This document shows, piece by piece, positions 1 through 64,000 of a stretch of 64,000 nt of DNA (its first letter is position 1; the number at the start of each line of letters is the position of its first letter). The stretch comes from a virus. Below the pieces are notes generated by a model that was not told the DNA's origin, did not search any database, and worked only from the letters and a program-made list of their open reading frames with translations. The stretch is from the IMG/VR virus record IMGVR_UViG_3300037541_000804, positions 64,001 through 128,000 of that record, one strand, 5' to 3'. The translations under genes were made by a program, and so were the position numbers.

Positions 1-719
1 CCTGTCACATACCCAGTGGAAGCTAAACTCACTATATCGGCAGCAACAAGGTAGCTTGACGGGTTTGAAGACAGGGGATAATATCTTGAATCCGCCGCGC
101 CAGTAATTAAAAACGAGCCAGTTTCGGATGGTCGAACAACCTGCCCCGTCACATATCTGCCGTCAATTGAGAAAATTACTGAACCGCCATCTCCAGTTCT
201 GAAAAGCGTAACTTCGCCATTGTTTTCATTAAAATCCCCCGAAACAACATAATAATTGTTATCTACAATCTGGTTCTGCAAGTATCCAGACAAGCCCGTG
301 ACATAGGGAATCGTCGCGTAATCGGAGAGATTTACGCCAGTAATATATCCGCTAGGATTGGTTCTCGGGTAAAAATCTAAGGAGTAAACGCCCGTTTCTG
401 TTTTTGCGACATATCCAGTAAGATAACCTGTTTCAGCGGCTCCACCTTCTCCGCTGATTAAAACAGGGACTCCATTAACTGTCGGACGGGAAATAAAATT
501 CTTTACGCCCGAAATGTTTTGATCACTAGTCAAATCAACAGCATTACCCGCTGTGGTGATTAACCCGCTTACGTCAATCAATTGTTGGTAAGTCGCAAAC
601 CCTGTAATTGGATCGCTCCCATTAGGTAGATGAGTATTGGCATGAGGATATAATGCTCCACCGATTGTTACGCTCGTACTATTCGGCGGATTAATGGTTA
701 CAGAAATATCCGTGGGCAT
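1..719 (-). CDS. Tail-fibre-like virion protein, 5' part (runs off window start)
   Basis: Not in the ORF track. My translation from ATG 719: MPTDISVTINPPNSTSVTIGGALYPHANTHLPNGSDPITG...DQNISGVKNF...YPRTNPSGYITG...YPLSSNPSSYL. Ser/Thr/Gly-rich with repeated NPSxY motifs; GTGTAAT motif 8 nt upstream. Confidence 0.6.
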   Translation of the reverse strand, partial: MPTDISVTINPPNSTSVTIGGALYPHANTHLPNGSDPITGFATYQQLIDVSGLITTAGNAVDLTSDQNISGVKNFISRPTVNGVPVLISGEGGAAETGYLTGYVAKTETGVYSLDFYPRTNPSGYITGVNLSDYATIPYVTGLSGYLQNQIVDNNYYVVSGDFNENNGEVTLFRTGDGGSVIFSIDGRYVTGQVVRPSETGSFLITGAADSRYYPLSSNPSSYLVAADIVSLASTGYVT

Positions 720-747
720 ATCTAGTAATTACACCCAAAGAGGCTAA

Positions 748-1092
748 TCACTCGAAAGAACCGCCCAACACTTCAACAGAACCCTCTAGTATTCTAAGAG
801 AGAGTCCAGAAAGTGGATAACCGTAAACTTCATGACTATAACTGTCTTTTGTCAAGGAGAGCGTTTGACTGGCTGATAAACTCATGTTGACAATACCAGA
901 AGTGGCCGAAAGTATTTCTGGCGTAAAACTTGGCCCAAGTTCGCCGTCCCAACCTCGGCGCAAAACTCCAGAAAAAGAGTAACCAGAGATTGGATATTCT
1001 CCCGAAGATGTTGCAAGGTCAAAAGTGTATGAATAGGAAGCTCCACGCTCAATAGCGTATGCTCCAGTGAGATTGTATGTTGCAGCGGCCAT
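748..1092 (-). CDS. BppU N-terminal-like baseplate/tail-fibre adaptor protein
   Basis: Pattern IERGASY...GIVNMSLSASQT...RILEGSVEV typical of these beta-sandwich virion proteins; adjacent to the fibre-like gene. Confidence 0.55.
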   Translation of the reverse strand: MAAATYNLTGAYAIERGASYSYTFDLATSSGEYPISGYSFSGVLRRGWDGELGPSFTPEILSATSGIVNMSLSASQTLSLTKDSYSHEVYGYPLSGLSLRILEGSVEVLGGSFE

Positions 1093-1583
1093 TAGTCGAA
1101 ACGAGAGTATGTGAAGTATGGATAAGTGCCGCTTTCGAAATTATTCCATCCACCGACCTGAGATGGCGTTGCGGCGTAAAGTTGATAACTATACACCATA
1201 GTGTCAATCTCGGATTTTAAATCCTTAGCTATATCATTAAACTCGCGTGCTACTTCTTTTTTATTCACGAAAGAAATCCTATTATCTCCATCGCTAACAG
1301 AAAGGATGTTATCGCCATTTGAGGACGAGTTTAAAACCCCGCGTAAGGCATTCCTTGAAGAACGTTGGTAATAATTAACCATGTATTGGCGAGCTAAAAT
1401 GTTCGCCGCAGCATTATCAATCGAGGGGTCTTCTCCCGAAAAGTTTGTGTGGATGAGCGTGTTTAATCCGCCGACATTAGCCGACAACCATCCAGAAATT
1501 TGCGAGTGAGTAGTCGCTTCTGTATCAGAGGCGAATTCCGTCGAAAAGATTTGAGAAGCAATCGTGGAATAGATGTTTGGCAT
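1092..1583 (-). CDS. Putative head-completion/head-tail adaptor protein
   Basis: 163 aa, helical N-half, downstream of major capsid gene, late motif upstream. Positional inference. Confidence 0.4.
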   Translation of the reverse strand: MPNIYSTIASQIFSTEFASDTEATTHSQISGWLSANVGGLNTLIHTNFSGEDPSIDNAAANILARQYMVNYYQRSSRNALRGVLNSSSNGDNILSVSDGDNRISFVNKKEVAREFNDIAKDLKSEIDTMVYSYQLYAATPSQVGGWNNFESGTYPYFTYSRFD

Positions 1584-1591
1584 CTATTGGA

Positions 1592-1837
1592 TTACACGGT
1601 TACGCGATAAAATGAAAAAGGCTTTTTGTCAGATAGGCTGCCTACCTTAAACTCGACTGGAGTTTGAGTTCCGTCTTTCTCAAATTTATAATGAGTATGG
1701 ATTGTTTGGCCGCAAAGAGACGTGAACGATGAGCCTCCAATTTGAATAGATGGCTTTTCGAGTTTAGAAGGATCAAATTTCTTAAACTTTCGCCGCTCCT
1801 GCCAATTGGCAAATAATTCTTTAATTTTTGCAAACAT
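1592..1837 (-). CDS. Hypothetical protein
   Basis: 81-aa ORF co-oriented in the structural operon. Confidence 0.5.
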   Translation of the reverse strand: MFAKIKELFANWQERRKFKKFDPSKLEKPSIQIGGSSFTSLCGQTIHTHYKFEKDGTQTPVEFKVGSLSDKKPFSFYRVTV

Positions 1838-1848
1838 ACTTTTGGCCG

Positions 1849-2397
1849 TTAAAATTTCATACCCAATGCTTCCATAGCCTTACGCTCTTCTGGATTACTT
1901 GGATTAAGAGGGCGACGGACAAATGGTTTGGGCATTTTATTCATGGCCCCAGCAGCAGCATTGCGCGAAAAGAACGACTCTTCTAGGTGTTTTTTGAGAA
2001 TCGGCGGACTCTCGAACTTGTTTAGCTGTAGTTTTTCGGCCAAAGCTTGCATGCTTGGGTAGGTCATATCGTTGAGCTTGGCTTTAAACGTGTCGAAATC
2101 GGTTGTGCCGAAGACGTTTGTTTGGTTGATGTTTAAGACTCGCTCAAGTTCTTCGCGGCTCACTTCGTCACTAGCAACAGCCACTTCTTGTTCGGGCGGA
2201 AGTTGGCCAGTAGTGATTTCTAGCAATTCTAGAGGGGTAGAAACCTTTTCTGCATTGTCGGCTGGAGGAAGAGATTCATAGCGACCATTCGCCACTTCTA
2301 GAGAAGGCGGGTTAAGTTTCGCAACAGCCTTGGCTAATTCGCCGATAGCTTTAGTTTGTTTTTCAAGTGCGGTGAGGATTGGGTCTTTCTTGGGCAT
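1849..2397 (-). CDS. Hypothetical protein downstream of major capsid gene
   Basis: 182-aa ORF; GTTAAT variant motif (2406-2411) 8 nt upstream. Confidence 0.6.
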   Translation of the reverse strand: MPKKDPILTALEKQTKAIGELAKAVAKLNPPSLEVANGRYESLPPADNAEKVSTPLELLEITTGQLPPEQEVAVASDEVSREELERVLNINQTNVFGTTDFDTFKAKLNDMTYPSMQALAEKLQLNKFESPPILKKHLEESFFSRNAAAGAMNKMPKPFVRRPLNPSNPEERKAMEALGMKF

Positions 2398-2415
2398 ATA
2401 AAGATATTAACAGCC

Positions 2416-2455
2416 AAAAACAAGAAACCCCACCCTTTTTCAAGAGCGGGGTTTC
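2416..2455 (-). terminator. Intrinsic terminator after major capsid gene
   Basis: GAAACCCC (2424-2431) / GGGGTTTC (2448-2455) stem followed on the minus strand by a T-rich tract. Confidence 0.65.
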
Positions 2456-2477
2456 CACACAACACACACCAAACAAC

Positions 2478-3614
2478 TTAGAGGATCAAGCCAACCAAGC
2501 CACGAACGTCGAGAACGAGACGACCTTCTTCCATACCGCCGTAGTAGCCAATCTTATCTTGGGCGCGATTAAGAACGCCGAATTGGTTGTCGGCTTGAAG
2601 ATCAAGCGTAGAGCCAGTTTCGGAATCTGTCGCGATTAGGCGAAGCAGACACTCTTTAGAACGGTCGATGCCGATCATAATCTGGTCAGATGCGTCGGTA
2701 AACGCCGCACCTTGGCCAGCCGCGAGGTCGGTGTAGGAGGTGGAGCCAGCAGCCGCTTTAAACACGGTATTGAAGCGGCGGGATTCGCCGAATTCGTTAT
2801 ACTCATGAAACGTAATTCCGAGAAACTCGCTCATACCAGCGGACTCAAAGAGTTTTTCACGAATGCTTTCAGGAGCAGCAACGCTGTCAAGAATAGCGGA
2901 AGTGATAGGAGCGGCCTTGGTGTTAATGGCGTTGTAAGCCATGCCACGGAGTTCTTCAAGAGCTTCGGGAGAAGCAAGCATATCGGTGATACGTCCTTGG
3001 GCACCAACGGGAGTACCTTTGATCCAAGAAGTATTGATACGCTTCATGCGAAGGCGAATACCAGACAAATCTTGAGGAAGGAAACGACCTGCGACACCTA
3101 CGCGGAAGACGTGGCTAAGGCCATTAGTGTTGGCATTAGCAAGAGCATTCATTAGAGGGCCAGCGGCAAAGTTATCCTGGAGATACAGGATTTCTTGGCC
3201 GAGACGGCTCATAGCTTTTGCCACAACACCAAGACGGCTTTGGGCCGCATGTTTACGAAGGAAGCTAACGGCTGTTTCCAGCTTATAGGTGTCCACAAAC
3301 ATTTCCTGAGAAGGTGGCTTAACTTCATTCGAGCCAAGACCGCCATCAGCATGCTGGCTCCAAACGGAGAAGTAACCAACGTCGTTCACGTCGCTGAATA
3401 GGTCGAGCGGAATGGTAGGATTAGTGTCCTTCTGATACGTCATAGCCGTATAGAAGTTGCCAATCGTAGGAGCATTCATGATCGCTTCGGCGAGGGGTTT
3501 TCCCATGTATTCGGCAAAGCTAGTTTGCGCCTGCATACGAACAAGCGGATCGCGGGAAGCCATCGCTTGAATAAGCTGGATTTGTTCGGGAGTTTCTTTT
3601 AGAGTAATTTTCAT
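2478..3614 (-). CDS. Major capsid protein (probable HK97 fold)
   Basis: 378 aa; order portal-protease/scaffold-decoration-capsid; followed by terminator; C-terminal IGYYGGMEEGRLVLD capsid-like strand. Confidence 0.8.
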   Translation of the reverse strand: MKITLKETPEQIQLIQAMASRDPLVRMQAQTSFAEYMGKPLAEAIMNAPTIGNFYTAMTYQKDTNPTIPLDLFSDVNDVGYFSVWSQHADGGLGSNEVKPPSQEMFVDTYKLETAVSFLRKHAAQSRLGVVAKAMSRLGQEILYLQDNFAAGPLMNALANANTNGLSHVFRVGVAGRFLPQDLSGIRLRMKRINTSWIKGTPVGAQGRITDMLASPEALEELRGMAYNAINTKAAPITSAILDSVAAPESIREKLFESAGMSEFLGITFHEYNEFGESRRFNTVFKAAAGSTSYTDLAAGQGAAFTDASDQIMIGIDRSKECLLRLIATDSETGSTLDLQADNQFGVLNRAQDKIGYYGGMEEGRLVLDVRGLVGLIL

Positions 3615-3643
3615 TGTAAAAAGGTTTTTCTAGGGTTTAGAAA

Positions 3644-4264
3644 TTATTTGCAGTCAAATTTGACCTGAGCGTATTGGCCGCTCCAACCATCTGCGTAGGT
3701 TCCAAGGCTGTTATCGCGGGAGCCAGTGCCAATTACGACGCCAAAGCGTTGAGAATCGGAGGCTGTGCAACCAGTAACCTTGCCAGAAACAGTGGAAGGC
3801 TTGATGCCATTACCAACAGTAAGGGTTCCGTCGATAGCGGAAACGCTAAGGGTAAGGATGCCCTTGGTGAGAACAGGAACATCTTGGCCTTTGACCGCCA
3901 CATTACATTCGAGAGCTTTCTGAGGATAGCGGCTAATGTATTCGCCGTTTTCATCATAAAGAGCGGTTTCCTTGAGAATGAAGCCAAGAGGAATATCGCC
4001 AGAAACGGCGGGCTTAATCTTGCGAGTTACAGATGGGCGCTGATTCCAGCCGACACCATTGTAATTGGTTTTGCCAAGATAGCTATCGCTGGAGAAGCTG
4101 ACAGGATCAAGGTCTAGATTTGCGGACGCGATGGTTGCAAGAACGCCTTCGTCGCCGAAGCCAGCGCCAGAAGTGCTTGTGTTAACATATGCATCTTCGA
4201 GAGCGAAGCCAACGACAATATCGTAGGGATTTTCTTGTTTGAATGGTAGGAGGCGTTTGGCCAT
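3644..4264 (-). CDS. Capsid decoration/cement protein
   Basis: 206 aa, beta/Gly-rich (VPVLTKGILTL), between scaffold and capsid genes. Confidence 0.55.
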   Translation of the reverse strand: MAKRLLPFKQENPYDIVVGFALEDAYVNTSTSGAGFGDEGVLATIASANLDLDPVSFSSDSYLGKTNYNGVGWNQRPSVTRKIKPAVSGDIPLGFILKETALYDENGEYISRYPQKALECNVAVKGQDVPVLTKGILTLSVSAIDGTLTVGNGIKPSTVSGKVTGCTASDSQRFGVVIGTGSRDNSLGTYADGWSGQYAQVKFDCK

Positions 4265-4281
4265 ATAGTTTTAGGGGTAGA

Positions 4282-4968
4282 TTAGTTAAAGGAAATTTTA
4301 ATATTGTCAGCGGAGAATGCTTTTGCCCAAGCTTCTTTGAGGTCTTCGGGGTTTTGGCCACCGTTGTTGTTTGGGATTTGTTTTTCGGAAGCTTTGGCTT
4401 CTTCTAGGGCTTTTTCGGCCAATTCTTTGTCGGAGAGCTTCTTGGTAGAGGCTTTGGAGATTTCAGTGAGTTTTTCAGCAACAAGTTTGTCAATTGAGGC
4501 TTTGGCTTCTTTTTCCTTGGCCTCTTTGCCTTTCTTGTTTTTGTCTTTCATCAGTTTGGCCATCTTATCTTTGTAGGAAGTGAAAGCAGCTTCGGACGAA
4601 TCGAGAGTTTTGAGGTCGCTCGCAAGGATTTGCTTGTCGTCAGCGTCAAGATCGAATTCTTCATCAAATTCAGCCATGCGAGCGCTGAAAAGGTCAGCAG
4701 CAGATTTGGCGGAAGCTTCGGCTTCAATTTTGGCGAGCTTGTCTTTTGTTTCGGCCAAATCTTTAACCAGAGCTTCTTGGGAAGCTTTAAATTCGGCGGA
4801 TTCTTTTTCGGCCTTTTCTTGCGAAGCCTTAGCCTCGTTGACTTTTGCCACATAACTTTCGGACGCTTCACGAATTTTGTCAGCCATAGCAGCTTCAAAA
4901 CCTTTCGTGGTGTTGTCTTTAATCATGTGGGCCTTGATTTCTTCGAGGATTTGTTCAAATTTTTCCAT
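4282..4968 (-). CDS. Nested in-frame scaffold protein (internal start Met282)
   Basis: In-frame ATG at 4968 begins the coiled coil (MEKFEQILEE); GTGTAAC motif at 4991-4997 just upstream. Confidence 0.5.
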   Translation of the reverse strand: MEKFEQILEEIKAHMIKDNTTKGFEAAMADKIREASESYVAKVNEAKASQEKAEKESAEFKASQEALVKDLAETKDKLAKIEAEASAKSAADLFSARMAEFDEEFDLDADDKQILASDLKTLDSSEAAFTSYKDKMAKLMKDKNKKGKEAKEKEAKASIDKLVAEKLTEISKASTKKLSDKELAEKALEEAKASEKQIPNNNGGQNPEDLKEAWAKAFSADNIKISFN

Positions 4969-5811
4969 ATTTTGCGGATGCTTGTTAGGTGTTACACTTG
5001 GTTTTTGGGATTTATCAAAATTATTTTCGGAAGATAAAGAAATTGTTGTTTTTTTCTCGGGTTCGCGGTTTGAATTGTGGGTTATAGCGCCGAGCGGCAT
5101 AATACCTGCTGGTTTTTTGGTCAACGCCACAGCCAGAGGAAGATGTTCTTTGCCGATTAAGCGGTAAATCTTTTCGCCATTATTGGTTTTGCCTTCGCCG
5201 CCGTATGCGGATAGGTATTTCTTTAATTCGCCAACGTATTTTTCGTCTCGAATGATTTCTGCCTCGTAGAAGTTTTTGCTACCAATAGCTAGGCCGAAAA
5301 CTGGAAATCCAATCTCTAGGCTTAGGCTGATACTCTTATATAGGGGGCTGTCTGGATTGGCAGAACTTTCTAGGGACGAAGCTAGTTCACTATCGGCGAT
5401 TTTATAGACTACGCCGCCAACACTGATATTGAACGGCTCTTTTGAAGCCAGCGCATCTTCCGCCGAAATAAGAACATTATCGTTATATGAGCTAAAACTA
5501 GAGGTAACTAAATGCCCAACAACTTTATCACGATTATGATTAGCGTTAACCATTTTGTTCCGCCAAAGCTGAACCGTGCCAATTGCGGCTTCTGGTTCAA
5601 GCATGTCCTCGTTTTTATTGGCGTAACCAGCGGCGCAGGCATTTGCGGCGAAAGCAAGAAGGTCGATGTTCCGATCTAGGTCGATTTCGTAAGAGGGAAT
5701 TAGCGGTCGAAGACCTTCGAGTGAGGCTTTTGAGTAAAACGGGCATTCAAAAAATGACCCGCCGTAAGAAACATTCGACTCAAAAATAGACGTATGGGCA
5801 AAATTCTCCAT
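4282..5811 (-). CDS. Prohead protease fused to coiled-coil scaffold
   Basis: N-half ANKNED...NANHNRDKVVG...SISLSLEI (His/Ser prohead-protease pattern); C-half Lys/Glu/Ala coiled coil. Confidence 0.75.
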   Translation of the reverse strand: MENFAHTSIFESNVSYGGSFFECPFYSKASLEGLRPLIPSYEIDLDRNIDLLAFAANACAAGYANKNEDMLEPEAAIGTVQLWRNKMVNANHNRDKVVGHLVTSSFSSYNDNVLISAEDALASKEPFNISVGGVVYKIADSELASSLESSANPDSPLYKSISLSLEIGFPVFGLAIGSKNFYEAEIIRDEKYVGELKKYLSAYGGEGKTNNGEKIYRLIGKEHLPLAVALTKKPAGIMPLGAITHNSNREPEKKTTISLSSENNFDKSQKPSVTPNKHPQNMEKFEQILEEIKAHMIKDNTTKGFEAAMADKIREASESYVAKVNEAKASQEKAEKESAEFKASQEALVKDLAETKDKLAKIEAEASAKSAADLFSARMAEFDEEFDLDADDKQILASDLKTLDSSEAAFTSYKDKMAKLMKDKNKKGKEAKEKEAKASIDKLVAEKLTEISKASTKKLSDKELAEKALEEAKASEKQIPNNNGGQNPEDLKEAWAKAFSADNIKISFN

Positions 5812-5861
5812 GCTGTATGGAAATTATTACACGCAAAGTTTTAGAAATAAGAAATATTCTG

Positions 5862-5970
5862 GTGTAATACTCGTTAGATAGTTGTCCTGTGAGAGGGGGA
5901 GCAATCTTCCTCTCGTTCAACTGGCGAAGGCTACCGTAACCCCTCTCACACGGTAGCCTTTTGCTTTTTC
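5862..5970 (+). ncRNA. Candidate small structured RNA / attenuator
   Basis: GTGTAAT 5862-5868; GCAA-tetraloop hairpin 5891-5914; terminator AAGGCTACCGT...ACGGTAGCCTT 5927-5960 plus T tract. Confidence 0.4.
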
Positions 5971-6207
5971 TAATCGTTTAGTTTAGCCTCAAACACGATT
6001 TTAGCGGTTATGGCAGGAAGTGAGAATCCTAGCTCCGCCGCTTTACAAAACGGAAGACTCGTTGGAGGCGCAAGTTTGATTACGAGGATAAACAAATTTC
6101 AAAGGTCGCCCTTTCTAAATCCCCATTTCTGCATGGGGAGAGGAGGGGTCTTGGCCGAGACTCTGTAGTTTTGTTTGTTGTTTTCTTTTTGCGCGGCGAA
6201 TTGCTCC

Positions 6208-6236
6208 TTGACAGGTCTGATTTATGGTTGTAGATT
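6208..6236 (+). promoter_or_regulatory. Sigma70-type promoter, ATG 6 nt after the -10
   Basis: TTGACA-17 nt-TAGATT-AACAAC-ATG(6243). Confidence 0.65.
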
Positions 6237-6242
6237 AACAAC

Positions 6243-6944
6243 ATGACCCGCGATTGCTACCAAATCATCACAGACGAATCAGCCCTCAAGAATTTTATTG
6301 GGTGGTTGCCCGAACTTGGCCCGAATGAGAAATTTTATTTGGCACTTTTCGCTAGAAAAAAATATAATAACACTGTTCCGTGGATTAAAACAGATAAGGC
6401 TCAATTAAAAAGATTTCTGAGCGACAAACCTAGAATGCTCGATAAAATTAAGCAACTGGAAGTCCCTTTCGGCGCGTATAATTTTGACGGAAATCCAGCG
6501 CCACAAGATTCTCTGGCACTTTACATTACGCCGAATCCTCGCGATATGTGGAAGGCTGTCCCTCGCAGCATCAAGGTATTAGCCACAGTAATTGAATGCT
6601 CTGGCAAAAATTCTAACCCGCATCAGGAAGTAATGTCAGAAATCCACCGAACTTGCGGCCAAAAGGTGTTTATCGACTTTGACGTTGACTCCAAGGACTG
6701 CGAAATCGTTAAACAGGCCGTAAATCTTGTTGATGGCAAGTGCGAATTACTAGAAACTCGCGGCGGATACCATCTTTTGGTTCGCACGAAAGATGCAAAG
6801 GCGGGATTCTCTGAAAAGTTCTGGTATAAAAAACTAGTGGCTTTGGCAGATGTAAGCGCTGATCCAAATAGCGTAATCCCCGTAGTTGGATGCACGCAAG
6901 GAATGTTCACTCCAAAATTTGTTGATCCAAAAGATTTTTCTTGA
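6243..6944 (+). CDS. AEP (primase-polymerase superfamily)-like protein
   Basis: Motif I FIDFDVD and motif II ETRGGYHLL of archaeo-eukaryotic primases. Confidence 0.6.
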   Translation: MTRDCYQIITDESALKNFIGWLPELGPNEKFYLALFARKKYNNTVPWIKTDKAQLKRFLSDKPRMLDKIKQLEVPFGAYNFDGNPAPQDSLALYITPNPRDMWKAVPRSIKVLATVIECSGKNSNPHQEVMSEIHRTCGQKVFIDFDVDSKDCEIVKQAVNLVDGKCELLETRGGYHLLVRTKDAKAGFSEKFWYKKLVALADVSADPNSVIPVVGCTQGMFTPKFVDPKDFS

Positions 6945-6987
6945 CAGCGGCCCAATCTCCCTTATATTCCCACTACCCTAAAACACC

Positions 6988-7440
6988 ATGAACATCAGCA
7001 AAGCCCTAAAAGTAAAAAACCGCCTAATCGGCGAAGTCAACCGTCTCCAAGAACTCGTTAAGCGCGAAAACTCACGCCGAAACGACAACACTTCGACAGT
7101 TGATGTGGCAGAAACCGTTTCTCTTCTGGAAACTGCCCGCGAAAAACTCGTTTCTCTAAAGGGAGCGGTCAATGAAGCTTCCGCGCCAATTTCTAAAAAG
7201 TTGGCAGATTTGGCCGAAACAAAATCCCAAATCAACTTCTACAATTCCATCCCTTCAAGGGAGGGTGAAGAGCTTACCCTCATTGGCTCCAACCGAGAAA
7301 AGCTTTCCTATATGTGGACAGCCCATCTTAATCGGGAGAAGCTGGACGCAAAAGTGGTTGAGCTACAAGAGAAAACAAACGCCCTTCAAGACGAAATCGA
7401 CACCTTCAACGCTCAAACGCAGGTAAATTTCGCCGAATAA
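6988..7440 (+). CDS. DIP1984/DUF6847-like coiled-coil protein
   Basis: N-term MNISKALKVKNRL, C-term LQDEIDTFNAQTQV, 150 aa all-helical; resembles the family as I recall it. Confidence 0.6.
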   Translation: MNISKALKVKNRLIGEVNRLQELVKRENSRRNDNTSTVDVAETVSLLETAREKLVSLKGAVNEASAPISKKLADLAETKSQINFYNSIPSREGEELTLIGSNREKLSYMWTAHLNREKLDAKVVELQEKTNALQDEIDTFNAQTQVNFAE

Positions 7441-7443
7441 TTT

Positions 7444-7620
7444 GGCTATAGGAGGGAGAAAGGCCGATATACTTCACTATCGCCTTCGATAAAGCGTGAA
7501 AGTCTTCGGCGATTTGTAAAGACTGACACGGCAAAATTGAAAAGCGTGGTTTGTAAGGTTTAAGACTAAACCCTTAAAAATAAAAACGTGGCTTCGGCAG
7601 AATCACCCCTCTAAATAACC
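7444..7620 (+). ncRNA. Candidate ~180-nt structured RNA after the DUF6847-like gene
   Basis: Ends pair (GGCTATAGGAGGG / CCCCTCTAAATAACC); four internal hairpins; repeated short motifs; followed by a terminator. Confidence 0.55.
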
Positions 7621-7661
7621 CGCTCGCCTGTTGGAGAAATCCGCAGGCGGGCGCTCCTTTT
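7621..7661 (+). terminator. Intrinsic terminator
   Basis: CGCTCGCCTG...CAGGCGGGCG GC-rich hairpin followed by CTCCTTTT. Confidence 0.6.
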
Positions 7662-7668
7662 CAAAAAT

Positions 7669-7836
7669 ATGAAAAAATACACCCTAACCCATAACCGCCA
7701 AACTTCAACCGTTCATGCGAACAGCGCCCTAGAAGCGTTAATTGATTATTCTCTGTTCCTAAAAAAGAACGGCCAAAACAAATTCCAATTAGAAGTAACA
7801 AAAGACGGCCAAAAGTTGGGCATTTGGGTTCGGTAG
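7669..7836 (+). CDS. Small hypothetical protein (55 aa, MKKYTLTHNR...)
   Basis: Own translation; co-oriented with the inverted island, A-rich upstream sequence. Confidence 0.45.
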   Translation: MKKYTLTHNRQTSTVHANSALEALIDYSLFLKKNGQNKFQLEVTKDGQKLGIWVR

Positions 7837-7877
7837 CTATGAAATACCACCACATTAAATCCTTAGCAAGGAAACCT

Positions 7878-9905
7878 TCAAACCAACAGGGCGGCCTCGT
7901 AAGCGCTGATTTGGTGCTCTACAGAAGCCTCCAAAATCTCGGGCCTAACACTTAGTCCGCCGATTTTATTAGGGTCTTTCACACATTCAGCGGCCAAATT
8001 CTCCCAATCAGCTTGTTCAGTAGCGCAAACCACAGACTGCATTAAGCGTTCTGCCATCTGGCTTTGGAACTCGTTAAGCGATTCAACTTTATGTTTTTCT
8101 TTTATTTTGGCCGAAATAAAGGACAAGAGATTTTCCGTGGCATAGACGGTTGTTTTAATATCTTCGACGCTGGCGACAGCAGTTTTCGCTCCATTTGGTC
8201 TGCCAGACGGTTTCATGTTTTTCTTGCTGGTAGCCTTGGGTGGCGCTGTTTCCGCCGATTTTTGGTTGTCGATAGAGTATTTCGTATTGGTATCCAGCGG
8301 TGGAGAAACAACAGGCACGGGACTCAACGGCAACCAATGGCCCTTGCGTCGTTCCTTAACATACTCTTCTTGACGAGTCATGAAATCTTCGCCCTCTGGG
8401 TCTGGGAATTGGCCCGTGCGGATAGTTTCCAAGCCAGTCTTAACGTCTAGCAATCCTAGTTCCATCATACGAGTCACCACACGCCACATTTGAGTTGGGT
8501 CTTTGGCATCTGTAACCTTAAACGTCACCTTGGGCGGCGATTGCATGCCTAGATTTTTGGCAATACGATTAATCTCGGGCTGGAGGAAATCGTTTAGGAA
8601 AGTGTTTCGTGCCTCGCGCAATTTCTCAAGAAATACTTGGACTTTTGTTTGCGTGTTGCCATACTTTTCTTCACCAATAATAACGTTTTGTAAACCCTCG
8701 GCAATATCACGATTCAGAGTCTCGTATTTGGCTGGCCCAAGAACTTTTTGCAAGTCAGGGATAATAAATTCAGCTTTTGTGGTCCAATCGCTAACCAACG
8801 TGCGGCCAACGCTCTCGTTTTTAAACAAATTTTGCATCGCCGTTAAATTGGCAGGGTTAATCCCGCCGTCTTCTGGTTTTGCGCCCATTGTAATTAGGAG
8901 AATCATATTTTCCGCCGTTCGGAGAACTGCTTGGTCCATTTTTTTCATCTCTAGTTTGGCGTTAATATCGTCTAGGACACGATAGCCGAATGGAATGGCA
9001 AACGGTTCGTAAGACTGGCGCTTATAAAAGCTAGAAACTAGGCAAGTTGGGTCTAGTTTAATGCGAATGCCGTTACTTTGCCAAGTTTTCTTAGCGAGAG
9101 CATCTTTTGCTTCTTTTGGCAGGCTTTCAGCGATTTTTTTGTCGTCTTCGTTTTGGGGATTCGCTAGTCGCAGAAGGTCATACTTGGAAAGGATAAGCTC
9201 GTATTGGTCATTGCCGAATGTGGTTGAGGCTTTAGCTACAATATTGAATGGATTAAGAAAGATATACTTAAGCGGCACAACATTTTTGCCGCCTAAAGAA
9301 TCTTCGGCCCCATAGACTTGGATTAGCTTGCGATAATCACTTTCATCAAAGGTTCCGTCCACGCGATAAATGAAAACATTACCCGAACGATAATATTCGC
9401 GGAAATATTCGTCGCAAACTTTCCAGATTTTGATTTTTTTCAGCCAAGCGTCGAAGAATTTTTTAGCTTTTTTAGTTCCAGCCTCAAAATAGAGTTCCGT
9501 ATTGGCAAACTCGCTCATTAGGTCAATAGCGTTAGCAAAAACAGCCACATTAGCGTATGCTTTTTGGCAGAGTTCAATAGCGTCACGAACGTCAACACAA
9601 TCGCTTGTGGGTGAATAGGCGTATGGGAGCATTCCCGCCCGAATAGCGGCGAATCTATCGGGAACGCCTACTAAAGCGGCGGAATTAATTCGGCGACCTG
9701 TGCTTGCGCCAGAATCGGGCGAGCTTCGGCCCGCAATAGCAGCTTTGGCCACATTGGTTAGAAGCGTGGAAGACGAAGTGTAGAATGGATCGCCAGCGGT
9801 TTGGGGTTCCCAAGAGGCGACGGCTAAGTTTTGAATTGGGGCGGGTTCTGGTTGGGAGAGTTGGTTCCAGTAGTCGGCTTTGTGCTTGGTGTATTTTCGC
9901 GGCAT
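7878..9905 (-). CDS. Portal protein
   Basis: 675 aa downstream of terminase; VFANAIDLMSEF and EYYRSGNVFIY portal-like motifs. Confidence 0.8.
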   Translation of the reverse strand: MPRKYTKHKADYWNQLSQPEPAPIQNLAVASWEPQTAGDPFYTSSSTLLTNVAKAAIAGRSSPDSGASTGRRINSAALVGVPDRFAAIRAGMLPYAYSPTSDCVDVRDAIELCQKAYANVAVFANAIDLMSEFANTELYFEAGTKKAKKFFDAWLKKIKIWKVCDEYFREYYRSGNVFIYRVDGTFDESDYRKLIQVYGAEDSLGGKNVVPLKYIFLNPFNIVAKASTTFGNDQYELILSKYDLLRLANPQNEDDKKIAESLPKEAKDALAKKTWQSNGIRIKLDPTCLVSSFYKRQSYEPFAIPFGYRVLDDINAKLEMKKMDQAVLRTAENMILLITMGAKPEDGGINPANLTAMQNLFKNESVGRTLVSDWTTKAEFIIPDLQKVLGPAKYETLNRDIAEGLQNVIIGEEKYGNTQTKVQVFLEKLREARNTFLNDFLQPEINRIAKNLGMQSPPKVTFKVTDAKDPTQMWRVVTRMMELGLLDVKTGLETIRTGQFPDPEGEDFMTRQEEYVKERRKGHWLPLSPVPVVSPPLDTNTKYSIDNQKSAETAPPKATSKKNMKPSGRPNGAKTAVASVEDIKTTVYATENLLSFISAKIKEKHKVESLNEFQSQMAERLMQSVVCATEQADWENLAAECVKDPNKIGGLSVRPEILEASVEHQISAYEAALLV

Positions 9906-9962
9906 ATAAAAAGATTACACGCGGGCGCGGAAAGTTGGGAAAGTAACTTTGAAAGTCACAAT

Positions 9963-10712
9963 TTAACTATCGGAATTACATTTTGATGGTTCGACATATT
10001 CCCATTTAAAGCCATTTGAAGATTTTCTTTTCCCAGTTAACGCTCTAGATATGTGTTTCGCTGGAACATTCAAAAATTTAGCGGCCTCGAAAACAGAATT
10101 CCACTCATTAATAATCTCGTTTGTTATTTTATCTAACTGTCTTATTTTTTTTCTCTTAGATAGCATTGTTTTCCCCATATTTCCCAAAGATATATTTCGC
10201 CGATGTTCCTCTTTAAATTTTTTGCCGAAAAACCAATGTTTTGAGCCAGAACGTCCATCGCTTAACTTTTGTTTGGTTTCTTGACTTAAATGCTTGCCAA
10301 ATGTGTGTGACTTTTCTCCTAAATGAGCGATTCTTTGTTTTTCTTTAGTTTCCGCGCTTGCCTTACACCCCGTCCTATCAATTCCATATTCACATATATT
10401 GTATCCATATTTTGGGGTAGTTGCTTGGTAAAACTTAATCCAAAAAGATTCTCGATTAAGCAGGTATTTATTAAAACTTCTATCTTTTGTGGGGTATAGC
10501 TCCATTATTTCGCATTTGAAATTTTCAAAGCCATGTTTTATCATAGCTCTAATGAGGAATCTTTTTTTCACGGAAGATAATTCCCATTTATACAAGGGAA
10601 GCCTCTTTGATAAATTCAATGATTTGCCAATATAAATTTTTCCATTAATTAAATTGGTTATCCTATAAATTCCAGCCAAAGCTGGAATTGGGTTATTGTC
10701 ATTAATTACCAT
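9963..10712 (-). CDS. Free-standing GIY-YIG homing endonuclease with NUMOD3/NUMOD1 repeats
   Basis: GIYRITNLINGKIYIGKS...RE..W...GYN; HLSQETKQKLS-type NUMOD3; C-terminal NUMOD1-like HTH. Confidence 0.9.
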   Translation of the reverse strand: MVINDNNPIPALAGIYRITNLINGKIYIGKSLNLSKRLPLYKWELSSVKKRFLIRAMIKHGFENFKCEIMELYPTKDRSFNKYLLNRESFWIKFYQATTPKYGYNICEYGIDRTGCKASAETKEKQRIAHLGEKSHTFGKHLSQETKQKLSDGRSGSKHWFFGKKFKEEHRRNISLGNMGKTMLSKRKKIRQLDKITNEIINEWNSVFEAAKFLNVPAKHISRALTGKRKSSNGFKWEYVEPSKCNSDS

Positions 10713-12565
10713 TATACAAAAAATGGAGTAAAAGTTTTTTGAACCTCTTCAACGGGTAGATTCCCCATGTCCCTGAATATCGAAACTCCCCAATTCCCCA
10801 ACATTAGGGCTGTAAAACTGTCTCGGCGAGCTTTATTTGGCCCACGCTGCCGTTTTAAATTCGGCGGAAGATCAAAAGACTGTGTTCCTTGCGCTGTAGA
10901 AGTCACTTCAATAAGAGCACACTGGGTTTTGGTCATTTCAATATTATCTTTCAGGTTTTCCACAAAATCTACAACATTTGGTTTTGTCGTAGCATTATCC
11001 CTAAGAAATTTTAGAGAATCAACTGGCACGGGCAGCTTAATTTGCCGCTCGAATTCCTCATCTGTCGCCGAGCTAGCGAACCAGATTTTTTTGTGGTCAA
11101 TTGCAGACTGTAGTAATTCATTGCCTTGACGAATAAAGTTACTGGACGGTTTTCTCTGTATGCAAATGCGACCTTCGCTAGCGTTATAAAGGTTACGGAT
11201 ATTTTGAATATCTTCGTGGTATTTAGTGGCATCTTCCACGTCAACGTCGATTGTTTTAATTTCCAGCTTGTCAGATTTAAAGATTTCGCTCTCATTTGCG
11301 GCGCTTAAAAACTGAACCCCACCAGCAAAGTCGAAAACAATAAACTTAATATTAAAATTCTTGAGCAAGAAATGGAAGTATTTGATATGATCCTTCATTG
11401 CTGTTCCTGGAAGGGCGTAAGAATGGACAAGGACACCAATACCAGTCTCCTTAAAGTATTTAATTACCTGAAACACAAAGTCATCAGACCCTTCTGATTC
11501 AGACCATGAAATATCGCCACTTAGAATATACTCCGCGTCTTTTTCGCCAATAGCCTCTACGCATTGACCTTCGCCATCCGCATAAGTACATTCCTTCATT
11601 TTGGACATTTTAAAGAATCCAGAGCTATCGTCCGTGAACCGCGATAAAAATTCTCTTCCAAATTGGGCTTCGCTCATTTGTGCCTTAGCGCTTGCGATCA
11701 ACGATTGGTCATAAAGCTCTTCTGGTAAACACTCATATGAGATGTGGAATACTCCGTATTTAGCATTATCTTTTCTCTTATCGTCAAAGATGGCTTTGTC
11801 ATACTCGTCATACATTGTTTTCAGATACTCAAAAGAGTAAGATGCAGAAGATAGCCCAATCATCTTATTACTTCCCCATTGGTAACGGTCTTCTTCCGTC
11901 ATCTTACCTTGAGAAATCAACTCTGTTTCGGCCTCTCTTACCTTTTTTCTATCTGTGACATCAGTGTTTGTGGATAGGAACGGGCGAATAACTTCATTGA
12001 TCAAACGAGGCGAAAGAAGCAAAAGCTCATCAATAACCATCACTTTGAAACGATAACCACGAAGCTTTCCGCCGTCGCCCGTAGGAAGGCACACCAACTG
12101 ACTGCGACCAATTCTGATAACCCATTCGTCATTCTTTAGGGAAATATCTTTATCACCAATGATTTGCTTTAGAAACTTTGCCTTTGGATCAAGTCTTAAA
12201 TCCAAGATTTTCTGCATCAATAGTCGAGCCTGACGGAAAGAGTTAGCGATGATTCCAATTTTAATTCCCTGATTTAATGACGCATAAAGAATAAGAAAAA
12301 TAGCGCAAATAAAGGACTTTCCCGACCCGCGACTACATATAGCGAGAAAGTAATCAACGTTGAACATCGCTTTTACCATCATGCTTTGGAACTCAAGAAG
12401 TTCTACTCCAGTAAGTATCTTAGACAGGAAAGTGAGATTCTCTCGAAAGAACTTTTCAAGCCATAGTTTCGCGTCCTTCTCCTCTAAAAACCCCTCCACT
12501 TTAGCAAGGTCTTCGTTAGTGTACTCTTTCTTCTTAATCGGCTGAACGCCAGCTTGCCATGCCAT
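10712..12565 (-). CDS. terL: Terminase large subunit
   Basis: Walker A SRGSGKS, LRGYRFKVMVIDE Walker B, SSA coupling motif, C-terminal RNase H-like nuclease (LSGDISW...RRDSFTAL). Confidence 0.9.
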   Translation of the reverse strand: MAWQAGVQPIKKKEYTNEDLAKVEGFLEEKDAKLWLEKFFRENLTFLSKILTGVELLEFQSMMVKAMFNVDYFLAICSRGSGKSFICAIFLILYASLNQGIKIGIIANSFRQARLLMQKILDLRLDPKAKFLKQIIGDKDISLKNDEWVIRIGRSQLVCLPTGDGGKLRGYRFKVMVIDELLLLSPRLINEVIRPFLSTNTDVTDRKKVREAETELISQGKMTEEDRYQWGSNKMIGLSSASYSFEYLKTMYDEYDKAIFDDKRKDNAKYGVFHISYECLPEELYDQSLIASAKAQMSEAQFGREFLSRFTDDSSGFFKMSKMKECTYADGEGQCVEAIGEKDAEYILSGDISWSESEGSDDFVFQVIKYFKETGIGVLVHSYALPGTAMKDHIKYFHFLLKNFNIKFIVFDFAGGVQFLSAANESEIFKSDKLEIKTIDVDVEDATKYHEDIQNIRNLYNASEGRICIQRKPSSNFIRQGNELLQSAIDHKKIWFASSATDEEFERQIKLPVPVDSLKFLRDNATTKPNVVDFVENLKDNIEMTKTQCALIEVTSTAQGTQSFDLPPNLKRQRGPNKARRDSFTALMLGNWGVSIFRDMGNLPVEEVQKTFTPFFV

Positions 12566-13476
12566 TAGCTTTGTCCTCCTAAAAAGTATTGCATATCGAC
12601 TCCATAAAGTTTATTTCCCAAACATAGTAGCTTAGGAATGATTAGTTGACTATTCTCTCTACTGCCAGAAAACACGAATTGTAAATGGCCGCGAAATTCT
12701 TCGACCAAAGTTCGCATATTGTGGCCAATAAAAGATAGGTTGAATTTGTGATGAGAGGTTCGCTTGAGGTCAAAAACCTTGCCCATTGGGCATTCTATAA
12801 CTACCCATAGGTAACAATCTTGGGTTTTCGCCCGATTAATTTCGCGCCGAAATCTTTCTAAGTTGTCGCCAACTAAGGTTTGACACCAATCCTCAAATGA
12901 TTTACGATCAACAGCGGTATTTGTGTAATCCGCCCCAATAGTAGAGTAATCTCCTACGTCAAGTTTATGGCATTCGCTATTCGCGAATTGCAATTTTTTT
13001 TGCTCTCGCGAATCAATCAGAATCTTCCTCTTGGAAAAGTCGTTAGACCATTCGGTGGGGAGTTTATCTTTGAACGGAGGAATTAAATTGGCCAATTCGC
13101 AGGCTTTTGAGTATGATCCAAACAATCGCTTGTATTCTTTGATCGGCGGAAGGTCGGCGAAAAATAGCTCAACCTCTGACGGCGCGAATGTGAGTTTTTT
13201 ATCTTCGGCCCTCTTCTTTAACATGTCTAAAGCTAAATCCTTAGCTTCGTTTTCTGGAGACACGTTCAGCCATTCCATCATATTCTCGCGCTGGGAGAAG
13301 TGTGTGGAAAAGTATTCATCCTTTTGTTTAAACTGAATAGCCTGCCGCGTCAACAGGTCTTTTCTCGGGAAAAATTCGCAATAATAATCGGCCACGGTCA
13401 TCCCATGCGCTTTAAAGTGCGCGTGAAGGCTTCTTTCGCTTGGAAACGTAGTCCCACATTTTTTACACGGAAACAT
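12565..13476 (-). CDS. C2H2 zinc finger + ERCC4/XPF-type nuclease
   Basis: CKKC..HAHFKAH; ILIDSREQ, LDVGDY, VDRKS ERCC4 motifs. Confidence 0.75.
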   Translation of the reverse strand: MFPCKKCGTTFPSERSLHAHFKAHGMTVADYYCEFFPRKDLLTRQAIQFKQKDEYFSTHFSQRENMMEWLNVSPENEAKDLALDMLKKRAEDKKLTFAPSEVELFFADLPPIKEYKRLFGSYSKACELANLIPPFKDKLPTEWSNDFSKRKILIDSREQKKLQFANSECHKLDVGDYSTIGADYTNTAVDRKSFEDWCQTLVGDNLERFRREINRAKTQDCYLWVVIECPMGKVFDLKRTSHHKFNLSFIGHNMRTLVEEFRGHLQFVFSGSRENSQLIIPKLLCLGNKLYGVDMQYFLGGQS

Positions 13477-14567
13477 TAGAGAACCTCCTCTTTAGCTACC
13501 CCGAAGATTCGGCAAACAAAGTCATCCATGTTTTCCAGCCTGTTAGCTTCCTCAGAAATCGCCGCTCTTTGAAGTTCGGCCAACCTAAGCATATTTTTTC
13601 GTTCCTGCTCTTCTTGGGCAAGTTGAACTATGCTCACAAAACTCGTTTCATCTTTGGCCAAATTCTTCAATCTATCAGACCTGTCACCTTGCAATTTCTT
13701 AATCGTATCCGACACGCGCTTTTGGTTTTGCTGGTACTCCGAGGTTTTAGCTCCGAGCATTTCAGAAAACTTGACGGAAAACTCCGTAGGATCGTCCCCC
13801 ATTTGAGAAAACATTTCATTGAGCGTACTTATGTGGCTCGTCAAAACTTCCCCGTTCACAATATCCTTGCAAACGTTCATATAAAGATTCAACTCGTCCG
13901 CAGTCAAATCAGGCTTGTCCCACGTCAAACGCACAAACTCTTCCACAAACAAGTCTCTATCCTTATGATTTAAATACGAATCACAAATACGAATAAACCT
14001 CATCGACCCCATGTTGCACTTCAACTTTTCAACATAAGCCTTGTACTTGCCCGAAATCTTTTCAGGGTCAAGGTTTACACCAACAGAAGAGTTAATGTAA
14101 TTAACCACACGACTCAATTCTTTCGGCGCATAATATTTTGTGGCTGTAGGAGTTGATTGATCGGGCCGATAATCTGGATTAATCTCTTGCACACAAGCAT
14201 AAACCGCCCGCCATTCACGGCTCAACTTCTTTATTTCGGCCCCAAAAATCTCTTGGGCCATCTGGATAGTCGTCTTATCTTCGGCCATCCATAATTCAAT
14301 CTGGCGCTTGTTTTCGTCTGTGAGCGTAATAACATCCTCGCGCACGGGATTATGCTTTGTCTTGTAACGGAAACCTTTCTCAGCCATAAACTTTCGCACA
14401 GCAATACCTTCAATATCGCGGCCATCTTTTTTGTCGTTGCCAGTGACGAGTTTAGTCAAAAGATTAACATCAGTTACCCCTTTGCCAAAGTTGTCAGTGA
14501 TTAGCTGCTTTTGGTTATCATCTAAGGGGTATTCTTTTTTCTTGGGGGTTGCCATGTTATTTTTCAA
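13476..14567 (-). CDS. Hypothetical protein, candidate terminase small subunit
   Basis: 363 aa, coiled-coil C-half, translationally coupled upstream of ERCC4/terL. Positional only. Confidence 0.3.
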   Translation of the reverse strand: MKNNMATPKKKEYPLDDNQKQLITDNFGKGVTDVNLLTKLVTGNDKKDGRDIEGIAVRKFMAEKGFRYKTKHNPVREDVITLTDENKRQIELWMAEDKTTIQMAQEIFGAEIKKLSREWRAVYACVQEINPDYRPDQSTPTATKYYAPKELSRVVNYINSSVGVNLDPEKISGKYKAYVEKLKCNMGSMRFIRICDSYLNHKDRDLFVEEFVRLTWDKPDLTADELNLYMNVCKDIVNGEVLTSHISTLNEMFSQMGDDPTEFSVKFSEMLGAKTSEYQQNQKRVSDTIKKLQGDRSDRLKNLAKDETSFVSIVQLAQEEQERKNMLRLAELQRAAISEEANRLENMDDFVCRIFGVAKEEVL

Positions 14568-14699
14568 TCCATAAGAGAATTGGCTCTTTAGTATTAGGGC
14601 AAATTGCCCAATGTGTATATTTGGGAGGCGGCGTTTTAAATTCTAAAAATTCTACCGTATGATCCAACTGACACCTAGCGCAGCACTTAATTGTAATAT

Positions 14700-15377
14700 T
14701 CATGGCCAATACTCGGCTATATCACTTTCCGCGATGATTCGTTTCGCTTCTTTGGACAAACTATCCCTATGAGCGGCCAAAATCTTCTTTTGCCCGCCCT
14801 TGTTTCTGCCGCGAAGTCTCAAAACCAGAGCGGCCTCGTCTTCTGGAATGTTGCCGATAAATAAAATCTTAAACGCCTCAAACCGCTTAGGCATCATGTG
14901 TTTTTCCAACTCAACCAAGACGCGGCGCATTGTTTCCTCGAAATTAATTGAGTCGTCTATTTTATTGTTCACCTCTTGTGAATGATGTTCTAGCTCAAGA
15001 GGCATTTTAGCATGGTAGCCATACTTCTTTGTCTTGCTCCACTTTTCGTAGAGGGGGCATTCCTCGCATTGGAGATTGCTAGGAGTTTCGGCGCAACCCT
15101 CTTCTCCAACTGCTGACTTACATTGCACGCATGGGCGAGCGTGACTCGTGTAAAGGTTGCGGAATTGGTTGTAAATCTGATTGCTGGCAATGCGTTGAAC
15201 CCATGGAGCTAGTTTGCGCGTTTGATCCCAGAGATGCCACTTTTTAGCAATGTGGGCGCGAATAATTTGGGCTATATCCTCCCAATCAATCCAACGAAGA
15301 ATACCCAGAGTCCACTTTCGGCGGCGCTTGTTTAGTTCTTTTTCAATCTGATCTGAGCAATCTTCGTAGGTTAGCAT
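14700..15377 (-). CDS. Phage sigma70-family (ECF-like) sigma factor with Cys-rich insert
   Basis: Region 2 DWEDIAQ...WDQTRKLAPWVQRIASNQIYNQFR; region 4-like C-terminus; CxxC-x8-C-x8-CxxC linker. Confidence 0.75.
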   Translation of the reverse strand: MLTYEDCSDQIEKELNKRRRKWTLGILRWIDWEDIAQIIRAHIAKKWHLWDQTRKLAPWVQRIASNQIYNQFRNLYTSHARPCVQCKSAVGEEGCAETPSNLQCEECPLYEKWSKTKKYGYHAKMPLELEHHSQEVNNKIDDSINFEETMRRVLVELEKHMMPKRFEAFKILFIGNIPEDEAALVLRLRGRNKGGQKKILAAHRDSLSKEAKRIIAESDIAEYWP

Positions 15378-15682
15378 TATAGTTTGCGGGGTTTGAATCT
15401 TTTGGCGACTGTCCCGCCGTTTTCAGAGAAAGAGAACGAGTTGAGTGTTTGAACGTATTTTTCGTCGTCGTCGGCTCCAGAAATACTAACTTGAAGACCG
15501 TCTAGTTCTGGAACGACAAATACATTGGAGCCATCTTCACTGTCGTCATCAAGTTGATGAGCAACCTTTGAGGCTTTGGTGGTTGTGGTTAGCGTGTTTA
15601 ACGATTGGCCGCAACTTGTGCAAAAGTTAGAAGTTGCAGTGGGAGCTTTCGTCCCACAGGAAGGGCAGTATTTTGGCGTCAT
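15377..15682 (-). CDS. Zinc-ribbon protein
   Basis: YCPSCG...NFCTSCG with acidic C-half; coupled to the sigma gene. Confidence 0.7.
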   Translation of the reverse strand: MTPKYCPSCGTKAPTATSNFCTSCGQSLNTLTTTTKASKVAHQLDDDSEDGSNVFVVPELDGLQVSISGADDDEKYVQTLNSFSFSENGGTVAKRFKPRKL

Positions 15683-15723
15683 GTTTAATATTAACGGCCA
15701 ATTACACTAATTAGTGGTAATTA

Positions 15724-16413
15724 TTAGAGCGCCGTGACTTGGCCGATATAGCTGGTAGTCTCGCCCTTTTCATTCTGAACAATCGACACGCTAATATGCA
15801 AGCCAATCTTTTCACCATGAGCGTTGGTGAAATTAACGGTATCTTCGAATTCACAACCGTCATTAAATGCGCTAGACCATACTTTGGTATATCTAGCCAA
15901 TTCGTCAGTCTTGATAAAGCGCTTCCACGAAAATCCTAATAATTCATTGGCCCCACAATCTAAGAATCGGGCGTAGGTTCTGTTGACCCAAGTGTTTTTG
16001 CCATGAGAATCGCAAAAGAAGTAGCCGCTTTTTGAATCATTAAGTAAGGCTGATTGGCGACTATCGCTAGCCATTTGGCGCTCTTCAATGCGTTTGATAG
16101 CGTCAAAAATAGAAGACCCGCCGTTTTTGGTAAGCTTGTCTCTGACAAAATTGGTTAAGTCCATGACAGACTTCTTTACGTCGTCTATTTCCTTTCGGCC
16201 CAAATCTATTCCAGCTTTGTTTTCGGCCATTTCAAGTTCTAGCTTTCGCGCTAATTTAATCCAGCGCCAGAAACACGCGAAAGGCTTGGCTAAGACGGTT
16301 AAACATTGCCAAACAAAACCAACCAACTCCCTATATTTAAGAGCGAGCATGAAAATCGCCGTGCCAGAAGCGATTACTTGGGCAATGTGGGAGATTAGTT
16401 CCTGTTGATCCAT
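15724..16413 (-). CDS. Membrane-anchored PAS-domain protein
   Basis: Hydrophobic N-term, coiled coil, NGGSS motif, then PAS/PAC (FFCDSHGKNTWVN...ELLG..W...GE......NEKGE). Confidence 0.8.
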   Translation of the reverse strand: MDQQELISHIAQVIASGTAIFMLALKYRELVGFVWQCLTVLAKPFACFWRWIKLARKLELEMAENKAGIDLGRKEIDDVKKSVMDLTNFVRDKLTKNGGSSIFDAIKRIEERQMASDSRQSALLNDSKSGYFFCDSHGKNTWVNRTYARFLDCGANELLGFSWKRFIKTDELARYTKVWSSAFNDGCEFEDTVNFTNAHGEKIGLHISVSIVQNEKGETTSYIGQVTAL

Positions 16414-16468
16414 GCAAAAGGATTACAGGCAAATAGGGAAAAATTCTAGACGATTATGGAAATTATAA

Positions 16469-17707
16469 CTATTTTCGCGGAATGGATTCGATCTTGTCTG
16501 CGAAATGTTTTTTATATTGATCTTCTTGGAATTTGATGTAGGCTTTATTGGCTCCAGCCCCTTTTTCTCTATTTAAGTTAAATTGCTCCATGTCCTCATT
16601 GGAACCAAACTTTTTGATCTGAAATTTGACATTTCCTTTAGTCATATCTATTAATTTATATCTAACAATCGCTGCTGGCAAAAATCCAAGATAAATAAGA
16701 GGTTTGATTTTTTGATCATAAAATTCTTGCGGCGACATTCCATATTTTTGATATGCAGTACTACTTGTTAGAGATATTCTTTTTCTTCTTTCCCCACAAC
16801 CATCAGAAAGCCATGATTGCGTACTTGCCACACGACCCCTTTCCGAAAGTTCCGCCCTCTTTGTTGGATCATTTTTGATAAGCTCCGCTCTCGCTCGGGC
16901 CTTTTCTCTGATTTTTTGCTTAGTCTCTTCGGTTTGAATTTTTCCAAACATTCCATTGTTTTCTCCCGACATATTTAACTCTCCGCTTTCATACTTCGCC
17001 TTCATTTTCAACGCTCTAATCTCAACAGCTTTTTGATACTTTTCTGGGTTTTCAATTCTATTTCTTTTGGCCGTGTCTTTCTGTTTTTGAATCCTTTCCA
17101 ATGAACGACTTCTTCCCCGCAAAGATAACTTTGGAATTCCCTTTTGAGACGCGCTCATTTTAGCTTTCGTTTCGTCGGAGTGCTTTTCCCCCTTCATACA
17201 TTTCATTGACGAATCTTTATATTCTTGAGTCATGATCCTAGACCAGCCAAGACTTTCAAATTCGGCAATTTCATCGACCTTGCTTTCGTGCAACATTACC
17301 CTTTTCTCCTTACTGTATAGCCTCACATAGGTTTTAAAATTTGGCTTTATCAAGGAATAAAGTCTCGCGTTCATATAACGACCTTCTTGGTGTGGGTTTT
17401 TCGCCCTAAGCTGTCTGAAAGCAAATATCATTTTCTGCTTTAAAAGAGAATCAAACATTTTTGTCGCACAAAGATGGACGATAAAATGTTCTTTGGCCGT
17501 TAAAAATACCAAGTTTTCCTTATCTTTTTCGCCTCCCAAGCCAAAGCTTTCTGGGAGAATATGATGAGATTCAACATACCCGAAAATCTCCTTTAAAACC
17601 TTTCGATCTTGTGGCCGTTTCAAGGCGTTCTCAATTATGCGAGAATAGTACTTTGTGTACTTGTTTTGGTTAGCTATAGAGATTACTTTTTCTAGATATA
17701 TATTCAT
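16469..17707 (-). CDS. Free-standing HNH homing endonuclease with NUMOD3 repeats
   Basis: ESHHILP..GG...ENLVFLTAKEHFIVH; HSDETKAKMS and QTEETKQKIR repeats. Confidence 0.85.
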   Translation of the reverse strand: MNIYLEKVISIANQNKYTKYYSRIIENALKRPQDRKVLKEIFGYVESHHILPESFGLGGEKDKENLVFLTAKEHFIVHLCATKMFDSLLKQKMIFAFRQLRAKNPHQEGRYMNARLYSLIKPNFKTYVRLYSKEKRVMLHESKVDEIAEFESLGWSRIMTQEYKDSSMKCMKGEKHSDETKAKMSASQKGIPKLSLRGRSRSLERIQKQKDTAKRNRIENPEKYQKAVEIRALKMKAKYESGELNMSGENNGMFGKIQTEETKQKIREKARARAELIKNDPTKRAELSERGRVASTQSWLSDGCGERRKRISLTSSTAYQKYGMSPQEFYDQKIKPLIYLGFLPAAIVRYKLIDMTKGNVKFQIKKFGSNEDMEQFNLNREKGAGANKAYIKFQEDQYKKHFADKIESIPRK

Positions 17708-17767
17708 GGCAATATATATTAACCCCGAATACTACGTTAATAGATATTACTACAGATATAACCAGAA

Positions 17768-18511
17768 TTATTCAATCATTTTCAGCTTCTCTAGGATAAA
17801 GCGAACAAATCCAGACCTAAGAATGTCCTCTTTTCGCCTCAACTCAAAGCAGTGAATACCATTATCTCTAGACTCTTGATCATTAAATTCTTCGAAAATT
17901 TCCCTAAATCCAGACTCTCCTTTTGGCAAGTAGTTTTGATGTTTGCTGTCTCCAATAAAGAAAATCCTTGTAAATTCGGCGCATCTTGTCAAGAGCATTA
18001 AAAAATCTGTGCGGGAAATGTTTGCACTCTCATCAACGATGATAGCTTTGCACGCCCAATTTTTGCCTTGGACAAATCCTACGCTCGTAGAGTCAATTCT
18101 ATTTTCTGCCTTAAGCAATTCAATTTCAGATGGCGGCAAAAGCTCTTCTAGCTTATCATAGACTAGGCAAGTGTAGGGACTAAGTTTTTCTGCCAATTCG
18201 CCTTTCAAAAATCCGACTTTGCCAGATTTCGAGCTTTCTACGGGGTTTCTGACGTAGATAATTTGGTCAATTTTCTTCTGATTAAGAAGCTTTAGCGCAG
18301 CCAAAACACAGGTATAAGTCTTAGCCGTTCCGTATAGTCCGTCAATAAACACGCATCTCGTATCCTTGTCCATGGCGGTTTTCAGAATATCAACCTGCCT
18401 TTCCGTCATATCATCCCTTTCCCTAATATGAAGCTCTTGAGAGAGTTTTTCGCGTTGAAATACCTTCGGGGATTTATCTATGCCTTTTTTAACAGCGAGT
18501 TTTTTGCTCAT
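17768..18511 (-). CDS. phoH: PhoH-family ATPase
   Basis: GLYGTAKT, RNPVE...GFLKG..EK..PY, IIVDE..N, LLTR, IGD..Q. Confidence 0.85.
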   Translation of the reverse strand: MSKKLAVKKGIDKSPKVFQREKLSQELHIRERDDMTERQVDILKTAMDKDTRCVFIDGLYGTAKTYTCVLAALKLLNQKKIDQIIYVRNPVESSKSGKVGFLKGELAEKLSPYTCLVYDKLEELLPPSEIELLKAENRIDSTSVGFVQGKNWACKAIIVDESANISRTDFLMLLTRCAEFTRIFFIGDSKHQNYLPKGESGFREIFEEFNDQESRDNGIHCFELRRKEDILRSGFVRFILEKLKMIE

Positions 18512-18551
18512 GTTGGATATGTATTATATTACAGCCGCAAACCCAAAACCA

Positions 18552-19424
18552 CTAGAAAACATTTTCCACCAAATTGATTTGGCCGACTATTCCATCTGGC
18601 GAAACATCTAAATTCTGCGAAACAACTCTGCCCGTTGTGCAAATATTAAACAAACCATTATTCGATACCGTTCCCGTAACAAAAGTCGAAAAAGGATGAA
18701 ACGCTAAATTCAAAATTGCATTTCCACCACTAAAGTTAATAAATTCAGAAACATTTTCGCCGTTAATAGAAACCTGTTTCTCCACGCTCTCCAGAATAAC
18801 GGTTGATGGGTAAATGTCGCCTAGATTATAAATGGGCGAATGTCGAATGTTGTAAGAAATACTAATCCTCTCTTTTGAATCGGGCAAATTAACTCCAGAC
18901 CCAGAAACTCCCATTGCCAGCGCATGAATGCTTTCTAAATAAGCGCCCGAACCATTGTTTGTTAGGACATGCGAAATACTTTGGCCCGTAAAAGATTGGC
19001 CTGTTATTTCGGACAAATCGTAAACGTCAAAATCAGCAGACACTTTGACTGGCGATTGTGGAGAAATATCCAAGCCCAAATTCGACAAATAGCACTTCCG
19101 CAAGTTAAGATTTCCAAACTTTATCCTGTGTCCAAACTCAAAATCAGAGAGTAGGCCAGTAATTAGAGCCATTTGATTGTTCGTCTCGGCGGAGGAATTT
19201 GAGCCAATCAGCGGCAAAAACGTGGCCGAAAACTTCCCAACCTGAAATCCAGCCACATTATAATCGTCAAAAATTCTAGACTCACCAAAAACTTTGTTCG
19301 CTTCAAGGCTAGAATCGACGGAAAAGCTCGCATCTGTGGCCAAAAAGAACTGTCCAGTCGTCGGCGCAGTATTTTGCTCCAAAAAATTGGCAAAAATTGC
19401 AGAATTCTTATAAGAAACGAACAT
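18552..19424 (-). CDS. Virion structural protein, tail-tube-like
   Basis: 290 aa, beta-rich, Ser/Asn/Gly-rich; late motif upstream. Confidence 0.4.
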   Translation of the reverse strand: MFVSYKNSAIFANFLEQNTAPTTGQFFLATDASFSVDSSLEANKVFGESRIFDDYNVAGFQVGKFSATFLPLIGSNSSAETNNQMALITGLLSDFEFGHRIKFGNLNLRKCYLSNLGLDISPQSPVKVSADFDVYDLSEITGQSFTGQSISHVLTNNGSGAYLESIHALAMGVSGSGVNLPDSKERISISYNIRHSPIYNLGDIYPSTVILESVEKQVSINGENVSEFINFSGGNAILNLAFHPFSTFVTGTVSNNGLFNICTTGRVVSQNLDVSPDGIVGQINLVENVF

Positions 19425-19465
19425 TTTTATTGACAGGAACCTTAATCCTCACTATATTACACTCC

Positions 19466-20065
19466 ATGAGAGAAAACCTACGCCCATACACCAATCAATT
19501 ATCCAACCCAGCTTTATACGCGGCTTGCTTAAAATTAGACGATTACCCCAACTTTTGGACACATCCAGGTTCCGTTTTTTCCCACCATGGATATGTTGGC
19601 GGGTTGTGGATTCACACAAAAGAAGTTGTCGATTTTGCCCTACACCAAGCACAACAGTTTCCCGCCGTTAACAAAGACGTTTTGATTGCCGCCGCACTTT
19701 GGCATGACTTGGCGAAAGTTTGGGATTATAAACTCGCCCTATATTACGCCCATCAATACAATGAACTTCCAAAACACTACGTTTTAAAGGAAGAAAGCTT
19801 CCAAACTTGGAAAAAGGTTTACATCGCCGACTCCGATTACAAAAATCAAATCCACCACATCACAGGCTCAACCGCTGAATTCACCCATCACGCACTAAAT
19901 TGTGGAGTTGATAGAAAAATTATTAACCAAATAACCCACTGCATAATTTCGCACCATGGAAGGAAAGATTGGGGCAGCATCAAAGAGCCACAAACTTTAG
20001 AATCTTTGATTCTTCATCATGCCGACAATTTGAGCGCAAAATTCGGCCCGCGAAAGGATAAATAA
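19466..20065 (+). CDS. HD-domain nuclease (YhaM/Cbf1-like)
   Basis: HHGYVGGLWIHT, WHDLAK, ISHHG, HHADN. Start moved to ATG 19466 after TTGACA(19430)-17-TATATT. Confidence 0.8.
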   Translation: MRENLRPYTNQLSNPALYAACLKLDDYPNFWTHPGSVFSHHGYVGGLWIHTKEVVDFALHQAQQFPAVNKDVLIAAALWHDLAKVWDYKLALYYAHQYNELPKHYVLKEESFQTWKKVYIADSDYKNQIHHITGSTAEFTHHALNCGVDRKIINQITHCIISHHGRKDWGSIKEPQTLESLILHHADNLSAKFGPRKDK

Positions 20066-20066
20066 T

Positions 20067-20720
20067 ATGTCAAAGAAAAGCAATTTAAAATACTCAATCA
20101 AAGAATTACAAAAGGCGCTATCCATTTTTGGAGACTCATATAAAACGGAGGTAGAATTCTTTCTGGAGTTTCTGGAGACAAATCCTTTGAAGAAGCGGTC
20201 TTTGATCCCAAGCGGCGGGAACGACTGTATTATGACGCCGCCAGAATTGGCAGAACAAATTGTCGGTCATTTTTCCAGGCTTGTTAACGAAACTCATTTG
20301 AATTTTCTTGAGCCATGTCGCGGAGAAGGGGCGTTTTATAATGCGATGCTAAGAGTAGTTTCGAGCAAAGCCCATAAAGATGCCGAATTTGATTGGTGTG
20401 AGCTATCAGAAGGTAAAGATTTTCTTGATCTTAAATTTAATCTATTTAAATACGATTTTATTTTTACAAATCCGCCATTCTCTAAGCTTCGCGCTTTCTT
20501 AAAAAAGAGTATGGAATTGGCCGACAATATTGTTTTTCTTTGCCCCGTAAATCACATTCTGGGGTTAAAGGCTCGTAAAAGAGATGTAAAAGAAGCTGGA
20601 TTTTTTGTTAGAGAAGTCTGTAGAGTCGAAAAACCCATTGAATGGCCAAGTTCTGGATTTGAGTATGCGGCAATTTATTTATCAAGACAGGCGGGCGATT
20701 GTAAATTCTCCGAACTTTGA
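20067..20720 (+). CDS. DNA amino-methyltransferase (N6A/N4C)
   Basis: FLEPCRGEG SAM-binding motif followed by TNPPF catalytic motif. Confidence 0.85.
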   Translation: MSKKSNLKYSIKELQKALSIFGDSYKTEVEFFLEFLETNPLKKRSLIPSGGNDCIMTPPELAEQIVGHFSRLVNETHLNFLEPCRGEGAFYNAMLRVVSSKAHKDAEFDWCELSEGKDFLDLKFNLFKYDFIFTNPPFSKLRAFLKKSMELADNIVFLCPVNHILGLKARKRDVKEAGFFVREVCRVEKPIEWPSSGFEYAAIYLSRQAGDCKFSEL

Positions 20721-20853
20721 ACCCTCACCCCTCCGCCGCTTTGAAAATTCCTAAATCTTGGAAACTCGCCAGAAAATACCTCAAACAGTTCGGCCTCACA
20801 AGGGGCGAACAGAATCTACTTTTGGCCGTGCTGAAAATCAAAGATCAAATTAA

Positions 20854-21255
20854 GTGAACAAGAAGTTGTCTCGCGCTATTGAAATAGCCAAATGTTTAAA
20901 GCCATTTAAGCAGAACGGACAGCAGTTTCACGTTTCAATCGCTTACGCCAAGAATAAGATTGTGTCTATTGGCTATAATTCCTACACCCACGAGAATCTA
21001 GATCACCGTTTCGGCAAATACAAACCCACAAGAGCGGGTTCTAATTATCGCGCCTGTAGGCATTCGGAAACAGAAATGCTCCGACGCTTGAAAGGATCAA
21101 CAAAAGATTTGACAATCTGCAATGTTCGGATTGATAATAATGGCGAACCAGCAATAGCCAGCCCATGCAGAAATTGTCTCAAAATTCTTGACTCTTTAGG
21201 CTATCGGCGTATATTGTTCTCCATAGACAGCTATTCATACGGAACAATAGAATGA
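20854..21255 (+). CDS. Zn-dependent cytidine/dCMP deaminase-like protein
   Basis: IVSIGYN, HSE, SPCRNC. Confidence 0.8.
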   Translation: MNKKLSRAIEIAKCLKPFKQNGQQFHVSIAYAKNKIVSIGYNSYTHENLDHRFGKYKPTRAGSNYRACRHSETEMLRRLKGSTKDLTICNVRIDNNGEPAIASPCRNCLKILDSLGYRRILFSIDSYSYGTIE

Positions 21256-21532
21256 ACCGCCCAATCAAAGACCTAATCCAAACCCGCCAAAAACTCCTCC
21301 CCGAATGGTCGGCGGAAACAATTAGTTTTGTGGACGAACTCTACTCCCGCCTAGAATGGGCCGAAACAGAAGTTGAAGTGTTCAACCTGCGCCTAAAAGG
21401 AGAATGGACGGCTGGCTCGAAACTCTATACTAAAAAAGAACTTGACAACGAGACAACGAAGGCTTACAATCGGGGATACAAAGATGGAGAAGAAAACTTC
21501 TACGGCGAAAACCGTGACGGCCATTTTATACG

Positions 21533-21709
21533 ATGACTAAAAATGCAAACACATCAAAAGCCACTTTATGGGACGAAGACGATACCTGTCCTCAATGTGG
21601 GGATTGTATTGGGCCTATATGGTGGCTGGAATGCTGTGGTTTAGTAATGTGTGACGATTGCAGGGATAAGCATGATGTAAAATATCATTTCAATTTAACC
21701 CAAGAATGA
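21533..21709 (+). CDS. Small Cys-rich zinc-binding protein (58 aa)
   Basis: Own translation CPQC...CC...CDDC..H; ATGA-coupled to both neighbours. Confidence 0.55.
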   Translation: MTKNANTSKATLWDEDDTCPQCGDCIGPIWWLECCGLVMCDDCRDKHDVKYHFNLTQE

Positions 21710-21915
21710 AAGACTCTGACTTAATTATTAACTTTTACCCTCCGCGAAATAAAGGTGGCCAATATGTAGGAATTTCCTACGGCATCCAAGTTATTCACAA
21801 TCCCACAGGCTTGCAGGCAATTGTTAACACCGAACGCTCCCAACCCAAGAATAGAAACGTCGCCAAATCCATGATCGAGTGGGGATTAAACGAAATAGGA
21901 TGGAAAGATGACTAA
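21706..21915 (+). CDS. Minimal GGQ (RF-1/peptidyl-tRNA hydrolase) domain protein
   Basis: GGQYV...VIHNPTGL....ERSQPKNR matches class I release factor domain 3. Confidence 0.8.
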   Translation: MKDSDLIINFYPPRNKGGQYVGISYGIQVIHNPTGLQAIVNTERSQPKNRNVAKSMIEWGLNEIGWKDD

Positions 21916-22147
21916 AACATATAACCAATTCAAAACCCTTGGCCATCTCGTTAAAAAGGGCGAAAAAAGCATTGGCAAAAACGAAAACGGCCAATCTGTG
22001 TTTCGACTCGACCAAACTCTTCCTATTTGTGAACCAGAAGAATTGGCCGATATTAAAGTTAAGATGGCCCAATACGCTACCCACGCAGTTTTCGATAGCG
22101 CAATCAGAAACGAAGCATATGTAATTTGCTGCGAAAACCAAGAATAA
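21908..22147 (+). CDS. ArdC N-terminal-like ssDNA-binding motif protein
   Basis: TYNQFKTLGHLVKKGEK resembles the TxxQWxxxGxxVxKGEK motif. Confidence 0.4.
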   Translation: MTKTYNQFKTLGHLVKKGEKSIGKNENGQSVFRLDQTLPICEPEELADIKVKMAQYATHAVFDSAIRNEAYVICCENQE

Positions 22148-22415
22148 TTTATGACCCAAGAACAACTAATCACCAATCAACAACTAAAAATCCACCAACT
22201 TGAGGCCGATAATAAAGACCTAATTAATTGTATCCAACGACTTCGCTCGGATATGATTTGTATCGGCGGGCCGCTAAATGATAACGTTCTAGAATATTCC
22301 CCCAAGCAATTGATGGTCTTTCAAAGGATGGATCGCCACATCGAAGAAGTAAGAGATTTCCTATATAAAGAACAAGAATAATTTAACCAAAAAAAAAACC
22401 AAACCACAAAACACC

Positions 22416-22913
22416 ATGCCTAATTTTGACATTACCCCGAACACTATTGCCGAAACAATCACCAAATTGATTACCTCCAATCACCCCGAACTCGTAGAAG
22501 CAAACGCTACTGTTGACACGATTTTCGCCTTTGACAACAACGGCGGATTCCCCGTGAAAACAAACGGCTACCCTTCTTCGGCCAACATTAAAATCAGCAA
22601 TCTAAAAAGTCGCGTAAAAGGCGCGGCGGATGCTGAAATCTGTATTGATCGTGAGGCATTTAACGCTATGAGCACTCCACAACAGGAAGCGTTGTTGGAT
22701 CGAGAGCTTCACAAACTGGTTGCAAAGCGAGACAAAGAAGGGGCCATTAAAACCGACGATGCCGAACGGCCAATTCTCAAGCTAAAGAAGTTCGACTATA
22801 TGCTTGGCTGGTTTAAGGAAATTGCAGTCCGACATGGCAGCGACTCTCCAGAAGTCTATCAGGCGAGTATTTTGTGGCAAAAAGATGGGCGGACTTTCTT
22901 TCCCAAAATCTAA
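22416..22913 (+). CDS. Phage metallopeptidase-like protein, degenerate active site
   Basis: ALLDRELHK where related proteins have LxDHELxH. Confidence 0.55.
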   Translation: MPNFDITPNTIAETITKLITSNHPELVEANATVDTIFAFDNNGGFPVKTNGYPSSANIKISNLKSRVKGAADAEICIDREAFNAMSTPQQEALLDRELHKLVAKRDKEGAIKTDDAERPILKLKKFDYMLGWFKEIAVRHGSDSPEVYQASILWQKDGRTFFPKI

Positions 22914-23653
22914 TGTCTAACGGAGAACTCCAAGAAAAGGTTGACCTGTTAGAAGACGTTTTCCGCCGAATTGCCTTGAGCTTAGGAGTCGGCGGATACA
23001 ATTCTACAACCGTTGATCCAATCTCATTCTACGACAAAATCAGTTGGGGCATTGACGAGTTTGCCAAAAGTTACCACCAACTGCAAGTCGATTTGGCCGA
23101 GAAAAAGTTCAAAGAACAATGCGCCGCAATAACAGCTAACGCCCTAGAGGATTAATTATGATCGGCTCATACGCACAACTCAACACCAACGTTTGGCCGT
23201 TCTTGGCTGGAACCCAATTCAAGATCGAAAGCGAAGATGATGGCATGTATTCACTCTGCGATTTCTTTCGCGGCCCAACAAGTGACGGACAAATCGTGAC
23301 TTGCGAATGGAAAGAATGCAATTACATTGACAAGAAAGACTACAAAGGCATAACCAAGAACGACACATTGGAACCCTATTACGAAGAAAAACCAGACTGG
23401 GAGCGCGACCATCCATAATATGAAAGTCCCAACTCACGAATTCTGGATTTCTTCGTCCTCATCTACTGGAAGGGGCAAATTCAAAAAATTTGTCCTGCTT
23501 GAAGATTACAATAAATTGCTAAAACAACGCGCCCAAAACAAAGAATGCTCGCCAATTAGATTGTTGGTGCCTCTGGAGTTCCGATAATGTTTAACTATTT
23601 TAAAAAACGCGCCCAAAAGAAAAGACAAAAACTCGGCGGAAGATGGGAAAACA

Positions 23654-24442
23654 TTAAATATCTATTCCATAGCCGAATACATCCCTACCATCCTTTGGGC
23701 GCTCAAGATTGTCCTTTTCCCACAAGGGTCTTAAATTAGTATAATGAAAGCATCTCTTTTGATCGTCCTCCCTAGTTAGGTCAAAAGTGTTGCATGGACG
23801 GATATGATCAATATGCCATTTATCAATGCCTTTCCCTCTATTTTCCCAACTCATCCCATCCACAAATTGATCTTCTAAATATTTTATTAAAAACTCAATT
23901 GAACACCCAACAAGCTCCATAGATTTTTTCATTTTTTGAGATTTTGCCAACCTTATTACATTGGCTATTCTACACGCTAGAATAGCACGAATCTTTCCCT
24001 GTTCTTTGTTTCTTTTTTGACGAGCGCTAATCTCTTCTGAGAACAAGTGGGAAGATTTGCTTCTATAAAAGTGTTCCATTTTTACAGAGCTTTCTCTGCC
24101 TTTTAAGCAAAATGGCCTACCAGCAATAGTCGCAATTATTTGCCGCCTCGCTTTTAGTCTATAAACCAATCTTGCCTCTTCATTGTCATAAGGTTTTCCA
24201 AGATAAATAAAAATTGTTAAATTGTTAAGACAATCAAATTCCTCCTTAGATTTCAAATCAACCAAAGTGAAAATAAGAGCGTCCTTATTTTTTGTTAAAC
24301 AAAATCTATTACCCACAACTTTCTGATTCCCAATTTTCAAATGTCCAAAATTTGAATGATCACCACCAAACTTCCTCGCTAATTCTCTAATTGATTCTGT
24401 GGTGGGTCTTTTAGTTATTACGTCGTAGATTTCTTCGTTCAT
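23654..24442 (-). CDS. HNH endonuclease, inverted in the plus-strand block
   Basis: LVGCS...YLEDQF..GMSWEN...WHIDHIRP...CFHYTNLRPLW..DN; own GTGTAAT motif 24454-24460. Confidence 0.85.
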   Translation of the reverse strand: MNEEIYDVITKRPTTESIRELARKFGGDHSNFGHLKIGNQKVVGNRFCLTKNKDALIFTLVDLKSKEEFDCLNNLTIFIYLGKPYDNEEARLVYRLKARRQIIATIAGRPFCLKGRESSVKMEHFYRSKSSHLFSEEISARQKRNKEQGKIRAILACRIANVIRLAKSQKMKKSMELVGCSIEFLIKYLEDQFVDGMSWENRGKGIDKWHIDHIRPCNTFDLTREDDQKRCFHYTNLRPLWEKDNLERPKDGRDVFGYGIDI

Positions 24443-24702
24443 GTATATACCATATTACACATTTCAATGGAATAGCGAAACCAGAGGCCGACCCTGTATT
24501 CTATGCAGAGGAACACCAGTTGTTGAAATTTATAATCCAAAGCTATGACTAACCCGCTAAAACCATCAAATATAAAGTGCGACTGCGGCGAACTCCCCAA
24601 AGACCATTTCCAAGGAGTCGGCCAATGTCTAAAAAACGGTTGCACATGGTATCATCCTAATGTAAAGTATATCAGCAGAAAGAAAAACGGCCCGAAATAA
24701 TT

Positions 24703-24948
24703 ATGACTTTCTCCTATTTAACAGCACTTATACTGTTCACTACATATGTAGTGATTGATATGCTCTACGCTTACTATGTGGTTTGCGTTACCAAAAAACT
24801 TGCATGTCGGGCGGCTTGTTGCTCGATGGTGATTTATTCGTTGTTGGCGTATGGAGTGGTTAGTTATTCACAAAATATTTGGTATCTTATTCCTCTCGCC
24901 AGCGGGGCGTGGTTGGGAACATTTCTAACTGTAAAATTTGTAAAATAA
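24703..24948 (+). CDS. Small three-TM membrane protein
   Basis: Three hydrophobic segments in 81 aa. Confidence 0.6.
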   Translation: MTFSYLTALILFTTYVVIDMLYAYYVVCVTKKLACRAACCSMVIYSLLAYGVVSYSQNIWYLIPLASGAWLGTFLTVKFVK

Positions 24949-24949
24949 A

Positions 24950-25387
24950 GTGCCAACCTGCCAAAACATTAACCGCTATCGCGCCGAAGTTTGGCACGAA
25001 AACCTTTCGCCCGAAAATAATGCTTGGATTTCTATCGGCGAACCAGAAATCCCCGATTCCATTATCTGTAACAGGATTTTGGACAATTTGCCGTATTTGA
25101 AATTGTGGTTTTGGGACGTAACAGAAACCGTTCAAGATGAGTTCGGCGATTCTTACTTTCCGCCGAATGAAAAAGACGCGGTTCAAATCGTTCGCTTTAT
25201 TCTCCAGAATCGCGGCAAAAACTTTATCGTCAATTGCAAAGCTGGAATTTCCAGAAGCGGCGCAATCTGCAAGTTTTTAGAAGAAACCCTTGACTACGAC
25301 TGGATTAGTGGTAAAGATAGGGCGCGGCCCAACTCTTTGTTGCTAGAACTTCTAAAACAGGAGTTTGTTTGCTTTTCGGGCCAATAG
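24950..25387 (+). CDS. Protein-tyrosine/dual-specificity phosphatase-like protein
   Basis: CX5R loop VNCKAGISRSGA. Confidence 0.8.
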   Translation: MPTCQNINRYRAEVWHENLSPENNAWISIGEPEIPDSIICNRILDNLPYLKLWFWDVTETVQDEFGDSYFPPNEKDAVQIVRFILQNRGKNFIVNCKAGISRSGAICKFLEETLDYDWISGKDRARPNSLLLELLKQEFVCFSGQ

Positions 25388-27086
25388 TTCAAGCAATCTT
25401 TGATTTACGCCGCCAAAACCAAACATATGACCAAACACCTAATTCCCTCCATCCAGAAATCTTTGGGGCCAATTTTTGAATACTTTTTGGCCGAATTAGA
25501 AAAACAAGACGGCAAAAGGTTGGATATACGGTTGACTGTTAAAGAAAATGATGTTAAACTAGAGTATGGAGTATCGCCTGTAGATCATGACTAACAACCC
25601 AACATACATTTCTGGCCAACAGGCGTGGGATAAGCTTATTTCGCTCGACTATACAGGAGAAAACTCGTATCACAATTTTTTTCGTGATTGGGATATTTTT
25701 TATCGTCCACATTGGGCGTCTCTTGGAGATGGCAAAGGCAAAACCAAGGAGGAGCCTATTCAAGTCTCATTTAACTGGATAATCCATAGGCAATACAACG
25801 CTCACGGTTATCAAGCGGTAGAAAATCCGCCGTATTATGAACTGTGTGTAAGTATGCCCCCAGATTCGAGAAATAAGCATTTTCCAACGTATCGCGCTCC
25901 ACGATTTTTTTGGAATAACAAAAGAGGCTTAAGTGAGATTTTTCTAGCGCCAAAAATTGATTTTCAAATCTAATTTCTTATCAGAATGACCAAAGACCAA
26001 CTAAACTTCCGCCGCACGATTCTGGCCCATCAAGCCATTATTGATGCGTCCAGATACGCTATTGACGAGGTGGCGATGGCTGTTATTGATGATTTTCACT
26101 TTTTGGATTACAAGGTATCAACCTTCTGGACTTGCGAAGATTCGCCGATTGGAGTTTGCGTATGGGTTTTAAACCAAGGAATTTTTGATATAAATTGTCG
26201 GTGTAGGTATTGCGGCAATCCCGTGGAGAGAAAATGATTATGACCAACCTAATCAAACGCTCCCTAACGACAGCCCTTAAACTCCCTTTCTCTATCGCGT
26301 GGGACTGCGTTAGTCTTGGTAATATGGGTGAGGGCAGTTCCACGTCTAAGGTTTTAGCCGAACACAAGAGAGAAAAGCAAGTGGACGAGATTCTAGAACT
26401 TTTAAAGAGAATTGGCGATTCTCAAATTTGAGAATACTTTTGGCCGTATGAAAGGCTCTTATGAATTTATTTCCGCCGATTGTTGGCGGCATATTCAAGA
26501 ATGCGTTGATTCTGATTGCGAATGGTGCGAATGGTTGGTAGAAAACGGGTTTACAACATCTTGTGAGGCTTGTGGCCACGTTGGAGATAATGAATCAGAT
26601 GGTTGGGATTCTATTATAGATGAGAATGGTGGGGTGACAGTTTTATGCCCCGAATGTAAAGAAAAGATTTTGGCCGATTGTTCTTGACTCTTTTATTTCC
26701 CTGTCTTAATATACCACATGTTCACAGACGACTTTATCCACGGCGAATGTAATGGCCGCAATATGTATGATTATGATTACGAAGAGGATGAATATGGTTT
26801 TGGCCCGCCTCCGAAGGTTAATCTTATCGGCAAAATTAAAGCCAAAACAGCTAAAGCAGCGCTCTTTGAATTGGCCGCTGTTGACCCATATACAGAATAT
26901 CCAGAAGATTTTGAAATCGGTGGGGAACAGTGGTTGCCGTTATCACAAATCGAAACGTCATCATTGCAGTCACCATACAATTTAGAGTCTGTCCCAGAAG
27001 AGCTAAAAGATTTCGTAAAAATCATTGCCCCGCTTTGGCTTGCGAATAAGTTTAAGAGTCGTTTTAAGGGAAAGATTGTTTTTTAA

Positions 27087-27660
27087 TTTCGGCCCGCCTT
27101 GTAGAAAAGCTCCCAGAAAATTAGTCGTCCGACATTTTTTGCGAATTTATTAGGAGGAGATAAAAAGAGCGGCCCAAAGTTTTAGACAATGGGTGGCGGG
27201 TATGGGGGGGGGAGGCTATAGAGATGTGCTTATTATATGGGGAAGAGATGAAGATTTATATAGAGGAGTAGAGACTATACTGTAGATGCAAAGACGCTAA
27301 AGATTGGAGAATGGTTTGGTTTTTAAAATGTCAGATATAAATGGCCACTACCCCCCCAGGCGTTCTCCCTAAGAAAGCCCCCTAAAAGTTTGGCTTAATG
27401 GGTATCCCTACCCACCCCTAGGTCACTTGCCTAGTCCATCCTCCTACTCCATTCACCTAAGCACACCCTGTCGCGATCAGGGTCAAGCCTAGTCATTATC
27501 CTTACACCGTTTCATCGTTTTGTATAGGGTTAACGTTCAAGGTGCCAAATCTCCTCCCTAGGTAACACACCTACGCCTTGCTATCGGCATAGTGTGTGGC
27601 ACCTACTAAAGAGACTAAGCGCACCATAGGGAGGGTATCTATCCCTCATAGGTGCGTTGC
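27087..27660. other. Non-coding convergence zone (candidate terminus/packaging or replication site)
   Basis: No ORFs; strand switch; G9 run 27204-27212, C7 run 27351-27357; clustered CCTAG/CCCTA. Confidence 0.35.
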
Positions 27661-27762
27661 CTAGTAGTAAGGGGCGCTGATGTCAGGCCCATCGTCTTCC
27701 TTCTCATGCTTTTCCCTAAGGTAAGCAAGCCATTTCTCTAGTGTTTCTTCTTCATCTTCCAT
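27661..27762 (-). CDS. Small acidic protein (33 aa, MEDEEETLEKW...)
   Basis: Own translation. Confidence 0.35.
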   Translation of the reverse strand: MEDEEETLEKWLAYLREKHEKEDDGPDISAPYY

Positions 27763-27786
27763 AGTGATAACCCCTAGGTGATTAAA

Positions 27787-27817
27787 CCCCTTGCGCCTAG
27801 GGGAGCGGCGCAAGGGG
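27787..27817 (-). terminator. Intrinsic terminator
   Basis: CCCCTTGCGCC / GGCGCAAGGGG 11-bp stem, T-rich after it on the minus strand. Confidence 0.6.
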
Positions 27818-27827
27818 GCGGTGGCGC

Positions 27828-27890
27828 TTACTTGCTGGCAGTGACAGCACCAAGAATTAAACCAATTAGAATCAAGATGATGATTTCCAT
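27828..27890 (-). CDS. 20-aa hydrophobic peptide MEIIILILIGLILGAVTASK
   Basis: Own translation; preceded by AACCC like other genes here and followed by a terminator. Confidence 0.4.
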   Translation of the reverse strand: MEIIILILIGLILGAVTASK

Positions 27891-27902
27891 GGGTTAATGC
27901 GT

Positions 27903-28265
27903 TTACTCGTCAGCGTATCCGCATGCATATGCCTCGCCGTATGCCTTACGAATGCCTCGCTGACTAGGCATCAAAAGCGAGTGCTCGCGCATAGAATCCA
28001 TACGCTTAGAACGTGCGAATTCGCACAAGTCGATTTCTTCGTCCGCGCCTTCTTCGTCCTCATCATACGCCACGTTGTACGGGGCGCCATAGAGCGACAG
28101 CCTAGCATCATGCTCGCGAACCTTACTCATGCAGGGCATTGGAAAGCGAGGGCGCGAGACTGGCGTACCGAGTGATTCGGGCGCGAGGATAACAGGTGAG
28201 AAACGACCCGAGCAAAGGTCAAGGCGTTCAGCTTGCGATAAGTTACTGGCTAATGAGTTAATCAT
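27903..28265 (-). CDS. Hypothetical protein with long structured leader
   Basis: 120 aa; A-rich pre-ATG sequence; promoter about 190 nt upstream. Confidence 0.5.
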   Translation of the reverse strand: MINSLASNLSQAERLDLCSGRFSPVILAPESLGTPVSRPRFPMPCMSKVREHDARLSLYGAPYNVAYDEDEEGADEEIDLCEFARSKRMDSMREHSLLMPSQRGIRKAYGEAYACGYADE

Positions 28266-28599
28266 ATGTTTTGTTTGTTTAGTGTTTAATGTCTGCGCAC
28301 TAGCTTAGGTGCAATGCGCAGACTAGAACACTAGCTCTAGTCACCTATCCAAGGGCGGGGCCGTCGCGAGTCATTCGGCCTTTACGCTAGCAGGGGCCGC
28401 TTATGCTGGCGTGGCGCTCTATGCGCTCCGCGCTCCCTACTGACACGCCTATAATATAGGTAAATAATCCCTTGTCAACTCCCGAACAGGAAAAGAATAA
28501 AAAAAACAATTGTAAAAAGATTGTAAGGAAATTGTAAGACTCAAAAGATGCAATCTTGGCATGCTTTGTGAAGCAAAGTAACCCTTGTACCTGGTACGC

Positions 28600-28626
28600 A
28601 AAAAGGGCGCGGATTGCTCCGCGCCC
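28600..28626 (-). terminator. Intrinsic terminator after DUF932 gene
   Basis: GGGCGCGGA-GCAA-TCCGCGCCC followed by TTTTT on the minus strand. Confidence 0.8.
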
Positions 28627-28637
28627 CTCGTTAGCTG

Positions 28638-29711
28638 CTAGGCTCTAGCCAGCAAAGGCAAAACCTTGCTTTGCATGCTGGCTCCCATCTTGCGCCAGCT
28701 TTCCCGCGTACCTTCGTCAAGCAAGCCAGACACAAAACGCGTTTTGTGCTCCGCCGCTCCTGCAAACTCCGCTTTGTACATGCGTTCGGCGGAATCGCTC
28801 TTTTTGCCCGTGCCCTCGCCGCTTGTCCAATATTCCGTTGCGCCGTTTGCCAGATCATAGAGCGAGCGGCCAGAATTGCCCCGCCCGCGATAAGCTAAGC
28901 GCGTGATTTCTTCCGCCGCATTTTGCGAGCGCGTAGCAAGCTCGTCCGTCTTATCCTGCATGCTGGCAAAATAGCCAAGGGGGATTTGCTTCATGGCTTG
29001 CGTGTCGGAATCAATCCTCGCCAGCTCTTCCATGCAACGCACAAATTCGCCACGTCCTGCCATGATGGCTTGAACCATTTCCGCCACATGGGCAATTTTC
29101 AGACTGGCGTTTTGCGTATGATAAACGGAAAAACCAACTTCACCTTGCGCCTCCAATGACCAACGCAACGTATTCATGCAGACAATCCGAATCATCGAAT
29201 CGTAACAGCGCAAGCCAAGCGTGCCATCGTGCGAAGTAACAAAATTCAAAGACGTTTTAATTGTCTCGTCATTAAAACGAGTTTTTACGCGCAAATCTTC
29301 CCCGATTGACACGCTAGCGAAACACTTTTTCCCGCCCTCAAGCGTTCCTGCGCATGTGACCGTTGCGCCGTTGTCTAAAACATCCGCCAGCGAATCGCGA
29401 AGCAAGGCAAACAATTCGGCGTTTTCGATGGGCCGATAACTGTTTTTTGGAATGTGAAGCGGCACAATCTCGTTGGCGGTGCCGACAAGATCAGGACGGC
29501 AGGCGCGATAATCAGCGGCCAAAACCTTATGATTCGGCATAACGTACGTTTTCTCGTCAACGGTGAAGCTGGCATTTCCTTCAATGATTCGAGGGGATAA
29601 ATAAATAAATTCGTTTTCCCCGATTGAAGGAACAACGGTGGCGAGTTTATGCCATTCGCTCCCTTGGGTGGAAAAGATGGCGTCGATAGGCTTGATGATT
29701 CCGTGTGACAT
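28638..29711 (-). CDS. DUF932/DUF945-family protein
   Basis: Y.PIEN, AGTLEGGK, TSHDGT, IRIVCMNTL, YDLANGATEY motifs. Confidence 0.8.
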   Translation of the reverse strand: MSHGIIKPIDAIFSTQGSEWHKLATVVPSIGENEFIYLSPRIIEGNASFTVDEKTYVMPNHKVLAADYRACRPDLVGTANEIVPLHIPKNSYRPIENAELFALLRDSLADVLDNGATVTCAGTLEGGKKCFASVSIGEDLRVKTRFNDETIKTSLNFVTSHDGTLGLRCYDSMIRIVCMNTLRWSLEAQGEVGFSVYHTQNASLKIAHVAEMVQAIMAGRGEFVRCMEELARIDSDTQAMKQIPLGYFASMQDKTDELATRSQNAAEEITRLAYRGRGNSGRSLYDLANGATEYWTSGEGTGKKSDSAERMYKAEFAGAAEHKTRFVSGLLDEGTRESWRKMGASMQSKVLPLLARA

Positions 29712-32700
29712 ATAGTTAGAGCGTTAGAGTTTGGATTATCTGCGAGGAGAAATTGTCTCCCGTCACTCTTAATATGGAATAGATTTTTCCACCGTGCAAC
29801 AACCAATTCATCTTTTTCGGCGTTATAATTTCCAGAACGGGCCATTCTAGCTTTTATAAGCGGCAGGATCATAATCTGATTCAATTTTTCGCCCCTAATA
29901 CTGTTCAACCGAACATCATCATTCAACCTAGGTTGCGTCCCTAGTCTCTATAGGTGAACGGCGTAAAACGCTCTCGTAGGAAATTCTCCCTCGTTATCTC
30001 CCGTAGGGAGATGCCCTACGGCGAGTATATTTGCAGGCTGTACTATTTGACCGAAAACAAAAACAATTTTCTCAAAAATGAGAATCCGCGCTAAAAAATC
30101 GAATCGTTTAAATTTGTTCTGAGCGTCAGGATAGCGGCCTCAAAATCGGGCGCTTTAAAACGAAAGGAAACAGCCCTATCGGCTTATTTGCCAACTTAGG
30201 CAAATATCTTATTTGACCGTTAGGGCTTTCTCAACTCATGCCAGCGGCCTCATCAAATCTTCCAATGGGTTAAATCGGGCGGGATTTGCATAGCAGCCAG
30301 TGTTTTGCTCAACGGGCTTATTTGCGGCAATCCACTTTTCAAAGGTGGTTGTTGAGTGTCCTTTAGCGACACTCTCGCCAAACTCGCGCATGATTTTATT
30401 TCTAGCGTCTAACTCATTTTCAGCCAAAACAGCGATTGAACAGCCATATTCATTATTATAGAATTTATAACCGTCCATCCAACGGGTGAGGGAAACATCT
30501 GGAATTGTTTTTTCCGTGACGAATTGACTCAAGCGAGAATCATATTCCACTCGCTCGATTCTCAATTCTGAGAATTTGGCGAGAATGTTTTCTGGCGACT
30601 CTTCAAACATGTTATCTGGAATGATTTTTTTCAGCAGTTTCAAAGCATTTGAAACATGATCCACGCAATTTCCACGCGCTTCAATTGTGGTACGCATGCC
30701 GTACCAGCCCTTATTAGTGTGGTCGGACTGGAAACGCATAACAATCAATTCATCCATGGAGGTTGAATTGAATTCGCCACGCTTCAAAATTTGAAGATTG
30801 AGATGCTTAAAACCATTTGAGGTTTCGCTTGAGACTCTGAAACCGAACTTTGGGCAGGTGATTTTGTTCATGCTTTTAATATGCCACGTTGGAAACTATA
30901 TGCAAGTTAATTCTGCTCTTTTTCTTTGCGCCAAAATATAAAGAAATAAACCTTGCTCCGACTCCTTTTCTCGATTATCTTAAAACACGGGAGCGTGAAG
31001 GGAGCGCCAGTCCGACAAGTCTAAGGGAACGCGCCCAAAAATAATTATAAAAACCATAATCCCTTAAAATTTTACCCTTGCGAGAATTTCCTAAGATATT
31101 CGCGGCCCCTTATGTTTCGGGCGTCTTAGGGATTGTCGGTGGTTTGTTTTGTAAGATAGCGCGGGACTTCCGCGTTGTCAAACTTTTATTTAGGACTTTT
31201 CATCCAAGTGCTCCCATTTTCATGCAGGGTATATCCTAGATTAATCATAAAGTCGGCGAATTGTTTTTCATTCATGGGTTTATTTTACCACAGGGAAAGA
31301 AGGGAATCAAGTATTATTTGTTATTTCGGCCAAAATTAAAAAGCATTTTGTTTTCTCACTTTTGAGAATGCAGTAAAAACGGGGTCTTAGGGTGTTTTCC
31401 GATAGGATAACCCCTAACAAAAAGGCCCGCCCTCCTTTTGAGAGAGCGAGCTAAAACTTTTCACCCTTATTTGATGCCGAAGGGTTTCTAGGGAGAGGTA
31501 GAAGATGCACCTAGAGGTTTTCTGGTTATGGAAATACTCGCCGTAGGGCATAGGGGAAACCCCTATAACCCCTAGGCATTATCAATCTTTGCTTTCTTCG
31601 TCCTCATCTTCTTCTTCTTCTTCAAGCCATCCGATACGTTGCGCCATATCGGCCACATCGCTTTCGCTCATGTATGCAAGGCACTCGCGCACGATTGCGG
31701 CGGGATCAAGAACGCCTTCGTCCATCATTTCGAGGACTTTGCAGGTTGCTTGGCGAACGTTTGGGTGAGTTGAGAATCTCATAGTAAGGGAAGTGTAAGG
31801 GTTATTTGAGCGGGCGCAAGTTAATTTTTGCAGTTTTCTTCATGAATTCGCCGTCCTTCTGAAACGATAGTCATGGCGGCGGAAAAGGAGATTTCTTTAC
31901 GCTCGGCGAATTTTTCGACTGTCAAATAATCATTGACGTATTCGAGGTAGAGGTCAGAGAGAATGGAGCGGAGTGATTTGTTTTGCATGAGAGTAATATG
32001 CAGGTTATTTGAAGGAGTGCAAGGTTTTTTTTAAACATTATGCACAATATATTCATGGCACGCGGCCAAACATTCACGCGGGGAACCTCCTACGAGCATG
32101 CGCTGGCAGCAATGGCGAGCGAGCTGCTCAATTGTGGCAAGGTCAATTGCAGAGTAATTGCATCTCCCCCCTACCATAAAGCGCATAATGTGGCCTTTTT
32201 CGGCCAATTTAGCGTTTAAGATTTCAACGTCAGCAATGAGGTTGTTGTGAGTGTATCGTTTCATGGAGAGTATTATATAAGGATAACAGAGAGAATCAAG
32301 AGGTATTTGTAGATTAGGGCAGGAAAAGAAAGTTAGGCTAGGCTAAGATTGTTATTTGCGAGAAAGAAAAGCCAAGGATAATACTTTACCAACTAGTCAA
32401 CTATTCTCTTCTCTAAAAACAAACCTTTTCTCTTTTTCTCCCCTAGTATTCTTCCTTACTGTTTTTCCATTAGGAACTCGTTTATTTTCTTTACTAGGTC
32501 ATCATTGTCTTTTCCATCTTCATAAGCGGCGCAATTTCCCAAACGGCGCTTTGCTTTAACAAGCAAGTCAAGCATTTTTCTTTGATCTAATGGGCGTTCC
32601 ACGTTTTGTTCCACGTTGGCAGCATGAATGCTCGAAAGGGTTATTTCATCGCGGAAACACTCTCTAAATCCTTCGCGAATTCCAGTTTCAATTTCAGAAA

Positions 32701-33324
32701 GCGAAGCTGGTTTTTGTCCGCAATTTGTTTCGACTTCAGTAACGAAAACTTGTTTGTTCATGGTCTAAGCTAATCTAAGATTCCCCACCCGTCAAGCCAT
32801 AAAAAAGAAAAAAGACTAAACAAGGGCGGCCAAAAATATCCAAACAAAGGATTTAACACGTCGGGGAGTTCAATCGTAAACAAATCTTGTCCTAGTTATT
32901 TCAGTATGCCCGCAATGGGCGCATTTGCAATAATAAATCTCTTCGCACCAACCTTGATAATCGACAAATTCTGTTTTATTTTGGAAGATTTGATTACCAT
33001 ATTTATCTCTTGAATACCAATTTGGGTTTTTAGTCCAAGAGTGGCTTCCTTTACGGCAATTAATTTCTCTTCGATTTTTTAAGAAAAGACAGAATTTATT
33101 TTGGAGGTTTTTGAAAATGCTCATAATTCAGTTATCCATTTCTTCCCATTCTTTTTCAATCGCCCAATGAGAGGAAAAACTTCGTAAATAAAAACCATAA
33201 TCGTCTCCTAGAGGAATATTTCTATCGCTCATGTATTTTAAGCACTCTTCTTTTGTGCCGCGAAAGACGATTTCCTGTTTCAGATGCGTTGTAATCATGG
33301 GGAGACTATAATCCCTCAATTATT

Positions 33325-33563
33325 CCTTGTCAAGCGGCCAAATCACAAAAGACAATTCACGGCTCAATAATAATGCTTTGGATTTCTTTTGGGATTGAAC
33401 GATAACCATTCTCGGTTTCGAGAATCAAAAGAACATCTTCATCCATCGCCTCCAAAACTTCGGAAAAAGTGATTTGTTCGATTTTGGCGTTTGGATAAGT
33501 GATTGTTGCTTTCATAAGCGAATAATAACCCCTACTTCATACCTTGTCAAGCGGCCAAATCAC
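33325..33563. repeat. 22-bp direct repeat CCTTGTCAAGCGGCCAAATCAC (33325-33346, 33542-33563)
   Basis: Exact repeat; on the minus strand it reads stop codon + TTGGCCG + TTGACA -35 box. Confidence 0.85.
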
Positions 33564-36531
33564 TTACTTGGAAATCCTTTTAATTCGATTTTCATTCTTT
33601 CGGCCATTAGTCGCACGCCAGAAAGCAATTCAGAACGGCTCCTGTCGAGGGAAACGTGGTACATTCCAACCTGATATTGCTCGCGTTTAGGTTCAAAACT
33701 GAAAACCTCTTCTGGATTCCAAATACCATAAGTGGTTTCCTTTACGACGATTCCGTTAGTAAGGGCGAATTGAATGATTTGGTCTTTGGTCATGGCAAGA
33801 TATTACTTCAATATTTTAAACTTGTCAAGCCGCCGTCAAATCTTTTTCGCGTTCAACGGAAACATTTCCATTCGGCCATTTTACCTCATAGCGGCCAAAT
33901 CCATTCTCCATATAAAAACCATAAACTTCACCAACTCCAATCCCCTGATTAAAACGAGAATATGGAGACGGCTTAACTTTCGCACCCATTGCAAAAATCT
34001 GTTTTTCTTTTCCTGCGGGCGTGGCGGGGATTTTGAGGTTTTTGTAGTAGCCAAAAAATTGGCGGTTTTCTTCGATTTGTTGAAGGACAGAAAGAGCGGC
34101 GAGTTTGTTTGGGTTCATGCGGAGAATATATCAGCTAATTATTCCCCACGCAAGCTAAAAAGATGAGTTTGTGTCTAAACTTCTTTCGGCCAAACAATTT
34201 TTTGTCCCCATGTTCTACCGTCGTTATCTTCTAGCAGTTCGGGCGGAGTCAGTTCTACGACTCTAAAACGATTCAATTTATTCTTTTCGGCGTATTTAAG
34301 AGCGGCCTTTTCACTAGGAAAGCGTTTTGCCTTCTTAGTGTTCATGATTGACCGTGTTCTTCCATCCGTAGAAATGTATTCCCATAGTTCCCCGCTAGAA
34401 TCGGCGTAAATGTAAACCTCAATTTCAAAACACACGGGGCGCGGCAATTTCTTAACCTCATCATCTGGCTTGAAGTCTGCCGTTATAATCACGTCTCCGC
34501 TCCTTGCGGTGATAGAAATCCTTGGGATTTCATCAAACAAACCAGTTAATTTACCAATCCTTTCAACCTTAGCGTACTGCCAGTTTTCCGCCATATCATA
34601 ACCAAAATCTAAAAGAATTTAATCTTTTGGGAGGATGTGTTTTGCTTTCATTTGTTTTTTAGGGTTAAGCCCTATTTCTTTAACTCAATCCATGCCCCTA
34701 TCAGCACGCAAACCAGCAAGAACAGCCCAAACATTAAGCAACCTCCTTGGTTTTGTATTTGACGGCTCCCACGGATACGAAGGAAATCCCTTTCATGGCG
34801 GCAAATTCCTTAATATCGGCCAAGCTCCCGATATACTGTCCAAACTGATACTTGTCGCCCTTGAATCCAAGTTTCTTGAGCTTGGGAGGAAGTTCCGCAA
34901 CCTGCCCCCTGTCTTTCTTACTTGCGAAGTTCCACAGCCGCTTTTGATGCTTAAAGCGTGGAGATTGCCAGATTGAGGATGGTTTGATTTCGCTGCGGGG
35001 TTCAATTTCTTGTTTCATGGGTAGAATATAGCGTTTAAAAATTTACTTTGCAAGCTCAAATCCAATTACTTGCACAAATTTATCGCCATTGCTGGCATAA
35101 ATAAATCCGTCGCAATCAAAATCATCTCCCGTGTCGGGATTAATCGGCACGCCCGAATAATCAAGATTTGCCAAAGAAATAAATGTTTCGTTAATTTCCG
35201 CGCCCTCTTCGGTTTCTTGGAAATAGCGCAGGAATGTCGAATCGGTGATGGGTGACGTTTTCATAGGATTATATTAGCAATTAACAACTACTTGTCAAGT
35301 CCACAAGCGGCCAAAAATCGGCCCTTGTCAAAGTTCCCGTTGTCATTCATGTTTATAACAACGATTGCGGCGGCTTTTGCTTCTGCTATTTGCCCAGCCT
35401 CAACATAGAGTTTGATGAAACGGGCGGCGAGGATAAAATGCTTTTTGCTCATAAAAGACTATATACTGGTTTAAACCCTTGTCTAGCGGATTTCCATCAA
35501 ATCATTAATGCTTTCCACCGTGTCGAAAATTTTCTTCAACTTGGCACTTTGTTTCTGACAAGCATTAAAGGTTTTCTCCGCCTTGCGCGAATCGGCATCA
35601 TATCCAAATTCGCTGCAAAATTCCTCAAAAGAATCGGGACAATTAAATTCGCTTGAACAGCAGGCAAGAACCGAATATTCGTCCAATTCAGTTTTCCCCG
35701 CGTTGAAATTGTTTACCGAATCAAAGAAATCAAACGACACACGGCGATTCTCATTTTTGAGAGTCACGATAAAATGATTAACTTTTCTGTCAGGACTCCA
35801 TGGCGGAGACTTCTTATTGACCAGTTTGGCGGAAAACTTGATTCCGTGTTTAGCAAGGAAATCGGCGGCTTGTTGTTGGTAGTCGTTCATGGGGTGAAGT
35901 TAGGTTAGATTTGGCCGTTGTCAAAATTATTCGGTAATTTCTCGAATATCCTCGGTTCCATTATTGTTTCGGAAGTCTTCATCAATCCAATCTTGGATGA
36001 ATTCCAGAAAGCCCTCTTGTGTTGGCTCTTCCCCGATTTCTTCGCAACATTCCAGATAGGCGGCTGGATTGTACTCCATTGTGCGGGTGACTCGTATGTT
36101 GTTTAGCTTCATAGGGCGAGTATATAACAGGTTAATGGTTGAGTCAAGGAATTTCTACAAGGCACTCGTAACTATTTTGTGGAGATTGTTTTTCATATTG
36201 TTTTTCCAATTGAGAACAATATCTTTCGGCCCTTTCAACAGAATCGAAACTGGATTCTTCCCTACGATGAAATTCAACGCCGTTTCGTTTGAAAATAAAA
36301 ATCAATTTCATAGGTTTATTATACCAATTATTTCGGCCAGTCAACTAAAAACGAAAATGCCCCTTGTCTTTCTGTTTCGCAAACCAGCTTCCCTTTTTAT
36401 ATTGTTCGTTTTCGGTTATTTTTTCGCGCTTAAATTCGTCAAAATTTTCTACGTCGTGCCATTCGGTTATTTCGCCGTTTGGGGATTTGTATGTAATTTG
36501 ATACTTTGTTTGCATAAACAACAATAAACGA

Positions 36532-36762
36532 TTATTCTTTGTGGCGCAAATGCTTTTTATAAATTACGCCTGATTCTTTTCGGGCCGTTTCAATCATTCT
36601 TCTTGCTTTCATAGAAAAGCAAATGTCACCGCACTTGTCGCAAATTTCATGCGGCACATTCTCAATTATGAGAATTTGACCGTTTCCACCCGTTGTTTCG
36701 TATGGGCGTAAAATTGTTTCATAAAAACCGTTAGCACATTCAAAGCATGGAATGTTTATCAT
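36532..36762 (-). CDS. YgiT-type zinc-finger protein
   Basis: CFEC...IIENVP...CDKCG. Confidence 0.75.
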   Translation of the reverse strand: MINIPCFECANGFYETILRPYETTGGNGQILIIENVPHEICDKCGDICFSMKARRMIETARKESGVIYKKHLRHKE

Positions 36763-38088
36763 GGCTAAATTATAATGCAGAATTATTCTGCCGTCAATAG
36801 AAACTTCTCTTTATGCCCATCATTCAACACCATGCTCCAAAATTGTCTCTCGAAACGATATTCTCCGCTAATTAAATTAACCAGTTTATCCACAATCCAA
36901 TAATCAACAAACCAAACAACTTCCCCATGCTGGTTGTGATTTTCCCAACAATTCTGGAAAATATATGCCACATATTTAGAGCGGCGAAAGGTTTTTCGTT
37001 TAGCAATCATATTTTCTGTCTATGAATCCCCAACCACGGCAGATTTCGCATTCAAATTCAGGATCACCATATCTTGCTCCCGTTTCCGTATTTCTCACGC
37101 CATCGCCAGCGCAAATCGGGCAGCGGCGCTTAAACGGCCAGCCGCTTAGAATCCAAAATTTCCATGATTGGAAATCCCATTGCAAACAATAGTATTTATA
37201 GTAAAGAATGTCCCATTTGTCGATTAGTTTTTGCAACATAAATCAAAACGGATAATGAGCCATCATTGCGCAAACAAAGTCGCCCAACTTCCACCGTTTA
37301 GAAACGCGGTCAAGCAAATTCATTCCAGGGGCAAATCTCCCGTATTTGTGCAACTCCATGATTTGTTTTGTTGCGATGGAGAGAGCAATCTGGCGCAAGT
37401 GCGGCCATTTGTGAGCGTTTAAAGCGAAGGCAATTTTGGCGGAAGTGGATAGATCGTTCATGGATTCAATCTTACCACTTCACCGCTGTCTTGCAAGATG
37501 AAAAGTGGATATTTTTGCTTTATTTTCTCTTCTGGAATATCCGTTCCCTCAAGATCAAGAAAGCGCAAATTATTTTTCGCGCCAAGCATTTTCATGGCCT
37601 TATGTACTGCGGGATACCACTTTTTCTTAGGAGAATCTAGCCTTAATTGAATAAAGAAAAACTCCATGTTTTGCCTCTCATCGCTAGGAATAACACAATA
37701 AGTTACAAAACTGTTATCGTAATCGGGATTTTTTACCCTGATTTCTTTAACCCATTGTCCATTCTTGCGGAAATAACGCCCGCTACAATAAAAAGTGCAA
37801 GTTTTGCCGCAAAACTTCTCGCAGTTTTGATCTAAACGATTTGAAAGTTTTTTGCTGCAAGGTTTTTCTCGGAAAATGTATTTTTCGTTCATGGCTTTAA
37901 TATGCGACTAAATCACTCCCCGTCAACCTTTTTATTTCGGCGATAGGCTTTTTTGCTAACCATGCGAAAAGATGGCGGCGGCAAGAGTTTGCGTGTTTTC
38001 TTGGCTTTGAGTTTGATTGAGAAGAGAATCATACGAGATATTACTCGTAATATAATGTCTTGTCAATCGCTTTTAAAGACATTCGCCG

Positions 38089-38502
38089 CTAAAACGAATA
38101 ATTGTCCCACTTTTCCCGCTCTGTTTCAGCTTCCGCAAGTCTGGCCTTCAATTCCGAAATAGTTTCTTGGCAGGGTTCGTCGTTACTTTCTTCGCCTGAT
38201 ATTTCTTCTTCGATAGCTTCAATTTGAGAATCAATCTCAGAAACCAAATCGTCCTTCACGCTATCACATTCGTCACCGTCGTAATATTCGTTGTTTATTT
38301 CGACAAAATCTTCTTCACTAATCCAATCGGCTAACCCGCAACGGTATGCCGTAGGATCAAGCTCTTTTAGGGCATTACTTGTATTGAAACTCATTCCCGC
38401 AATAGTACAACCAGGATAAATATCATCAAGCATGTCGCTGTAACGACTGTCAACGTCAATGGCTTCTAGTTCGGCGACAATCAGGGATTCGAGTTTGTTC
38501 AT
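38089..38502 (-). CDS. Highly acidic protein, candidate DNA mimic
   Basis: Very Asp/Glu-rich 137 aa in the early region. Confidence 0.4.
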   Translation of the reverse strand: MNKLESLIVAELEAIDVDSRYSDMLDDIYPGCTIAGMSFNTSNALKELDPTAYRCGLADWISEEDFVEINNEYYDGDECDSVKDDLVSEIDSQIEAIEEEISGEESNDEPCQETISELKARLAEAETEREKWDNYSF

Positions 38503-38507
38503 GTATT

Positions 38508-38536
38508 ATTTTAAGCTAAAATTAAGCAATAGTCAA
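38508..38536 (-). promoter_or_regulatory. Example sigma70 promoter whose -35 contains the upstream TGA stop
   Basis: TTGACT(38536-38531)-17 nt-TAAAAT(38513-38508)-5 nt-ATG(38502). Confidence 0.75.
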
Positions 38537-41500
38537 ATCCTTTCGGCCAATTTCAATTCCAGCCAAGCAGGATTTTTATTCTCACTGTCAAGGCGTAATT
38601 GCTCATTCATCCAATTTTGCATTTCTTCGTGAAAATAACGCTCTCTTTCCTGTTCATATTCACGTCGAAATTCAATCTCGCTTTCATATTCGATGGCAGA
38701 AACGCTAAGGCAAGACTGGTTATATTTTTGAAAAACTTTTTCAGCCTCTTCTCTTGAATCAAACCAATGGGCGGTTCTTTTCCATCCTTGAGGGGTTAGA
38801 TAACGGGAGAATTTCATGCCTCGAAATTCTTCAAAGTAAGAGACGTACCACTTGTTTAGAACGTCTGCGCCGTATGTTACCGCGCTAGTTGCTTGATTAA
38901 ATGATGGAATAATCATGGGTTATTATCAGCCAATGTTTTCGTCGAGTCAAGGTCAATTTACCAATTTAGCGGCCAATTCTCGAATTGCGGCCCAAAGAAC
39001 GGGCGAGTTATGTTTGCTTCCACTAATGGAATAGCCAGTTTGGCCGATTTTAGAAACGTTAGCGCGGCCAAAGCCCAAGGTTTTAATGGGCAGTTTAACA
39101 CTTCGCTCCTTGCAGGCACGCTCAAAATCGGGCCATTCAATCATTTCGCCGTTCTTAAAAACTAATACAGAGTATTTGTGCGCTTGTTCGGTTCTTTCAA
39201 ATCGTTCTTGTTTTTGTTTTTGGATTTCGGCGTCACGAATGGCATTTTCGGTTTTAGCTTTTTCGCGAGCTTCGGCGGCTTTTTGTTCGTAAACTTCTGG
39301 AAAGTCAATCGCGGCTTCCCATTCTGCCATTTTAGCGTCACAAGTGGCATTGACGCTCTCCATCAAAGCGGGGATATTATCAATAAATGTAACATGAAAA
39401 GGGCAAAAACAATTCCTAACTTTGACAAAAAGCTGGCGTTTGTCATCTTCGATGTGCTCGAAAACGATTTTGTTTTTGTCAGTCTTGAAGTAATACTTTC
39501 GGCCAATTGGCCCAAGGTAAACGGGATGTTTACCCTCGTATGGAGTCAATTCAACGTTTGCTTCGGCGAAAACGATTTTGGCGGGGAAAAAGAATGCAAA
39601 TTTGTTCATGGGTGAAATATACTGGTTAATCTGCGACTGTCAAATCCATTCTAGCCGATACCTGAAACAGTTAAAGTTAATCCATTTATTTCGGCGCGTT
39701 GGTTTACTGGACAAGTCCCAACGATAAACGCATTTTTTATTTTGCGCCAAATTGTCTGAATAAATAACTACATCAAATCGTTTAACGTTTGGGGCGTATT
39801 TTAGAAGAATTTCATCCGTGGATGGTTCTTTGCGGGCGTATAGTGTCATGCGGGAATATAGCGTTTAAATCACCAAACGTCAAACCAATTCTTGCCATTC
39901 TTCTTCGGCGCAATTGTTATAAACGTAATAGATTTTGCCAAGATGTTTTAATCTTGCAAGAATGCCCTTAATAATTTCGTCGCTTTTGCCCCAACATCCA
40001 AGGCTAAATATGATTTTCTGCCCATCATGAATGTCTTTCATGTCACAGTCGCAGTCAAACCACACATAAAGCATTCTCTTTTCGTCTCCATCCAAAAAAT
40101 GCACGCGAAAACCTTTTGCATGAGGAACGCAAATTTCAAATTCGGCGCGAACACTTGCAATTTTCTTTAGGCGTTTTAGATCGTGATTGGAGTATCGCGT
40201 TCCGAGAAAATCATAAATGATTTGCGCGATTTCAAAAACGTCTTTTTTATCTGTGGCGACAAATCCTTGTGTTGAGCTTCCCATGTCGAGAGTATAGTTT
40301 ATTACTTGCCCGCGTCAACTTAATACTGGCTAAATCCCCAATTTTTGGCCAGTTCTTCCAAATTGATTGTGTGTTTGTCTTTATAGACGATGAAAAAGCG
40401 ATTAAGTTCTTCTTTTGAGGAAAAATCCTTGTAATAGGCGCTATCGTCTCGCCATCCAACGTGTGCCCTGAACCAACTAGGTTCTTCGCTTGGCTCCAAG
40501 TATTCGAGAAAACTAATTGACAATTCCGAATCGCAAGAGCTGTTAAATTCAAACTCTTGAGTCTTTTCTTCGGACGGCCAAACTCGTTCGCCCCAAATTC
40601 CAACGCGCTTGCGAAATGAGAAGCTAGAATATTTTGGTTGTTTCTTTTTCATAAGCTAAAACAACATCAAGCATTTGCCGCTCTCGTCAACATAATAGCC
40701 GCCGAAAATATTGTCAGATTTCATCCAACGCAAACCACGATCTTTGCAAAAATCATGGCATTCGTCAACCGTTCCTTCAAAAATCACGGGCAAATCAAAA
40801 TACGTCTTGCCGCCGTCTAGTTGAGTGTGTGAATGGAAATCGCGGACTGTTGTTTTCATGTGTTAAATTATACCCGTTAAATGGGCCGCGTCAATAGTTT
40901 TTGACTAATTCGGCGCGTTTTCTACCCCAAAATTCACGACGCTGATTGCAGCCGTGGAAGTTTCGGCATTTGTCAACTGGAATCTGGTATTTTCCTTCGT
41001 TTTTGCGCGAAAAGTAAATTATCTCCAAGTCAAAAACGTTTCTATGCTTGTTGTGAACACTATACCAACGTCGCGAAATTTTAGTGATTGAGAATGATTT
41101 GGCGTTTTTGCACCATGATTTTATCCTGTAAAGGGCATGTTCTCTGCTAGAGTGCCCTCCTAAACGTAACGAATGAGTCTCCATTATAAAACCAGTTGTC
41201 TTTCTTCTTCGGCGAAATCTGATTTGATTGTTAGGGTTCCTTCTAGGAGAATTTGCTTATAGCCGCCCGATTTATCGCAATCTATATAGCTGCCTTTTAG
41301 GTCAACCCAATGACTAGACCAAAAAAGTTTGCCATCCAAGTTTCTAAAAACAAGGTGGCCATCTTCATAAGAGAGTTTTTTCATGATAAAATATTGGGCC
41401 AATCGCTTAATTTTTCTGTTGGGACATTAACCATTGAAGCGTACAGGGCGGGAACGGCTTTTTGGGCTTGTTGCATTTTCTCAAGAGCAGTTATTTCTCC

Positions 41501-43052
41501 AATTTTGAGTCTCCACAAGCGTAAAGACGCAGCAATCAGGGTTTTCCAAAAGACAAACGTGCGTTCGTCTAGGTTGAATGATTGGGCGGTTGTCATTTGT
41601 TAGTAAATTATCCCAAACAAGTCATTTGAATTGTGCATCCACCCATCCAAACGCGCCCATTTTCAACTTTTTCCTCCGAATAAACGAGGGTAAAATCTTT
41701 AGGTGAAACGGTCTCAAAAATGTTAGAGTATTGGCGGATAATATCAGCCTTCAAAAGGTCAAGCATTTCTTCGGAGTTTTCGCCGATGAACGCCTTGATA
41801 TTGTAGCACAAATCAATTGGTTTGTCAAAACGCCAAACAACAGCAAGTGTGTGTTTGTAGTCGTTTTTGTTGAAGCGTAATTCGACTGGAAAAATGATTC
41901 TCATGGTTAGATTATATAAGCAATTGGCCGCTAGTCAAGCCCTACCCATAAACTTCTCAATCGAATCGCCAACTGAAACGCCCCACATTGGCACAAGCTC
42001 ATCCGTTCCAACAAAACAGGGCTTTGTGTTCAAAATTGAAAGCCAATAGCCCTTTGCTAGAATATCAACGCCGTTGTCTTTTTCGATTCTATTTGCCGCT
42101 TCTTCGCTGGTTACTTGGATGCTAACGCAACTTTCACATCCGCCGTTTGGATTATCGGTTAAAGGAATAGTGATTACATTATTGTGAATGGCGTTTAGCA
42201 TGTGCATTCCCATCCCGCCGTATTCATCTGGATTAGCGGCCAAATCAGCGGCCCGAATGGTTTTTTCGTCTTTGCGGAGATAGTAGCGTGTTCGTTTCAT
42301 GAGAATATAGTCGGTTGTTTTTGTCATTAGGCAAACCACTTTTCGGCAATTTTGTCCTTTATTTTTTGGCGCTCATTTTCGGCGGCCCAATGTTTTACCT
42401 CTTGAATAATCTCATAAAATGTGGGCAAATGGTAAAAATTAAATCCGCCGTATTCGCAATAGTCAAGGACTTGTTGGCCGTTTTTCTTTTTGTAATAGAT
42501 TTTAAAGCCTAGGTCTAGGAGTTGTTGTTCAGTGAATGGTTTGTTCATGGTTTATTCAATTTCAATTTCGGCGTGAAATCCTACAATTTCTTGTTCATTG
42601 TATGAGCCAGCGTATTCTTCTTTGATTCTTACGCTGGAATCTTTAACCTTAAATTGGGTTTTCGCCGAAACATATTCGGCGATGGCTTGGTGGATTTCGT
42701 TTTGTTTTAGGACGATTTGCATAGTTTAGTTCCCCACTCTTGAGCAGTTAATGAATCGGCAATCTGGATGCAGAAACTCAAACTTATCCCTCACATCGTT
42801 TTCATAAGTCCCGCGCATTTCAAAGTAATCGCGCTGACCGAATTTGTCAATAAAATTAACCTTGAAAAGGTAAGTTGTCTGGTTCATATTAGACACTTGG
42901 AATCATTCGCTGGACATTTTGCCTTAGTTCTTTCGCTTTTTCGTAAAGAAAAAACAAATCAAGCCTATCTGCATCATCTTCGGAAGCTGATTTTAGAAGA
43001 TTTTCTATCCCGTCAAGAATGTTTTCGCAGTCGTAGAGGTTGTTTAGAGTAA

Positions 43053-43481
43053 TCATTCCCTATAGTAATACGTTTCGCCGTCATAGTCAACCGATGAGTA
43101 GTCCATCATTAAAGAATTTGCCGCCGCTTCCCAATCAATGTGACAAGCGGGCCAGCCTCCGTCTCGATCAATTGCGCCGATTCTTTCGGCGTAATTTTGG
43201 GCGTATTCCTCAAAATCCTGTTCGCGAATTAATTCCACTCCATGAAACCACTCGCGCCCGAATTGTTCGCGCAAATCAAGCAGGTTCTTCAATTCTTCGT
43301 AATCGCTGAAATCCCATTCATAGCCAAGTTCTTCATCTGTAAGATTTTCGCCGCTTGGGATTTGAAGTTTTTCTTTAATTTCGGCGATTTGCTCAACAGT
43401 CAAGCACTCTTTCCACTCGTTAAAAGAGGTTTGGAGTTCTTCTAGGCGCTCGTTTAAGTTTCTGGAGTCGAGGGTTTTCAT
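43053..43481 (-). CDS. ArdA-like acidic anti-restriction protein
   Basis: Acidic; C-terminal F.EYAQ.......IDWEAAANSLMMDY......G..Y resembles ArdA domain 3. Confidence 0.55.
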   Translation of the reverse strand: MKTLDSRNLNERLEELQTSFNEWKECLTVEQIAEIKEKLQIPSGENLTDEELGYEWDFSDYEELKNLLDLREQFGREWFHGVELIREQDFEEYAQNYAERIGAIDRDGGWPACHIDWEAAANSLMMDYSSVDYDGETYYYRE

Positions 43482-43910
43482 GCCTTTATTATTGGCTATT
43501 TTGGGTCGAAAGTCAAGGGTTATTGCAGCTTTCCCAATACTTTTGTAAGTGATTTTGGGCCGTGTTCATGGCATCGTCAATCAGTTCGCCTTCGGAAAGC
43601 GCCCTGTCTGAAAATCCTTTAAAAACTGTTCTCTTTTTATTCGCTGGCGTGTTTGCGTAGGCAATCCACCAGTTAGCTTGAGCAAGGCAATATGCTTGTA
43701 ATTGATCTTTTGTCATAAGAAATTATGGTTTAAAAACCCCAACAAGTCAAGTCCAAAAACTCTTTTCACAATCGGAGCATTGGTGCTCTGCAACAACGCA
43801 TTTATTTTCCCTGTCGCACGGGTCAAGAGATTGAGCCTCCCAGAAAACCATGTAAGTTGTCAAGGTTTTTGAGCCGCAAAAGGGGCAGAAAATGATTAGC
43901 TCGTTCATGG

Positions 43911-44348
43911 CTAGGAAAGTAAAATTTGCAAACTTTTGGCGTATTTTAGGATTTGTTTGTCTGTAGGAGAGTCGGCCAAGTTGGCTAGATTGTCGGCGAT
44001 TTTGACGCGGATAGCAAGTTGATTGCCACTGTTTTTAATCGTGCGAATATTATCCTCGTAGCTGATTCGTTTGTCGAGAGTGAGGAGTAGAATGGCGCTA
44101 ATAACTCGCCCATTAATACCAGCAAGCTCCAAAGAAACAATGGACGCCCCAGATTCGACGCTATCATGAAGGTATGCCGTTGCAATCAGTTCATCATCAA
44201 ACCCAAAACGATCACCTGCAACTCTTGCTACGTCAATAACATGATTAAAATATGGCGCGGTTCCATCTCTTCTAAATTCATTTTTGTGAATTTCTTTTGC
44301 CAACTCGTAAGCAATGTCTTGTTGTCTCATATTTTTATAATCAACCAT
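43911..44348 (-). CDS. Small alarmone hydrolase (RelA/SpoT HD, Mesh1-like)
   Basis: H....R.DG..PY..H, AYLHDSVE, VKIADN..N. Confidence 0.8.
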   Translation of the reverse strand: MVDYKNMRQQDIAYELAKEIHKNEFRRDGTAPYFNHVIDVARVAGDRFGFDDELIATAYLHDSVESGASIVSLELAGINGRVISAILLLTLDKRISYEDNIRTIKNSGNQLAIRVKIADNLANLADSPTDKQILKYAKSLQILLS

Positions 44349-44548
44349 TCACGGCAACTTGTCAAGTGGCGGATAAAAAACCTCAAAGATTTCGCCGTCG
44401 TTTGTGTATCGTCCATTCACTTTCCAGAATGGCTCAACGTTCAGAATTTGCTGCTTCTTTGGGGCGAAAATTTCTGGCAATGCGCCAAGAAAAACTCCGC
44501 CGAGAATTGCTAGAACAAAGAGTCCTTTCATGGGTTTAATATAGGGGT

Positions 44549-45178
44549 TTATTCCCGCGAGTCAACCAAGTAGATTGTTTTTCCCCAAAGTTTCTCCATC
44601 TTGTCGAGTACACCGCCAAGCCAGTACTTGTTCAGGCTTTTAGGATCATTCTTTGCGCCAACAGGGCAGTAAATCCTTTGAACGCCCACAATCGTAGGGT
44701 TTTTGCTGTAAAGTCGGCCAGCTAGTAATTTTGCCGAAAACTCAATACACTCGTCAACACTTTCAAACGTGTGATACTTTCCTTTAAGAAAGATGCCGAA
44801 CACATTGTTTTTCTCTCGCGCAAACAAAGATTTGCCGTTTGCCGATTCGTGCATAGCAATTGCGACCAAAAATATCGGACAAATGTTATTTTTTCGTGCT
44901 TCGGCCAAAAACTTCTCCCCTTTGCCCGCTAAAACTCCGCCCAAAAATTGATCCAGTCGCCCGCTTGCGATGATTGAGTGGTTGTGAATATTATAATCCT
45001 TAGACAAGGAAACCGTTTTTACAGGCTTAGCTTTCGGAACGAAGATTCTTTTAGCGTTTAGCGCCATCTCTCGGAAGGCGTCAAGCAGTTTAACGCTTTT
45101 TCGAGCTTTTGTTTCGGCGTATCCGTGATGAATTGATAGGCCGACAATGGCTAGAATGATTAGGCTAATGGTTTTCAT
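44549..45178 (-). CDS. Glucosaminidase (GH73)/lysozyme-like hydrolase with N-terminal signal/TM
   Basis: AIAMHESANG, NNVFGI, FESVDECI, YCP...DP...W. Confidence 0.75.
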   Translation of the reverse strand: MKTISLIILAIVGLSIHHGYAETKARKSVKLLDAFREMALNAKRIFVPKAKPVKTVSLSKDYNIHNHSIIASGRLDQFLGGVLAGKGEKFLAEARKNNICPIFLVAIAMHESANGKSLFAREKNNVFGIFLKGKYHTFESVDECIEFSAKLLAGRLYSKNPTIVGVQRIYCPVGAKNDPKSLNKYWLGGVLDKMEKLWGKTIYLVDSRE

Positions 45179-47174
45179 GGGTTATTCGATTTCTCCAAAC
45201 AAGAGACCAAAGGCTTTCCAGCCGTATTTTTCAAACACTGGAATTGCTGGCATAGCAATAATTCCGACAATAAACAGTTCGTAAATGTGGTCGAGGATTT
45301 TCATGTTATTTTGTGTGTTTAAACTTAACCGACAACCTGCCACCCTGCAATCATTTTTTCGGTTTCTTTAATAGCGGCGAAGTCTGGCGTTAGTTTGCTT
45401 TTAAGCGGCACGATTCGTTCAATGGCAATCCATTTTTCGCCGTGAAGGGTTGTCAAGTCGGAGGCGTATTTTTTAGCGGCCTTTTTGGTTGTCGGGTAGT
45501 GGTAAAGCATGGGTGAGTATATATCAGTTATTTTCGCCCGTCAAACAAATTCTTCCCACTCTTTTTCTTTCATCGCGGCATACTGTTCGGCGGAAAGCGC
45601 GAAAACGCTGATTAGCGCGTCTGGTTCGGCTTGCACGATGAAATCGCCGACTGACAAGGGAGAAATGCAAGAAACAGCTTCGCCGTCAACCATGAACGAG
45701 CAAAAGAACCCGCTTTCTTGTTTCTTTTTTGTTTTTAGGGTGCTCAATTGTTTGTCGATTTCGACGATCAACTGGCCCTTTTCTTTTCTGGGGATTTCAG
45801 AATCGGCCAACAAATCATTTTTGGCCGCGATTAGTCCAACGCGGGACATTTTTTGGATTTCTTGGACAAAGGTTAAGAGATTGTGGGGCATGGTTTTAAT
45901 ATACAAAATAATTACCGCACGTCAACCACATTCTCCAACTTCACCATGACAAAAGGTGATTGATTTTTGTCTTCCAACTCAAGCCTAGTTTTCTTTGGAG
46001 ACAATTCGCTAGACAAAACCATGTTTTCAATCGTTTCTTCGGAGACTTGTTTTCCGTCCATGAAGAAAATGCTTTTTGGTTTGTTGCCAGAAATATTTAC
46101 GCCCAAAGATGTATTTCCGTTAAAGCCTTCATAGAGTTTTAGGCCGTCTTGATAAAAACACCGTTTAACACCATTGGGAAGATGGGGAACTTCACGCTCT
46201 TCTGACTGGATGCCAGCCTTTACATTGGCCGTATTCGCATATTCAACGCCGAACAATCCTTGGATTTGAGACTGTTTCTCAATATGAGCGGTAAATCCCT
46301 TTTTGAGCTTAACAGGTCGGCGTGTGGTTAGGCTAAAAATTGAGCCTTTGGGGCGGTTTGCTAGGCGGCGGGTAATTTCGGTGATTTTCATTTTATTTAA
46401 GTCTTTTAGGTAATTCTACGCCATATTTCAACCAGTGCCAAATCATTGTTTGGGCCGTGCCTTGTTCATGTTGCCAGCCGAGATTTAACTCAGGATGATT
46501 TTTCGTTTGGCGCTTTTTCATCAATCAATAAAGCGTTAAACTCCTTCTCTGTCAACGGGTTTGAGTCAATATATTCGCCGTCTTTGGGTGATTCCAAGGT
46601 GTAGAGAATTTCAATCAGTTCTTTGGATTTTTCTTCCTGAACGGCGAGGGCAATTTCTTTCTTTAAGTTACTGGTTTTCAACGCGATAGCGCCAGCGACG
46701 ACTTGAAAGAGCGGCGATTTCTCGCGGGGTTTAAGGGAATCTCGCAATTCTTTATTGTCGGCCAAAAGAGGCAAAACTGGCATTTTTACTTGGCGCAAGA
46801 ACATTCTTGTTTTATCATCGCGGCCCAAACAAAAGAATTCATTAGTTTGTCGGCGCTTCTTCTGTTCGGTCAAGTAATAGAATGCGTTGTTGACTTGATC
46901 TACTGTAGCGAATTGAGTGTATTTGTCTTTAATCATGGTTTCAATTTACGTTTATTATTCCAGTTGTCAAGATGTTTTTGACACATATCAATCCAACCTA
47001 TCAACGCCTCGTCTTTGGTTAGAATCGCCCGCTTCTTTACCTCAAACAAGAATTCGGCGTATTCTTTCGGGCGCGAAGAGTAATAGCGATTGATTTGCCA
47101 ATAGTCGAACCCCCTTACAAGGCCCAAGTGTTTAATACAGCGAAAGAGGTTTTTTAGGGATTGCATGATTTTAT

Positions 47175-48476
47175 TAGTAAATTGACGAAAAGAAAACCCC
47201 TTCGTTTACGGAGGGGATGAATTTTCGCATTGTTTTAGGAAATTTTGTAAAAGTTAGTGTAATATAATTTGAATGACGCATCGCGGCTACAAATATCGCA
47301 TATATCCAACAGCTTGTCAAGAGGGAATCTTGCGCAAAACGATTGGATCGTGTAGATTTGTGTACAATTGGGCGCTGGCACAGCGGCGAGAGGCGTGGGT
47401 GACGAGTAAAAAAAGCGTTTCTTACAGCGCAACGTCCAAAGGTTTGACCGAACTCAAGGAGTCGCCCGAGAAAGTTTGGCTTAACGACGTTTCAAGCGTT
47501 TGCTTACAACAAAGTTTGCGAAATCTTGATTTGGCGTTTAACAACTTTTTTCGCAAAAAATCCGCATATCCATCTTTCAAGAGTCGAAAAAATGGTGGCA
47601 GTGCGCGATTTATGGATAACGCTTTCCAAATTAAAGGAGATGGCTTGTTTCTTGCAAAAATTAAAACGCCAATCGTGATTAAGTGGTCGCGTCAGCTTTC
47701 CAGCGCTCCTAATTCATGCACAATTTCCCAAAACGCTGCGGGTCAGTGGTTTGCATCGTTCTTGTGCGAGGAAGAAATACCTCACTTGCCGCCAACGAAT
47801 AACAAGGTTGGCATTGACGTTGGAATTGAAAACTTTGCCACACTTTCAGACGGGCGAAAATTTCAATCTCCGAAAGCGATTCGTAAGTTGCGCAAAAAGT
47901 TAGCATGCTTGCAAAAGCGTCACTCGCGCAAGCAAAAAGGCTCTAAAAACCGTGAACGCGCTCGCAAAAAGGTTGCCCGCGTTCACCAGCACATCGCAGA
48001 TGTGCGTAAAGATTTTCTCCACAAACTGTCAACTCAACTCGTTCGCGAAAACCAAGCGATTGCAATTGAGGATTTGGCGGTGTCAAACATGGTTAAGAAC
48101 CGCAAACTTTCTCGCTGTATCAGCGAGCAAGGCTGGCGCGACTTTCGCACTATGCTTGAATACAAGTGCGAATGGTATGGGCGAGAACTACTTGTCGTTG
48201 ACAGGTTTTTTCCCTCATCCAAGACCTGTTCTTGTTGTGGAGCGAAAGCAGAGTTAACATTGAAAGATCGTGTTTGGAGTTGCGCCTGTGGCGCAACGCA
48301 TGATCGCGACGTGAACGCCGCGAAAAACATTTTGGCCGCTGGACAAGCGGTTGCAGCCTGTGGAGCTGACGGAAGACCAACGAAGAACTACGTTCTTCGC
48401 GGCAGTCGGCAACGAAGCAGGAAACCTTCTTAGCAACGAGAAGAATCCCCGTCGTTCACGGCGGGGAGTATGTCAA
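47175..48476 (+). mobile_element. IS200/IS605-family TnpB-only element, copy 1
   Basis: Left hairpin CCCCTTCG-TTTA-CGGAGGGG (47197-47216); right end GAAT-CCCCGTCG..CGGCGGGG..TCAA (to 48476). Left boundary inferred after TTAT; no tnpA. Confidence 0.8.
47273..48433 (+). CDS. tnpB: RNA-guided endonuclease TnpB
   Basis: YKYRIYP; RuvC GIDVG / IEDL / DRDVNAAKNI; CSCC..CAC zinc ribbon. Confidence 0.95.
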   Translation: MTHRGYKYRIYPTACQEGILRKTIGSCRFVYNWALAQRREAWVTSKKSVSYSATSKGLTELKESPEKVWLNDVSSVCLQQSLRNLDLAFNNFFRKKSAYPSFKSRKNGGSARFMDNAFQIKGDGLFLAKIKTPIVIKWSRQLSSAPNSCTISQNAAGQWFASFLCEEEIPHLPPTNNKVGIDVGIENFATLSDGRKFQSPKAIRKLRKKLACLQKRHSRKQKGSKNRERARKKVARVHQHIADVRKDFLHKLSTQLVRENQAIAIEDLAVSNMVKNRKLSRCISEQGWRDFRTMLEYKCEWYGRELLVVDRFFPSSKTCSCCGAKAELTLKDRVWSCACGATHDRDVNAAKNILAAGQAVAACGADGRPTKNYVLRGSRQRSRKPS

Positions 48477-48496
48477 TTAGAAAAACAATTCAAACA
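48350..48496 (+). ncRNA. Predicted omegaRNA (scaffold plus flanking guide) of TnpB copy 1
   Basis: 3' segment conserved with copy 2; established TnpB biology places the guide just 3' of TCAA. 5' limit approximate. Confidence 0.65.
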
Positions 48497-48668
48497 AGGA
48501 ATGACATGGGAAAATCATGGTGTTCATGGGTGGCATATTGACCACATAATCCCACTGTCCTCTGCCAAGGACGATATTGAACTGTTGAAAAAACTTTGCC
48601 ATTATACTAATCTTCAACCTCTTTGGGCCGAAGAAAACAGGATTAAATCTAACAAGATAACAGCTTAA
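48477..48668 (+). pseudogene. 3' remnant of an HNH endonuclease gene
   Basis: LEKQF..GMTWENHG..WHIDHIIP...HYTNLQPLW, paralogous to 23654-24442; no start codon; begins exactly at the TnpB right end. Confidence 0.8.
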
Positions 48669-49584
48669 CCACTTCTCGCCCTTTCGATGATAGCTCTCGC
48701 TTCCCATTAAGGCGCAAAAATCCCTTCTTTAATAGGTGATGCTCATGATCTTGACGCAAGGCTGTAGCTGGAACGCTCATGCATGCTGAAATTTCTGTCA
48801 GGGTCATTGGCCCGCGTTCGTAAAGCAATTTTAGTATCCCAAGCTCCAAATTATCGAGTCCGTGAACTTTAATATCTGCAATATTTGAGAGATTCGCAAA
48901 GTCCGCCGAATCAAAAGAATTTCTTTTCTTAATCGCACAAAAGTTAGCCACCTTGCGAGCCATTTGTCCAGCATCGCGAGGATTTGGCCTGATACTATCA
49001 ACAATTTCCTCCAAAATATTATCCTCGAATTCGATTTCTGGCACGTTTAATTGAATAATTTGCATTAGTTCGCTCTTTGAATACGGTGCAAGAGAAACAA
49101 CCTCCATTCGGCTCTTCAACGGTTTGCCAAGTTTATTAGAATCCGTAGTGGCAAAATTCATCGACAATTTGCAAAAATCAAACTCATAATCTGTCCCGTC
49201 GTGATTAACGCGGCGAATATGGCTCTTTTCAGTGTTAAGCAGGGTCAAAAACCACGTTTGGACGGCGCGAGGAAGCTCGTGTGACTCGTCTAGCAAAAGA
49301 CAAACGTTCTCCCTATCAACAATATGAGGCATATATACATTGTCGATAAACCACTGAACGCTTTTAACGTTTGCAGAGTTAATTTCGATATATTTGCCCG
49401 TTGTTCCAGACTTAGTAATCTCTTTTGCAAACTCTCGAATGAACCTTGTTTTCCCAAACCCAAAAGCCCCCGTGAACAAAAGATGTGGCAATGGCCGTCC
49501 TGCTTCGCGGGTTTCTAGGTGAAACGATAGCAAAGACTTGATTTTATCCTGTCCCGTTAGATTAGCGAATAGTGTTTTAGTCAT
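48649..49584 (-). CDS. ruvB: RuvB-like Holliday junction branch-migration ATPase
   Basis: GQ....L..., LPHLLFTGAFGFGKT, LDESH, ATT...L.KPLKSR, PR, GLD, C-terminal wHTH. Confidence 0.8.
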   Translation of the reverse strand: MTKTLFANLTGQDKIKSLLSFHLETREAGRPLPHLLFTGAFGFGKTRFIREFAKEITKSGTTGKYIEINSANVKSVQWFIDNVYMPHIVDRENVCLLLDESHELPRAVQTWFLTLLNTEKSHIRRVNHDGTDYEFDFCKLSMNFATTDSNKLGKPLKSRMEVVSLAPYSKSELMQIIQLNVPEIEFEDNILEEIVDSIRPNPRDAGQMARKVANFCAIKKRNSFDSADFANLSNIADIKVHGLDNLELGILKLLYERGPMTLTEISACMSVPATALRQDHEHHLLKKGFLRLNGKRELSSKGREVVKLLSC

Positions 49585-50669
49585 GTGAGTATATTAGATG
49601 ATTAATTTTCACTGTCAAGAATTACTGCGGAAAACAGTGTTTCGCCATCCCTTTCGGCGGATTCCTTACGACTGATTTCATTACAGGCCACAAGCGCTTT
49701 GTAATTTTCGCTTTCTGAGAAGTCTTGAAGAAGGATTTTTGAAATTGCTTCAAACAGTTCTTCCTTTTGTTTCGGGGAGACTGGTTGAGAAGCATAATGA
49801 TTCCAGCAAGCAGAGACCATGTTAGAGCATTCTTTGAGCACTTGTTGTTTTGTTATCATAGCGTGAGTATATTAAGTGGTTAATCGGGCCGTGTCAACTG
49901 AATTGGAAAGCTTCAACGACAATTTCTGGCTCTTTTTCAACTTTCGACGGAATTACTTGAAACGTTTGGGCGAAGTTTTTTGCTGCCCGTTTTTGAAGAT
50001 CAACTCGCGAAGCCTTGAATTCTTCGTCATCAGTGAATCCGAGTGCGCGGAGTTGGTTGATTGTCATAGTGACAAAGCTGGTTGAGCCGTGGGTTCTCAT
50101 GTGGTTATTTGTTGAAAAAGTCTAGGTCAGTAAGGAGCTTTAGTCCAGCGAATTCTTGGGTTGGAACTTTTTTATCCCAATATTTCATGCGAGTTTCAAA
50201 AGAGGCGTGTTGGCAATCGTTCATGATAATACTCTCCATTATTTTTGCCATTAGTCAAACCCATTCCCAAACACTTCATCGTAATCGTAATTAAAATGCT
50301 CACAATAATCAAACACTGTGTCCTTTTGGCGGCGGGTTACATCGTCGCCCCTAAATGTGGATTTCCTACAATCGCCAAGCCATGATAGGTTTTTAACGCA
50401 CATCCAGCCTTGTGACAGAAGCCAGCTTTCCCATGATTGGTCAAAGCCGCTCTTTGAATATCGGCCCTTTTTACGAGAATTTTCATTCGCGCCGCATTTA
50501 AAAACCGCCAAATAGGTTGCAGCAATCTCATGTTTTGCGCCGCTAAATCCGTAAAAGTCGCCGTTTGGCGCAATCCACGCATTATATTCAAAATTAGCGT
50601 CTGGAATCTCTTGTGGGATTTTGTCTTGGAAGATTATGTTGATCTTTTTCATCCAGCCAATATACCCAT

Positions 50670-51113
50670 TTACTTCCCCTTGTCCAGTCTTTTGTATCCC
50701 CAAGTTTTGCGGCGATTTGCTTCGTGCCACTCAATAGGTTCTCCGTGTAGGCAATTATCGTAATAAGCATCAAAGATTACGCCGTTCTTAATTACTTGCA
50801 AGTGTTCGGTGGTAAACACCAAATATGTGCCGCGTTTGAATTTATCAACTGATTTTAAAATCGGGCGATTCTTTAGCCAAACGGTTTTTCTCTTTCGGCC
50901 AAAGTTTTTGGTCAGAGAGAGGGCTTCATCCCACGTCATATATTTGCGCCAAGCGTAGATTTTCTTTTTCGGCCAATTCTTTGACTTGCGCAATTTTCCA
51001 AGTCGCCATTGGACTTTGTAAACTGGTTCTCCCGTGATTAGGGAAACAGCCACCGTTCCACAAGAGAAATCACACTCGGGAAAGTCGGCCCGATTAAAGG
51101 TTTTCAACTTCAT
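50670..51113 (-). CDS. Papain-like (C39-type) peptidase-like protein
   Basis: SCGTVAVSLITG ... EHLQVI...IFD. Confidence 0.45.
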   Translation of the reverse strand: MKLKTFNRADFPECDFSCGTVAVSLITGEPVYKVQWRLGKLRKSKNWPKKKIYAWRKYMTWDEALSLTKNFGRKRKTVWLKNRPILKSVDKFKRGTYLVFTTEHLQVIKNGVIFDAYYDNCLHGEPIEWHEANRRKTWGYKRLDKGK

Positions 51114-51158
51114 CTCTTATTTTGGCCGAAAATAACGAACAAATCAAGAAAAAAAGAT

Positions 51159-51256
51159 TGAACGCGACAAGATTTGAACTTGTTCTCTCCATTTGCGTGC
51201 CTACTCCAGAATTAACTGTCTCGGACTTGAGTATGCTACCATTACATTACGCGCTC
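51159..51256 (-). tRNA. tRNA-like RNA with an expanded anticodon/variable region (identity unassignable)
   Basis: Acceptor GAGCGCG/CGCGTTC, D arm ATGT-AATGGTA-GCAT, T arm ACAAG-TTCAAAT-CTTGT; 48 nt between the arms instead of about 22. Confidence 0.65.
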
Positions 51257-51260
51257 AAAT

Positions 51261-51348
51261 TGGAAATGAGAATTGCCACTTTCGATACTACGAAAAGTCC
51301 CTAATCCTCCCTTGCGGGTAGTGGCCCGTTTTGCATTAGGCTCTCATT
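51261..51348 (-). ncRNA. 88-nt pseudoknotted RNA with acceptor-like stem and 3' CCA
   Basis: AATGAGA/TCTCATT + T + CCA; crossing helices CCTAAT/ATTAGG and GCCACT/AGTGGC; CCC-GCAA-GGG hairpin. Confidence 0.55.
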
Positions 51349-51360
51349 GTTTAGAAATTA

Positions 51361-51406
51361 TTGCCTGTCTCTCCAAGCTGTCACCGATGGCCTTTACCAA
51401 ACCACG
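51361..51406 (-). ncRNA. c4-antisense-like RNA 3' part
   Basis: GGTGACA followed by GCTTG-GAGAGA-CAGGC hairpin; resemblance from memory only. Confidence 0.35.
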
Positions 51407-52718
51407 CGCAAAGAAAGCCCCTTCCTTTAGGTAGGGGATGAATTTGCGGTCAAACAAAATAATTAAAAAGTTTTTGGGTGTTTTTTAACAATTAGTGTAA
51501 TATATGGTGATTGCACCACCGCGCTTACAAATTCCGAATTTATCCAACGACAGCGCAAGAACAAATCTTGCGGCAGACGATTGGGTGTACGCGGTTCATC
51601 TATAATTGGGCGCTGGCCCAAAGAAGGGAGGCATGGGTGCAAGATAAGAAAAACATGACCTATGCAAAGTCTTGCAAAGCGTTGACGGAGTTAAAAGACT
51701 CGCCAGAGCGCGAGTGGCTTAACGATGTGTCAAGCGTTTGCTTGCAACAAAGCCTCAATAACTTGGACGTTGCATTCGGCAATTTCTTTAAGAAGCGGGC
51801 GGCATATCCCAGCTTTAAGTCTCGCAAAAACGGTGGTTCTGCGCGGTTTATGGGCAACGCCTTTCGGCTGAAAGGCGAAAGCCTCTTCCTCGCGAAGATT
51901 AAAACGCCAATTAAAGTTCAATGGTCGCGCCCGCTTTCCAGCGTTCCGAACTCCATTACCGTTTCTCAAAACGCCAGCGGTCAATGGTTTGCGTCGTTCC
52001 TTTGTGAGGAGGAAATTGAAAAGCTTCCGCCTTCCAACGGTCGAATCGGTATCGACGTTGGTATTGAAAATTTTGCCACACTCTCGGATGGGTGCAAATT
52101 TCAATCTCCAAAAGCAATTCGTAAACTGCGCAAGAAAATGGCACGCCTGCAAAAGAGTCATTCGCGTAAGCAAAAAGGCTCCAAAAACCGTGAACGCACT
52201 CGCAAAAAAGTCGCCCGCCTTCACCAGCATATTTCAGATGTGCGCAAAGATTTTCTCCACAAACTGTCAACTCAACTCGTTCGCGAAAACCAAGCGATAG
52301 CGTTAGAAGACTTGTCTGTATCAAACATGGTTAAGAACCGCAAACTTTCTCGCTGTATCAGCGAGCAAGGCTGGCGAGACTTTCGCACCATGCTTGAATA
52401 CAAATGCGAATGGTATGGGCGCGAGCTACTAATAGTAGATCGTTGGTTTCCAAGCAGCAAAACCTGCTCATGTTGTGGAGCGAAGGCTAGCTTTGGCCTA
52501 GAAACAAGGCAATGGACGTGTGGCGGCTGCGGCGCTAGCCATGACCGAGACGTTAACGCCGCAAAAAACATTTTGGCCGCTGGACAAGCGGTGTCAGACT
52601 GTGGAGTGGACGGAAGACCAACGAAGAACTATGTTCTTCGGGGCAGGACACTACGAAGCAGTAAATCAAAGGCGCGAGCCAAGGAATCCCCGTCTCTTTA
52701 GGGCGGGGAGGATGTCAA
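51398..52718 (+). mobile_element. IS200/IS605-family TnpB-only element, copy 2
   Basis: TTAC then AAAG-CCCCTTCC..GGTAGGGG left end; GAAT-CCCCGTC..GGCGGGG..TCAA right end. IS608-like signals; left boundary inferred. Confidence 0.8.
51511..52701 (+). CDS. tnpB: RNA-guided endonuclease TnpB
   Basis: Intact RuvC D/E/D motifs and zinc ribbon; TTG start 9 nt after GTGTAAT, same spacing as copy 1. Confidence 0.95.
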   Translation: MHHRAYKFRIYPTTAQEQILRQTIGCTRFIYNWALAQRREAWVQDKKNMTYAKSCKALTELKDSPEREWLNDVSSVCLQQSLNNLDVAFGNFFKKRAAYPSFKSRKNGGSARFMGNAFRLKGESLFLAKIKTPIKVQWSRPLSSVPNSITVSQNASGQWFASFLCEEEIEKLPPSNGRIGIDVGIENFATLSDGCKFQSPKAIRKLRKKMARLQKSHSRKQKGSKNRERTRKKVARLHQHISDVRKDFLHKLSTQLVRENQAIALEDLSVSNMVKNRKLSRCISEQGWRDFRTMLEYKCEWYGRELLIVDRWFPSSKTCSCCGAKASFGLETRQWTCGGCGASHDRDVNAAKNILAAGQAVSDCGVDGRPTKNYVLRGRTLRSSKSKARAKESPSL

Positions 52719-52728
52719 CTGTCTAATA

Positions 52729-52861
52729 AAACTTTAGCACGCTAAATTCGTTCCGTCAATCCCCAAGACACAATATCGAGGGGCGAAACCATTAACCGTT
52801 GGTTCCAGCAATCAACCCATTTGTAGGGTGCCTATCGCGTTTAGGCACGGTGCTAAAGTTT
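52729..52861. ncRNA. Candidate 133-nt multi-stem RNA
   Basis: 12-bp terminal inverted repeat AAACTTTAGCAC/GTGCTAAAGTTT enclosing four hairpins; intergenic. Confidence 0.5.
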
Positions 52862-54574
52862 AAGAAATTAGGAATGCAGCTTGTGGTTCGTATAAGCGGC
52901 TTTGAACTTGGGATAGCTCTTGTATTTGGTCAAGTCTTTTTCAACCATTACGCGGTGAATGCTGTTGATAGAGCAACCTCGCTTGCGCATAGCGCTAACG
53001 GTTTCCGCCTCGTCAGAAGCCATAATCGCCCTTGGTCTTCCGAGGTTCTTAATGCGGCCATTCGCAAGAATTTTTGCGCGAGCTACTAGCTGATCTACGA
53101 TTTGTTTGTTTTTGTTGTTCATTTTAGTTTAGGTTTATTTTGTTTTTTCAGAAGGGGTTTTAGGGAGTTTGGCCGAAAGGCTTAACCCCTAAGCGTTAGC
53201 GATAATAGACTGTAGTTCAAAAACCACGGATTGCAAGTCGTTTTTAATTCGGCGCAGGGCGTCTGGTTGTTTTTCGTGTTTGGCGATTGAACCACCGATA
53301 AGATAATACATGTTTTGCACCACGTCAACTGCTTCCGTGGAATAGTCGAGAATTTCTTGTCGCGGGTTATTTGTTAGGCTGGGGGCGATGCGGTCGATGA
53401 GTTTCATAGTTTAGTCAATTCTAAGGAAGTCTTCGCCTTCCGTCAAGTTATTTGTGTCTATTTTTGGGTCAGTTTCATCAATTTCGTCGCCAGCGTCAAA
53501 ATGTTCGGTTTCCCAATAAGGATTCCAGCAACAACCGTCGCCGCAAAAGTCGCCGTTGTCAACGTAGAGTTCGCAAGAGTGTAGGAGGGAAATCATGTGT
53601 TTTGTTTTTAAAATTATGCGCTGCCGTAGCGGAAACTTTTCCAGCCATCTCCGTAATTAGAAAATCCAAGTTCTTCTAATTTGGCCGTGTCTTCTTCTGA
53701 AATTTCAGCATCGTCATAACCGCAAATCCACAATTCGTCATGCTCGCAATGAGTTTGGTATGGTTCGTCACCATATTTAAGGAAAATGGTTAGTGCTTCG
53801 ATTAGGTTTTTCATGGGTTATTTCTTGAGAACCAGTAGAACTGGCAGTGCGACGAAACAAATCGCCGCAATCCAGATTAAGATTTTGAAGATTGTTTGCA
53901 TATTAGTTGAGAACAATAATCGACTTATCTGGCGGAGTCAAGCCGAAATTCTTTTGCGGCGGGGTTTTATTTGGCCGACCATTCGCCGCTAGCTGAAATA
54001 GAGCAACAGCAACAACACCAGCCATAAATATAGACAAAATCAACCAAACAATTGGCCCAAAAATAATCCATCCAAGGAATTTGGCCGTTTTTAAAAGCAT
54101 AATTTTCATGAAAATAAAGACGCAAAAATGAAAACAAGAACAGCCGACAAACCCAATACACAAACGAAATTCTCTGGGGTAAAGGTCATTGTTTTTCGAT
54201 TAGTTTTTTGGCCTCGTTGACACAATCTAACAAAAAATCATTCATTTCCTTCTCGTCTCCCGTGTTAGCGTTTTTTGTTAATGAGCGGGAATAGAGCGTT
54301 TTTGATTTGTTGTAGGGTGAACATGTGTTGTTAGTCTTCGTTGTCAAAATATTCGGTGTATTGTTTACCATTGTCAAATAGATAATTCAACAAGGCTTCT
54401 CTATCTTCCGAAACGGCGATAATTGAGACGGCCAAGGATTCATCCTTTGTGCGAATGTCTTGAAGAATGCAGTATTTATTTTTGCCGCTACCATCATCGT
54501 ATTTTTCGATATGGCAGTAGTCAGGATGTACTGCTGGGCGAAAGGAGATTTGAGGATATTTTTCTTCTTTCATG

Positions 54575-54733
54575 CTAATATCGGGCGCGGCAATCTACAT
54601 TTAGGCAAATTCCTTGGCCGTGACGGGTAAAGTTTAGCGTTGTTCCGCATTTTCGGCAGAAACCGCAGAATTTGCAGATTTTGCAGATTTTGCCGAGGTA
54701 GTAGAGAAAGCGGAGATGTAGTTTGCGAATCAT
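54575..54733 (-). CDS. 52-aa protein with a tandem CxxCxxCxxCxxC tract
   Basis: Own translation MIRKLHLRFLYYLGKICKICKFCGFCRKCG...; ATGA-coupled to the upstream gene. Confidence 0.55.
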   Translation of the reverse strand: MIRKLHLRFLYYLGKICKICKFCGFCRKCGTTLNFTRHGQGICLNVDCRARY

Positions 54734-55266
54734 AGCGATAGTGTAGTATGCCAGTAACTCTCAAAGCTGTCAACCAATTCCCAACAATAATCTTTCTTGC
54801 AATCGTTGTTGTAGAGGTATGAGCCGTCTGGAAGAACGAACGATAATAGTCCGTCTCCATTCCAATAATAAAGCATTTTTATTGAGCGATTGTTGCTGAT
54901 TTGAAACTCTTTACAGTTGAAGATTTCGGCGCAGGTGAAGAAATTTTCGCAAGTTTCATCGCATTTTAGGAATGTATTTGGTTCGTTTTCGCAATCCCAT
55001 TCTGGCACAGGCTGTTTTGGTAGCTCAATAACATTTTCGCGCAGTTCAAAGGTTGAATAGCAGCCTAATGTGTAATCTGGCCCAATTCTATCCTGTTTAA
55101 AAAACAAGTGGCGCAAGTGTTCGCCAACGAGGTTGGGGTTGTCTTGGGCGTTGACAGAGAGATTTAGAGAGAACATCTTCCAAACTACACTTTTTTGTTT
55201 GGGCCGTCAAATGTTTTTGTTAAATTTTTGCGGCAGGAGGTTGGGTTTTTGAATGTAATATGGGGT

Positions 55267-55896
55267 ATGAAAGCTTCTTCTCGCGCAAGGAAAATCCTTA
55301 AATCTTTCCCGCAGGATGTTCAAAAATACTTTCTAAAAATAGACAAAAAGCTCCAAAAACAGGGCTACACTTTTTTTCTTGGCGGCGGAAAGTCTCTTTA
55401 TAATAGCGGGAAATGCTCTGGTTACTTTTGTCCCACAAGTAGGGTTTTGGCCGTTTCTATTGGAGGCTTATTAGAAGACTCTATTTCAACGCTGACGCAC
55501 GAATACTGTCACTATTTGCAATATAAAAATAAATCATCAATTTGGCACAGTTGTAAAATCTATAGCGGTCATCAAAGGTTCTTAAATTATCTTAGTGGTT
55601 CTAAAATTTATAAGGCTAGAGAATGCACTATCGCTGCGCTCCTTCTTGAATTAGATTGCGAAAAAAGGGCCATTCGCGCTCTAAAAAGATGGCCAAAATA
55701 TATAGATATTAATTTAGCAAAAAAAAGCGCAACTGCTTATATTTTGTCCCATTGGTGGATGTTGGAAAACAGAAAATGGCCAACCACTAGTATCTATAGC
55801 AAAAAAATTCTTTGTCACTGCCCAAACAAATTCCTAAAGTCTTATCTTAATGTCCCAGAAAAAATAGCCATTGCTTTCAAACGTCACTTAAGATAA
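55267..55896 (+). CDS. HExxH zinc metallopeptidase-like protein
   Basis: TLTHEYCHYLQ...LELDCE; start placed 7 nt after the ATGTAAT motif. Confidence 0.65.
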   Translation: MKASSRARKILKSFPQDVQKYFLKIDKKLQKQGYTFFLGGGKSLYNSGKCSGYFCPTSRVLAVSIGGLLEDSISTLTHEYCHYLQYKNKSSIWHSCKIYSGHQRFLNYLSGSKIYKARECTIAALLLELDCEKRAIRALKRWPKYIDINLAKKSATAYILSHWWMLENRKWPTTSIYSKKILCHCPNKFLKSYLNVPEKIAIAFKRHLR

Positions 55897-55984
55897 GTAT
55901 GCTATAAAAGCAAACCAATTTTGTCAAATTCGCACAAAAGGATTCCGCCCAATTTAAAAGAGGCATTTGATCGTTGGTGTAAAT

Positions 55985-56013
55985 AAAAAACCCTCGCCTT
56001 TTGAGCGAGGGTT
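55985..56013. terminator. Intrinsic terminator between convergent genes
   Basis: AAAAAACCCTCGC-CTTTTGA-GCGAGGGTT. Confidence 0.75.
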
Positions 56014-56032
56014 GATTAGTTCTTTTAATGAA

Positions 56033-56212
56033 TTATTTCTTTTTGAAATTCAGGGCCAAGTAATTGACCACTTTTGCTACTTTCGCAACCCAACTATTGT
56101 CCTTGTCTGAGGGAGTGAGATTTGCGACTAGGGATGCCACGGTGACAATTCCAGTCACAATGGCAATAAGGGCTTCTGCGTTGTCGGTAATGAATTTAAT
56201 GGAATCTTGCAT
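56033..56212 (-). CDS. Holin-like small membrane protein (59 aa)
   Basis: Own translation MQDSIKFITDNAEALIAIVTGIVTVASLVANLTPSDKDNSWVAKVAKVVNYLALNFKKK; TM helix, basic tail, late motif 56236-56242. Confidence 0.55.
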   Translation of the reverse strand: MQDSIKFITDNAEALIAIVTGIVTVASLVANLTPSDKDNSWVAKVAKVVNYLALNFKKK

Positions 56213-56373
56213 AGGGTGAAATCTTTCTCCCCTAGATTACACTTAAAACTGCAAAATTCTCTCCAACAATCTTTGTTGCCTGCGTTTAAGGCAGTTAGAG
56301 TAGCGTGTTTTTTTCGGCCCATACCAATACCAGTAACAGAACGACAAAAACGAATAAAAAAAGTACTTAATAA

Positions 56374-56583
56374 TCACCATTTTTCTTTTGGGCAGGGTTT
56401 GTTGCTGAAAATCTTTGCTTTCAACATGCATTTGCAAACGGAACAATGGGCAACTGGCGTGTCAGCTTTAAATTCGCACGAGTTGCAAATTGCCAAGCGA
56501 GCTTCGCCCTTTTTAAATTGTTCGGCGGAGGGAGAAAAGGCCGTTCCCCATGATTTTAAAATGTCAAGAATGTTAATCGGCAT
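56374..56583 (-). CDS. Small Cys-rich protein (DUF6171-like)
   Basis: RLAICNSC...CSVCKC...K.....CPKEKW. Confidence 0.55.
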   Translation of the reverse strand: MPINILDILKSWGTAFSPSAEQFKKGEARLAICNSCEFKADTPVAHCSVCKCMLKAKIFSNKPCPKEKW

Positions 56584-56977
56584 ATTCTATTCCGTATATA
56601 TTACCCGTAATTGTGTGATGTGAGCAATTTCTCATCGACAAATCAATATGTTCCTCCGTCAAGTCTTTAAGGATGAATTCCCCATCGCGCCAAACTACTT
56701 GATACTCAGTCTCAAAAACAACCATTTCTAGTATATCGCCCAAATAGATTTTCCGACCCGCCGAATCAAAATAACCGCTCCAAGGTTCCACGACAAAGTT
56801 TCTGGAATCATGCTCCACGACAAAATCGCCTTCATCTTCGTATGGTGCTTGTCTTACGATTTCTATAATTCCGCCAGTCGGCAAGAGGGCAAACTCGCTC
56901 GTAGTCCGTTGATTGGACGGCCAGAACGGGGAATTGGTGTAGAGGTTGGCCTTCTTGGAAAACAGTCGAAAATTCAT
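56573..56977 (-). CDS. YopX-family protein
   Basis: FR N-terminus; SG..D..G.KIY.GDI; GNIY C-terminus. Confidence 0.7.
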   Translation of the reverse strand: MNFRLFSKKANLYTNSPFWPSNQRTTSEFALLPTGGIIEIVRQAPYEDEGDFVVEHDSRNFVVEPWSGYFDSAGRKIYLGDILEMVVFETEYQVVWRDGEFILKDLTEEHIDLSMRNCSHHTITGNIYGIEYAD

Positions 56978-59900
56978 GGTTTTTTAATTTGCTCTTTAGT
57001 GAGTTGTTTCATTTAATTATCAAGCAAATACTTGATTCGTTCAGGAAGAAGTTTAACTCTGCTTGGAACTTCATGCAGGTAATCTTTTAGAACTTCTCGC
57101 ACTTGCTTTAGAGTCTTGAGTTCTGATTCAATTACGGTGACGATAAACGCTTCATGATCAAAATCTTTCGGCGGAAAAGCGGGGAGAAGATAGGAAAATC
57201 TTTCAGAAAGGTTCATGTTAGAATTTAGCCTATTTTTCGATAATTACAAGCTTTTTCTCTAATTCTTCAATATTCCATGTCAAGGCTCGATTTTCAACAC
57301 TTAGTTTCGCCACTTCTTCTTTTAATTCAGCGATTATTTCGTCCGCTTCGGAAAGTAATTGAACCTTGTCTTCGTATTCTTCCTGTAGCTTAGAAATGTT
57401 TTTAGCGTCATTCGCGACTAGGTTAATTTCGGCAATTAGGCCAAAATGCCTGACAGCTTCTTCTATTTCGTCCCAAAGAGTTTTTGTCGTTTCTGGATCG
57501 TCGCCGAAATTGTCGGTCCACTTTTCGAGTTCTTCTTCTACGTCTGATTTGGCGTCTTTAAGGTCTTGGATTTCGGATTCGAGGTTTTTAATTGAATCTT
57601 TAAGGCCGCTCACCTTATCCTCTTGGGCTTTTTGCTCTCCCTCACAATCAACCAAAATCTTAATCGCCGCTGTTCGGCCTATTATTCTATAGGCTTTAAT
57701 AATCGGGAACTCTTGGCCGTCTGGATATTCCGCTAAAACTGGAATAGGGCAACCATTGATGCCGAAAAGACACCGTTCAATTTCTTCGTTCTTAATATAG
57801 GCTGAAATAGATTCTGGATTCATTGTTTTTGCTGAATTAATAGTTGGACTTTTCTCAAGGCTACTTCTGCGTCCAAAAGAGGGGCTTTCAGTCGTGCGGG
57901 CAATGTAGAGTCTTTTTGCGCGAAGTCAAGTTTTGGAATGATAAAATCAAAAATAACAGCAAGGTATTCTTCTGGATCAGTCATTTAGTTGTTCCTCCCA
58001 TTTTTTGAAAAGATGGTCAGCATATTCTGTTAAAAAATTTGTTATATCTACAATGTTTGTTCCATCGTCCCACGCTACGGCTGTAATCTCATAGCGTTCT
58101 GGAATTGGCGGATCGCCCAAACTATATTTATATTCGCCCGTGGCTTTCTCCGCTTGATGAATTTCTACTTCAAAAATTAGTCTAGGGTCTGTTAATGAAG
58201 AAATTTGCATATTACTTTTTGCCAATTTTGTGGTAATATTTTTCAAAATCCTCTGGAGTTTCCATGCAAATAAATCCCCCTGCAATTGAATCAGCTTCAC
58301 CACTTTCGCCCATCTTCTTCGACAAGTCAACCTCGGGAAGGTAGGCGTTAACAATTACATCCTCGTCTAAACCTCCCATTCGATAGTAGCAAAGTTTTTC
58401 TTTAGCGTTGTCGGGTTGAACGTATCTATCCAAAGACCATAGATAAACCACCTTTTCTTCACCGTTTTTCCACTCGTCGCCTTCTCTGTCTGGCGAAGAT
58501 AGCAACTCGAAAATTACATTATGGGCAGCTTCATTTGGGCCACGGTAAATAAACTTTGGGCGCTTGTTTTTAGGAGCGGGTTGGTTGGGAGAATCAGTCA
58601 TGCGTTAATATCGTAGAGCTTTTTCAACTTGTCAAGGGCCACAAAAACACCAATTTTTTTACAGAAGGCGTCTCCCACATAACAATCGGCCCGAATAACG
58701 ATCTTTTCTTCTCCCTTTTGAAGTTCCAATTCTGTTGCTCCCCCACGTTCTGACACCATTTCGTATCCAAAGCCGCCGCGTTTAATATTTTCGCGAATAG
58801 CTCTGTCGGAAATGAGCGGTTCAAGTTTGTCTTTCCACTTCTTGCGGCGCATGTGTTTAACTGAAACTTTGTAACCCTGCGATTTGAGATTTTGCAAGGC
58901 GGCGGTGTTTGGGGCGGGTTTGGTGTTTTTCATAATTATTTTTTGAACTTTACGAGTTTGACGAAGGTTGCAGCGGCTACTAGAATGGCTACGGGAACGG
59001 CTACCCACCACGGGGAGATAAGGGATGCCAGCCAAAATGTGACTACAAACGGTACAACGGCCAAAAGCACTAAAAATAGACAAAAAATAGCACACCCAAA
59101 ATTGTTATTGGGGAGTAGGATTGGGTTAGGCATGGGTTAATTATAGCTTGTTATTTCAACGAGTTCAACTGTTTTTTGTACTTTTCTTGGCCGCTTCAAC
59201 TAACATTTCTCTGATAGCCTGCCATTCGCTGTTTCGGTAGGCGCTCTCGACATACACGAAAGCTCCAGAAAGATTATGAGAATTATTAAGAATATAGTTC
59301 TCCGCATTTTGGCGAATGAAAAACGCCTGCTCAAATTTGTCGATAAACTTAATATACCGCTTCTCCCAATCGTCGGGGTCAAAGTCTTCGCCCGAATATG
59401 GGTCTTTGGGCAATTCTGGAATGACTTGTTCGCCGTTACTGTCAATGCTGATTGACCGATAATCGGTTGCCTCGTTGTATTTTTCCTCTAGTTCCTCAAA
59501 CTCCGAATAGTCTAATTCATCTTCGCCGTTTACATAAATGATTTTGTCGGAGTCGAAATCGCTGTCAACGCAGATTTCTTGTTTGCTGTACACACAGTAA
59601 ATCGGAGATTCGGTCGCCAAACCGTTTTGCGTGAGAATATTTTGGAGGTTGTTAATCATGTTAAAAATTCTTTCCAAGCAAAAACGCCAAATTCAATACC
59701 GCAGCAACTCCCATTATCGCACTCCCGACAAAGAACATCATCAAAGGAACGACTTTACCTTTATCGGGATCATCTCCCGCCGAATAACCAATCCATCCAA
59801 AAGATAAGATAGTAAAAAACAACAAAAAATAATGAGCCTCATTCATGGGTTAATGTGTATTAGAATTCCGACCCGTCAATCTTTTTTCGTGGTTTGTAAA

Positions 59901-60492
59901 CGCGAACGTGAAAGAGTCTAAAATCCCCATTGTCATCCATGAATTTATTGATTACTTCCATCTTGTCGCCGCGAGGTAAATCTGGCATTGCGTCGTTAAT
60001 AATTTGCCAAAGTTTTGGGTAACTTTTATTCTCGATTAAATGACGAATCGTGTCTTGACACTCTTCTGGAACTAAGAAATCCTTGTATTTCATTTCCTCC
60101 AAACCTTCAATCTTTGGCGGAGGTTCGCCGCTTGGATTCAAATCCGCACCGTCAAATTCTCTACCACTGCCAAAATATCCGCCGTTTTTCTTTAGCGCAA
60201 GATATTGTTCAATTTGTTTTTGGATTTCGTAGGCGATTTGGGGTTCTTTGCCGATGCTTGAGTTGCAAATTCCTGGCCCGCCGTTTGGTGGATAGTCTGG
60301 GAAGAACGCTTGCTGAATTGGCCGACAAAGTTCCTCCATTTTATCCCAGTCTAAGTCATGGTATTGTTTGGGGAAGATTTGTTCAAGAGCGGTTTTGGGC
60401 TGGTTAATACGGAAGCGTTGAAAGGCTTCTAGCGCGGCCAAAATTACTTGAATTTGTGGTTCGGAAAGGGTTATTTTCATGTGTTTTATATA

Positions 60493-60729
60493 TTAAACTA
60501 AGTTCCCCGATTTGTCAACGGGCCATTCTGGATGTTTTTCGTCGTTGAATGGGCGACTAAGTTCTCCGCATTTTGGGCAACTTTCATCGCTAGGACTTTG
60601 GCAATCGCGAGATTTTTCCTTCCAATAGTTTTCGCAATCTTCACAATGAAAGAACCTATAGCCTGCAACGGGTTTTCGCGGCTTCCAATGAGTTTCGGCG
60701 AGTTGTTGGATGGCGTCATTCAAGTTCAT
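60493..60729 (-). CDS. FmdB-like zinc-ribbon protein
   Basis: FHCEDC...CPKCG. Confidence 0.55.
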   Translation of the reverse strand: MNLNDAIQQLAETHWKPRKPVAGYRFFHCEDCENYWKEKSRDCQSPSDESCPKCGELSRPFNDEKHPEWPVDKSGNLV

Positions 60730-61164
60730 GCGTAAAAATCTATTCTCGCTTCCATGTGTAATTGGGCGTTTTTATCTAACTTTTTAAACTCTTTGCAAAT
60801 CAAGTAAAGATGTTTCGCGGCGTTCATTCCGCTCGTTTCGGCGCGAAAACAAAATGATTGCCCGTTTTCCTGCTTGTCAAAAACAATGTCTTCGCCGCCC
60901 CAAATTAAATCAACAAGTTTTCTTATAGAAACTCGTTTGGAATTGTGGGTTCCTTTGATGTGTGTCCATTCGCTCATAGGTTTTAAATTTGCGCTGTGAG
61001 AACTTCTTCATACGAGAATACGGGCACAAACAAGACCCACCAAGTTGTTTTCTTGATTTTTGCGTTGTAGGTTTTAGCGTGAGAGATGCCTTCGCGGCCA
61101 TCTTCTCGAACGTTACAAGAGCGGAGGAAGATTTGAGTGGTTTTTTCGATCATATTTTGTCTTT

Positions 61165-61611
61165 TTAAATTTTAAGAGAGGAAATTATTGCCACGCACTT
61201 GTTTTTGCCCTTGTTGATGAAACTGTGCGGTTTTTGGTCATTCAAAATAAAAATATCAAATTTATTTAAATTTCCTTGATCTATTTTATCGGCCTCATTC
61301 ATGAACTGAATTTCACCGCTTCCATAAATCATAATGATAACGCAATCATATTTTGACCGAAAGCCTAACGAATCTACATGCATTCCAATACTTCCAAATC
61401 TAAATAAACGGCAATCCAAAACCTCCCTACCTATCTTTCGCGCCGAAAGAAATTCTTTGAAAAATTCCTCATGGTTGAATCCGCTGATTTCAAAAGAGTC
61501 AACTTTTTGGTCGCCATTTTCTTTATATTTAGGGAATTTTAGCGCTGAGAGTTGTTTTTTCTCGGATTCCGTTAATTTCATATCGTATGGGTGCATGCGT
61601 CCATTCTCCAT
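61165..61611 (-). CDS. Cupin/2OG-Fe(II) oxygenase-like protein
   Basis: HxD (MHVD) and distal PHS in a beta-rich domain. Confidence 0.5.
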   Translation of the reverse strand: MENGRMHPYDMKLTESEKKQLSALKFPKYKENGDQKVDSFEISGFNHEEFFKEFLSARKIGREVLDCRLFRFGSIGMHVDSLGFRSKYDCVIIMIYGSGEIQFMNEADKIDQGNLNKFDIFILNDQKPHSFINKGKNKCVAIISSLKI

Positions 61612-61917
61612 AGTTAAATATCGTATGGTGTAGTGTCAAAATTTACTTGCCATTCAACATTTTCATCATAAAAGTCAAACGAACAAACGACATTGCTGTG
61701 TCCAGCAAACTCTTTTCTATAAAAGACGGCAATATCTGGTTGGTTATCAAGAACATCCCACAATATATAAGGAAACTTCTTTAATTCCTCATTCAAATTC
61801 AAATCGGAAAGGGATGATTGGAGCATTCCTGCATATTTGTTTGTAATGTATTTGGCGGTTTTTTGCGCTCTTTTAATCATGGTTTGATATGTTCGCTATT
61901 TACAAGGATTTGTCAAC

Positions 61918-62808
61918 TTATTTTGCGGCCAATTCTCTAATTTTGAAGATGGCGTGACATTTTCCCTTTAACTCGGTTTCAAATAATACTTCCCGCCCAT
62001 AATTTTTTGGAAACGAAACTGGCAAGTCTGCATGTTTGCGCGTGCCGTTCACGCCCTCGCTGTAATGGAAAATTGGTTCAACGGGCCAAGTGTCGTAGGC
62101 CAAATCAAATGCTTCTTGGTCGCTCAACCCATCTGACAACAAAGAATGATGCAATGTATCAAAAGTAATTGGAATACCGCGAAAATACTCCACAAGATTT
62201 TTGACACTCCAAACACCGTTGGCGTTGTCGTTGTTTTCTAGGACAAGACGATTGCGAACATTGTCTGGTAGGCTGTCGTAAACTTCCCAAACACGATTAG
62301 CAATTTTAACAGGATCACCTTCGGCGCGGACATGCACGTTTAACGGCGAACGATAATCGTTTGGTAAGTCTAATAGGTCAAAGATTTCGGCGTGTTGTTG
62401 TAGATCAAGGATGCTGTTATTAATACACTCAGGATCGTGACTAGAAAGCGTGATATACTCGCTAGGATGAGCGGAAAGACGCAAAGGAGATTCGGCCAAA
62501 GATGCCTTGATTTGCTCGCAAACATTTTTGATTGCGTCGAAATTGGGCAAGTCGCTAATGCGCAGATTAACATTTTTATGCGTCAAGATTGGCGCGAGGC
62601 TACTAGACAGCCGATAACCTTGGATGTTGTTAAGCTGACAAAAGCGAATGGTCCGCAAAGTGTTTTTGAAATTGTGGAGAATGCGCTCGGAAAGTTCGGT
62701 CAACGATTCAGAGAATGGCCGCTTGCAAAACTGCGTGTAGGTCATTGTTTTGAAGAGATGGCCGTTGTCAGAGAGGGTTTTGGAGATGCAGCAGAGGGAG
62801 AGTTTCAT
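61918..62808 (-). CDS. uvsE: UV-damage endonuclease (UVDE)
   Basis: YRLSS..P, RLSAHP, VH, LVLENND, FDTLHH, FHYSE...HAD, ELKGK. Confidence 0.9.
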   Translation of the reverse strand: MKLSLCCISKTLSDNGHLFKTMTYTQFCKRPFSESLTELSERILHNFKNTLRTIRFCQLNNIQGYRLSSSLAPILTHKNVNLRISDLPNFDAIKNVCEQIKASLAESPLRLSAHPSEYITLSSHDPECINNSILDLQQHAEIFDLLDLPNDYRSPLNVHVRAEGDPVKIANRVWEVYDSLPDNVRNRLVLENNDNANGVWSVKNLVEYFRGIPITFDTLHHSLLSDGLSDQEAFDLAYDTWPVEPIFHYSEGVNGTRKHADLPVSFPKNYGREVLFETELKGKCHAIFKIRELAAK

Positions 62809-64000
62809 GGCTCACTTTAACCTCGCGCTTCCAATTTGTCAATAACCTATTTCTTCATGTTTCTTTTTACCGTCCAAGTAGTAATGGAGATACTCATCCT
62901 CATCTATTTTTACTACAAAACTATGAGCGCGATTTGAAAGCAAATCTTTTGTTTCTCCGTCTCTAGGGGGATAATTCCAATCTACTTCGCCGTCATATTT
63001 TTCAAATTCTTCATCAGAAATAGTTCCAGTTCCAATCCTCCATTGCTCCCACAAATCATTGAGAAATTTTCCATTGCCGCAAGAAATTTCTATTCCGAAT
63101 TTATTTTCAACACCCTCAACGCTATTGCAAAAATCAACTAACTCATTAATTTCCTCAGAATAATCATGTTCGGGCGAGAATTTTATTCTTAGATCAAGAA
63201 TTTTTTGCATGTCAAAGTTCCTCCAATTCCAAGTCTGACAAGTCGTTAAAATCGTCAGGTTGTTGGTCTTTATCGTAACAAGCCAAAAGACAGCCAATAG
63301 ATGATCGAAGCTGGTTTGTCAATTTAATTACCTCCTCTTCGTCCACGCTGACGCTATTTAATTCTTTAGCTAGTTGATTGAAATCAAATGCAATATTTTG
63401 GCGCAGGCCGTCAAATGATACTTTCATATTATTTTGCCAATTTCAAGTCTTTTAAAATATTCTCAACTGTCAATGCGGCCCTAAGATAGCCTTCTGATTC
63501 CACTTGATTAATGCTTAAAAGAAAATGTTCTTGGAGTTCTTCTTTTGAATTTTTGGCGTTGCTAATGAGAGATTTAAGTTCGGAAACAAGAGTTTCCAAA
63601 GTTTCGTGCTCCTTATTGTGACGCCAGAGACATTCTTCCGTATGTTTTTCAACAATATATTGAAGCTCTTTGGCGAGGTCTTTAATCAGTGGTTTGGCGG
63701 TTTTCATGTGTTTAAAAATCTTGCCTTAGCGTATTCCCATTGACTTTGGCTAAAATATGGCGCAGAACCGCTTTCAGGGCGTGGAGTATTTTTAATATGT
63801 TTTACCAATTCATCATATTTGGCGCAAACGTGCATCAACAATAATTCTGCCGAATATTCGGCACTATGAATTTGACTAGCGATTTCTTCGATAGCTAAAA
63901 GTTTTTGCGGTTTATGTGGATAGTTAATCATCAGTTTTTGTTCCAATTAGTTCTTCCTCCGACACTCTCAACAAGTCAAAGTCGTCCACTTCTGGCAGAT

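Follow-up and report, generated by a model that had tools for sequence, protein, structure and literature searches.

In a phage genome nearly free of restriction-type palindromes, the heptamer TTGGCCG appears to be the most frequent of several GC-rich words favoured in its lineage

The heptamer TTGGCCG (CGGCCAA on the opposite strand) occurs in real excess in the phage genome studied here, and this excess survived every null model tried. The heptamer is best read as belonging to a family of words favoured in this phage lineage, in which it has the highest count; each word is a stretch of 5-7 G/C bases that includes GCCG or CGGC and has A/T on either side. The pressure behind this excess is frame-independent and strand-symmetric and acts on the DNA itself: it picks the synonymous codons, and mildly the amino acids, that complete GC clusters, and it is equal in intergenic DNA. 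The same genome is nearly free of restriction-type palindromes. Our tentative explanation, to which we give somewhat less than an even chance, is that a pressure acting cooperatively and regardless of frame favours GC clusters, and that the avoidance of restriction sites channels it.

An exact search of the window (the whole stretch of 64,000 nucleotides analysed) returned 82 matches to TTGGCCG/CGGCCAA, 41 on each strand, spanning 1706..62499 (first match at 1706, last at 62493-62499), with a density of about 1.3 per kb. A sequence-only reading of this DNA had reported about 80 copies against about 4 expected; the count was close to the exact one, and the expectation is right for a mononucleotide model of the window. 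Dinucleotide-preserving shuffles of the window gave 10.0 ± 3.0 copies, with a maximum of 18. The complete phage genome (165,329 bp) carries 174 copies (1.05 per kb), in comparison with genome expectations of 11.0 from mononucleotide and 22 from dinucleotide composition, and of 55, 72 and 141 from Markov models of order 3, 4 and 5, respectively. TTGGCCG was the top-ranked 7-mer at these three orders (z = 16.1, 12.1 and 6.1). Synonymous-codon shuffling predicted 65 ± 6 copies in the genome, and a codon-pair-preserving model 78.3 vs the 158 present in coding DNA. The enrichment amounts to 16-fold over base composition and 2.7-fold over codon shuffles. Higher-order Markov, codon-shuffled and codon-pair-preserving nulls had been proposed in the sequence-only reading as checks, and the excess persists under all of them, up to order 5 for the Markov models and at 78 vs 158 for coding DNA in the codon-pair model.

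Enrichment was observed in all six frame/strand classes (1.9- to 5-fold). Among the 174 sites, 158 lie within genes, 73 in sense and 85 in antisense orientation, a distribution that led us to reject dispersed repressor sites of the stoperator type of cluster A mycobacteriophages, which lie mostly between genes and keep one orientation with respect to transcription. Codon-pair bias is ruled out as the cause by the codon-pair model, and it cannot explain an enrichment seen in every frame, on both strands and between genes; the sequence-only reading had come to this same view of codon pairs and had proposed a genome-wide signal, and these data uphold a bias that is genome-wide and acts at the level of DNA. 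Within genes codon choice follows the whole heptamer. With G as the following base, Leu-Ala is encoded as TTG-GCC 53 times vs 9.5 expected; with any other base, 13 times vs 14.8. After C, GGC-CAA is used 43 times vs 19.5 expected, and it is raised only there. The corresponding deficit is spread across all synonymous alternatives, including distant ones such as CTT GCC G (2 vs 10.2). Six dipeptides can accommodate the word in their codons, and four of them are within the top 14 of 400 by excess. With regard to its neighbours, changing the base at either end lowers the enrichment to 1.13-fold or 1.27-fold. One-off neighbours carrying A/T substitutions stay near 1.0, and those carrying G/C substitutions reach 1.4- to 2.4-fold.

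The density of TTGGCCG is the same in genes and in intergenic DNA, taken as the DNA outside all genes of our own gene calls. Genome-wide, 15.8 kb of intergenic DNA holds 16 copies, where Markov models (order 0-3) built on intergenic sequence predict 0.95-3.4, an enrichment of 5- to 16-fold. The intergenic copies in the window are as follows, placed by our own gene calls unless their flanking sequence is described.
1842..1848, plus strand, intergenic copy
6151..6157, plus strand, intergenic copy
15695..15701, minus strand, intergenic copy
24619..24625, minus strand, intergenic copy
26440..26446, plus strand, intergenic copy
31327..31333, minus strand, intergenic copy
32827..32833, minus strand, intergenic copy
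33335..33341, minus strand, intergenic copy in the promoter-like block gtgatTTGGCCGcTTGACAagg, one base upstream of a TTGACA -35-like box
33552..33558, minus strand, intergenic copy where the promoter-like block gtgatTTGGCCGcTTGACAagg recurs
35911..35917, plus strand, intergenic copy in a promoter spacer; the minus (gene) strand reads TTGACAaCGGCCAA
41924..41930, plus strand, intergenic copy within the spacer of a sigma-70-like promoter of a near-leaderless gene; the minus strand reads TTGACTagCGGCCAAttgcttaTATAATctaaccATG
50896..50902, minus strand, intergenic copy
53169..53175, plus strand, intergenic copy
54614..54620, plus strand, intergenic copy
Nine positions had been given as intergenic in the sequence-only reading, and seven of them (1842, 6151, 31327, 32827, 35911, 41924 and 53169) are so; the copy at 35308 falls within a small called ORF, and that at 51122 sits at the start of a doubtful called ORF.

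Some ten GC-rich words are favoured to a similar degree; TTGGCCG has the most copies among them and is an outlier in count, not in fold. About ten other A/T-flanked GC clusters with GCCG or CGGC are enriched 2- to 3.3-fold and show the same whole-word behaviour, so that the genome-wide bias proposed earlier stands and the idea of a single special word does not. Fold values against an avoidance-aware synonymous null were the following.
TTGGCCG, about 2.65-fold
TCCGCCG, 3.27-fold
AGCGGCC, 2.89-fold
TGGCGCAA, 2.46-fold
TTCGGCG, 2.41-fold
TCGGCCC, 2.27-fold
TGGGCCG, 2.2-fold
TCGCGCC, 2.13-fold
TTTCGGC, 2.07-fold
GGCCCAA, 2.06-fold
Codon choice in these words again depends on the adjoining base: TCC-GCC was found 20 times vs 3.5 expected before G and 10 vs 7.6 otherwise, GCG-GCC 17 times vs 4.7 after A and 11 vs 11.1 otherwise, and GGC-GGA 24 times vs 8.5 after C. 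CGGCCC/GGGCCG, variants already described as common in the sequence-only reading, number 108 vs 48.6 expected. G/C runs of five, six and seven are in excess (1151/940, 580/430 and 256/191 observed/expected, respectively) and runs of three to four are in deficit. Eight mixed G/C pentamers are enriched 1.4- to 1.7-fold, homopolymeric and CGCG-containing pentamers show no enrichment, and those containing CCGG are absent.

The absence of such words is part of a broad avoidance of palindromes. The phage genome has no copy of CCGG and lacks 23 of the 64 hexamer palindromes, for which 439 copies were expected; CGGCCG and GGGCCC are absent, AGGCCT occurs once, the related palindrome TTGGCCAA is avoided (9 sites), and CGCG and GCGC are depleted. 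GGCC, with 607 copies vs 490 in the synonymous shuffle, is the only G/C-only tetramer palindrome not depleted, and TGGCCA has 56 copies vs 96 by Markov expectation and 60 by synonymous shuffle. Restriction-site avoidance in phage genomes is known (Rusinov et al. 2018, PMC6286503), and this genome is an extreme example of it. Avoidance, however, removes words, and alone it does not create a two- to threefold excess of TTGGCCG and its partner words. A purely passive by-product of restriction-site avoidance and codon usage, with no further pressure, is improbable, despite several observations in its favour. Many of the top Markov words are hybrids of two avoided palindromes, and the hybrids with GATC or CATG cores are fully explained by the avoidance-aware null (TGGATCG 1.17-fold, TGATCTT 1.01-fold, TTCATGG 1.17-fold). 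The 237 copies of TGGCCG match flank independence once CGGCCG is excluded (about 234). This passive origin is nevertheless contradicted by the avoidance-aware shuffles and by the codon-pair model (78 vs 158). Shuffles forbidding all absent or near-absent words gave 64.5 ± 5.7, 63.8 ± 4.4 and 65.6 ± 6.0 copies vs 174 (z = 18), and avoidance alone does not generate the excess because the expectation stays at 64-66 in them; the intergenic copies stand 5- to 16-fold above the intergenic Markov expectations.

The GGCC core also bears on a methylation-and-repair origin, raised in the sequence-only reading by analogy with HIP1. In such an origin, a cytosine methyltransferase acting on GGCC or YGGCCR, together with repair of the very-short-patch type, would convert near-cognates into TTGGCCG. 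The word HIP1 (GCGATCGC) of cyanobacteria (Elhai 2015, PMC4390886; Xu et al. 2018, PMC5861425) is enriched 15- to 300-fold (PMC5861425), and a connection with methylation has been proposed for it. TTGGCCG resembles HIP1 as a hyper-abundant short word that occurs in every frame as well as between genes and to which codon choice is adapted. It contains GGCC and fits YGGCCR, GGCC is not depleted, and the lack of CGGCCG and of any enrichment of TGGCCA could leave TGGCCG as the sole tolerated YGGCCR form. HIP1, on the contrary, is palindromic and tied to orphan methyltransferases. TTGGCCG is asymmetric, and its extra 5′ T matters (about 2.65-fold vs 1.27-fold for A/C/G-TGGCCG pooled). The complete phage genome gave no match to C5, N4/N6 or Dam-type methyltransferases (PF00145, PF01555, PF02086) or to Vsr (PF03852), and it carries no HIP1, since its CGATCG count is zero. 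The transition neighbours that repair would consume are not depleted (TTGGTCG 0.99, TTGGCTG 1.07, TTGACCG 1.29), the enriched partners TCCGCCG and TTCGGCG have no GGCC, and no such excess was found in about 300 cyanobacterial genomes or in two sampled in detail. These data make the HIP1-like origin very improbable.

The arrangement of the sites along the genome shows no signs of site-specific function. Strand counts were balanced (85 plus, 89 minus), no global polarity was detected over the whole genome (cumulative-skew range p = 0.25), and a modest local clustering of orientation was observed (71 runs vs 88 expected, z = -2.6). A polar chromosome-organising word of the KOPS/AIMS type was rejected, as there is no strand skew switching at an origin or terminus. 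Density is even per 15 kb, with about one site per 1.9 kb on each strand. Regular coverage by the word is not selected, because spacing is exactly Poisson (CV 1.00) and the largest gap, 4.8 kb, is as expected (about 4.9 kb). No extended context was found around the sites. Of 19 sites that could be aligned with relatives, 3 are conserved, the background being about 10%. For the nucleoid or packaging-protein site suggested in the sequence-only reading, the Poisson spacing and the lack of conserved positions would be compatible only with a role that depends on density. Uptake sequences (USS/DUS), known from Pasteurellaceae and Neisseriaceae, show a similar arrangement: they occur about once per kb, equally in both orientations and with near-random spacing, leave a peptide imprint, and turn over in position. 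TTGGCCG shares all of these features, its imprint being on dipeptides. Those sequences, however, are host signals of 9-12 nt that owe their abundance to biased uptake by competent bacteria. Accumulation through uptake would not be anticipated in a virulent-type lake phage, and no host counterpart was found among the sampled bacteria, which are cyanobacteria and may not belong to the phylum of the host.

It is possible, but rather unlikely, that TTGGCCG is a new recognition word, either the Chi-type sequence of the helicase-nuclease of an uncultured lake bacterium or the target of a phage DNA-transaction protein. As a dedicated word acting by density, it would most plausibly be Chi-like for a host RecBCD/AddAB-type enzyme, an option raised in the sequence-only reading and one we consider unlikely, in which it would protect phage double-strand ends and channel them into host-dependent recombination; both orientations would be present because ends can arise anywhere. 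Known Chi sequences span 5-8 nt, a range into which the heptamer falls, and they are likewise short, asymmetric, over-represented words, found in any coding frame, that act by number and not by position; to our knowledge, TTGGCCG is unlike any of them. The whole-heptamer selection, the first rank at every Markov order, the equal densities in genes and intergenic DNA, the imprint on dipeptides and the maintenance of density in relatives while positions turn over are all consistent with a Chi-like role. Chi is over-represented in phages without recombinases (Bobay, Touchon & Rocha 2013, PMC3784561), and this phage may resemble them: six-frame Pfam searches of the complete genome gave no match to RecA/UvsX, Sak4, RecT or ERF, although divergent recombinases or RecBCD inhibitors could escape such searches. 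In lambdoid phages, on the other hand, Chi sites cluster in the segment that runs from the replication origin to the packaging site (PMC3784561), and TTGGCCG has neither orientation bias nor concentration in one segment. Against a Chi-like role are also the ten or so unrelated GC-rich words enriched as strongly, the higher rank of other words in relatives, and the cyanobacterial survey: in about 300 sampled genomes the heptamer reached at most about 0.5 per kb and a control word was also frequent, a comparison that depends on the phylum of the host, which may differ.

Still less probable is a phage-encoded protein, such as a DNA-compacting or packaging-associated protein or a priming or nicking enzyme, that binds or uses TTGGCCG at many sites selected for number and not position. 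The sharp definition of the word, its per-strand density and the presence of the phage's own DnaB-like helicase and DnaG-like primase would suit such a protein, and an excess confined to close relatives is expected of co-evolution with a lineage-specific protein. No candidate protein was found, though, and spacing is exactly Poisson, without a shortened largest gap. The relatives have only 0.4-0.7 copies per kb, with other words ranking higher there, and several proteins of this kind would have to be invoked for the ten or so unrelated words that behave alike.

The comparison with other genomes extends these observations. The excess is confined to close relatives (terminase 47-85% identical) and is absent from the next clade and from distant relatives. 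Presence in related phages and candidate hosts had been suggested as a check; the word is in excess in the close phage relatives and showed no comparable density in the sampled cyanobacteria. When the close relatives were pooled, the GC-cluster style was common to them, but TCGCGCC and GCGGCGA outranked TTGGCCG, and the ranking of family words shifts between relatives. Genome-signature k-mer biases behave in this way, favouring a set of related words that is common to close relatives, shifts in rank and is absent in distant ones. Unrelated phages also have their own top words of similar strength, as seen in the control phages Ma-LMM01 (GGCCCGC, 43 vs 15 per 50 kb, z = 7.0) and T4 (z = 6.3). 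What was found here, several related words similarly enriched, common to close relatives and without positional conservation, corresponds to such a lineage signature. It differs in that the bias spans three codons and is strongest at the 6-7-mer level (Markov expectation rising from 72 to 141 between orders 4 and 5), and in the unusual sharpness of one word.

About ten similarly favoured words together with nearly purged restriction sites make a lineage-specific composition pressure look likelier than a dedicated signal. Under the GC-cluster explanation, the pressure would be cooperative and dependent on context: G/C would be retained or acquired more readily beside other G/C, through mutation and repair or through selection on local DNA properties, and not through one protein reading one heptamer. 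Avoidance would set which GC-rich words remain available, and around the GGCC core only the asymmetric combination of TTGGCC and GGCCG could accumulate. In keeping with this, a quasi-independence fit around that core, leaving out the symmetric cells, accounts for 150 of the 174 copies of TTGGCCG, although the fit is partly circular because the marginals absorb the cell under test. TTGGCCG would reach the highest count because it is built from common codons of the phage (TTG, GCC, GGC and CAA). The gradient around the heptamer, with distant synonymous alternatives depleted and G/C-substituted neighbours raised, argues for this explanation, and signs of site-specific function are absent (balanced strands, CV 1.00, no extended context, 3/19 sites conserved). 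Several results argue against it: TTGGCCG is sharper than other family words, both in its response to end-base changes and in the 1.33-fold enrichment of ATGGCCG; it is the top 7-mer at Markov orders 3-5; no single-step precursor word is depleted, contrary to simple directional mutation; the dipeptide excess resembles that of selected words such as uptake sequences; and word-forbidding shuffles do not raise the expectation.

Should TTGGCCG prove to be a recognition word, it would add a new signal, Chi-like or protein-binding, and could serve directly to probe for the host. A recombinase-less 165-kb phage would then have filled its genome with it at roughly one copy per kb, adjusting its codons and even amino acids to do so, and the word would give a sequence handle on host identity, plus a new Chi. 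If the excess is compositional, the phage would show, as a clean natural case, how exhaustive avoidance of restriction sites (CCGG absent, a third of hexamer palindromes missing, no methyltransferase for protection) reshapes the GC-rich sequence space it can use, and that a further, unexplained pressure packs G/C into short clusters across codon boundaries. Such a compositional origin bears on k-mer-based host prediction for phages and on the null models used in motif discovery.

The heptamer TTGGCCG, counted throughout together with its complement CGGCCAA, occurs 82 times in the window (41 copies per strand, from 1706 to 62499), whereas dinucleotide-preserving shuffles of the same sequence (n = 100) yielded 10.0 ± 3.0 copies, with a maximum of 18. 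The whole phage genome (one contig, 165,329 bp, 41.6% G+C, rated 100% complete), of which the window is bases 64001-128000, contains 174 copies, in comparison with genome-wide Markov expectations of 11.0, 21.6, 45.5, 54.7, 71.8 and 140.8 for orders 0 to 5, respectively. No other 7-mer ranked above TTGGCCG under orders 3, 4 and 5 (z = 16.1, 12.1 and 6.1). Shuffling of synonymous codons within each of the 270 called genes (our own gene calls) led to an expectation of 65 ± 6 copies. This value stayed at 64.5 ± 5.7 when absent palindromes were forbidden, at 63.8 ± 4.4 when every absent 4-6-mer was forbidden, and at 65.6 ± 6.0 when near-absent words were forbidden as well. A first-order codon model keeping codon-pair frequencies reached 78.3 copies vs 158 observed in coding DNA. 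The sequence-only reading had counted about 80 copies against about 4 expected, and had allowed that the excess might disappear under a codon-pair-preserving or a higher-order Markov null; since it persisted under all of these nulls, including Markov orders up to 5, the claim of an excess holds. These data indicate that the over-representation of TTGGCCG is real.

The excess was found in every reading frame, with all six frame/strand classes exceeding the synonymous null.

Copies of TTGGCCG by frame and strand, observed and expected under the synonymous null
TTG GCC G: 54 observed, 12.4 expected
nCG GCC AAn: 34 observed, 7.9 expected
nnC GGC CAA: 43 observed, 18.2 expected
nTT GGC CGn: 15 observed, 7.0 expected
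CGG CCA A: 8 observed, 1.6 expected
nnT TGG CCG: 4 observed, 2.1 expected

Intergenic DNA (15.8 kb) contained 16 copies vs 0.95-3.4 expected from intergenic Markov models of order 0-3, a density equal to that of genes, at about 1 per kb. Codon choice depended on completion of the whole word. For Leu-Ala pairs whose next codon begins with G (n = 135), TTG-GCC was used 53 times vs 9.5 expected, whereas before A, C or T (n = 210) it was used only 13 times vs 14.8 expected. Likewise, where the preceding codon ends in C, Gly-Gln was encoded as GGC-CAA 43 times vs 19.5 expected, and elsewhere 32 times vs 28.2; where it ends in CG, GCC encoded Ala before Lys 28 times out of 34. All synonymous alternatives shared the deficit that accompanies this choice. 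Even at the protein level, four of the six dipeptides able to carry the word (AK, GQ, LA and GR) occupied ranks 6 to 14 among the 400 dipeptides when these were ordered by excess over shuffles within proteins. Altogether, the bias acts on DNA and on whole words, not on translation, and neither codon usage nor codon pairs nor hard site avoidance explains the excess.

TTGGCCG is accompanied by a set of GC-rich words, holding GCCG or CGGC and flanked by A/T, that are enriched to the same degree.

GC-rich words enriched alongside TTGGCCG, observed and expected under the synonymous null
TCCGCCG: 83 observed, 25 expected
AGCGGCC: 68 observed, 23.5 expected
TGGCGCAA: 31 observed, 12.6 expected
TTCGGCG: 126 observed, 52 expected
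TCGGCCC: 52 observed, 23 expected
TGGGCCG: 52 observed, 24 expected
TCGCGCC: 46 observed, 22 expected
TTTCGGC: 159 observed, 77 expected
GGCCCAA: 65 observed, 31.5 expected

These partner words showed the same whole-word codon dependence: TCC-GCC was found 20 times before G vs 3.5 expected and 10 times vs 7.6 otherwise, and GCG-GCC 17 times after A vs 4.7 expected and 11 times vs 11.1 otherwise. At a more general level, G/C runs of five to seven bases were in excess and those of three to four in deficit. Eight mixed G/C pentamers were enriched 1.4-1.7-fold, homopolymeric and CGCG-containing ones were not, and those containing CCGG were absent. A gradient was observed around TTGGCCG, with distant synonymous alternatives depleted; neighbours one substitution away stood at about 1.0 when the new base was A/T and at 1.4-2.4-fold when it was G/C. 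Within this family, no word exceeds TTGGCCG in absolute excess (about +108 copies) or in sharpness of its bounds, a change of an end base lowering enrichment to 1.13x or 1.27x; its fold-enrichment, however, falls within the range of the others. We conclude that it belongs to a family of GC clusters that behave alike. When control phages were treated in the same way, per 50 kb, the top word reached z = 6.3 in T4 and z = 7.0 in the Microcystis phage Ma-LMM01, vs z = 7-8.7 here. The Ma-LMM01 word (GGCCCGC, 43 copies vs 15 expected by synonymous shuffle in positions 1-50000) is thus a heptamer over-represented about as strongly in a phage unrelated to this one, and tandem repeats of Ma-LMM01 may contribute to its count.

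The genome is also marked by extensive avoidance of restriction sites. CCGG is missing altogether (0 vs about 240 expected). Of the 64 hexamer palindromes, 23 are absent, for which 439 copies would be expected altogether. All four RGATCY words and three of the four YACGTR words are likewise absent; AGGCCT, GGCGCC, GTATAC, ACGCGT and TACGTA (the remaining YACGTR word, found once) are present in only 1-2 copies. Strong depletion was observed for GGWCC (19 vs 93), CCWGG (34 vs 104), CTGAAG (4 vs 72) and GAGATC (1 vs 63). A 50-kb stretch of this genome lacks 26-30 hexamer palindromes, vs 7 in T4 and none in Ma-LMM01. Symmetric hexamers around GGCC have been purged (CGGCCG 0, GGGCCC 0, AGGCCT 1, TGGCCA 56 vs 96 by Markov expectation), and the asymmetric TGGCCG, with 237 copies, stands at the value predicted by flank independence once CGGCCG is excluded. 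A quasi-independence fit of two-base flanks, from which the symmetric cells were left out, yields 150 of the 174 TTGGCCG copies, although this fit is partly circular. Several high-ranking Markov words are hybrids of two avoided palindromes, and those with GATC or CATG cores were fully explained by the avoidance-aware null (1.0-1.2x), whereas the GC-rich family was not. That the heptamer excess is a purely passive artefact of avoidance is contradicted by the shuffles forbidding absent or near-absent words, which still give only about 64-66 of 174 copies, and by the codon-pair model, with its 78.3 of 158. The idea that the word arose by decay of CCGG or CGGCCG was also rejected, as CTGGCCG is not enriched (15 vs 14.1) and so small a number of purged sites (about 24 CGGCCG expected) could not account for about 110 additional copies.

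The lack of CCGG extends to many IMG/VR relatives with no more than 38-51% terminase identity and with G+C contents of 28-44%, whereas CCGG counts are normal in others that are equally distant. The CCGG taboo is thus clade-wide but patchy.

Regarding their distribution, the sites are neither positional nor polar. Genome-wide, 85 copies lie on the plus and 89 on the minus strand, with an even density per 15 kb and a Poisson-like spacing (mean 946 bp, CV 1.00, largest gap 4.8 kb). No global polarity was detected over the whole genome (cumulative-skew p = 0.25), local clustering of orientation was modest (71 runs vs 88 expected), and, relative to genes, 73 copies run in the sense and 85 in the antisense direction. 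The sequence outside the seven bases of the word is almost devoid of information, apart from a T-rich position -1 and a position +1 that is never G, a base that would create CCGG. The G/C autocorrelation lacked a 10-11-bp periodicity, and the idea of a DNA-curvature or packaging periodicity was dropped. A few intergenic copies adjoin -35-like boxes of early promoters, in varying positions and orientations.

Individual features of the window
33316-33341 and 33533-33558, minus strand: block gtgatTTGGCCGcTTGACAagg, common to two early intergenic regions
35911: TTGGCCG in the spacer directly after a TTGACA/TTGACT box
41924: TTGGCCG in the same arrangement, followed by a TATAAT box 6 nt before ATG
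47399-48433: TnpB gene with one TTGGCCG (48332-48338)
51637-52701: TnpB gene with one TTGGCCG (52573-52579)

The shared block gtgatTTGGCCGcTTGACAagg looks like a duplicated promoter module. In the two TnpB genes the copy lies at a homologous position, about 935 nt in, and therefore predates their duplication.

The bias is common to close relatives. IMG/VR contigs with terminases 47-85% identical carry 6-13 copies per 15-21 kb vs about 1-1.7 expected from base composition, and one 148-kb, 91%-complete relative carries 69. Pooled, the close relatives had 49 copies vs 19.5 (2.5-fold), ranking TTGGCCG third behind TCGCGCC and GCGGCGA; no excess was found in the next clade (about 50% identity) or in more distant ones. 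In alignable DNA (66-71% identity), conservation was seen in only 3 of 19 site comparisons, vs a background of about 10% for any 7-mer, so each genome keeps its own set of sites. Contigs from four other lake samples covering 31001-51000 were >99% identical, too alike for a test of constraint; none of their few variants, mostly in the TnpB paralogue region, fell in a motif copy.

The phage is tailed, with genes for a T4-type large terminase, a homing endonuclease, a clamp-loader, a DnaB-like helicase, a DnaG-like primase and TnpB, two of the last within the window. It recurs across lake-water metagenomes of many studies, in runs labelled 'lake water / freshwater metagenome'. A 4.7-kb piece had no megablast match among known phages, and the phage terminase is 22-26% identical to those of named phages, which are only distant relatives. 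With regard to the host, TnpB homologues are divided between Actinobacteria and filamentous cyanobacteria (about 50-56% identity) and do not pin it down; no tRNA was found in the window, and no psbA, NblA or WhiB was detected. In samples of 50-66 kb from two cyanobacterial genomes, G195 and G223, 27 and 19 hexamer palindromes were missing, 13 and 10 of them shared with the phage's absences, and G223 (41.8% G+C) has only 6 CCGG in 66 kb. This may mean that restriction in the host resembles that of cyanobacteria; however, both genomes are rich in HIP1, whereas the phage has zero CGATCG.

The sequence-only reading had offered a HIP1-like origin, through methylation and repair, among its explanations. 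This is unlikely: TTGGCCG is asymmetric, its precursor words are not depleted, the complete phage genome lacks genes for Vsr and for DNA methyltransferases of the C5, N4/N6 or Dam class, and neither about 300 cyanobacterial genomes nor the two sampled in detail have a comparable excess. A dedicated recognition word, all its forms taken together, is a possible, though less probable, reading. Its best-motivated form, a Chi-like role, is possible, given that recombinase-less phages are known to over-represent the host Chi (PMC3784561) and that six-frame Pfam searches of the complete 165-kb genome, which has replisome genes of its own, detected no RecA/UvsX, Sak4 (AAA_24), RecT or ERF recombinase; its absence of polarity and the co-enrichment of many other words argue against such a role.

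The most economical reading, which we infer tentatively, is a cooperative, frame-independent pressure toward G/C clustering channelled by restriction-site avoidance. Such a pressure would keep or gain G/C beside other G/C in any frame, from a mutation or repair bias or from selection on DNA properties, and avoidance would direct its output into the few permitted GC-rich words. TTGGCCG would be the commonest because it is built of frequent codons of the phage and offers the only abundant non-symmetric context of GGCC.

When the literature was searched for the heptamer, nothing but primers and sequences of no relevance came up. Over-representation of short words and avoidance of restriction sites have both been described in genomes before; TTGGCCG, with its family, adds a new instance from a lineage of uncultured lake phages. 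The finding would be considerably more interesting if TTGGCCG were a recognition sequence.

Follow-up and report, generated by a model that had tools for sequence, protein, structure and literature searches.

TnpB-only elements in the phage genome

The analyzed window, a stretch of 64,000 nucleotides from the genome of an uncultured phage (IMGVR_UViG_3300037541_000804, positions 64001-128000), carries two complete TnpB-only elements of the IS200/IS605 type, termed IS_A and IS_B (Table 1); a third tnpB copy (tnpB-C) lies outside the window at genome positions 53366-54532 and is preceded by GTGTAAT-N9-GTG. TnpB-A and TnpB-B are 80% identical and contain HTH_OrfB_IS605, OrfB_IS605 (RuvC), and Cas12f1-like_TNB (zinc-ribbon) domains (Pfam matches with E values of 8e-33, 1.5e-26, and 2.9e-19, each better than its cut-off), and the best solved structure for TnpB-A is that of ISDra2 TnpB (8BF8, E = 3.5e-81). 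An earlier note, made from the sequence alone, had described the RuvC residues as intact, tnpA as missing from the window, and both genes as opposing the surrounding transcription. These observations hold: D182, E266, and D346 are present in copies A, B, and C, the neighbouring genes are on the - strand, and a search for the Y1 transposase (PF01797) gave no match either in the complete genome (165,329 bp) or in the records of five related phages, so the elements are non-autonomous.

The elements show subterminal hairpin stems, rather than terminal inverted repeats, at both ends, and these stems covary between copies. The left-end hairpin is kept in 9 copies, the right end ATGTCAA is common to all 13 copies compared, and every full copy read has TTAT or TTAC ahead of its left end. 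A guide-RNA consensus structure based on 13 copies displays compensatory changes in 14 of 37 pairs; Rfam matches to HgcC and sot0042 at 48296-48486 are weak, far below the gathering score. The guide is predicted to be the flank directly 3' of the right end, as is established for TnpB (Meers et al., PMC10055086). There is no second near-match to the IS_A guide in the genome, and no other match to the IS_B guide was found. The possibility that the tnpB sequences are bare phage genes is excluded by the complete IS605-family ends and the guide RNA. IS_A, IS_B, and the third copy are anciently diverged, non-autonomous, TnpB-only (IS1341-like) elements of the IS200/IS605 family.

Table 1 Features of the TnpB-only elements and of related phage signals (window positions).
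Feature	Position	Strand	Remarks
IS_A, complete TnpB-only IS200/IS605-type element	47175-48476	+	A/B homology starts just after TTTAT; right end ATGTCAA
TTTAT, candidate target/TAM at IS_A left end	47170-47174	+	Inferred from flanks
IS_A left-end hairpin	47197-47216	+	8-pair stem
TTAGTGTAATATA, copy A	47254-47266	+	Core GTGTAAT 47257-47263, then 9 nt to ATG at 47273
tnpB-A	47273-48433	+	386 aa, ATG start; dN/dS 0.11-0.15
IS_A guide-RNA (omegaRNA) scaffold	48300-48476	+	Overlaps tnpB 3' end; right-end hairpin 48447-48466
Predicted guide of IS_A	48477-48496	+	Flank directly 3' of right end
IS_B, second complete TnpB-only element	51398-52718	+	Preceded by TTTAC at 51393-51397
IS_B left-end hairpin	51418-51437	+	
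TTAGTGTAATATA, copy B	51492-51504	+	Core GTGTAAT 51495-51501, then 9 nt to TTG at 51511
tnpB-B	51511-52701	+	396 aa; TTG start aligns with ATG of copy A
IS_B guide-RNA scaffold	52540-52718	+	Right-end hairpin 52688-52708
Predicted guide of IS_B	52719-52738	+	
GTGTAAT-N8-ATG example	9914-9920	-	Before 675-aa portal-like gene
Sigma-like protein	14700-15377	-	225 aa; operon headed by GTGTAAT at 15701-15707
Early-type promoter, TTGACA-N16-TAATAT, for contrast	49591-49618	-	6 nt before clamp-loader ATG

An invariant box upstream of the tnpB genes

Both tnpB genes of the window are headed by the motif TTAGTGTAATATA, as the earlier note had reported. The motif has two exact matches in the window, both on the + strand and each with its GTGTAAT core 9 nt from the start codon, and three matches when up to one mismatch is allowed, against 0.04 expected. 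GTGTAAT is located within the IS element, between the left-end hairpin and the start codon. Synonymous sites are saturated across 14 aligned tnpB copies, yet GTGTAA is unchanged in all of them, including 5 that lack the left-end hairpin, and its flanks are unconserved. The gap to the start codon ranges from 7 to 10 nt across the clade, and the 9 nt found in this phage exceed the mode of the phage genes (7-8 nt) by 1-2 nt. The start codon is TTG in tnpB-B and GTG in tnpB-C; in some bacteria, translation of leaderless mRNAs begins poorly at such codons. No -35 partner was found before either tnpB.

GTGTAAT as a start-proximal signal of the phage family

No other hexamer is as enriched as GTGTAA in the 30 nt that precede ORF starts (17 occurrences vs 1.3 expected). 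GTGTAAT followed after 4-12 nt by ATG and an ORF occurs 10 times, compared to an average of 1.06 for 210 heptamers of identical composition, and its distance to ATG has a sharp maximum at 7-8 nt. A second complete phage gave 13 matches to GTGTAAY-N7-10-ATG (GTGTAAC being allowed) vs 2 for a reversed control. The heptamer heads the tape measure gene (PF10145), a portal-like gene, and a tail-like gene, as well as free-standing homing endonucleases (two GIY-YIG-type and one HNH-type). In these data the box is more frequent than expected, lies ahead of many phage genes at a constant distance, and has no -35 element.

The early promoters around the tnpB genes are unlike this signal and of the host type, TTGACA/TAnnnT. 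TTGACW-N16-18-TANNNT sites number 53 vs 13 expected, lie mostly on the - strand around the tnpB genes, and have their -10 boxes 6-9 nt before ATG.

GTGTAAT could also operate at the RNA level, positioned like a Shine-Dalgarno sequence and serving in translation initiation or in processing, with tnpB simply sharing the start mode of the phage. Its fixed gap of 7-8 nt to ATG does resemble the geometry of a ribosome-binding site, many copies lie in very short gaps between co-directional genes, and the genome shows no Shine-Dalgarno usage. We nevertheless find an RNA-level signal improbable, because the one-mismatch variants at the same spacing include GTATAAT, i.e. a G followed by a perfect TATAAT, and because tnpB-A and tnpB-B, lying antisense to the adjacent genes, each require a separate promoter, for which no other candidate was found. 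Moreover, promoter-like TTGACA-N17-TAnnnT sites stand at the same distance to ATG, indicating that leaderless transcription is general in this phage.

The phage encodes two sigma-like ORFs, whose Sigma70_r2 scores of 20.7 and 21.3 bits are below the cut-off of 24. A PHROG sigma family was matched with an E value of 3.5e-8, the homologues of the sigma-like proteins carry PF04542, and sigma factors make up nearly all of the top Foldseek rows, although at E values of 0.02 or worse. Taken one by one, these assignments are weak.

Distribution of the TnpB lineage and of its box

The TnpB clade comprises 121 members (support 97), all on viral or metagenome contigs, with no sequence from a prokaryote genome; the closest prokaryote-genome copy is at most 54% identical in a search of 185,579 species genomes; copies on the host chromosome may still exist. 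Seven different clade-member proteins (eight gene neighbourhoods) were looked up and all lie in phage-like surroundings, and related phages carry copies at different sites. TnpB homologues were also found in 451 cultured phage records. The best explanation is that this TnpB lineage lives in a family of aquatic phages of roughly 150-210 kb.

Of the 14 clade loci, 13 have GTGTAAT, as do the 3 copies of this genome (16/17 in all), compared to 1 of 77 chromosomal loci, in a Pseudoalteromonas relative (GTGTAAT-N10-ATG), and none of 65 distant viral relatives. The earlier note had proposed that the tnpB genes are phage-adapted and wired to the phage sigma like the homing endonucleases of the phage; it asked whether the clade is phage-restricted and took occurrence of the motif in host chromosomal copies as contrary evidence. 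The clade restriction, the invariant GTGTAA, and the rarity of GTGTAAT in chromosomal and distant viral relatives therefore support the phage-adapted part of its reading, given that the motif is a start-proximal signal of virion and homing-endonuclease genes across the phage family.

A competing view is that the box is an ancestral -35-less -10 promoter (GTG + TAATAT, 7 nt before the start) transcribed by the host RNA polymerase at any time that phage DNA is in the cell, so that its likeness to the phage signal would be coincidental. Most copies can indeed be read in this way, and the reading matches the -10-like box architecture of Ktedonobacter and cyanobacterial sister elements; the chromosomal sisters carry TATAAT, TACAAT, or TAAAAT 6-7 nt before ATG. 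In addition, the early promoters of the phage itself use TAATAT as their -10 box, the 9-nt spacing of tnpB suits TAATAT-N7 better than the 7-8 nt mode of the phage, and one chromosomal relative does possess GTGTAAT. We consider such an inherited promoter rather unlikely, since the letters that are invariant in the 14 copies are those of GTGTAA, whereas the sixth letter of the TAATAT box, the would-be T(-7), is T, C, or A. The skewed distribution of the heptamer and its rank as the top start-proximal word of the phage family also argue against coincidence. As judged from these comparisons, the sequence of the -10-like box is phage-specific; its position, already present in the chromosomal sisters, is not.

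The elements might also be inert hitch-hikers, i.e. decaying insertion sequences acquired from a host and inactive in the phage. The lack of TnpA in this genome and in the five related records would fit, as would relatives such as L094 and L095, in which the left-end hairpin is lost or tnpB is truncated. This seems very improbable given that tnpB shows dN/dS values of 0.07-0.15 despite dS above 1, the catalytic residues are intact, the guide-RNA structure covaries, the promoter box is invariant, and the search of species genomes revealed no close chromosomal source.

Proposed role of the elements

The overall best explanation, which we regard as probable, is that the GTGTAAT-headed TnpB-only elements form a phage-resident lineage whose box is shared with the non-early gene class of the phage. 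As the same GTGTAAT heads virion and homing-endonuclease genes, this selfish nuclease lineage appears to be expression-adapted to the phage family. Since the box is the signal of those genes and differs from the surrounding early promoters, tnpB and the guide RNA are most likely transcribed with the non-early class.

In each element, the left-end hairpin is followed by the promoter-like GTGTAAT, a box in one piece that has no -35 partner, stands 7-10 nt ahead of the start codon, and would give an mRNA with almost no leader. Next come the intact RuvC nuclease gene and the guide-RNA scaffold, which ends at the right end (...ATGTCAA) and would take the adjoining flank as guide. A -10-like box occupies the same position in the chromosomal sisters; its sequence in the phage lineage is GTGTAAT. 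We infer the promoter function, sigma dependence, and timing of GTGTAAT before tnpB; RNA polymerase with one of the two phage sigma-like proteins possibly reads this putative promoter. At the non-early stage, when many phage genomes and active recombination would be present, the nuclease could cut element-free alleles (TTAY + guide match) in sibling or co-infecting genomes, recombination could then copy the element back in, and the element would be kept and spread without TnpA. Cleavage and homing are ascribed to these TnpBs by analogy with TnpB of IS200/IS605 relatives, which acts in homing as a nuclease directed by a guide RNA (Karvelis 2021; Meers et al., PMC10055086).

A single occupied/empty pair was found, in which the L084 insertion site is occupied in a relative and empty in this genome. 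The comparison places the insertion after GTTAC, with a boundary ambiguous by 2 nt, and the L084 guide and the empty site disagree at 7 of 20 positions. For IS_A and IS_B, the search for an empty allele that matches guide A or B found none.

A more far-reaching scenario is possible but doubtful: the lineage, resident in one phage family and inherited and diversified inside phages, would be expressed from the non-early promoter class of the phage through a phage sigma and be used against co-infecting relatives as a gene drive or weapon guided by RNA, and its more distant members (56-65% identical), lacking both ends, would have been built into phage operons as ordinary genes. If true, this would represent a step from a transposon nuclease towards a phage-owned, CRISPR-less RNA-guided nuclease.

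Comparison with known systems

The elements share with the IS1341 group, ISDra2, and IS608 the domain architecture, the RuvC D/E/D residues, the zinc ribbon, the subterminal hairpins, and a guide-RNA scaffold overlapping the tnpB 3' end. The right end of IS608 also ends in TCAA and its left flank is of the TTAC/TTAT type, and absence of TnpA is the commonest state in the IS1341 group. Unlike these systems, the present lineage occurs on phage or metagenome contigs only, its promoter box reads like the gene signal of the resident phage family, three copies with dS above 1 reside in one phage genome, and the zinc ribbon has CxC instead of the second CxxC.

Free-standing homing endonuclease genes of T4-like phages (seg/mob) carry their own phage-class promoters and, like the tnpB genes described here, are inserted among phage genes, in many cases in the opposite orientation; the GIY-YIG and HNH endonucleases of this phage likewise carry the GTGTAAT box. 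The target is set by a guide RNA for TnpB and by the protein for seg/mob, and only the TnpB unit has transposon ends.

In phiEco32, the phage sigma gp36 together with gp79 recognizes middle/late promoters that contain just one box, AATGTA, with its centre at -11.5 (PMC12276001). The centre of GTGTAAT-N7/8-ATG would also fall near -11.5 if the ATG is the transcription start. The two systems have in common a -10-region box in one piece (a putative promoter in the present phage) that has a TGTA core and lacks a -35, and host-type early promoters as a separate class; as in phiEco32, the phage would encode a distant two-domain sigma homologue. In contrast to phiEco32, the box here abuts the start codon, which would yield leaderless messages, and no sequence similarity was detected between the sigma-like protein and gp36.

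Finally, cyanophage A-1(L) also bears a tnpB, which is induced during infection (bioRxiv 10.64898/2026.02.14.705889). That copy appears to be a recent capture because it is identical to host copies, whereas the closest prokaryote copy of the present TnpBs is at most 54% identical and their lineage has diversified in phages.

TnpB genes and element boundaries

Exact copies of the 13-mer TTAGTGTAATATA begin at 47254 and 51492 on the + strand. In both places its GTGTAAT core lies 9 nt before the start codon of a nuclease gene, ATG at 47273 (tnpB-A) and TTG at 51511 (tnpB-B), as the earlier note had described. The two products are full-length TnpBs (386 and 396 aa, 80% identical to each other) whose nearest solved structure is ISDra2 TnpB (E 3.5e-81), and both possess the RuvC residues D182, E266, and D346, in agreement with the intact active site seen at first reading. 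Also as noted then, both genes run against the surrounding transcription, their neighbours being on the opposite strand. The reported lack of tnpA in the window extends further, as no Y1 transposase is encoded in the 165,329-bp virus record that holds it (IMG/VR, rated complete) or in five related phage records. A third tnpB of this genome has the arrangement GTGTAAT-N9-GTG, with GTG as its start codon. Synonymous sites are saturated between the IS200/IS605 copies (dS > 1), with dN/dS of 0.07-0.15.

Each of these tnpB genes is part of a complete IS200/IS605-type element. A hairpin near the left end precedes the tnpB start by 55-75 nt, a right-end hairpin is located downstream of, or overlaps, the tnpB stop, and the right end itself (...ATGTCAA) is common to all 13 copies compared. 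Every full copy has TTAT or TTAC before its left end, and the site that the element occupies in a relative, L084, is uninterrupted in this genome, which puts the junction after GTTAC in this single pair; from these two observations we placed the boundaries of IS_A and IS_B, the elements carrying tnpB-A and tnpB-B. The 13-mer is internal to both, where it follows the left-end hairpin and precedes the start codon. The last 200 nt of the elements share a conserved fold with compensatory changes in 14 of 37 pairs, as would be expected of a guide-RNA (omegaRNA) scaffold; the tnpB-3'-end RNAs HgcC and sot0042 of Rfam give weak matches at the same position. In L084, the element interrupts a gene after the third codon, and its degenerate right end provides an in-frame ATG (ATG AAT AAA TGT CAA ...) from which that gene could be started anew.

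Coordinates of features (window positions unless a genome, i.e. whole-record, position or a locus is named)
Feature	Position	Strand	Remark
IS_A	47175-48476	+	left-flank TTAT/TTAC rule, L084 occupied/empty comparison
IS_B	51398-52718	+	left-flank TTAT/TTAC rule, L084 occupied/empty comparison
Third tnpB	genome 53366-54532		
IS_C (third copy), in L001	1233-1260 and 2574-2740		genome 53232-53259 and 54573-54739
Element insertion in L084	3660-3760		
Clade tnpB in L173	5001-6185		
Clade tnpB in L176	5001-6170		
Clade tnpB in L164	287-1453		
TTGACA-N16/17-TAATAT examples	49591-49618, 49869-49897, 46943-46970	-	early-region genes
GTTAGTAT-N6/7-start examples	genome 6752, 14566, 129206, 153397 (-)		
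Sigma-like protein, 225 aa	14700-15377	-	operon headed by GTGTAAT
Zinc-ribbon gene	15377-15682		
HNH gene remnant	48477-48668	+	
Antisense sigma-70-like site	47292-47320	-	
77-aa gene	46933-47166		
Rfam tRNA call	51159-51256	-	40.7 bits

Predicted start-proximal promoter classes of the phage

No hexamer is more enriched than GTGTAA in the 30 nt before ORF starts (17 occurrences, 1.3 expected). The longer pattern GTGTAAT-N4-12-ATG leads into an ORF at 10 places, compared with an average of 1.06 over 210 heptamers of equal composition. The gap between box and ATG has a sharp maximum at 7-8 nt, and one-mismatch variants at this spacing include GTATAAT; the box thus behaves like a -10 element, TnTAAT, preceded by G. 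The looser pattern GTGTAAY-N7-10-ATG is found 13 times in another complete genome of this phage family (160,188 bp), versus 2 for the reversed control. Genes headed by GTGTAAT include a tape measure gene (PF10145), a portal-like gene (an Atlas lead only), a tail-like gene, and three free-standing homing endonuclease genes (two of GIY-YIG and one of HNH type), and the tnpB genes share the box with the homing endonuclease genes of the phage, as the earlier note had implied. We rejected the idea that the TAA generally serves as the stop codon of the upstream gene, which is true of only 1 of 30 occurrences. A literature search for GTGTAAT returned primer matches only.

Sites of the form TTGACW-N16-18-TANNNT constitute a separate, early-type class (53 versus 13 expected), located mainly on the - strand at ~28-71 kb of the window, a small-gene array that contains IS_A and IS_B in antisense orientation. 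No -35 partner was found before tnpB-A or tnpB-B. The -10 boxes of the TTGACW class also end 6-9 nt before ATG, so leaderless messages seem general in this phage. Shine-Dalgarno usage was not detected, an SD-like word being present in 28 of 276 genes versus 20 of 276 random windows. Judging from sequence, the phage seems to rely almost wholly on leaderless mRNAs, a hint at the type of host.

The runner-up heptamer before ORFs, GTTAGTA, marks a second motif class, GTTAGTAT-N6/7-start, which is found genome-wide upstream of genes for a GIY-YIG endonuclease, an FkbM methyltransferase, and a sulfotransferase, among others; their annotation gives no clear temporal meaning to the class. The 13-mer region of tnpB-A (GTTAGTGTAAT) also includes the first six letters of this motif.

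An apparently phage-confined TnpB lineage

Searches of species-representative prokaryote genomes found no TnpB closer than 54% identity. In IMG/VR, 14 loci are 71-83% identical and the next matches are at 47% or lower, and a metagenome protein collection yielded ~100 proteins at 55-85% on contigs of at most 212 kb. In a FastTree phylogeny of 233 sequences, 75 of them from prokaryote genomes, the three copies fall in one clade of 121 (support 97) that otherwise comprises 12 IMG/VR and 106 metagenome sequences; no prokaryote-genome sequence belongs to it, in line with the phage-restricted clade asked about earlier. Sister sequences to the clade are from Ktedonobacter and other Chloroflexota, Myxococcales, cyanobacteria, and Vibrio and Pseudoalteromonas. 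Genomic context was inspected for seven different members of the clade (eight gene neighbourhoods) and is phage-like in every case, featuring rIIB, RecA-like genes, HNH genes, and small-ORF arrays. Nucleotide and protein searches of cultured phages with the region and a 509-aa protein gave no match, and relatives of the terminase are only ~22-25% identical. The cluster names of close homologues are uninformative, except for one Planctomycetota MAG label on a 3-5-kb contig.

Within the untranslated stretch before the tnpB start, GTGTAA is present in 14 of 14 copies (five of them without the left-end hairpin) and the next T in 13, with unconserved flanks. Counted within 45 nt before tnpB, GTGTAAT occurs in 13 of 14 clade loci and in the three copies here, and in none of 65 distant viral loci. 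In host chromosomal copies the motif would, by the earlier note, have told against phage adaptation; it occurs in only 1 of 77 prokaryote loci. The chromosomal sister elements instead have -10-like TATAAT, TACAAT, or TAAAAT 6-7 nt before ATG, indicating that the promoter position and near-leaderless design are ancestral; by these alignments, it is the box sequence that sets the phage lineage apart.

The main alternative is that the box is an ordinary -10 read by the host (GTG + TAATAT-N7) whose match to the phage class is coincidental. This is possible because the spacing before tnpB is 9 nt and the start-proximal architecture is ancestral, although it fits less well with the conservation pattern of GTGTAA and with the clade-specific distribution of GTGTAAT. 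The best-supported interpretation is that the elements are non-autonomous IS605-family members of a phage-confined lineage, and that their ancestral start-proximal promoter now has the form of the non-early class of this phage family.

Three more distant clade members (loci L173, L176, and L164; 56-65% identical to copy A) are co-directional within phage operons, with start/stop overlaps, in a partly syntenic order of glycosyltransferase, tnpB, GDP-mannose dehydratase, and RecA-like gene. They retain the D/E/D residues and are devoid of end hairpins and GTGTAAT; from this organization they look like domesticated phage genes.

A candidate sigma factor

Two ORFs, that of the 225-aa protein and another at genome 131269-131820 on the - strand, match Sigma70_r2 just under the Pfam cut-off, and one of them matches a PHROG sigma family (E 3.5e-8). 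Homologues of the 225-aa protein bear PF04542 and JGI "sigma24" names, its profile gives ECF sigma region 2 as best, weak matches among solved structures (E about 0.3), and Foldseek with its AlphaFold model (pLDDT 77) returns sigma factors in nearly all top rows (best E 0.024). As single sequences, the sigma-like proteins had no match to solved structures. Both genes are also present, and conserved, in the sister phage. The 225-aa protein has a conserved Cys-rich insert between two helical domains (C83, C86, C95, and C107 invariant, C104 nearly so), and a zinc-ribbon gene precedes its gene in the same operon.

In phiEco32, each middle/late promoter has just one AATGTA box, which is centred at -11.5 and recognized by gp36, a phage sigma (PMC12276001); this is the closest documented analogue of the box and sigma-like proteins described here. 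No similarity between gp36 and these proteins was detected with hhalign. We consider GTGTAAT and the sigma-like protein a candidate one-piece promoter/sigma pair, from an uncultured phage family.

Possible role of phage-borne TnpBs

Homing mediated by TnpB, the ancestor of Cas12, is an established process in bacteria; to our knowledge, the natural role of TnpB is understood for bacterial chromosomes only. A literature search found almost nothing on the function of phage-borne TnpBs. TnpB is already on record in 451 cultured phage records, and tnpB of phage A-1(L) has been reported (bioRxiv 10.64898/2026.02.14.705889). What appears to be new is a phage-confined, long-diversified lineage whose box matches the promoter class of the phage itself and, in addition, distant members within phage operons without transposon ends.

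TnpB cuts element-free alleles, driving retention of the element (PMC10055086). If tnpB were expressed late, alongside replication and recombination, this timing would favour homing between sibling genomes or those of co-infecting phages. That the lineage keeps nuclease, guide RNA, and phage-matching box despite saturating divergence makes testable the notion of RNA-guided nucleases as inter-phage homing or competition devices timed by the phage transcription programme. The lineage is also a source of compact, diverse TnpB/guide-RNA pairs, with TTAY as the probable target-adjacent motif.

Insertion sites and neighbouring sequences

The predicted guide A, 3' of the right end of IS_A, has 11 exact matches in IMG/VR, all of them due to chance or to HNH genes and lacking the flank that an empty site should have, and empty-site searches with guide B and the IS_B left flank gave none. 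These searches thus revealed no empty allele that matches either guide. Neither guide has a second match (at most 1 mismatch) within the genome. The syntenic phage loci L180/L181 were rejected as a clean empty site of IS_A, since two other genes occupy that position, indicating replacement.

Although ARAGORN finds no tRNA in the whole window, Rfam calls one above its gathering score ~140 nt left of the IS_B left end. Antisense in the first tnpB-A codons lies a sigma-70-like TTGACA-N17-GATATT with an upstream TG, directed at the 77-aa gene whose upstream region IS_A now occupies; it has no counterpart in IS_B and may be due to chance. Directly 3' of the IS_A right end are the last ~63 codons of a gene for an HNH endonuclease. 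Its homology to the full-length 195-aa HNH genes of loci L185 and L187 is clear and its N-terminal two thirds are absent, so IS_A may have truncated another selfish nuclease gene. IS_C directly follows a phage GTGTAAT box, in the order GTGTAAT, TCC, TTAT, left end; the right flank of the element is similar to codons 6-11 of the gene that follows (3 mismatches in 16), and that gene has its own GTGTAAT-N7-ATG.

Follow-up and report, generated by a model that had tools for sequence, protein, structure and literature searches.

A conserved, sharply bounded family of small structured RNAs with a tRNA acceptor-like end in uncultivated phages

Background

RNA islands composed of tRNA look-alikes are increasingly seen in phage genomes. 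In phage T4 the genes rnaC (species 1) and rnaD (species 2) encode small stable RNAs that are not tRNAs but lie head-to-tail with tRNA genes; both are co-transcribed with the tRNAs and released by tRNA-processing enzymes. Self-cleaving RNAs are found in such surroundings as well. The theta ribozymes, which are HDV-like, adjoin phage tRNAs, and HDV-like ribozymes carry a catalytic cytosine at the first position of J4/2, the mutation of which inactivates them (PMC10879173). tRNA-like t-elements that set the ends of transcripts are also established (PMC1920247). Finally, the acceptor end of tRNA is by itself a target for toxins: a minihelix of acceptor stem and CCA suffices for recognition and modification by a toxSAS defence toxin (PMC11559606), and MenT toxins act on tRNA acceptor ends (PMC10435456).

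Here we describe an 88-nt element from a window of 64,000 nt, comprising bases 64001-128000 of a 165,329-bp IMG/VR virus record whose completeness was rated by CheckV as complete. The element is a clean case among RNAs of this kind: it is short and sharply bounded, its core is nearly invariant across very different base compositions, and of the features of a tRNA it has only those of the acceptor end.

The 88-nt element belongs to a conserved family

An initial annotation, made from the letters alone, had picked out a minus-strand RNA ending 4 nt before a tRNA-like gene, and its reading of the letters, strand and coordinates was correct (Table 1). Taken by itself, the 88-nt sequence could be due to chance. 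Shuffled sequences reach minimum free energies just as good (z -0.35), so that single-sequence thermodynamics is uninformative here. A perfect 7-bp stem followed by NCCA within a span of 70-125 nt occurs 47 times in the 165-kb genome, compared with 16.8 ± 3.3 times in shuffles, and the majority of the 47 are AT-rich chance stems. It is the homologues that settle the reality of the element.

Homologues were sought with patterns built from its unpaired segments. The first pattern found four in IMG/VR (L004, L007, L009 and L010) and the second two more (L028 and L029), while a pattern scan of JGI metagenomes added three (L016, L018 and L019); the three other patterns run on IMG/VR gave nothing beyond these loci and chance matches. 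The family therefore has ten members, the window and nine homologues, in IMG/VR and JGI contigs of uncultivated phages. The element was absent from the close syntenic relatives L002 and L003. A core pattern gave no match in 185,579 representative prokaryote genomes (one per species, GTDB), exact long-word scans for the element gave nothing or chance matches only, and BLAST against GenBank phages found no match to the element or to the 20 kb around it.

The covariance model R1 scores the nine other contigs at 102-118 bits (E about 1e-22 to 1e-26), with exactly one copy per phage record. The homologues are 86-89 nt long, and the ten sequences form four groups that range in G+C content from 42 to 59%. 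Counted from the first base, BLAST similarity between distant contigs and groups is confined to about -9 to +87/92, so that the conserved unit coincides with the outer stem and the CCA. A gathering scan of the whole window against Rfam 15, together with permissive scans at the element and its homologues, matched only the neighbouring tRNA-like genes, and ARAGORN reported no tRNA or tmRNA in the window. We conclude that this is a real, previously uncatalogued family of small structured RNA genes, conserved, covarying and sharply bounded. The undescribed non-coding RNA postulated in the initial annotation is thereby supported by two of the checks it had named, Infernal against Rfam (no family matched on the element) and a homologue search (nine homologues, with covariation in the helices P2 and P4 described below). 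A coding reading was rejected: in the window ATG-AGA-GCC-TAA stops after three codons, and the frame is not kept in the homologues.

Secondary structure and covariation

Table 1. Positions in the window of the 88-nt element, its structural parts and adjacent features
Feature	Position	Strand	Evidence or remark
tRNA-like gene, 98 nt	51159..51256	-	Rfam tRNA 40.7 bits; missed by ARAGORN
Small RNA gene, 88 nt	51261..51348	-	Covariance model R1: 109.2 bits
Discriminator-like U and CCA	51261..51264	-	U 9/10, CC 10/10, A 8/10
Outer stem, 3' strand UCUCAUU	51265..51271	-	Pairing in alignment; RNAalifold
P2, 3' strand AGUGGC (core UGGC 51275-51278)	51275..51280	-	Covariation
P4 hairpin C(U)UUUCG-UAGUAU-CGAAAG	51279..51297	-	Covariation
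Proposed P1, 3' strand AUUAGG	51300..51305	-	Consistently pairable: AGG (51300-51302) and A44 (51305) only
P3 mini-hairpin CCC-GCAA-GGG	51309..51318	-	Stem invariant in alignment
P2, 5' strand GCCACU (core GCCA 51322-51325)	51320..51325	-	Compensatory changes; 100% paired
5' junction CCUAAUGCAAAACGG	51326..51340	-	Invariant save Y at position 11
Outer (acceptor-like) stem, 5' strand AAUGAGA	51342..51348	-	Paired in 70/70 cells
Promoter-like site GTGACA-16-AATAAT	51357..51384	-	8 nt upstream of the RNA; consensus scan, 10/12 matches
IS605-type element, copy 2	51398..52718	+	tnpB 51511-52701; Pfam OrfB_IS605, Cas12f1-like_TNB, HTH

All pairing counts are based on alignment A2, which holds the ten related sequences. 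Overall 95.8% of the cells are paired; column shuffles give 85.4%, and sliding the partners by one to three columns gives 35-52%. The shuffle controls overstate significance, the members being few and related to one another. RNAalifold independently predicted the outer stem, P2, P3 and P4.

The outer stem bears out the 7-bp acceptor-like stem with discriminator and CCA that had been proposed from the single sequence (Table 1). Its terminal pair is A-U in eight members and C-G in two. Because the other six of the seven pairs never vary, the evidence for this helix consists of complementarity and one compensatory event. G8 (51341) and U77 (51272) could form an extra G-U pair, the eighth of the outer stem.

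P2 and P4 are supported by covariation. In the P2 core each of the four pairs has changed on both sides, and pairing is never lost. The final two pairs of P2 (CU/AG) compete with the base of P4, the AG being common to both; L004 favours P4. In P4 five of the seven pairs show double changes, and the stems found in other members are UUCCAA/UUGGAA, UCUGUCG/CGGCAGA and UGGCCG/CGGCCA. The initial annotation had left this region, GACUUUUCGUAGUAU CGAA, single-stranded, which proved mistaken. The loop of the P3 mini-hairpin is GCAA, GUGA or GAAA, that is, GNRA throughout the family. In P2 and P4 taken together, G-U pairs exceed A-C by six to two. The G-U excess and the GNRA loops together favour the minus strand, so that the argument for this strand made earlier from the GNRA loop holds. 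The orientation of the element, which is that of the tRNA-like genes, also speaks for this strand.

It had also been proposed that two 6-bp helices cross. One of them, GCCACU/AGUGGC, is P2 and stands, with compensatory changes in its four core pairs. The other, CCUAAU/AUUAGG (P1), is mostly unsupported: what is left of it is CCY/RGG and one U-A pair. The first three nucleotides of the invariant 5' junction (51338-51340) form the 5' strand of this possible helix. CC/GG does not vary, and as third pair three members have U-A, three C-G and four U-G, so that CCY/RGG is always pairable. The middle two pairs are broken in five and four of the ten members, respectively, and the last U-A is invariant. 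CCY could alternatively pair with neighbouring G runs, and the case for P1 is weak because there are only two independent C-G events. A CCY/RGG pseudoknot of 3 bp, with which one further U-A pair is consistent, is nevertheless plausible.

The covariation supports a fold in which the outer stem, P2 and P4 would be stacked into a rod of roughly 20 bp, with one nearly uninterrupted 3' strand common to all three helices. On its 5' side the rod has two large, almost invariant bulges. The first is GCCYAAUGCAAAACGG and the second comprises the CCC-GNRA-GGG mini-hairpin followed by AGGANNRGGGGAC; the two may be zipped together by the 3-bp CCY/RGG pseudoknot. The outer stem (7-8 bp) and P2 (4-6 bp) add up to 12-14 bp, and the acceptor/T stack of tRNA has 12 bp. 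A bulge of 2-3 nt separates the two helices, which we infer to stack coaxially at close to the length of the tRNA stack.

The 3' end and the flanking sequences

The 3' terminus of the element reads UCUCAUU-U-CCA, after which four nucleotides, AUUU, separate it from the tRNA-like gene. The exceptions to CCA are CCU in L004 and CCC in L019. Closely similar surroundings are seen at real tRNA genes of these phages. In the phage of the window tRNA-Glu and tRNA-Met encode N-CCA followed by a U-rich trailer, tRNA-Met ending in U-CCA-AUUUU, and real tRNAs of L007 and L009 are preceded by leaders like uucuuaauaa and followed by trailers like auuuau. The leader of the element, UUUCUUAAAU, and its trailer, AUUUU, closely resemble these L007 and L009 flanks; an AU-rich leader (..UUAAUAAU) and an N-CCA-AUUU trailer are thus common to the element and to the real tRNA genes of the same phages. 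The conserved CC(A) end, the tRNA-like genes found at a distance of 4-11 nt in three loci and the tRNA-type flanks would fit maturation by tRNA-processing enzymes. Lacking a T arm and an elbow, however, the element would at best be a minimal substrate for RNase P. With its AU-rich sequence and its first pair A1-U72 (C1-G72 in two members), the outer stem differs from the acceptor stems common among bacterial tRNAs and so mimics no obvious tRNA.

It might be argued that the tRNA-like end is coincidental and that the element is an aptamer-like RNA binding a ligand or a protein, with the outer stem as nothing but its closing helix. A closing helix, a compact core, invariant junctions and a GNRA loop are indeed the usual build of an aptamer, and the 47 cases mentioned above illustrate that a 7-bp stem with NCCA is frequent by chance in this genome. 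The U-CC(A), however, is conserved although it is part of no helix, and conservation stops just behind it; the flanks agree with those of real tRNA genes, and there is neither a consistent downstream gene nor an expression platform. We consider this explanation unlikely, although it deserves to be kept in mind.

RNA islands and genomic neighbourhood

The tRNA-like gene next to the element has a 41-nt insert at the anticodon region and no encoded CCA. A homologue scoring 37.9 bits (L034:1596-1693) lies 3' of the element in a 148-kb relative. Between the window and L034 compensatory changes were seen in the acceptor, D and T stems, and the central loop is GUUAAU in one and GAAA in the other. Since the central loops differ, no anticodon is conserved and the gene is a non-decoding tRNA look-alike. 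Another look-alike of the window's phage may be present outside the window at G000:133635-133754 (-), where ARAGORN reported a 120-nt 'tRNA-Ser with intron' with a T arm and an ACC end.

In the 148-kb relative (L028/L034) the element is placed between two tRNA-like genes, 11 nt after the one and 4 nt before the other. In L004 a tRNA-like module consisting of acceptor stem and T arm ends about 13 nt upstream of it. Upstream spacers of 11-13 nt leave no room for a promoter, which implies co-transcription in these two phages. An RNA island of about 820 nt without ORFs (L034:880-1700, G003:54680-55500) surrounds the element of L034; in it at least three further modules with a T arm and an acceptor stem have abnormal middles and give weak partial matches to tmRNA or tRNA.

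In five other contigs (L007, L009, L010, L018 and L029) the element is directly preceded by a structured non-tRNA RNA of 150-170 nt, here called X. It had no match in Rfam, and its stems covary between contigs: in X (L007:1640-1785 and its counterparts in L009, L010, L018 and L029) a covarying closing stem UUGCCUGCCG/CGGCGGCAGGCA and an inner stem GCGAGAGA/UCUCUCGC were observed. A shorter paralogue, X-prime, occurs in L033 and L034. No tRNA-like gene was seen by the element in L016 and L019. In these GC-rich contigs conservation goes on for about 90 nt past the element (L016:5772-5860 and L019), giving 96% identity over 181 nt in total, and the downstream part, which has a stem UG(ccg)CCGGA...UCCGGCA, may be another cassette. 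At the corresponding element-less site of L002 (L002:2419-2680; L003 is alike) an 18-bp perfect inverted repeat surrounds about 125 nt and is followed by an 8-bp stem-closed module and a U run. This intergenic site seems to be a swap point for RNA cassettes.

A promoter-like site precedes the element in the window (Table 1). The motif GGTGACAG-N15/16-AATAAT (or ATTTTA) is kept before the first RNA cassette in the window (51357-51384, -), in L034 (1360-1390) and in L033 (1300-1330), the cassette behind it being the 88-nt RNA, a tRNA-like gene and X, respectively. To stand ahead of whichever cassette comes first is how a promoter would behave, and we regard the motif as a putative promoter.

The protein-coding neighbours differ from locus to locus and include an RNA ligase in L018, an HNH endonuclease in L010 and a helicase in L004; no protein partner conserved across the loci was found. 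The RNA ligase (L018:958-1938, +; PF09414 with a PHA02142 OB domain) directly follows the element and was the sole neighbour of RNA-repair type that we saw. The nucleotidyltransferase domain PF01743 (CCA-adding) and the RNA ligase domain PF09414 were absent from the four phage records searched. Only the phage of the window has a GGQ domain, apart from a weak match in one relative.

The changing neighbourhood might suggest that the element does nothing in trans and is a cis-acting element for punctuation or stability, comparable to the t-element of plant mitochondria, whose stem and NCCA would recruit RNase P and 3' trimming enzymes and so fix where the RNA before it ends and the RNA after it begins. 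The element always separates two cassettes or closes an RNA island, with AU-rich spacers around it, as such a role would demand; the neighbours (X RNA, tRNA-like genes, ORFs) do change between phages, and the t-elements referred to above provide a precedent. A mere signal, however, would not need some 50 invariant bulge and junction positions across contigs of 42-59% G+C, and the ordinary tRNA-like genes of the same islands could serve the purpose. On balance we think this role quite improbable.

IS605-type elements near the RNA gene

The IS605-type element listed in Table 1 is the second of two copies. Its TnpB is 80% identical at the amino acid level to that of copy 1 (47273-48433). Homology between the copies runs from 51407 to 52718 and the 88-nt element is consequently outside the IS. 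Both copies (~47170-48476 and ~51398-52718, both +) are tnpB-only, with end hairpins and right ends ..TGTCAA, and a third hairpin resembling the left end was noticed at genome position 53269. TTTAC is found just outside the left end of copy 2. This copy has inserted in the RNA island, so that the promoter-like motif and the 88-nt RNA are now separated from a stem-closed element of 133 nt (52729-52861). The nearest Atlas clusters of the TnpB are mostly cyanobacterial, which suggests a cyanophage, as a lead only. A TnpB guide RNA was considered for the 88-nt element and rejected: the element is on the opposite strand and beyond the left end of the IS, and other members of the family have no tnpB nearby.

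With an IS605-type insertion about 50 nt away, varying neighbourhoods and sharp boundaries, one might think of the element as acting at the DNA level, either as a recombination site or as a miniature mobile element with 7-bp terminal inverted repeats. This we consider extremely unlikely. The compensatory changes include G-U pairs that work on this strand only, and the GNRA loop is likewise strand-specific. Moreover, each genome has only one copy, we saw no target-site duplication, and the 'inverted repeats' would not call for an interior as conserved as this one.

Proposed maturation and role

The analysis establishes the family with its boundaries, the helices P2 and P4, the GNRA loop, the strand and the genomic setting; processing, stability and function of the element are matters that we infer. 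The explanation that we favour, with a confidence somewhat short of even, is that it would be a stable RNA released by RNase P and 3' trimming (or a CCA-adding enzyme), with the stem and NCCA as a handle and an invariant core that binds a factor. The element would be transcribed together with its neighbours in the RNA island. RNase P would then cut at its first base, and the 3' side would be trimmed back to the encoded CCA, or to CC with the A provided by a CCA-adding enzyme. The product would be a stable RNA with a tRNA-acceptor-like end. In this RNA the outer stem and NCCA would serve for maturation and stability, and the invariant core would be the working part, binding a conserved host or phage factor. 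Our most specific guess is that it could act as a decoy or substrate for an enzyme reading the acceptor stem and CCA. This is also the most specific idea open to testing, because some anti-phage toxins read only these parts of a tRNA.

One could go further and imagine a minimal, non-decoding mimic of the acceptor end that freshwater phages would direct against host enzymes of tRNA 3' ends, whether as a sponge or sacrificial substrate for CCA-modifying defence toxins or as an inhibitor of tRNA maturation. Or else the invariant core might be the active site of a new class of small ribozyme at work in phage RNA islands. Proposals of this reach are speculative, and we would give them only a small chance of being right.

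Whatever its role, a construct of fewer than 90 nt addresses whether tRNA-processing enzymes release non-tRNA cargo in phages. It could also help to tell whether acceptor-end mimicry plays a part in the conflict between phage and host over tRNAs, and whether an HDV-type helix order has been taken up for purposes other than self-cleavage. The alignment and the covariance model would let the family enter RNA databases.

Comparison with known systems

The element is not an HDV-like ribozyme, a tRNA or a homologue of T4 rnaC or rnaD, and it belongs to no family of Rfam 15. Its likeness to the HDV-like ribozymes lies in the order of the helices. Of the order P1-P2-P3-P1'-P4-P2' it has P2, P3 and P4 in the same sequence, with a 3-bp P3 hairpin directly after P2, and the topology would be HDV-like if the weakly supported crossing helix P1 forms. 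As in ribozyme cores, the junctions are nearly invariant and the stems covary. Together with the location near phage tRNA-type genes, in which the theta ribozymes are similar, this could point to a new small self-cleaving ribozyme that would cut up a polycistronic transcript of the RNA island. The details speak against it. The J4/2 cytosine has no counterpart in any of the ten members, because P4 runs directly into P2 in all of them (..AAAG/UGGC and ..GGAAG/CGGU, the slash marking the boundary). In HDV-like ribozymes P1.1 joins L3 to J1/4; here L3 is a tetraloop of GNRA type, so that G50-A51 have no partner. The initial annotation had likewise set the ribozyme aside, and the missing junction cytosine and the tetraloop in place of L3 prove it right in this. 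An HDV-like P1 has 6-7 bp at the cleavage site, whereas that of the element has 3-4 supported base pairs at most and no G-U start. The whole fold is enclosed by the conserved outer stem. Unlike HDV-like leaders, what lies 5' of the would-be cleavage site does not vary and is base-paired. The spacer to upstream tRNA-like genes is 11-13 nt and not 0-5 nt, and a cmscan of 50600-52000 with E up to 10 reported no ribozyme family (HDV_ribozyme, CPEB3, drz). Self-cleavage is therefore very unlikely.

With tRNA (RF00005) the element shares the acceptor end only, namely the 7-bp stem, the discriminator base and the 3' CCA. The D, anticodon and T arms (with a GTTCRANYC-type loop) are absent and the supported helices do not make a cloverleaf; neither the models of the tRNA clan, run on the 88 nt with E up to 10, nor ARAGORN gave a match. 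The tRNA-like domain of tmRNA differs in having a T arm and G3-U70, where the element has U-A at position 3-70. The Rfam models for tmRNA, YrlA and C4 and the tmRNA search of ARAGORN were silent on the element. What it has in common with the mimics of the top half of tRNA (the acceptor/T minihelix, the tmRNA domain, the YrlA Y RNAs) is a 7-bp stem, an unpaired base and CCA.

Like rnaC and rnaD of T4, the element is a small gene for a non-tRNA RNA, head-to-tail with a tRNA-type gene. T4 rnaD starts 1 nt after tRNA-Arg, and the element ends 4 nt before the tRNA-like gene. The T4 RNAs are larger (139 and 119 nt compared with 88 nt), and rnaC ends in a canonical T arm and acceptor strand, whereas the element has no T arm. 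Run with filters off on the 10-kb T4 locus, R1 gave a best score of 10.5 bits (E 0.79), which was not on rnaC or rnaD. One nucleotide past the CCA of tRNA-Arg, rnaD (L036, AF158101, 5166-5173, -) reads AUGAGAA, and it has AAUGAGA in common with the 5' end of the element. As the covariance model finds no homology, this resemblance is probably due to chance.

The last comparison concerns the toxins that act on acceptor ends. The determinants of FaRel2 are G1-C72, C2-G71, G4-C69 and G5-C68, from which the outer stem of the element differs, and the likeness is an analogy of mechanism only. It consists in the fact that toxSAS enzymes (FaRel2, CapRel) and MenT read the first acceptor pairs and the CCA, of which the invariant stem and NCCA of the element are the minimal form that could be bound.
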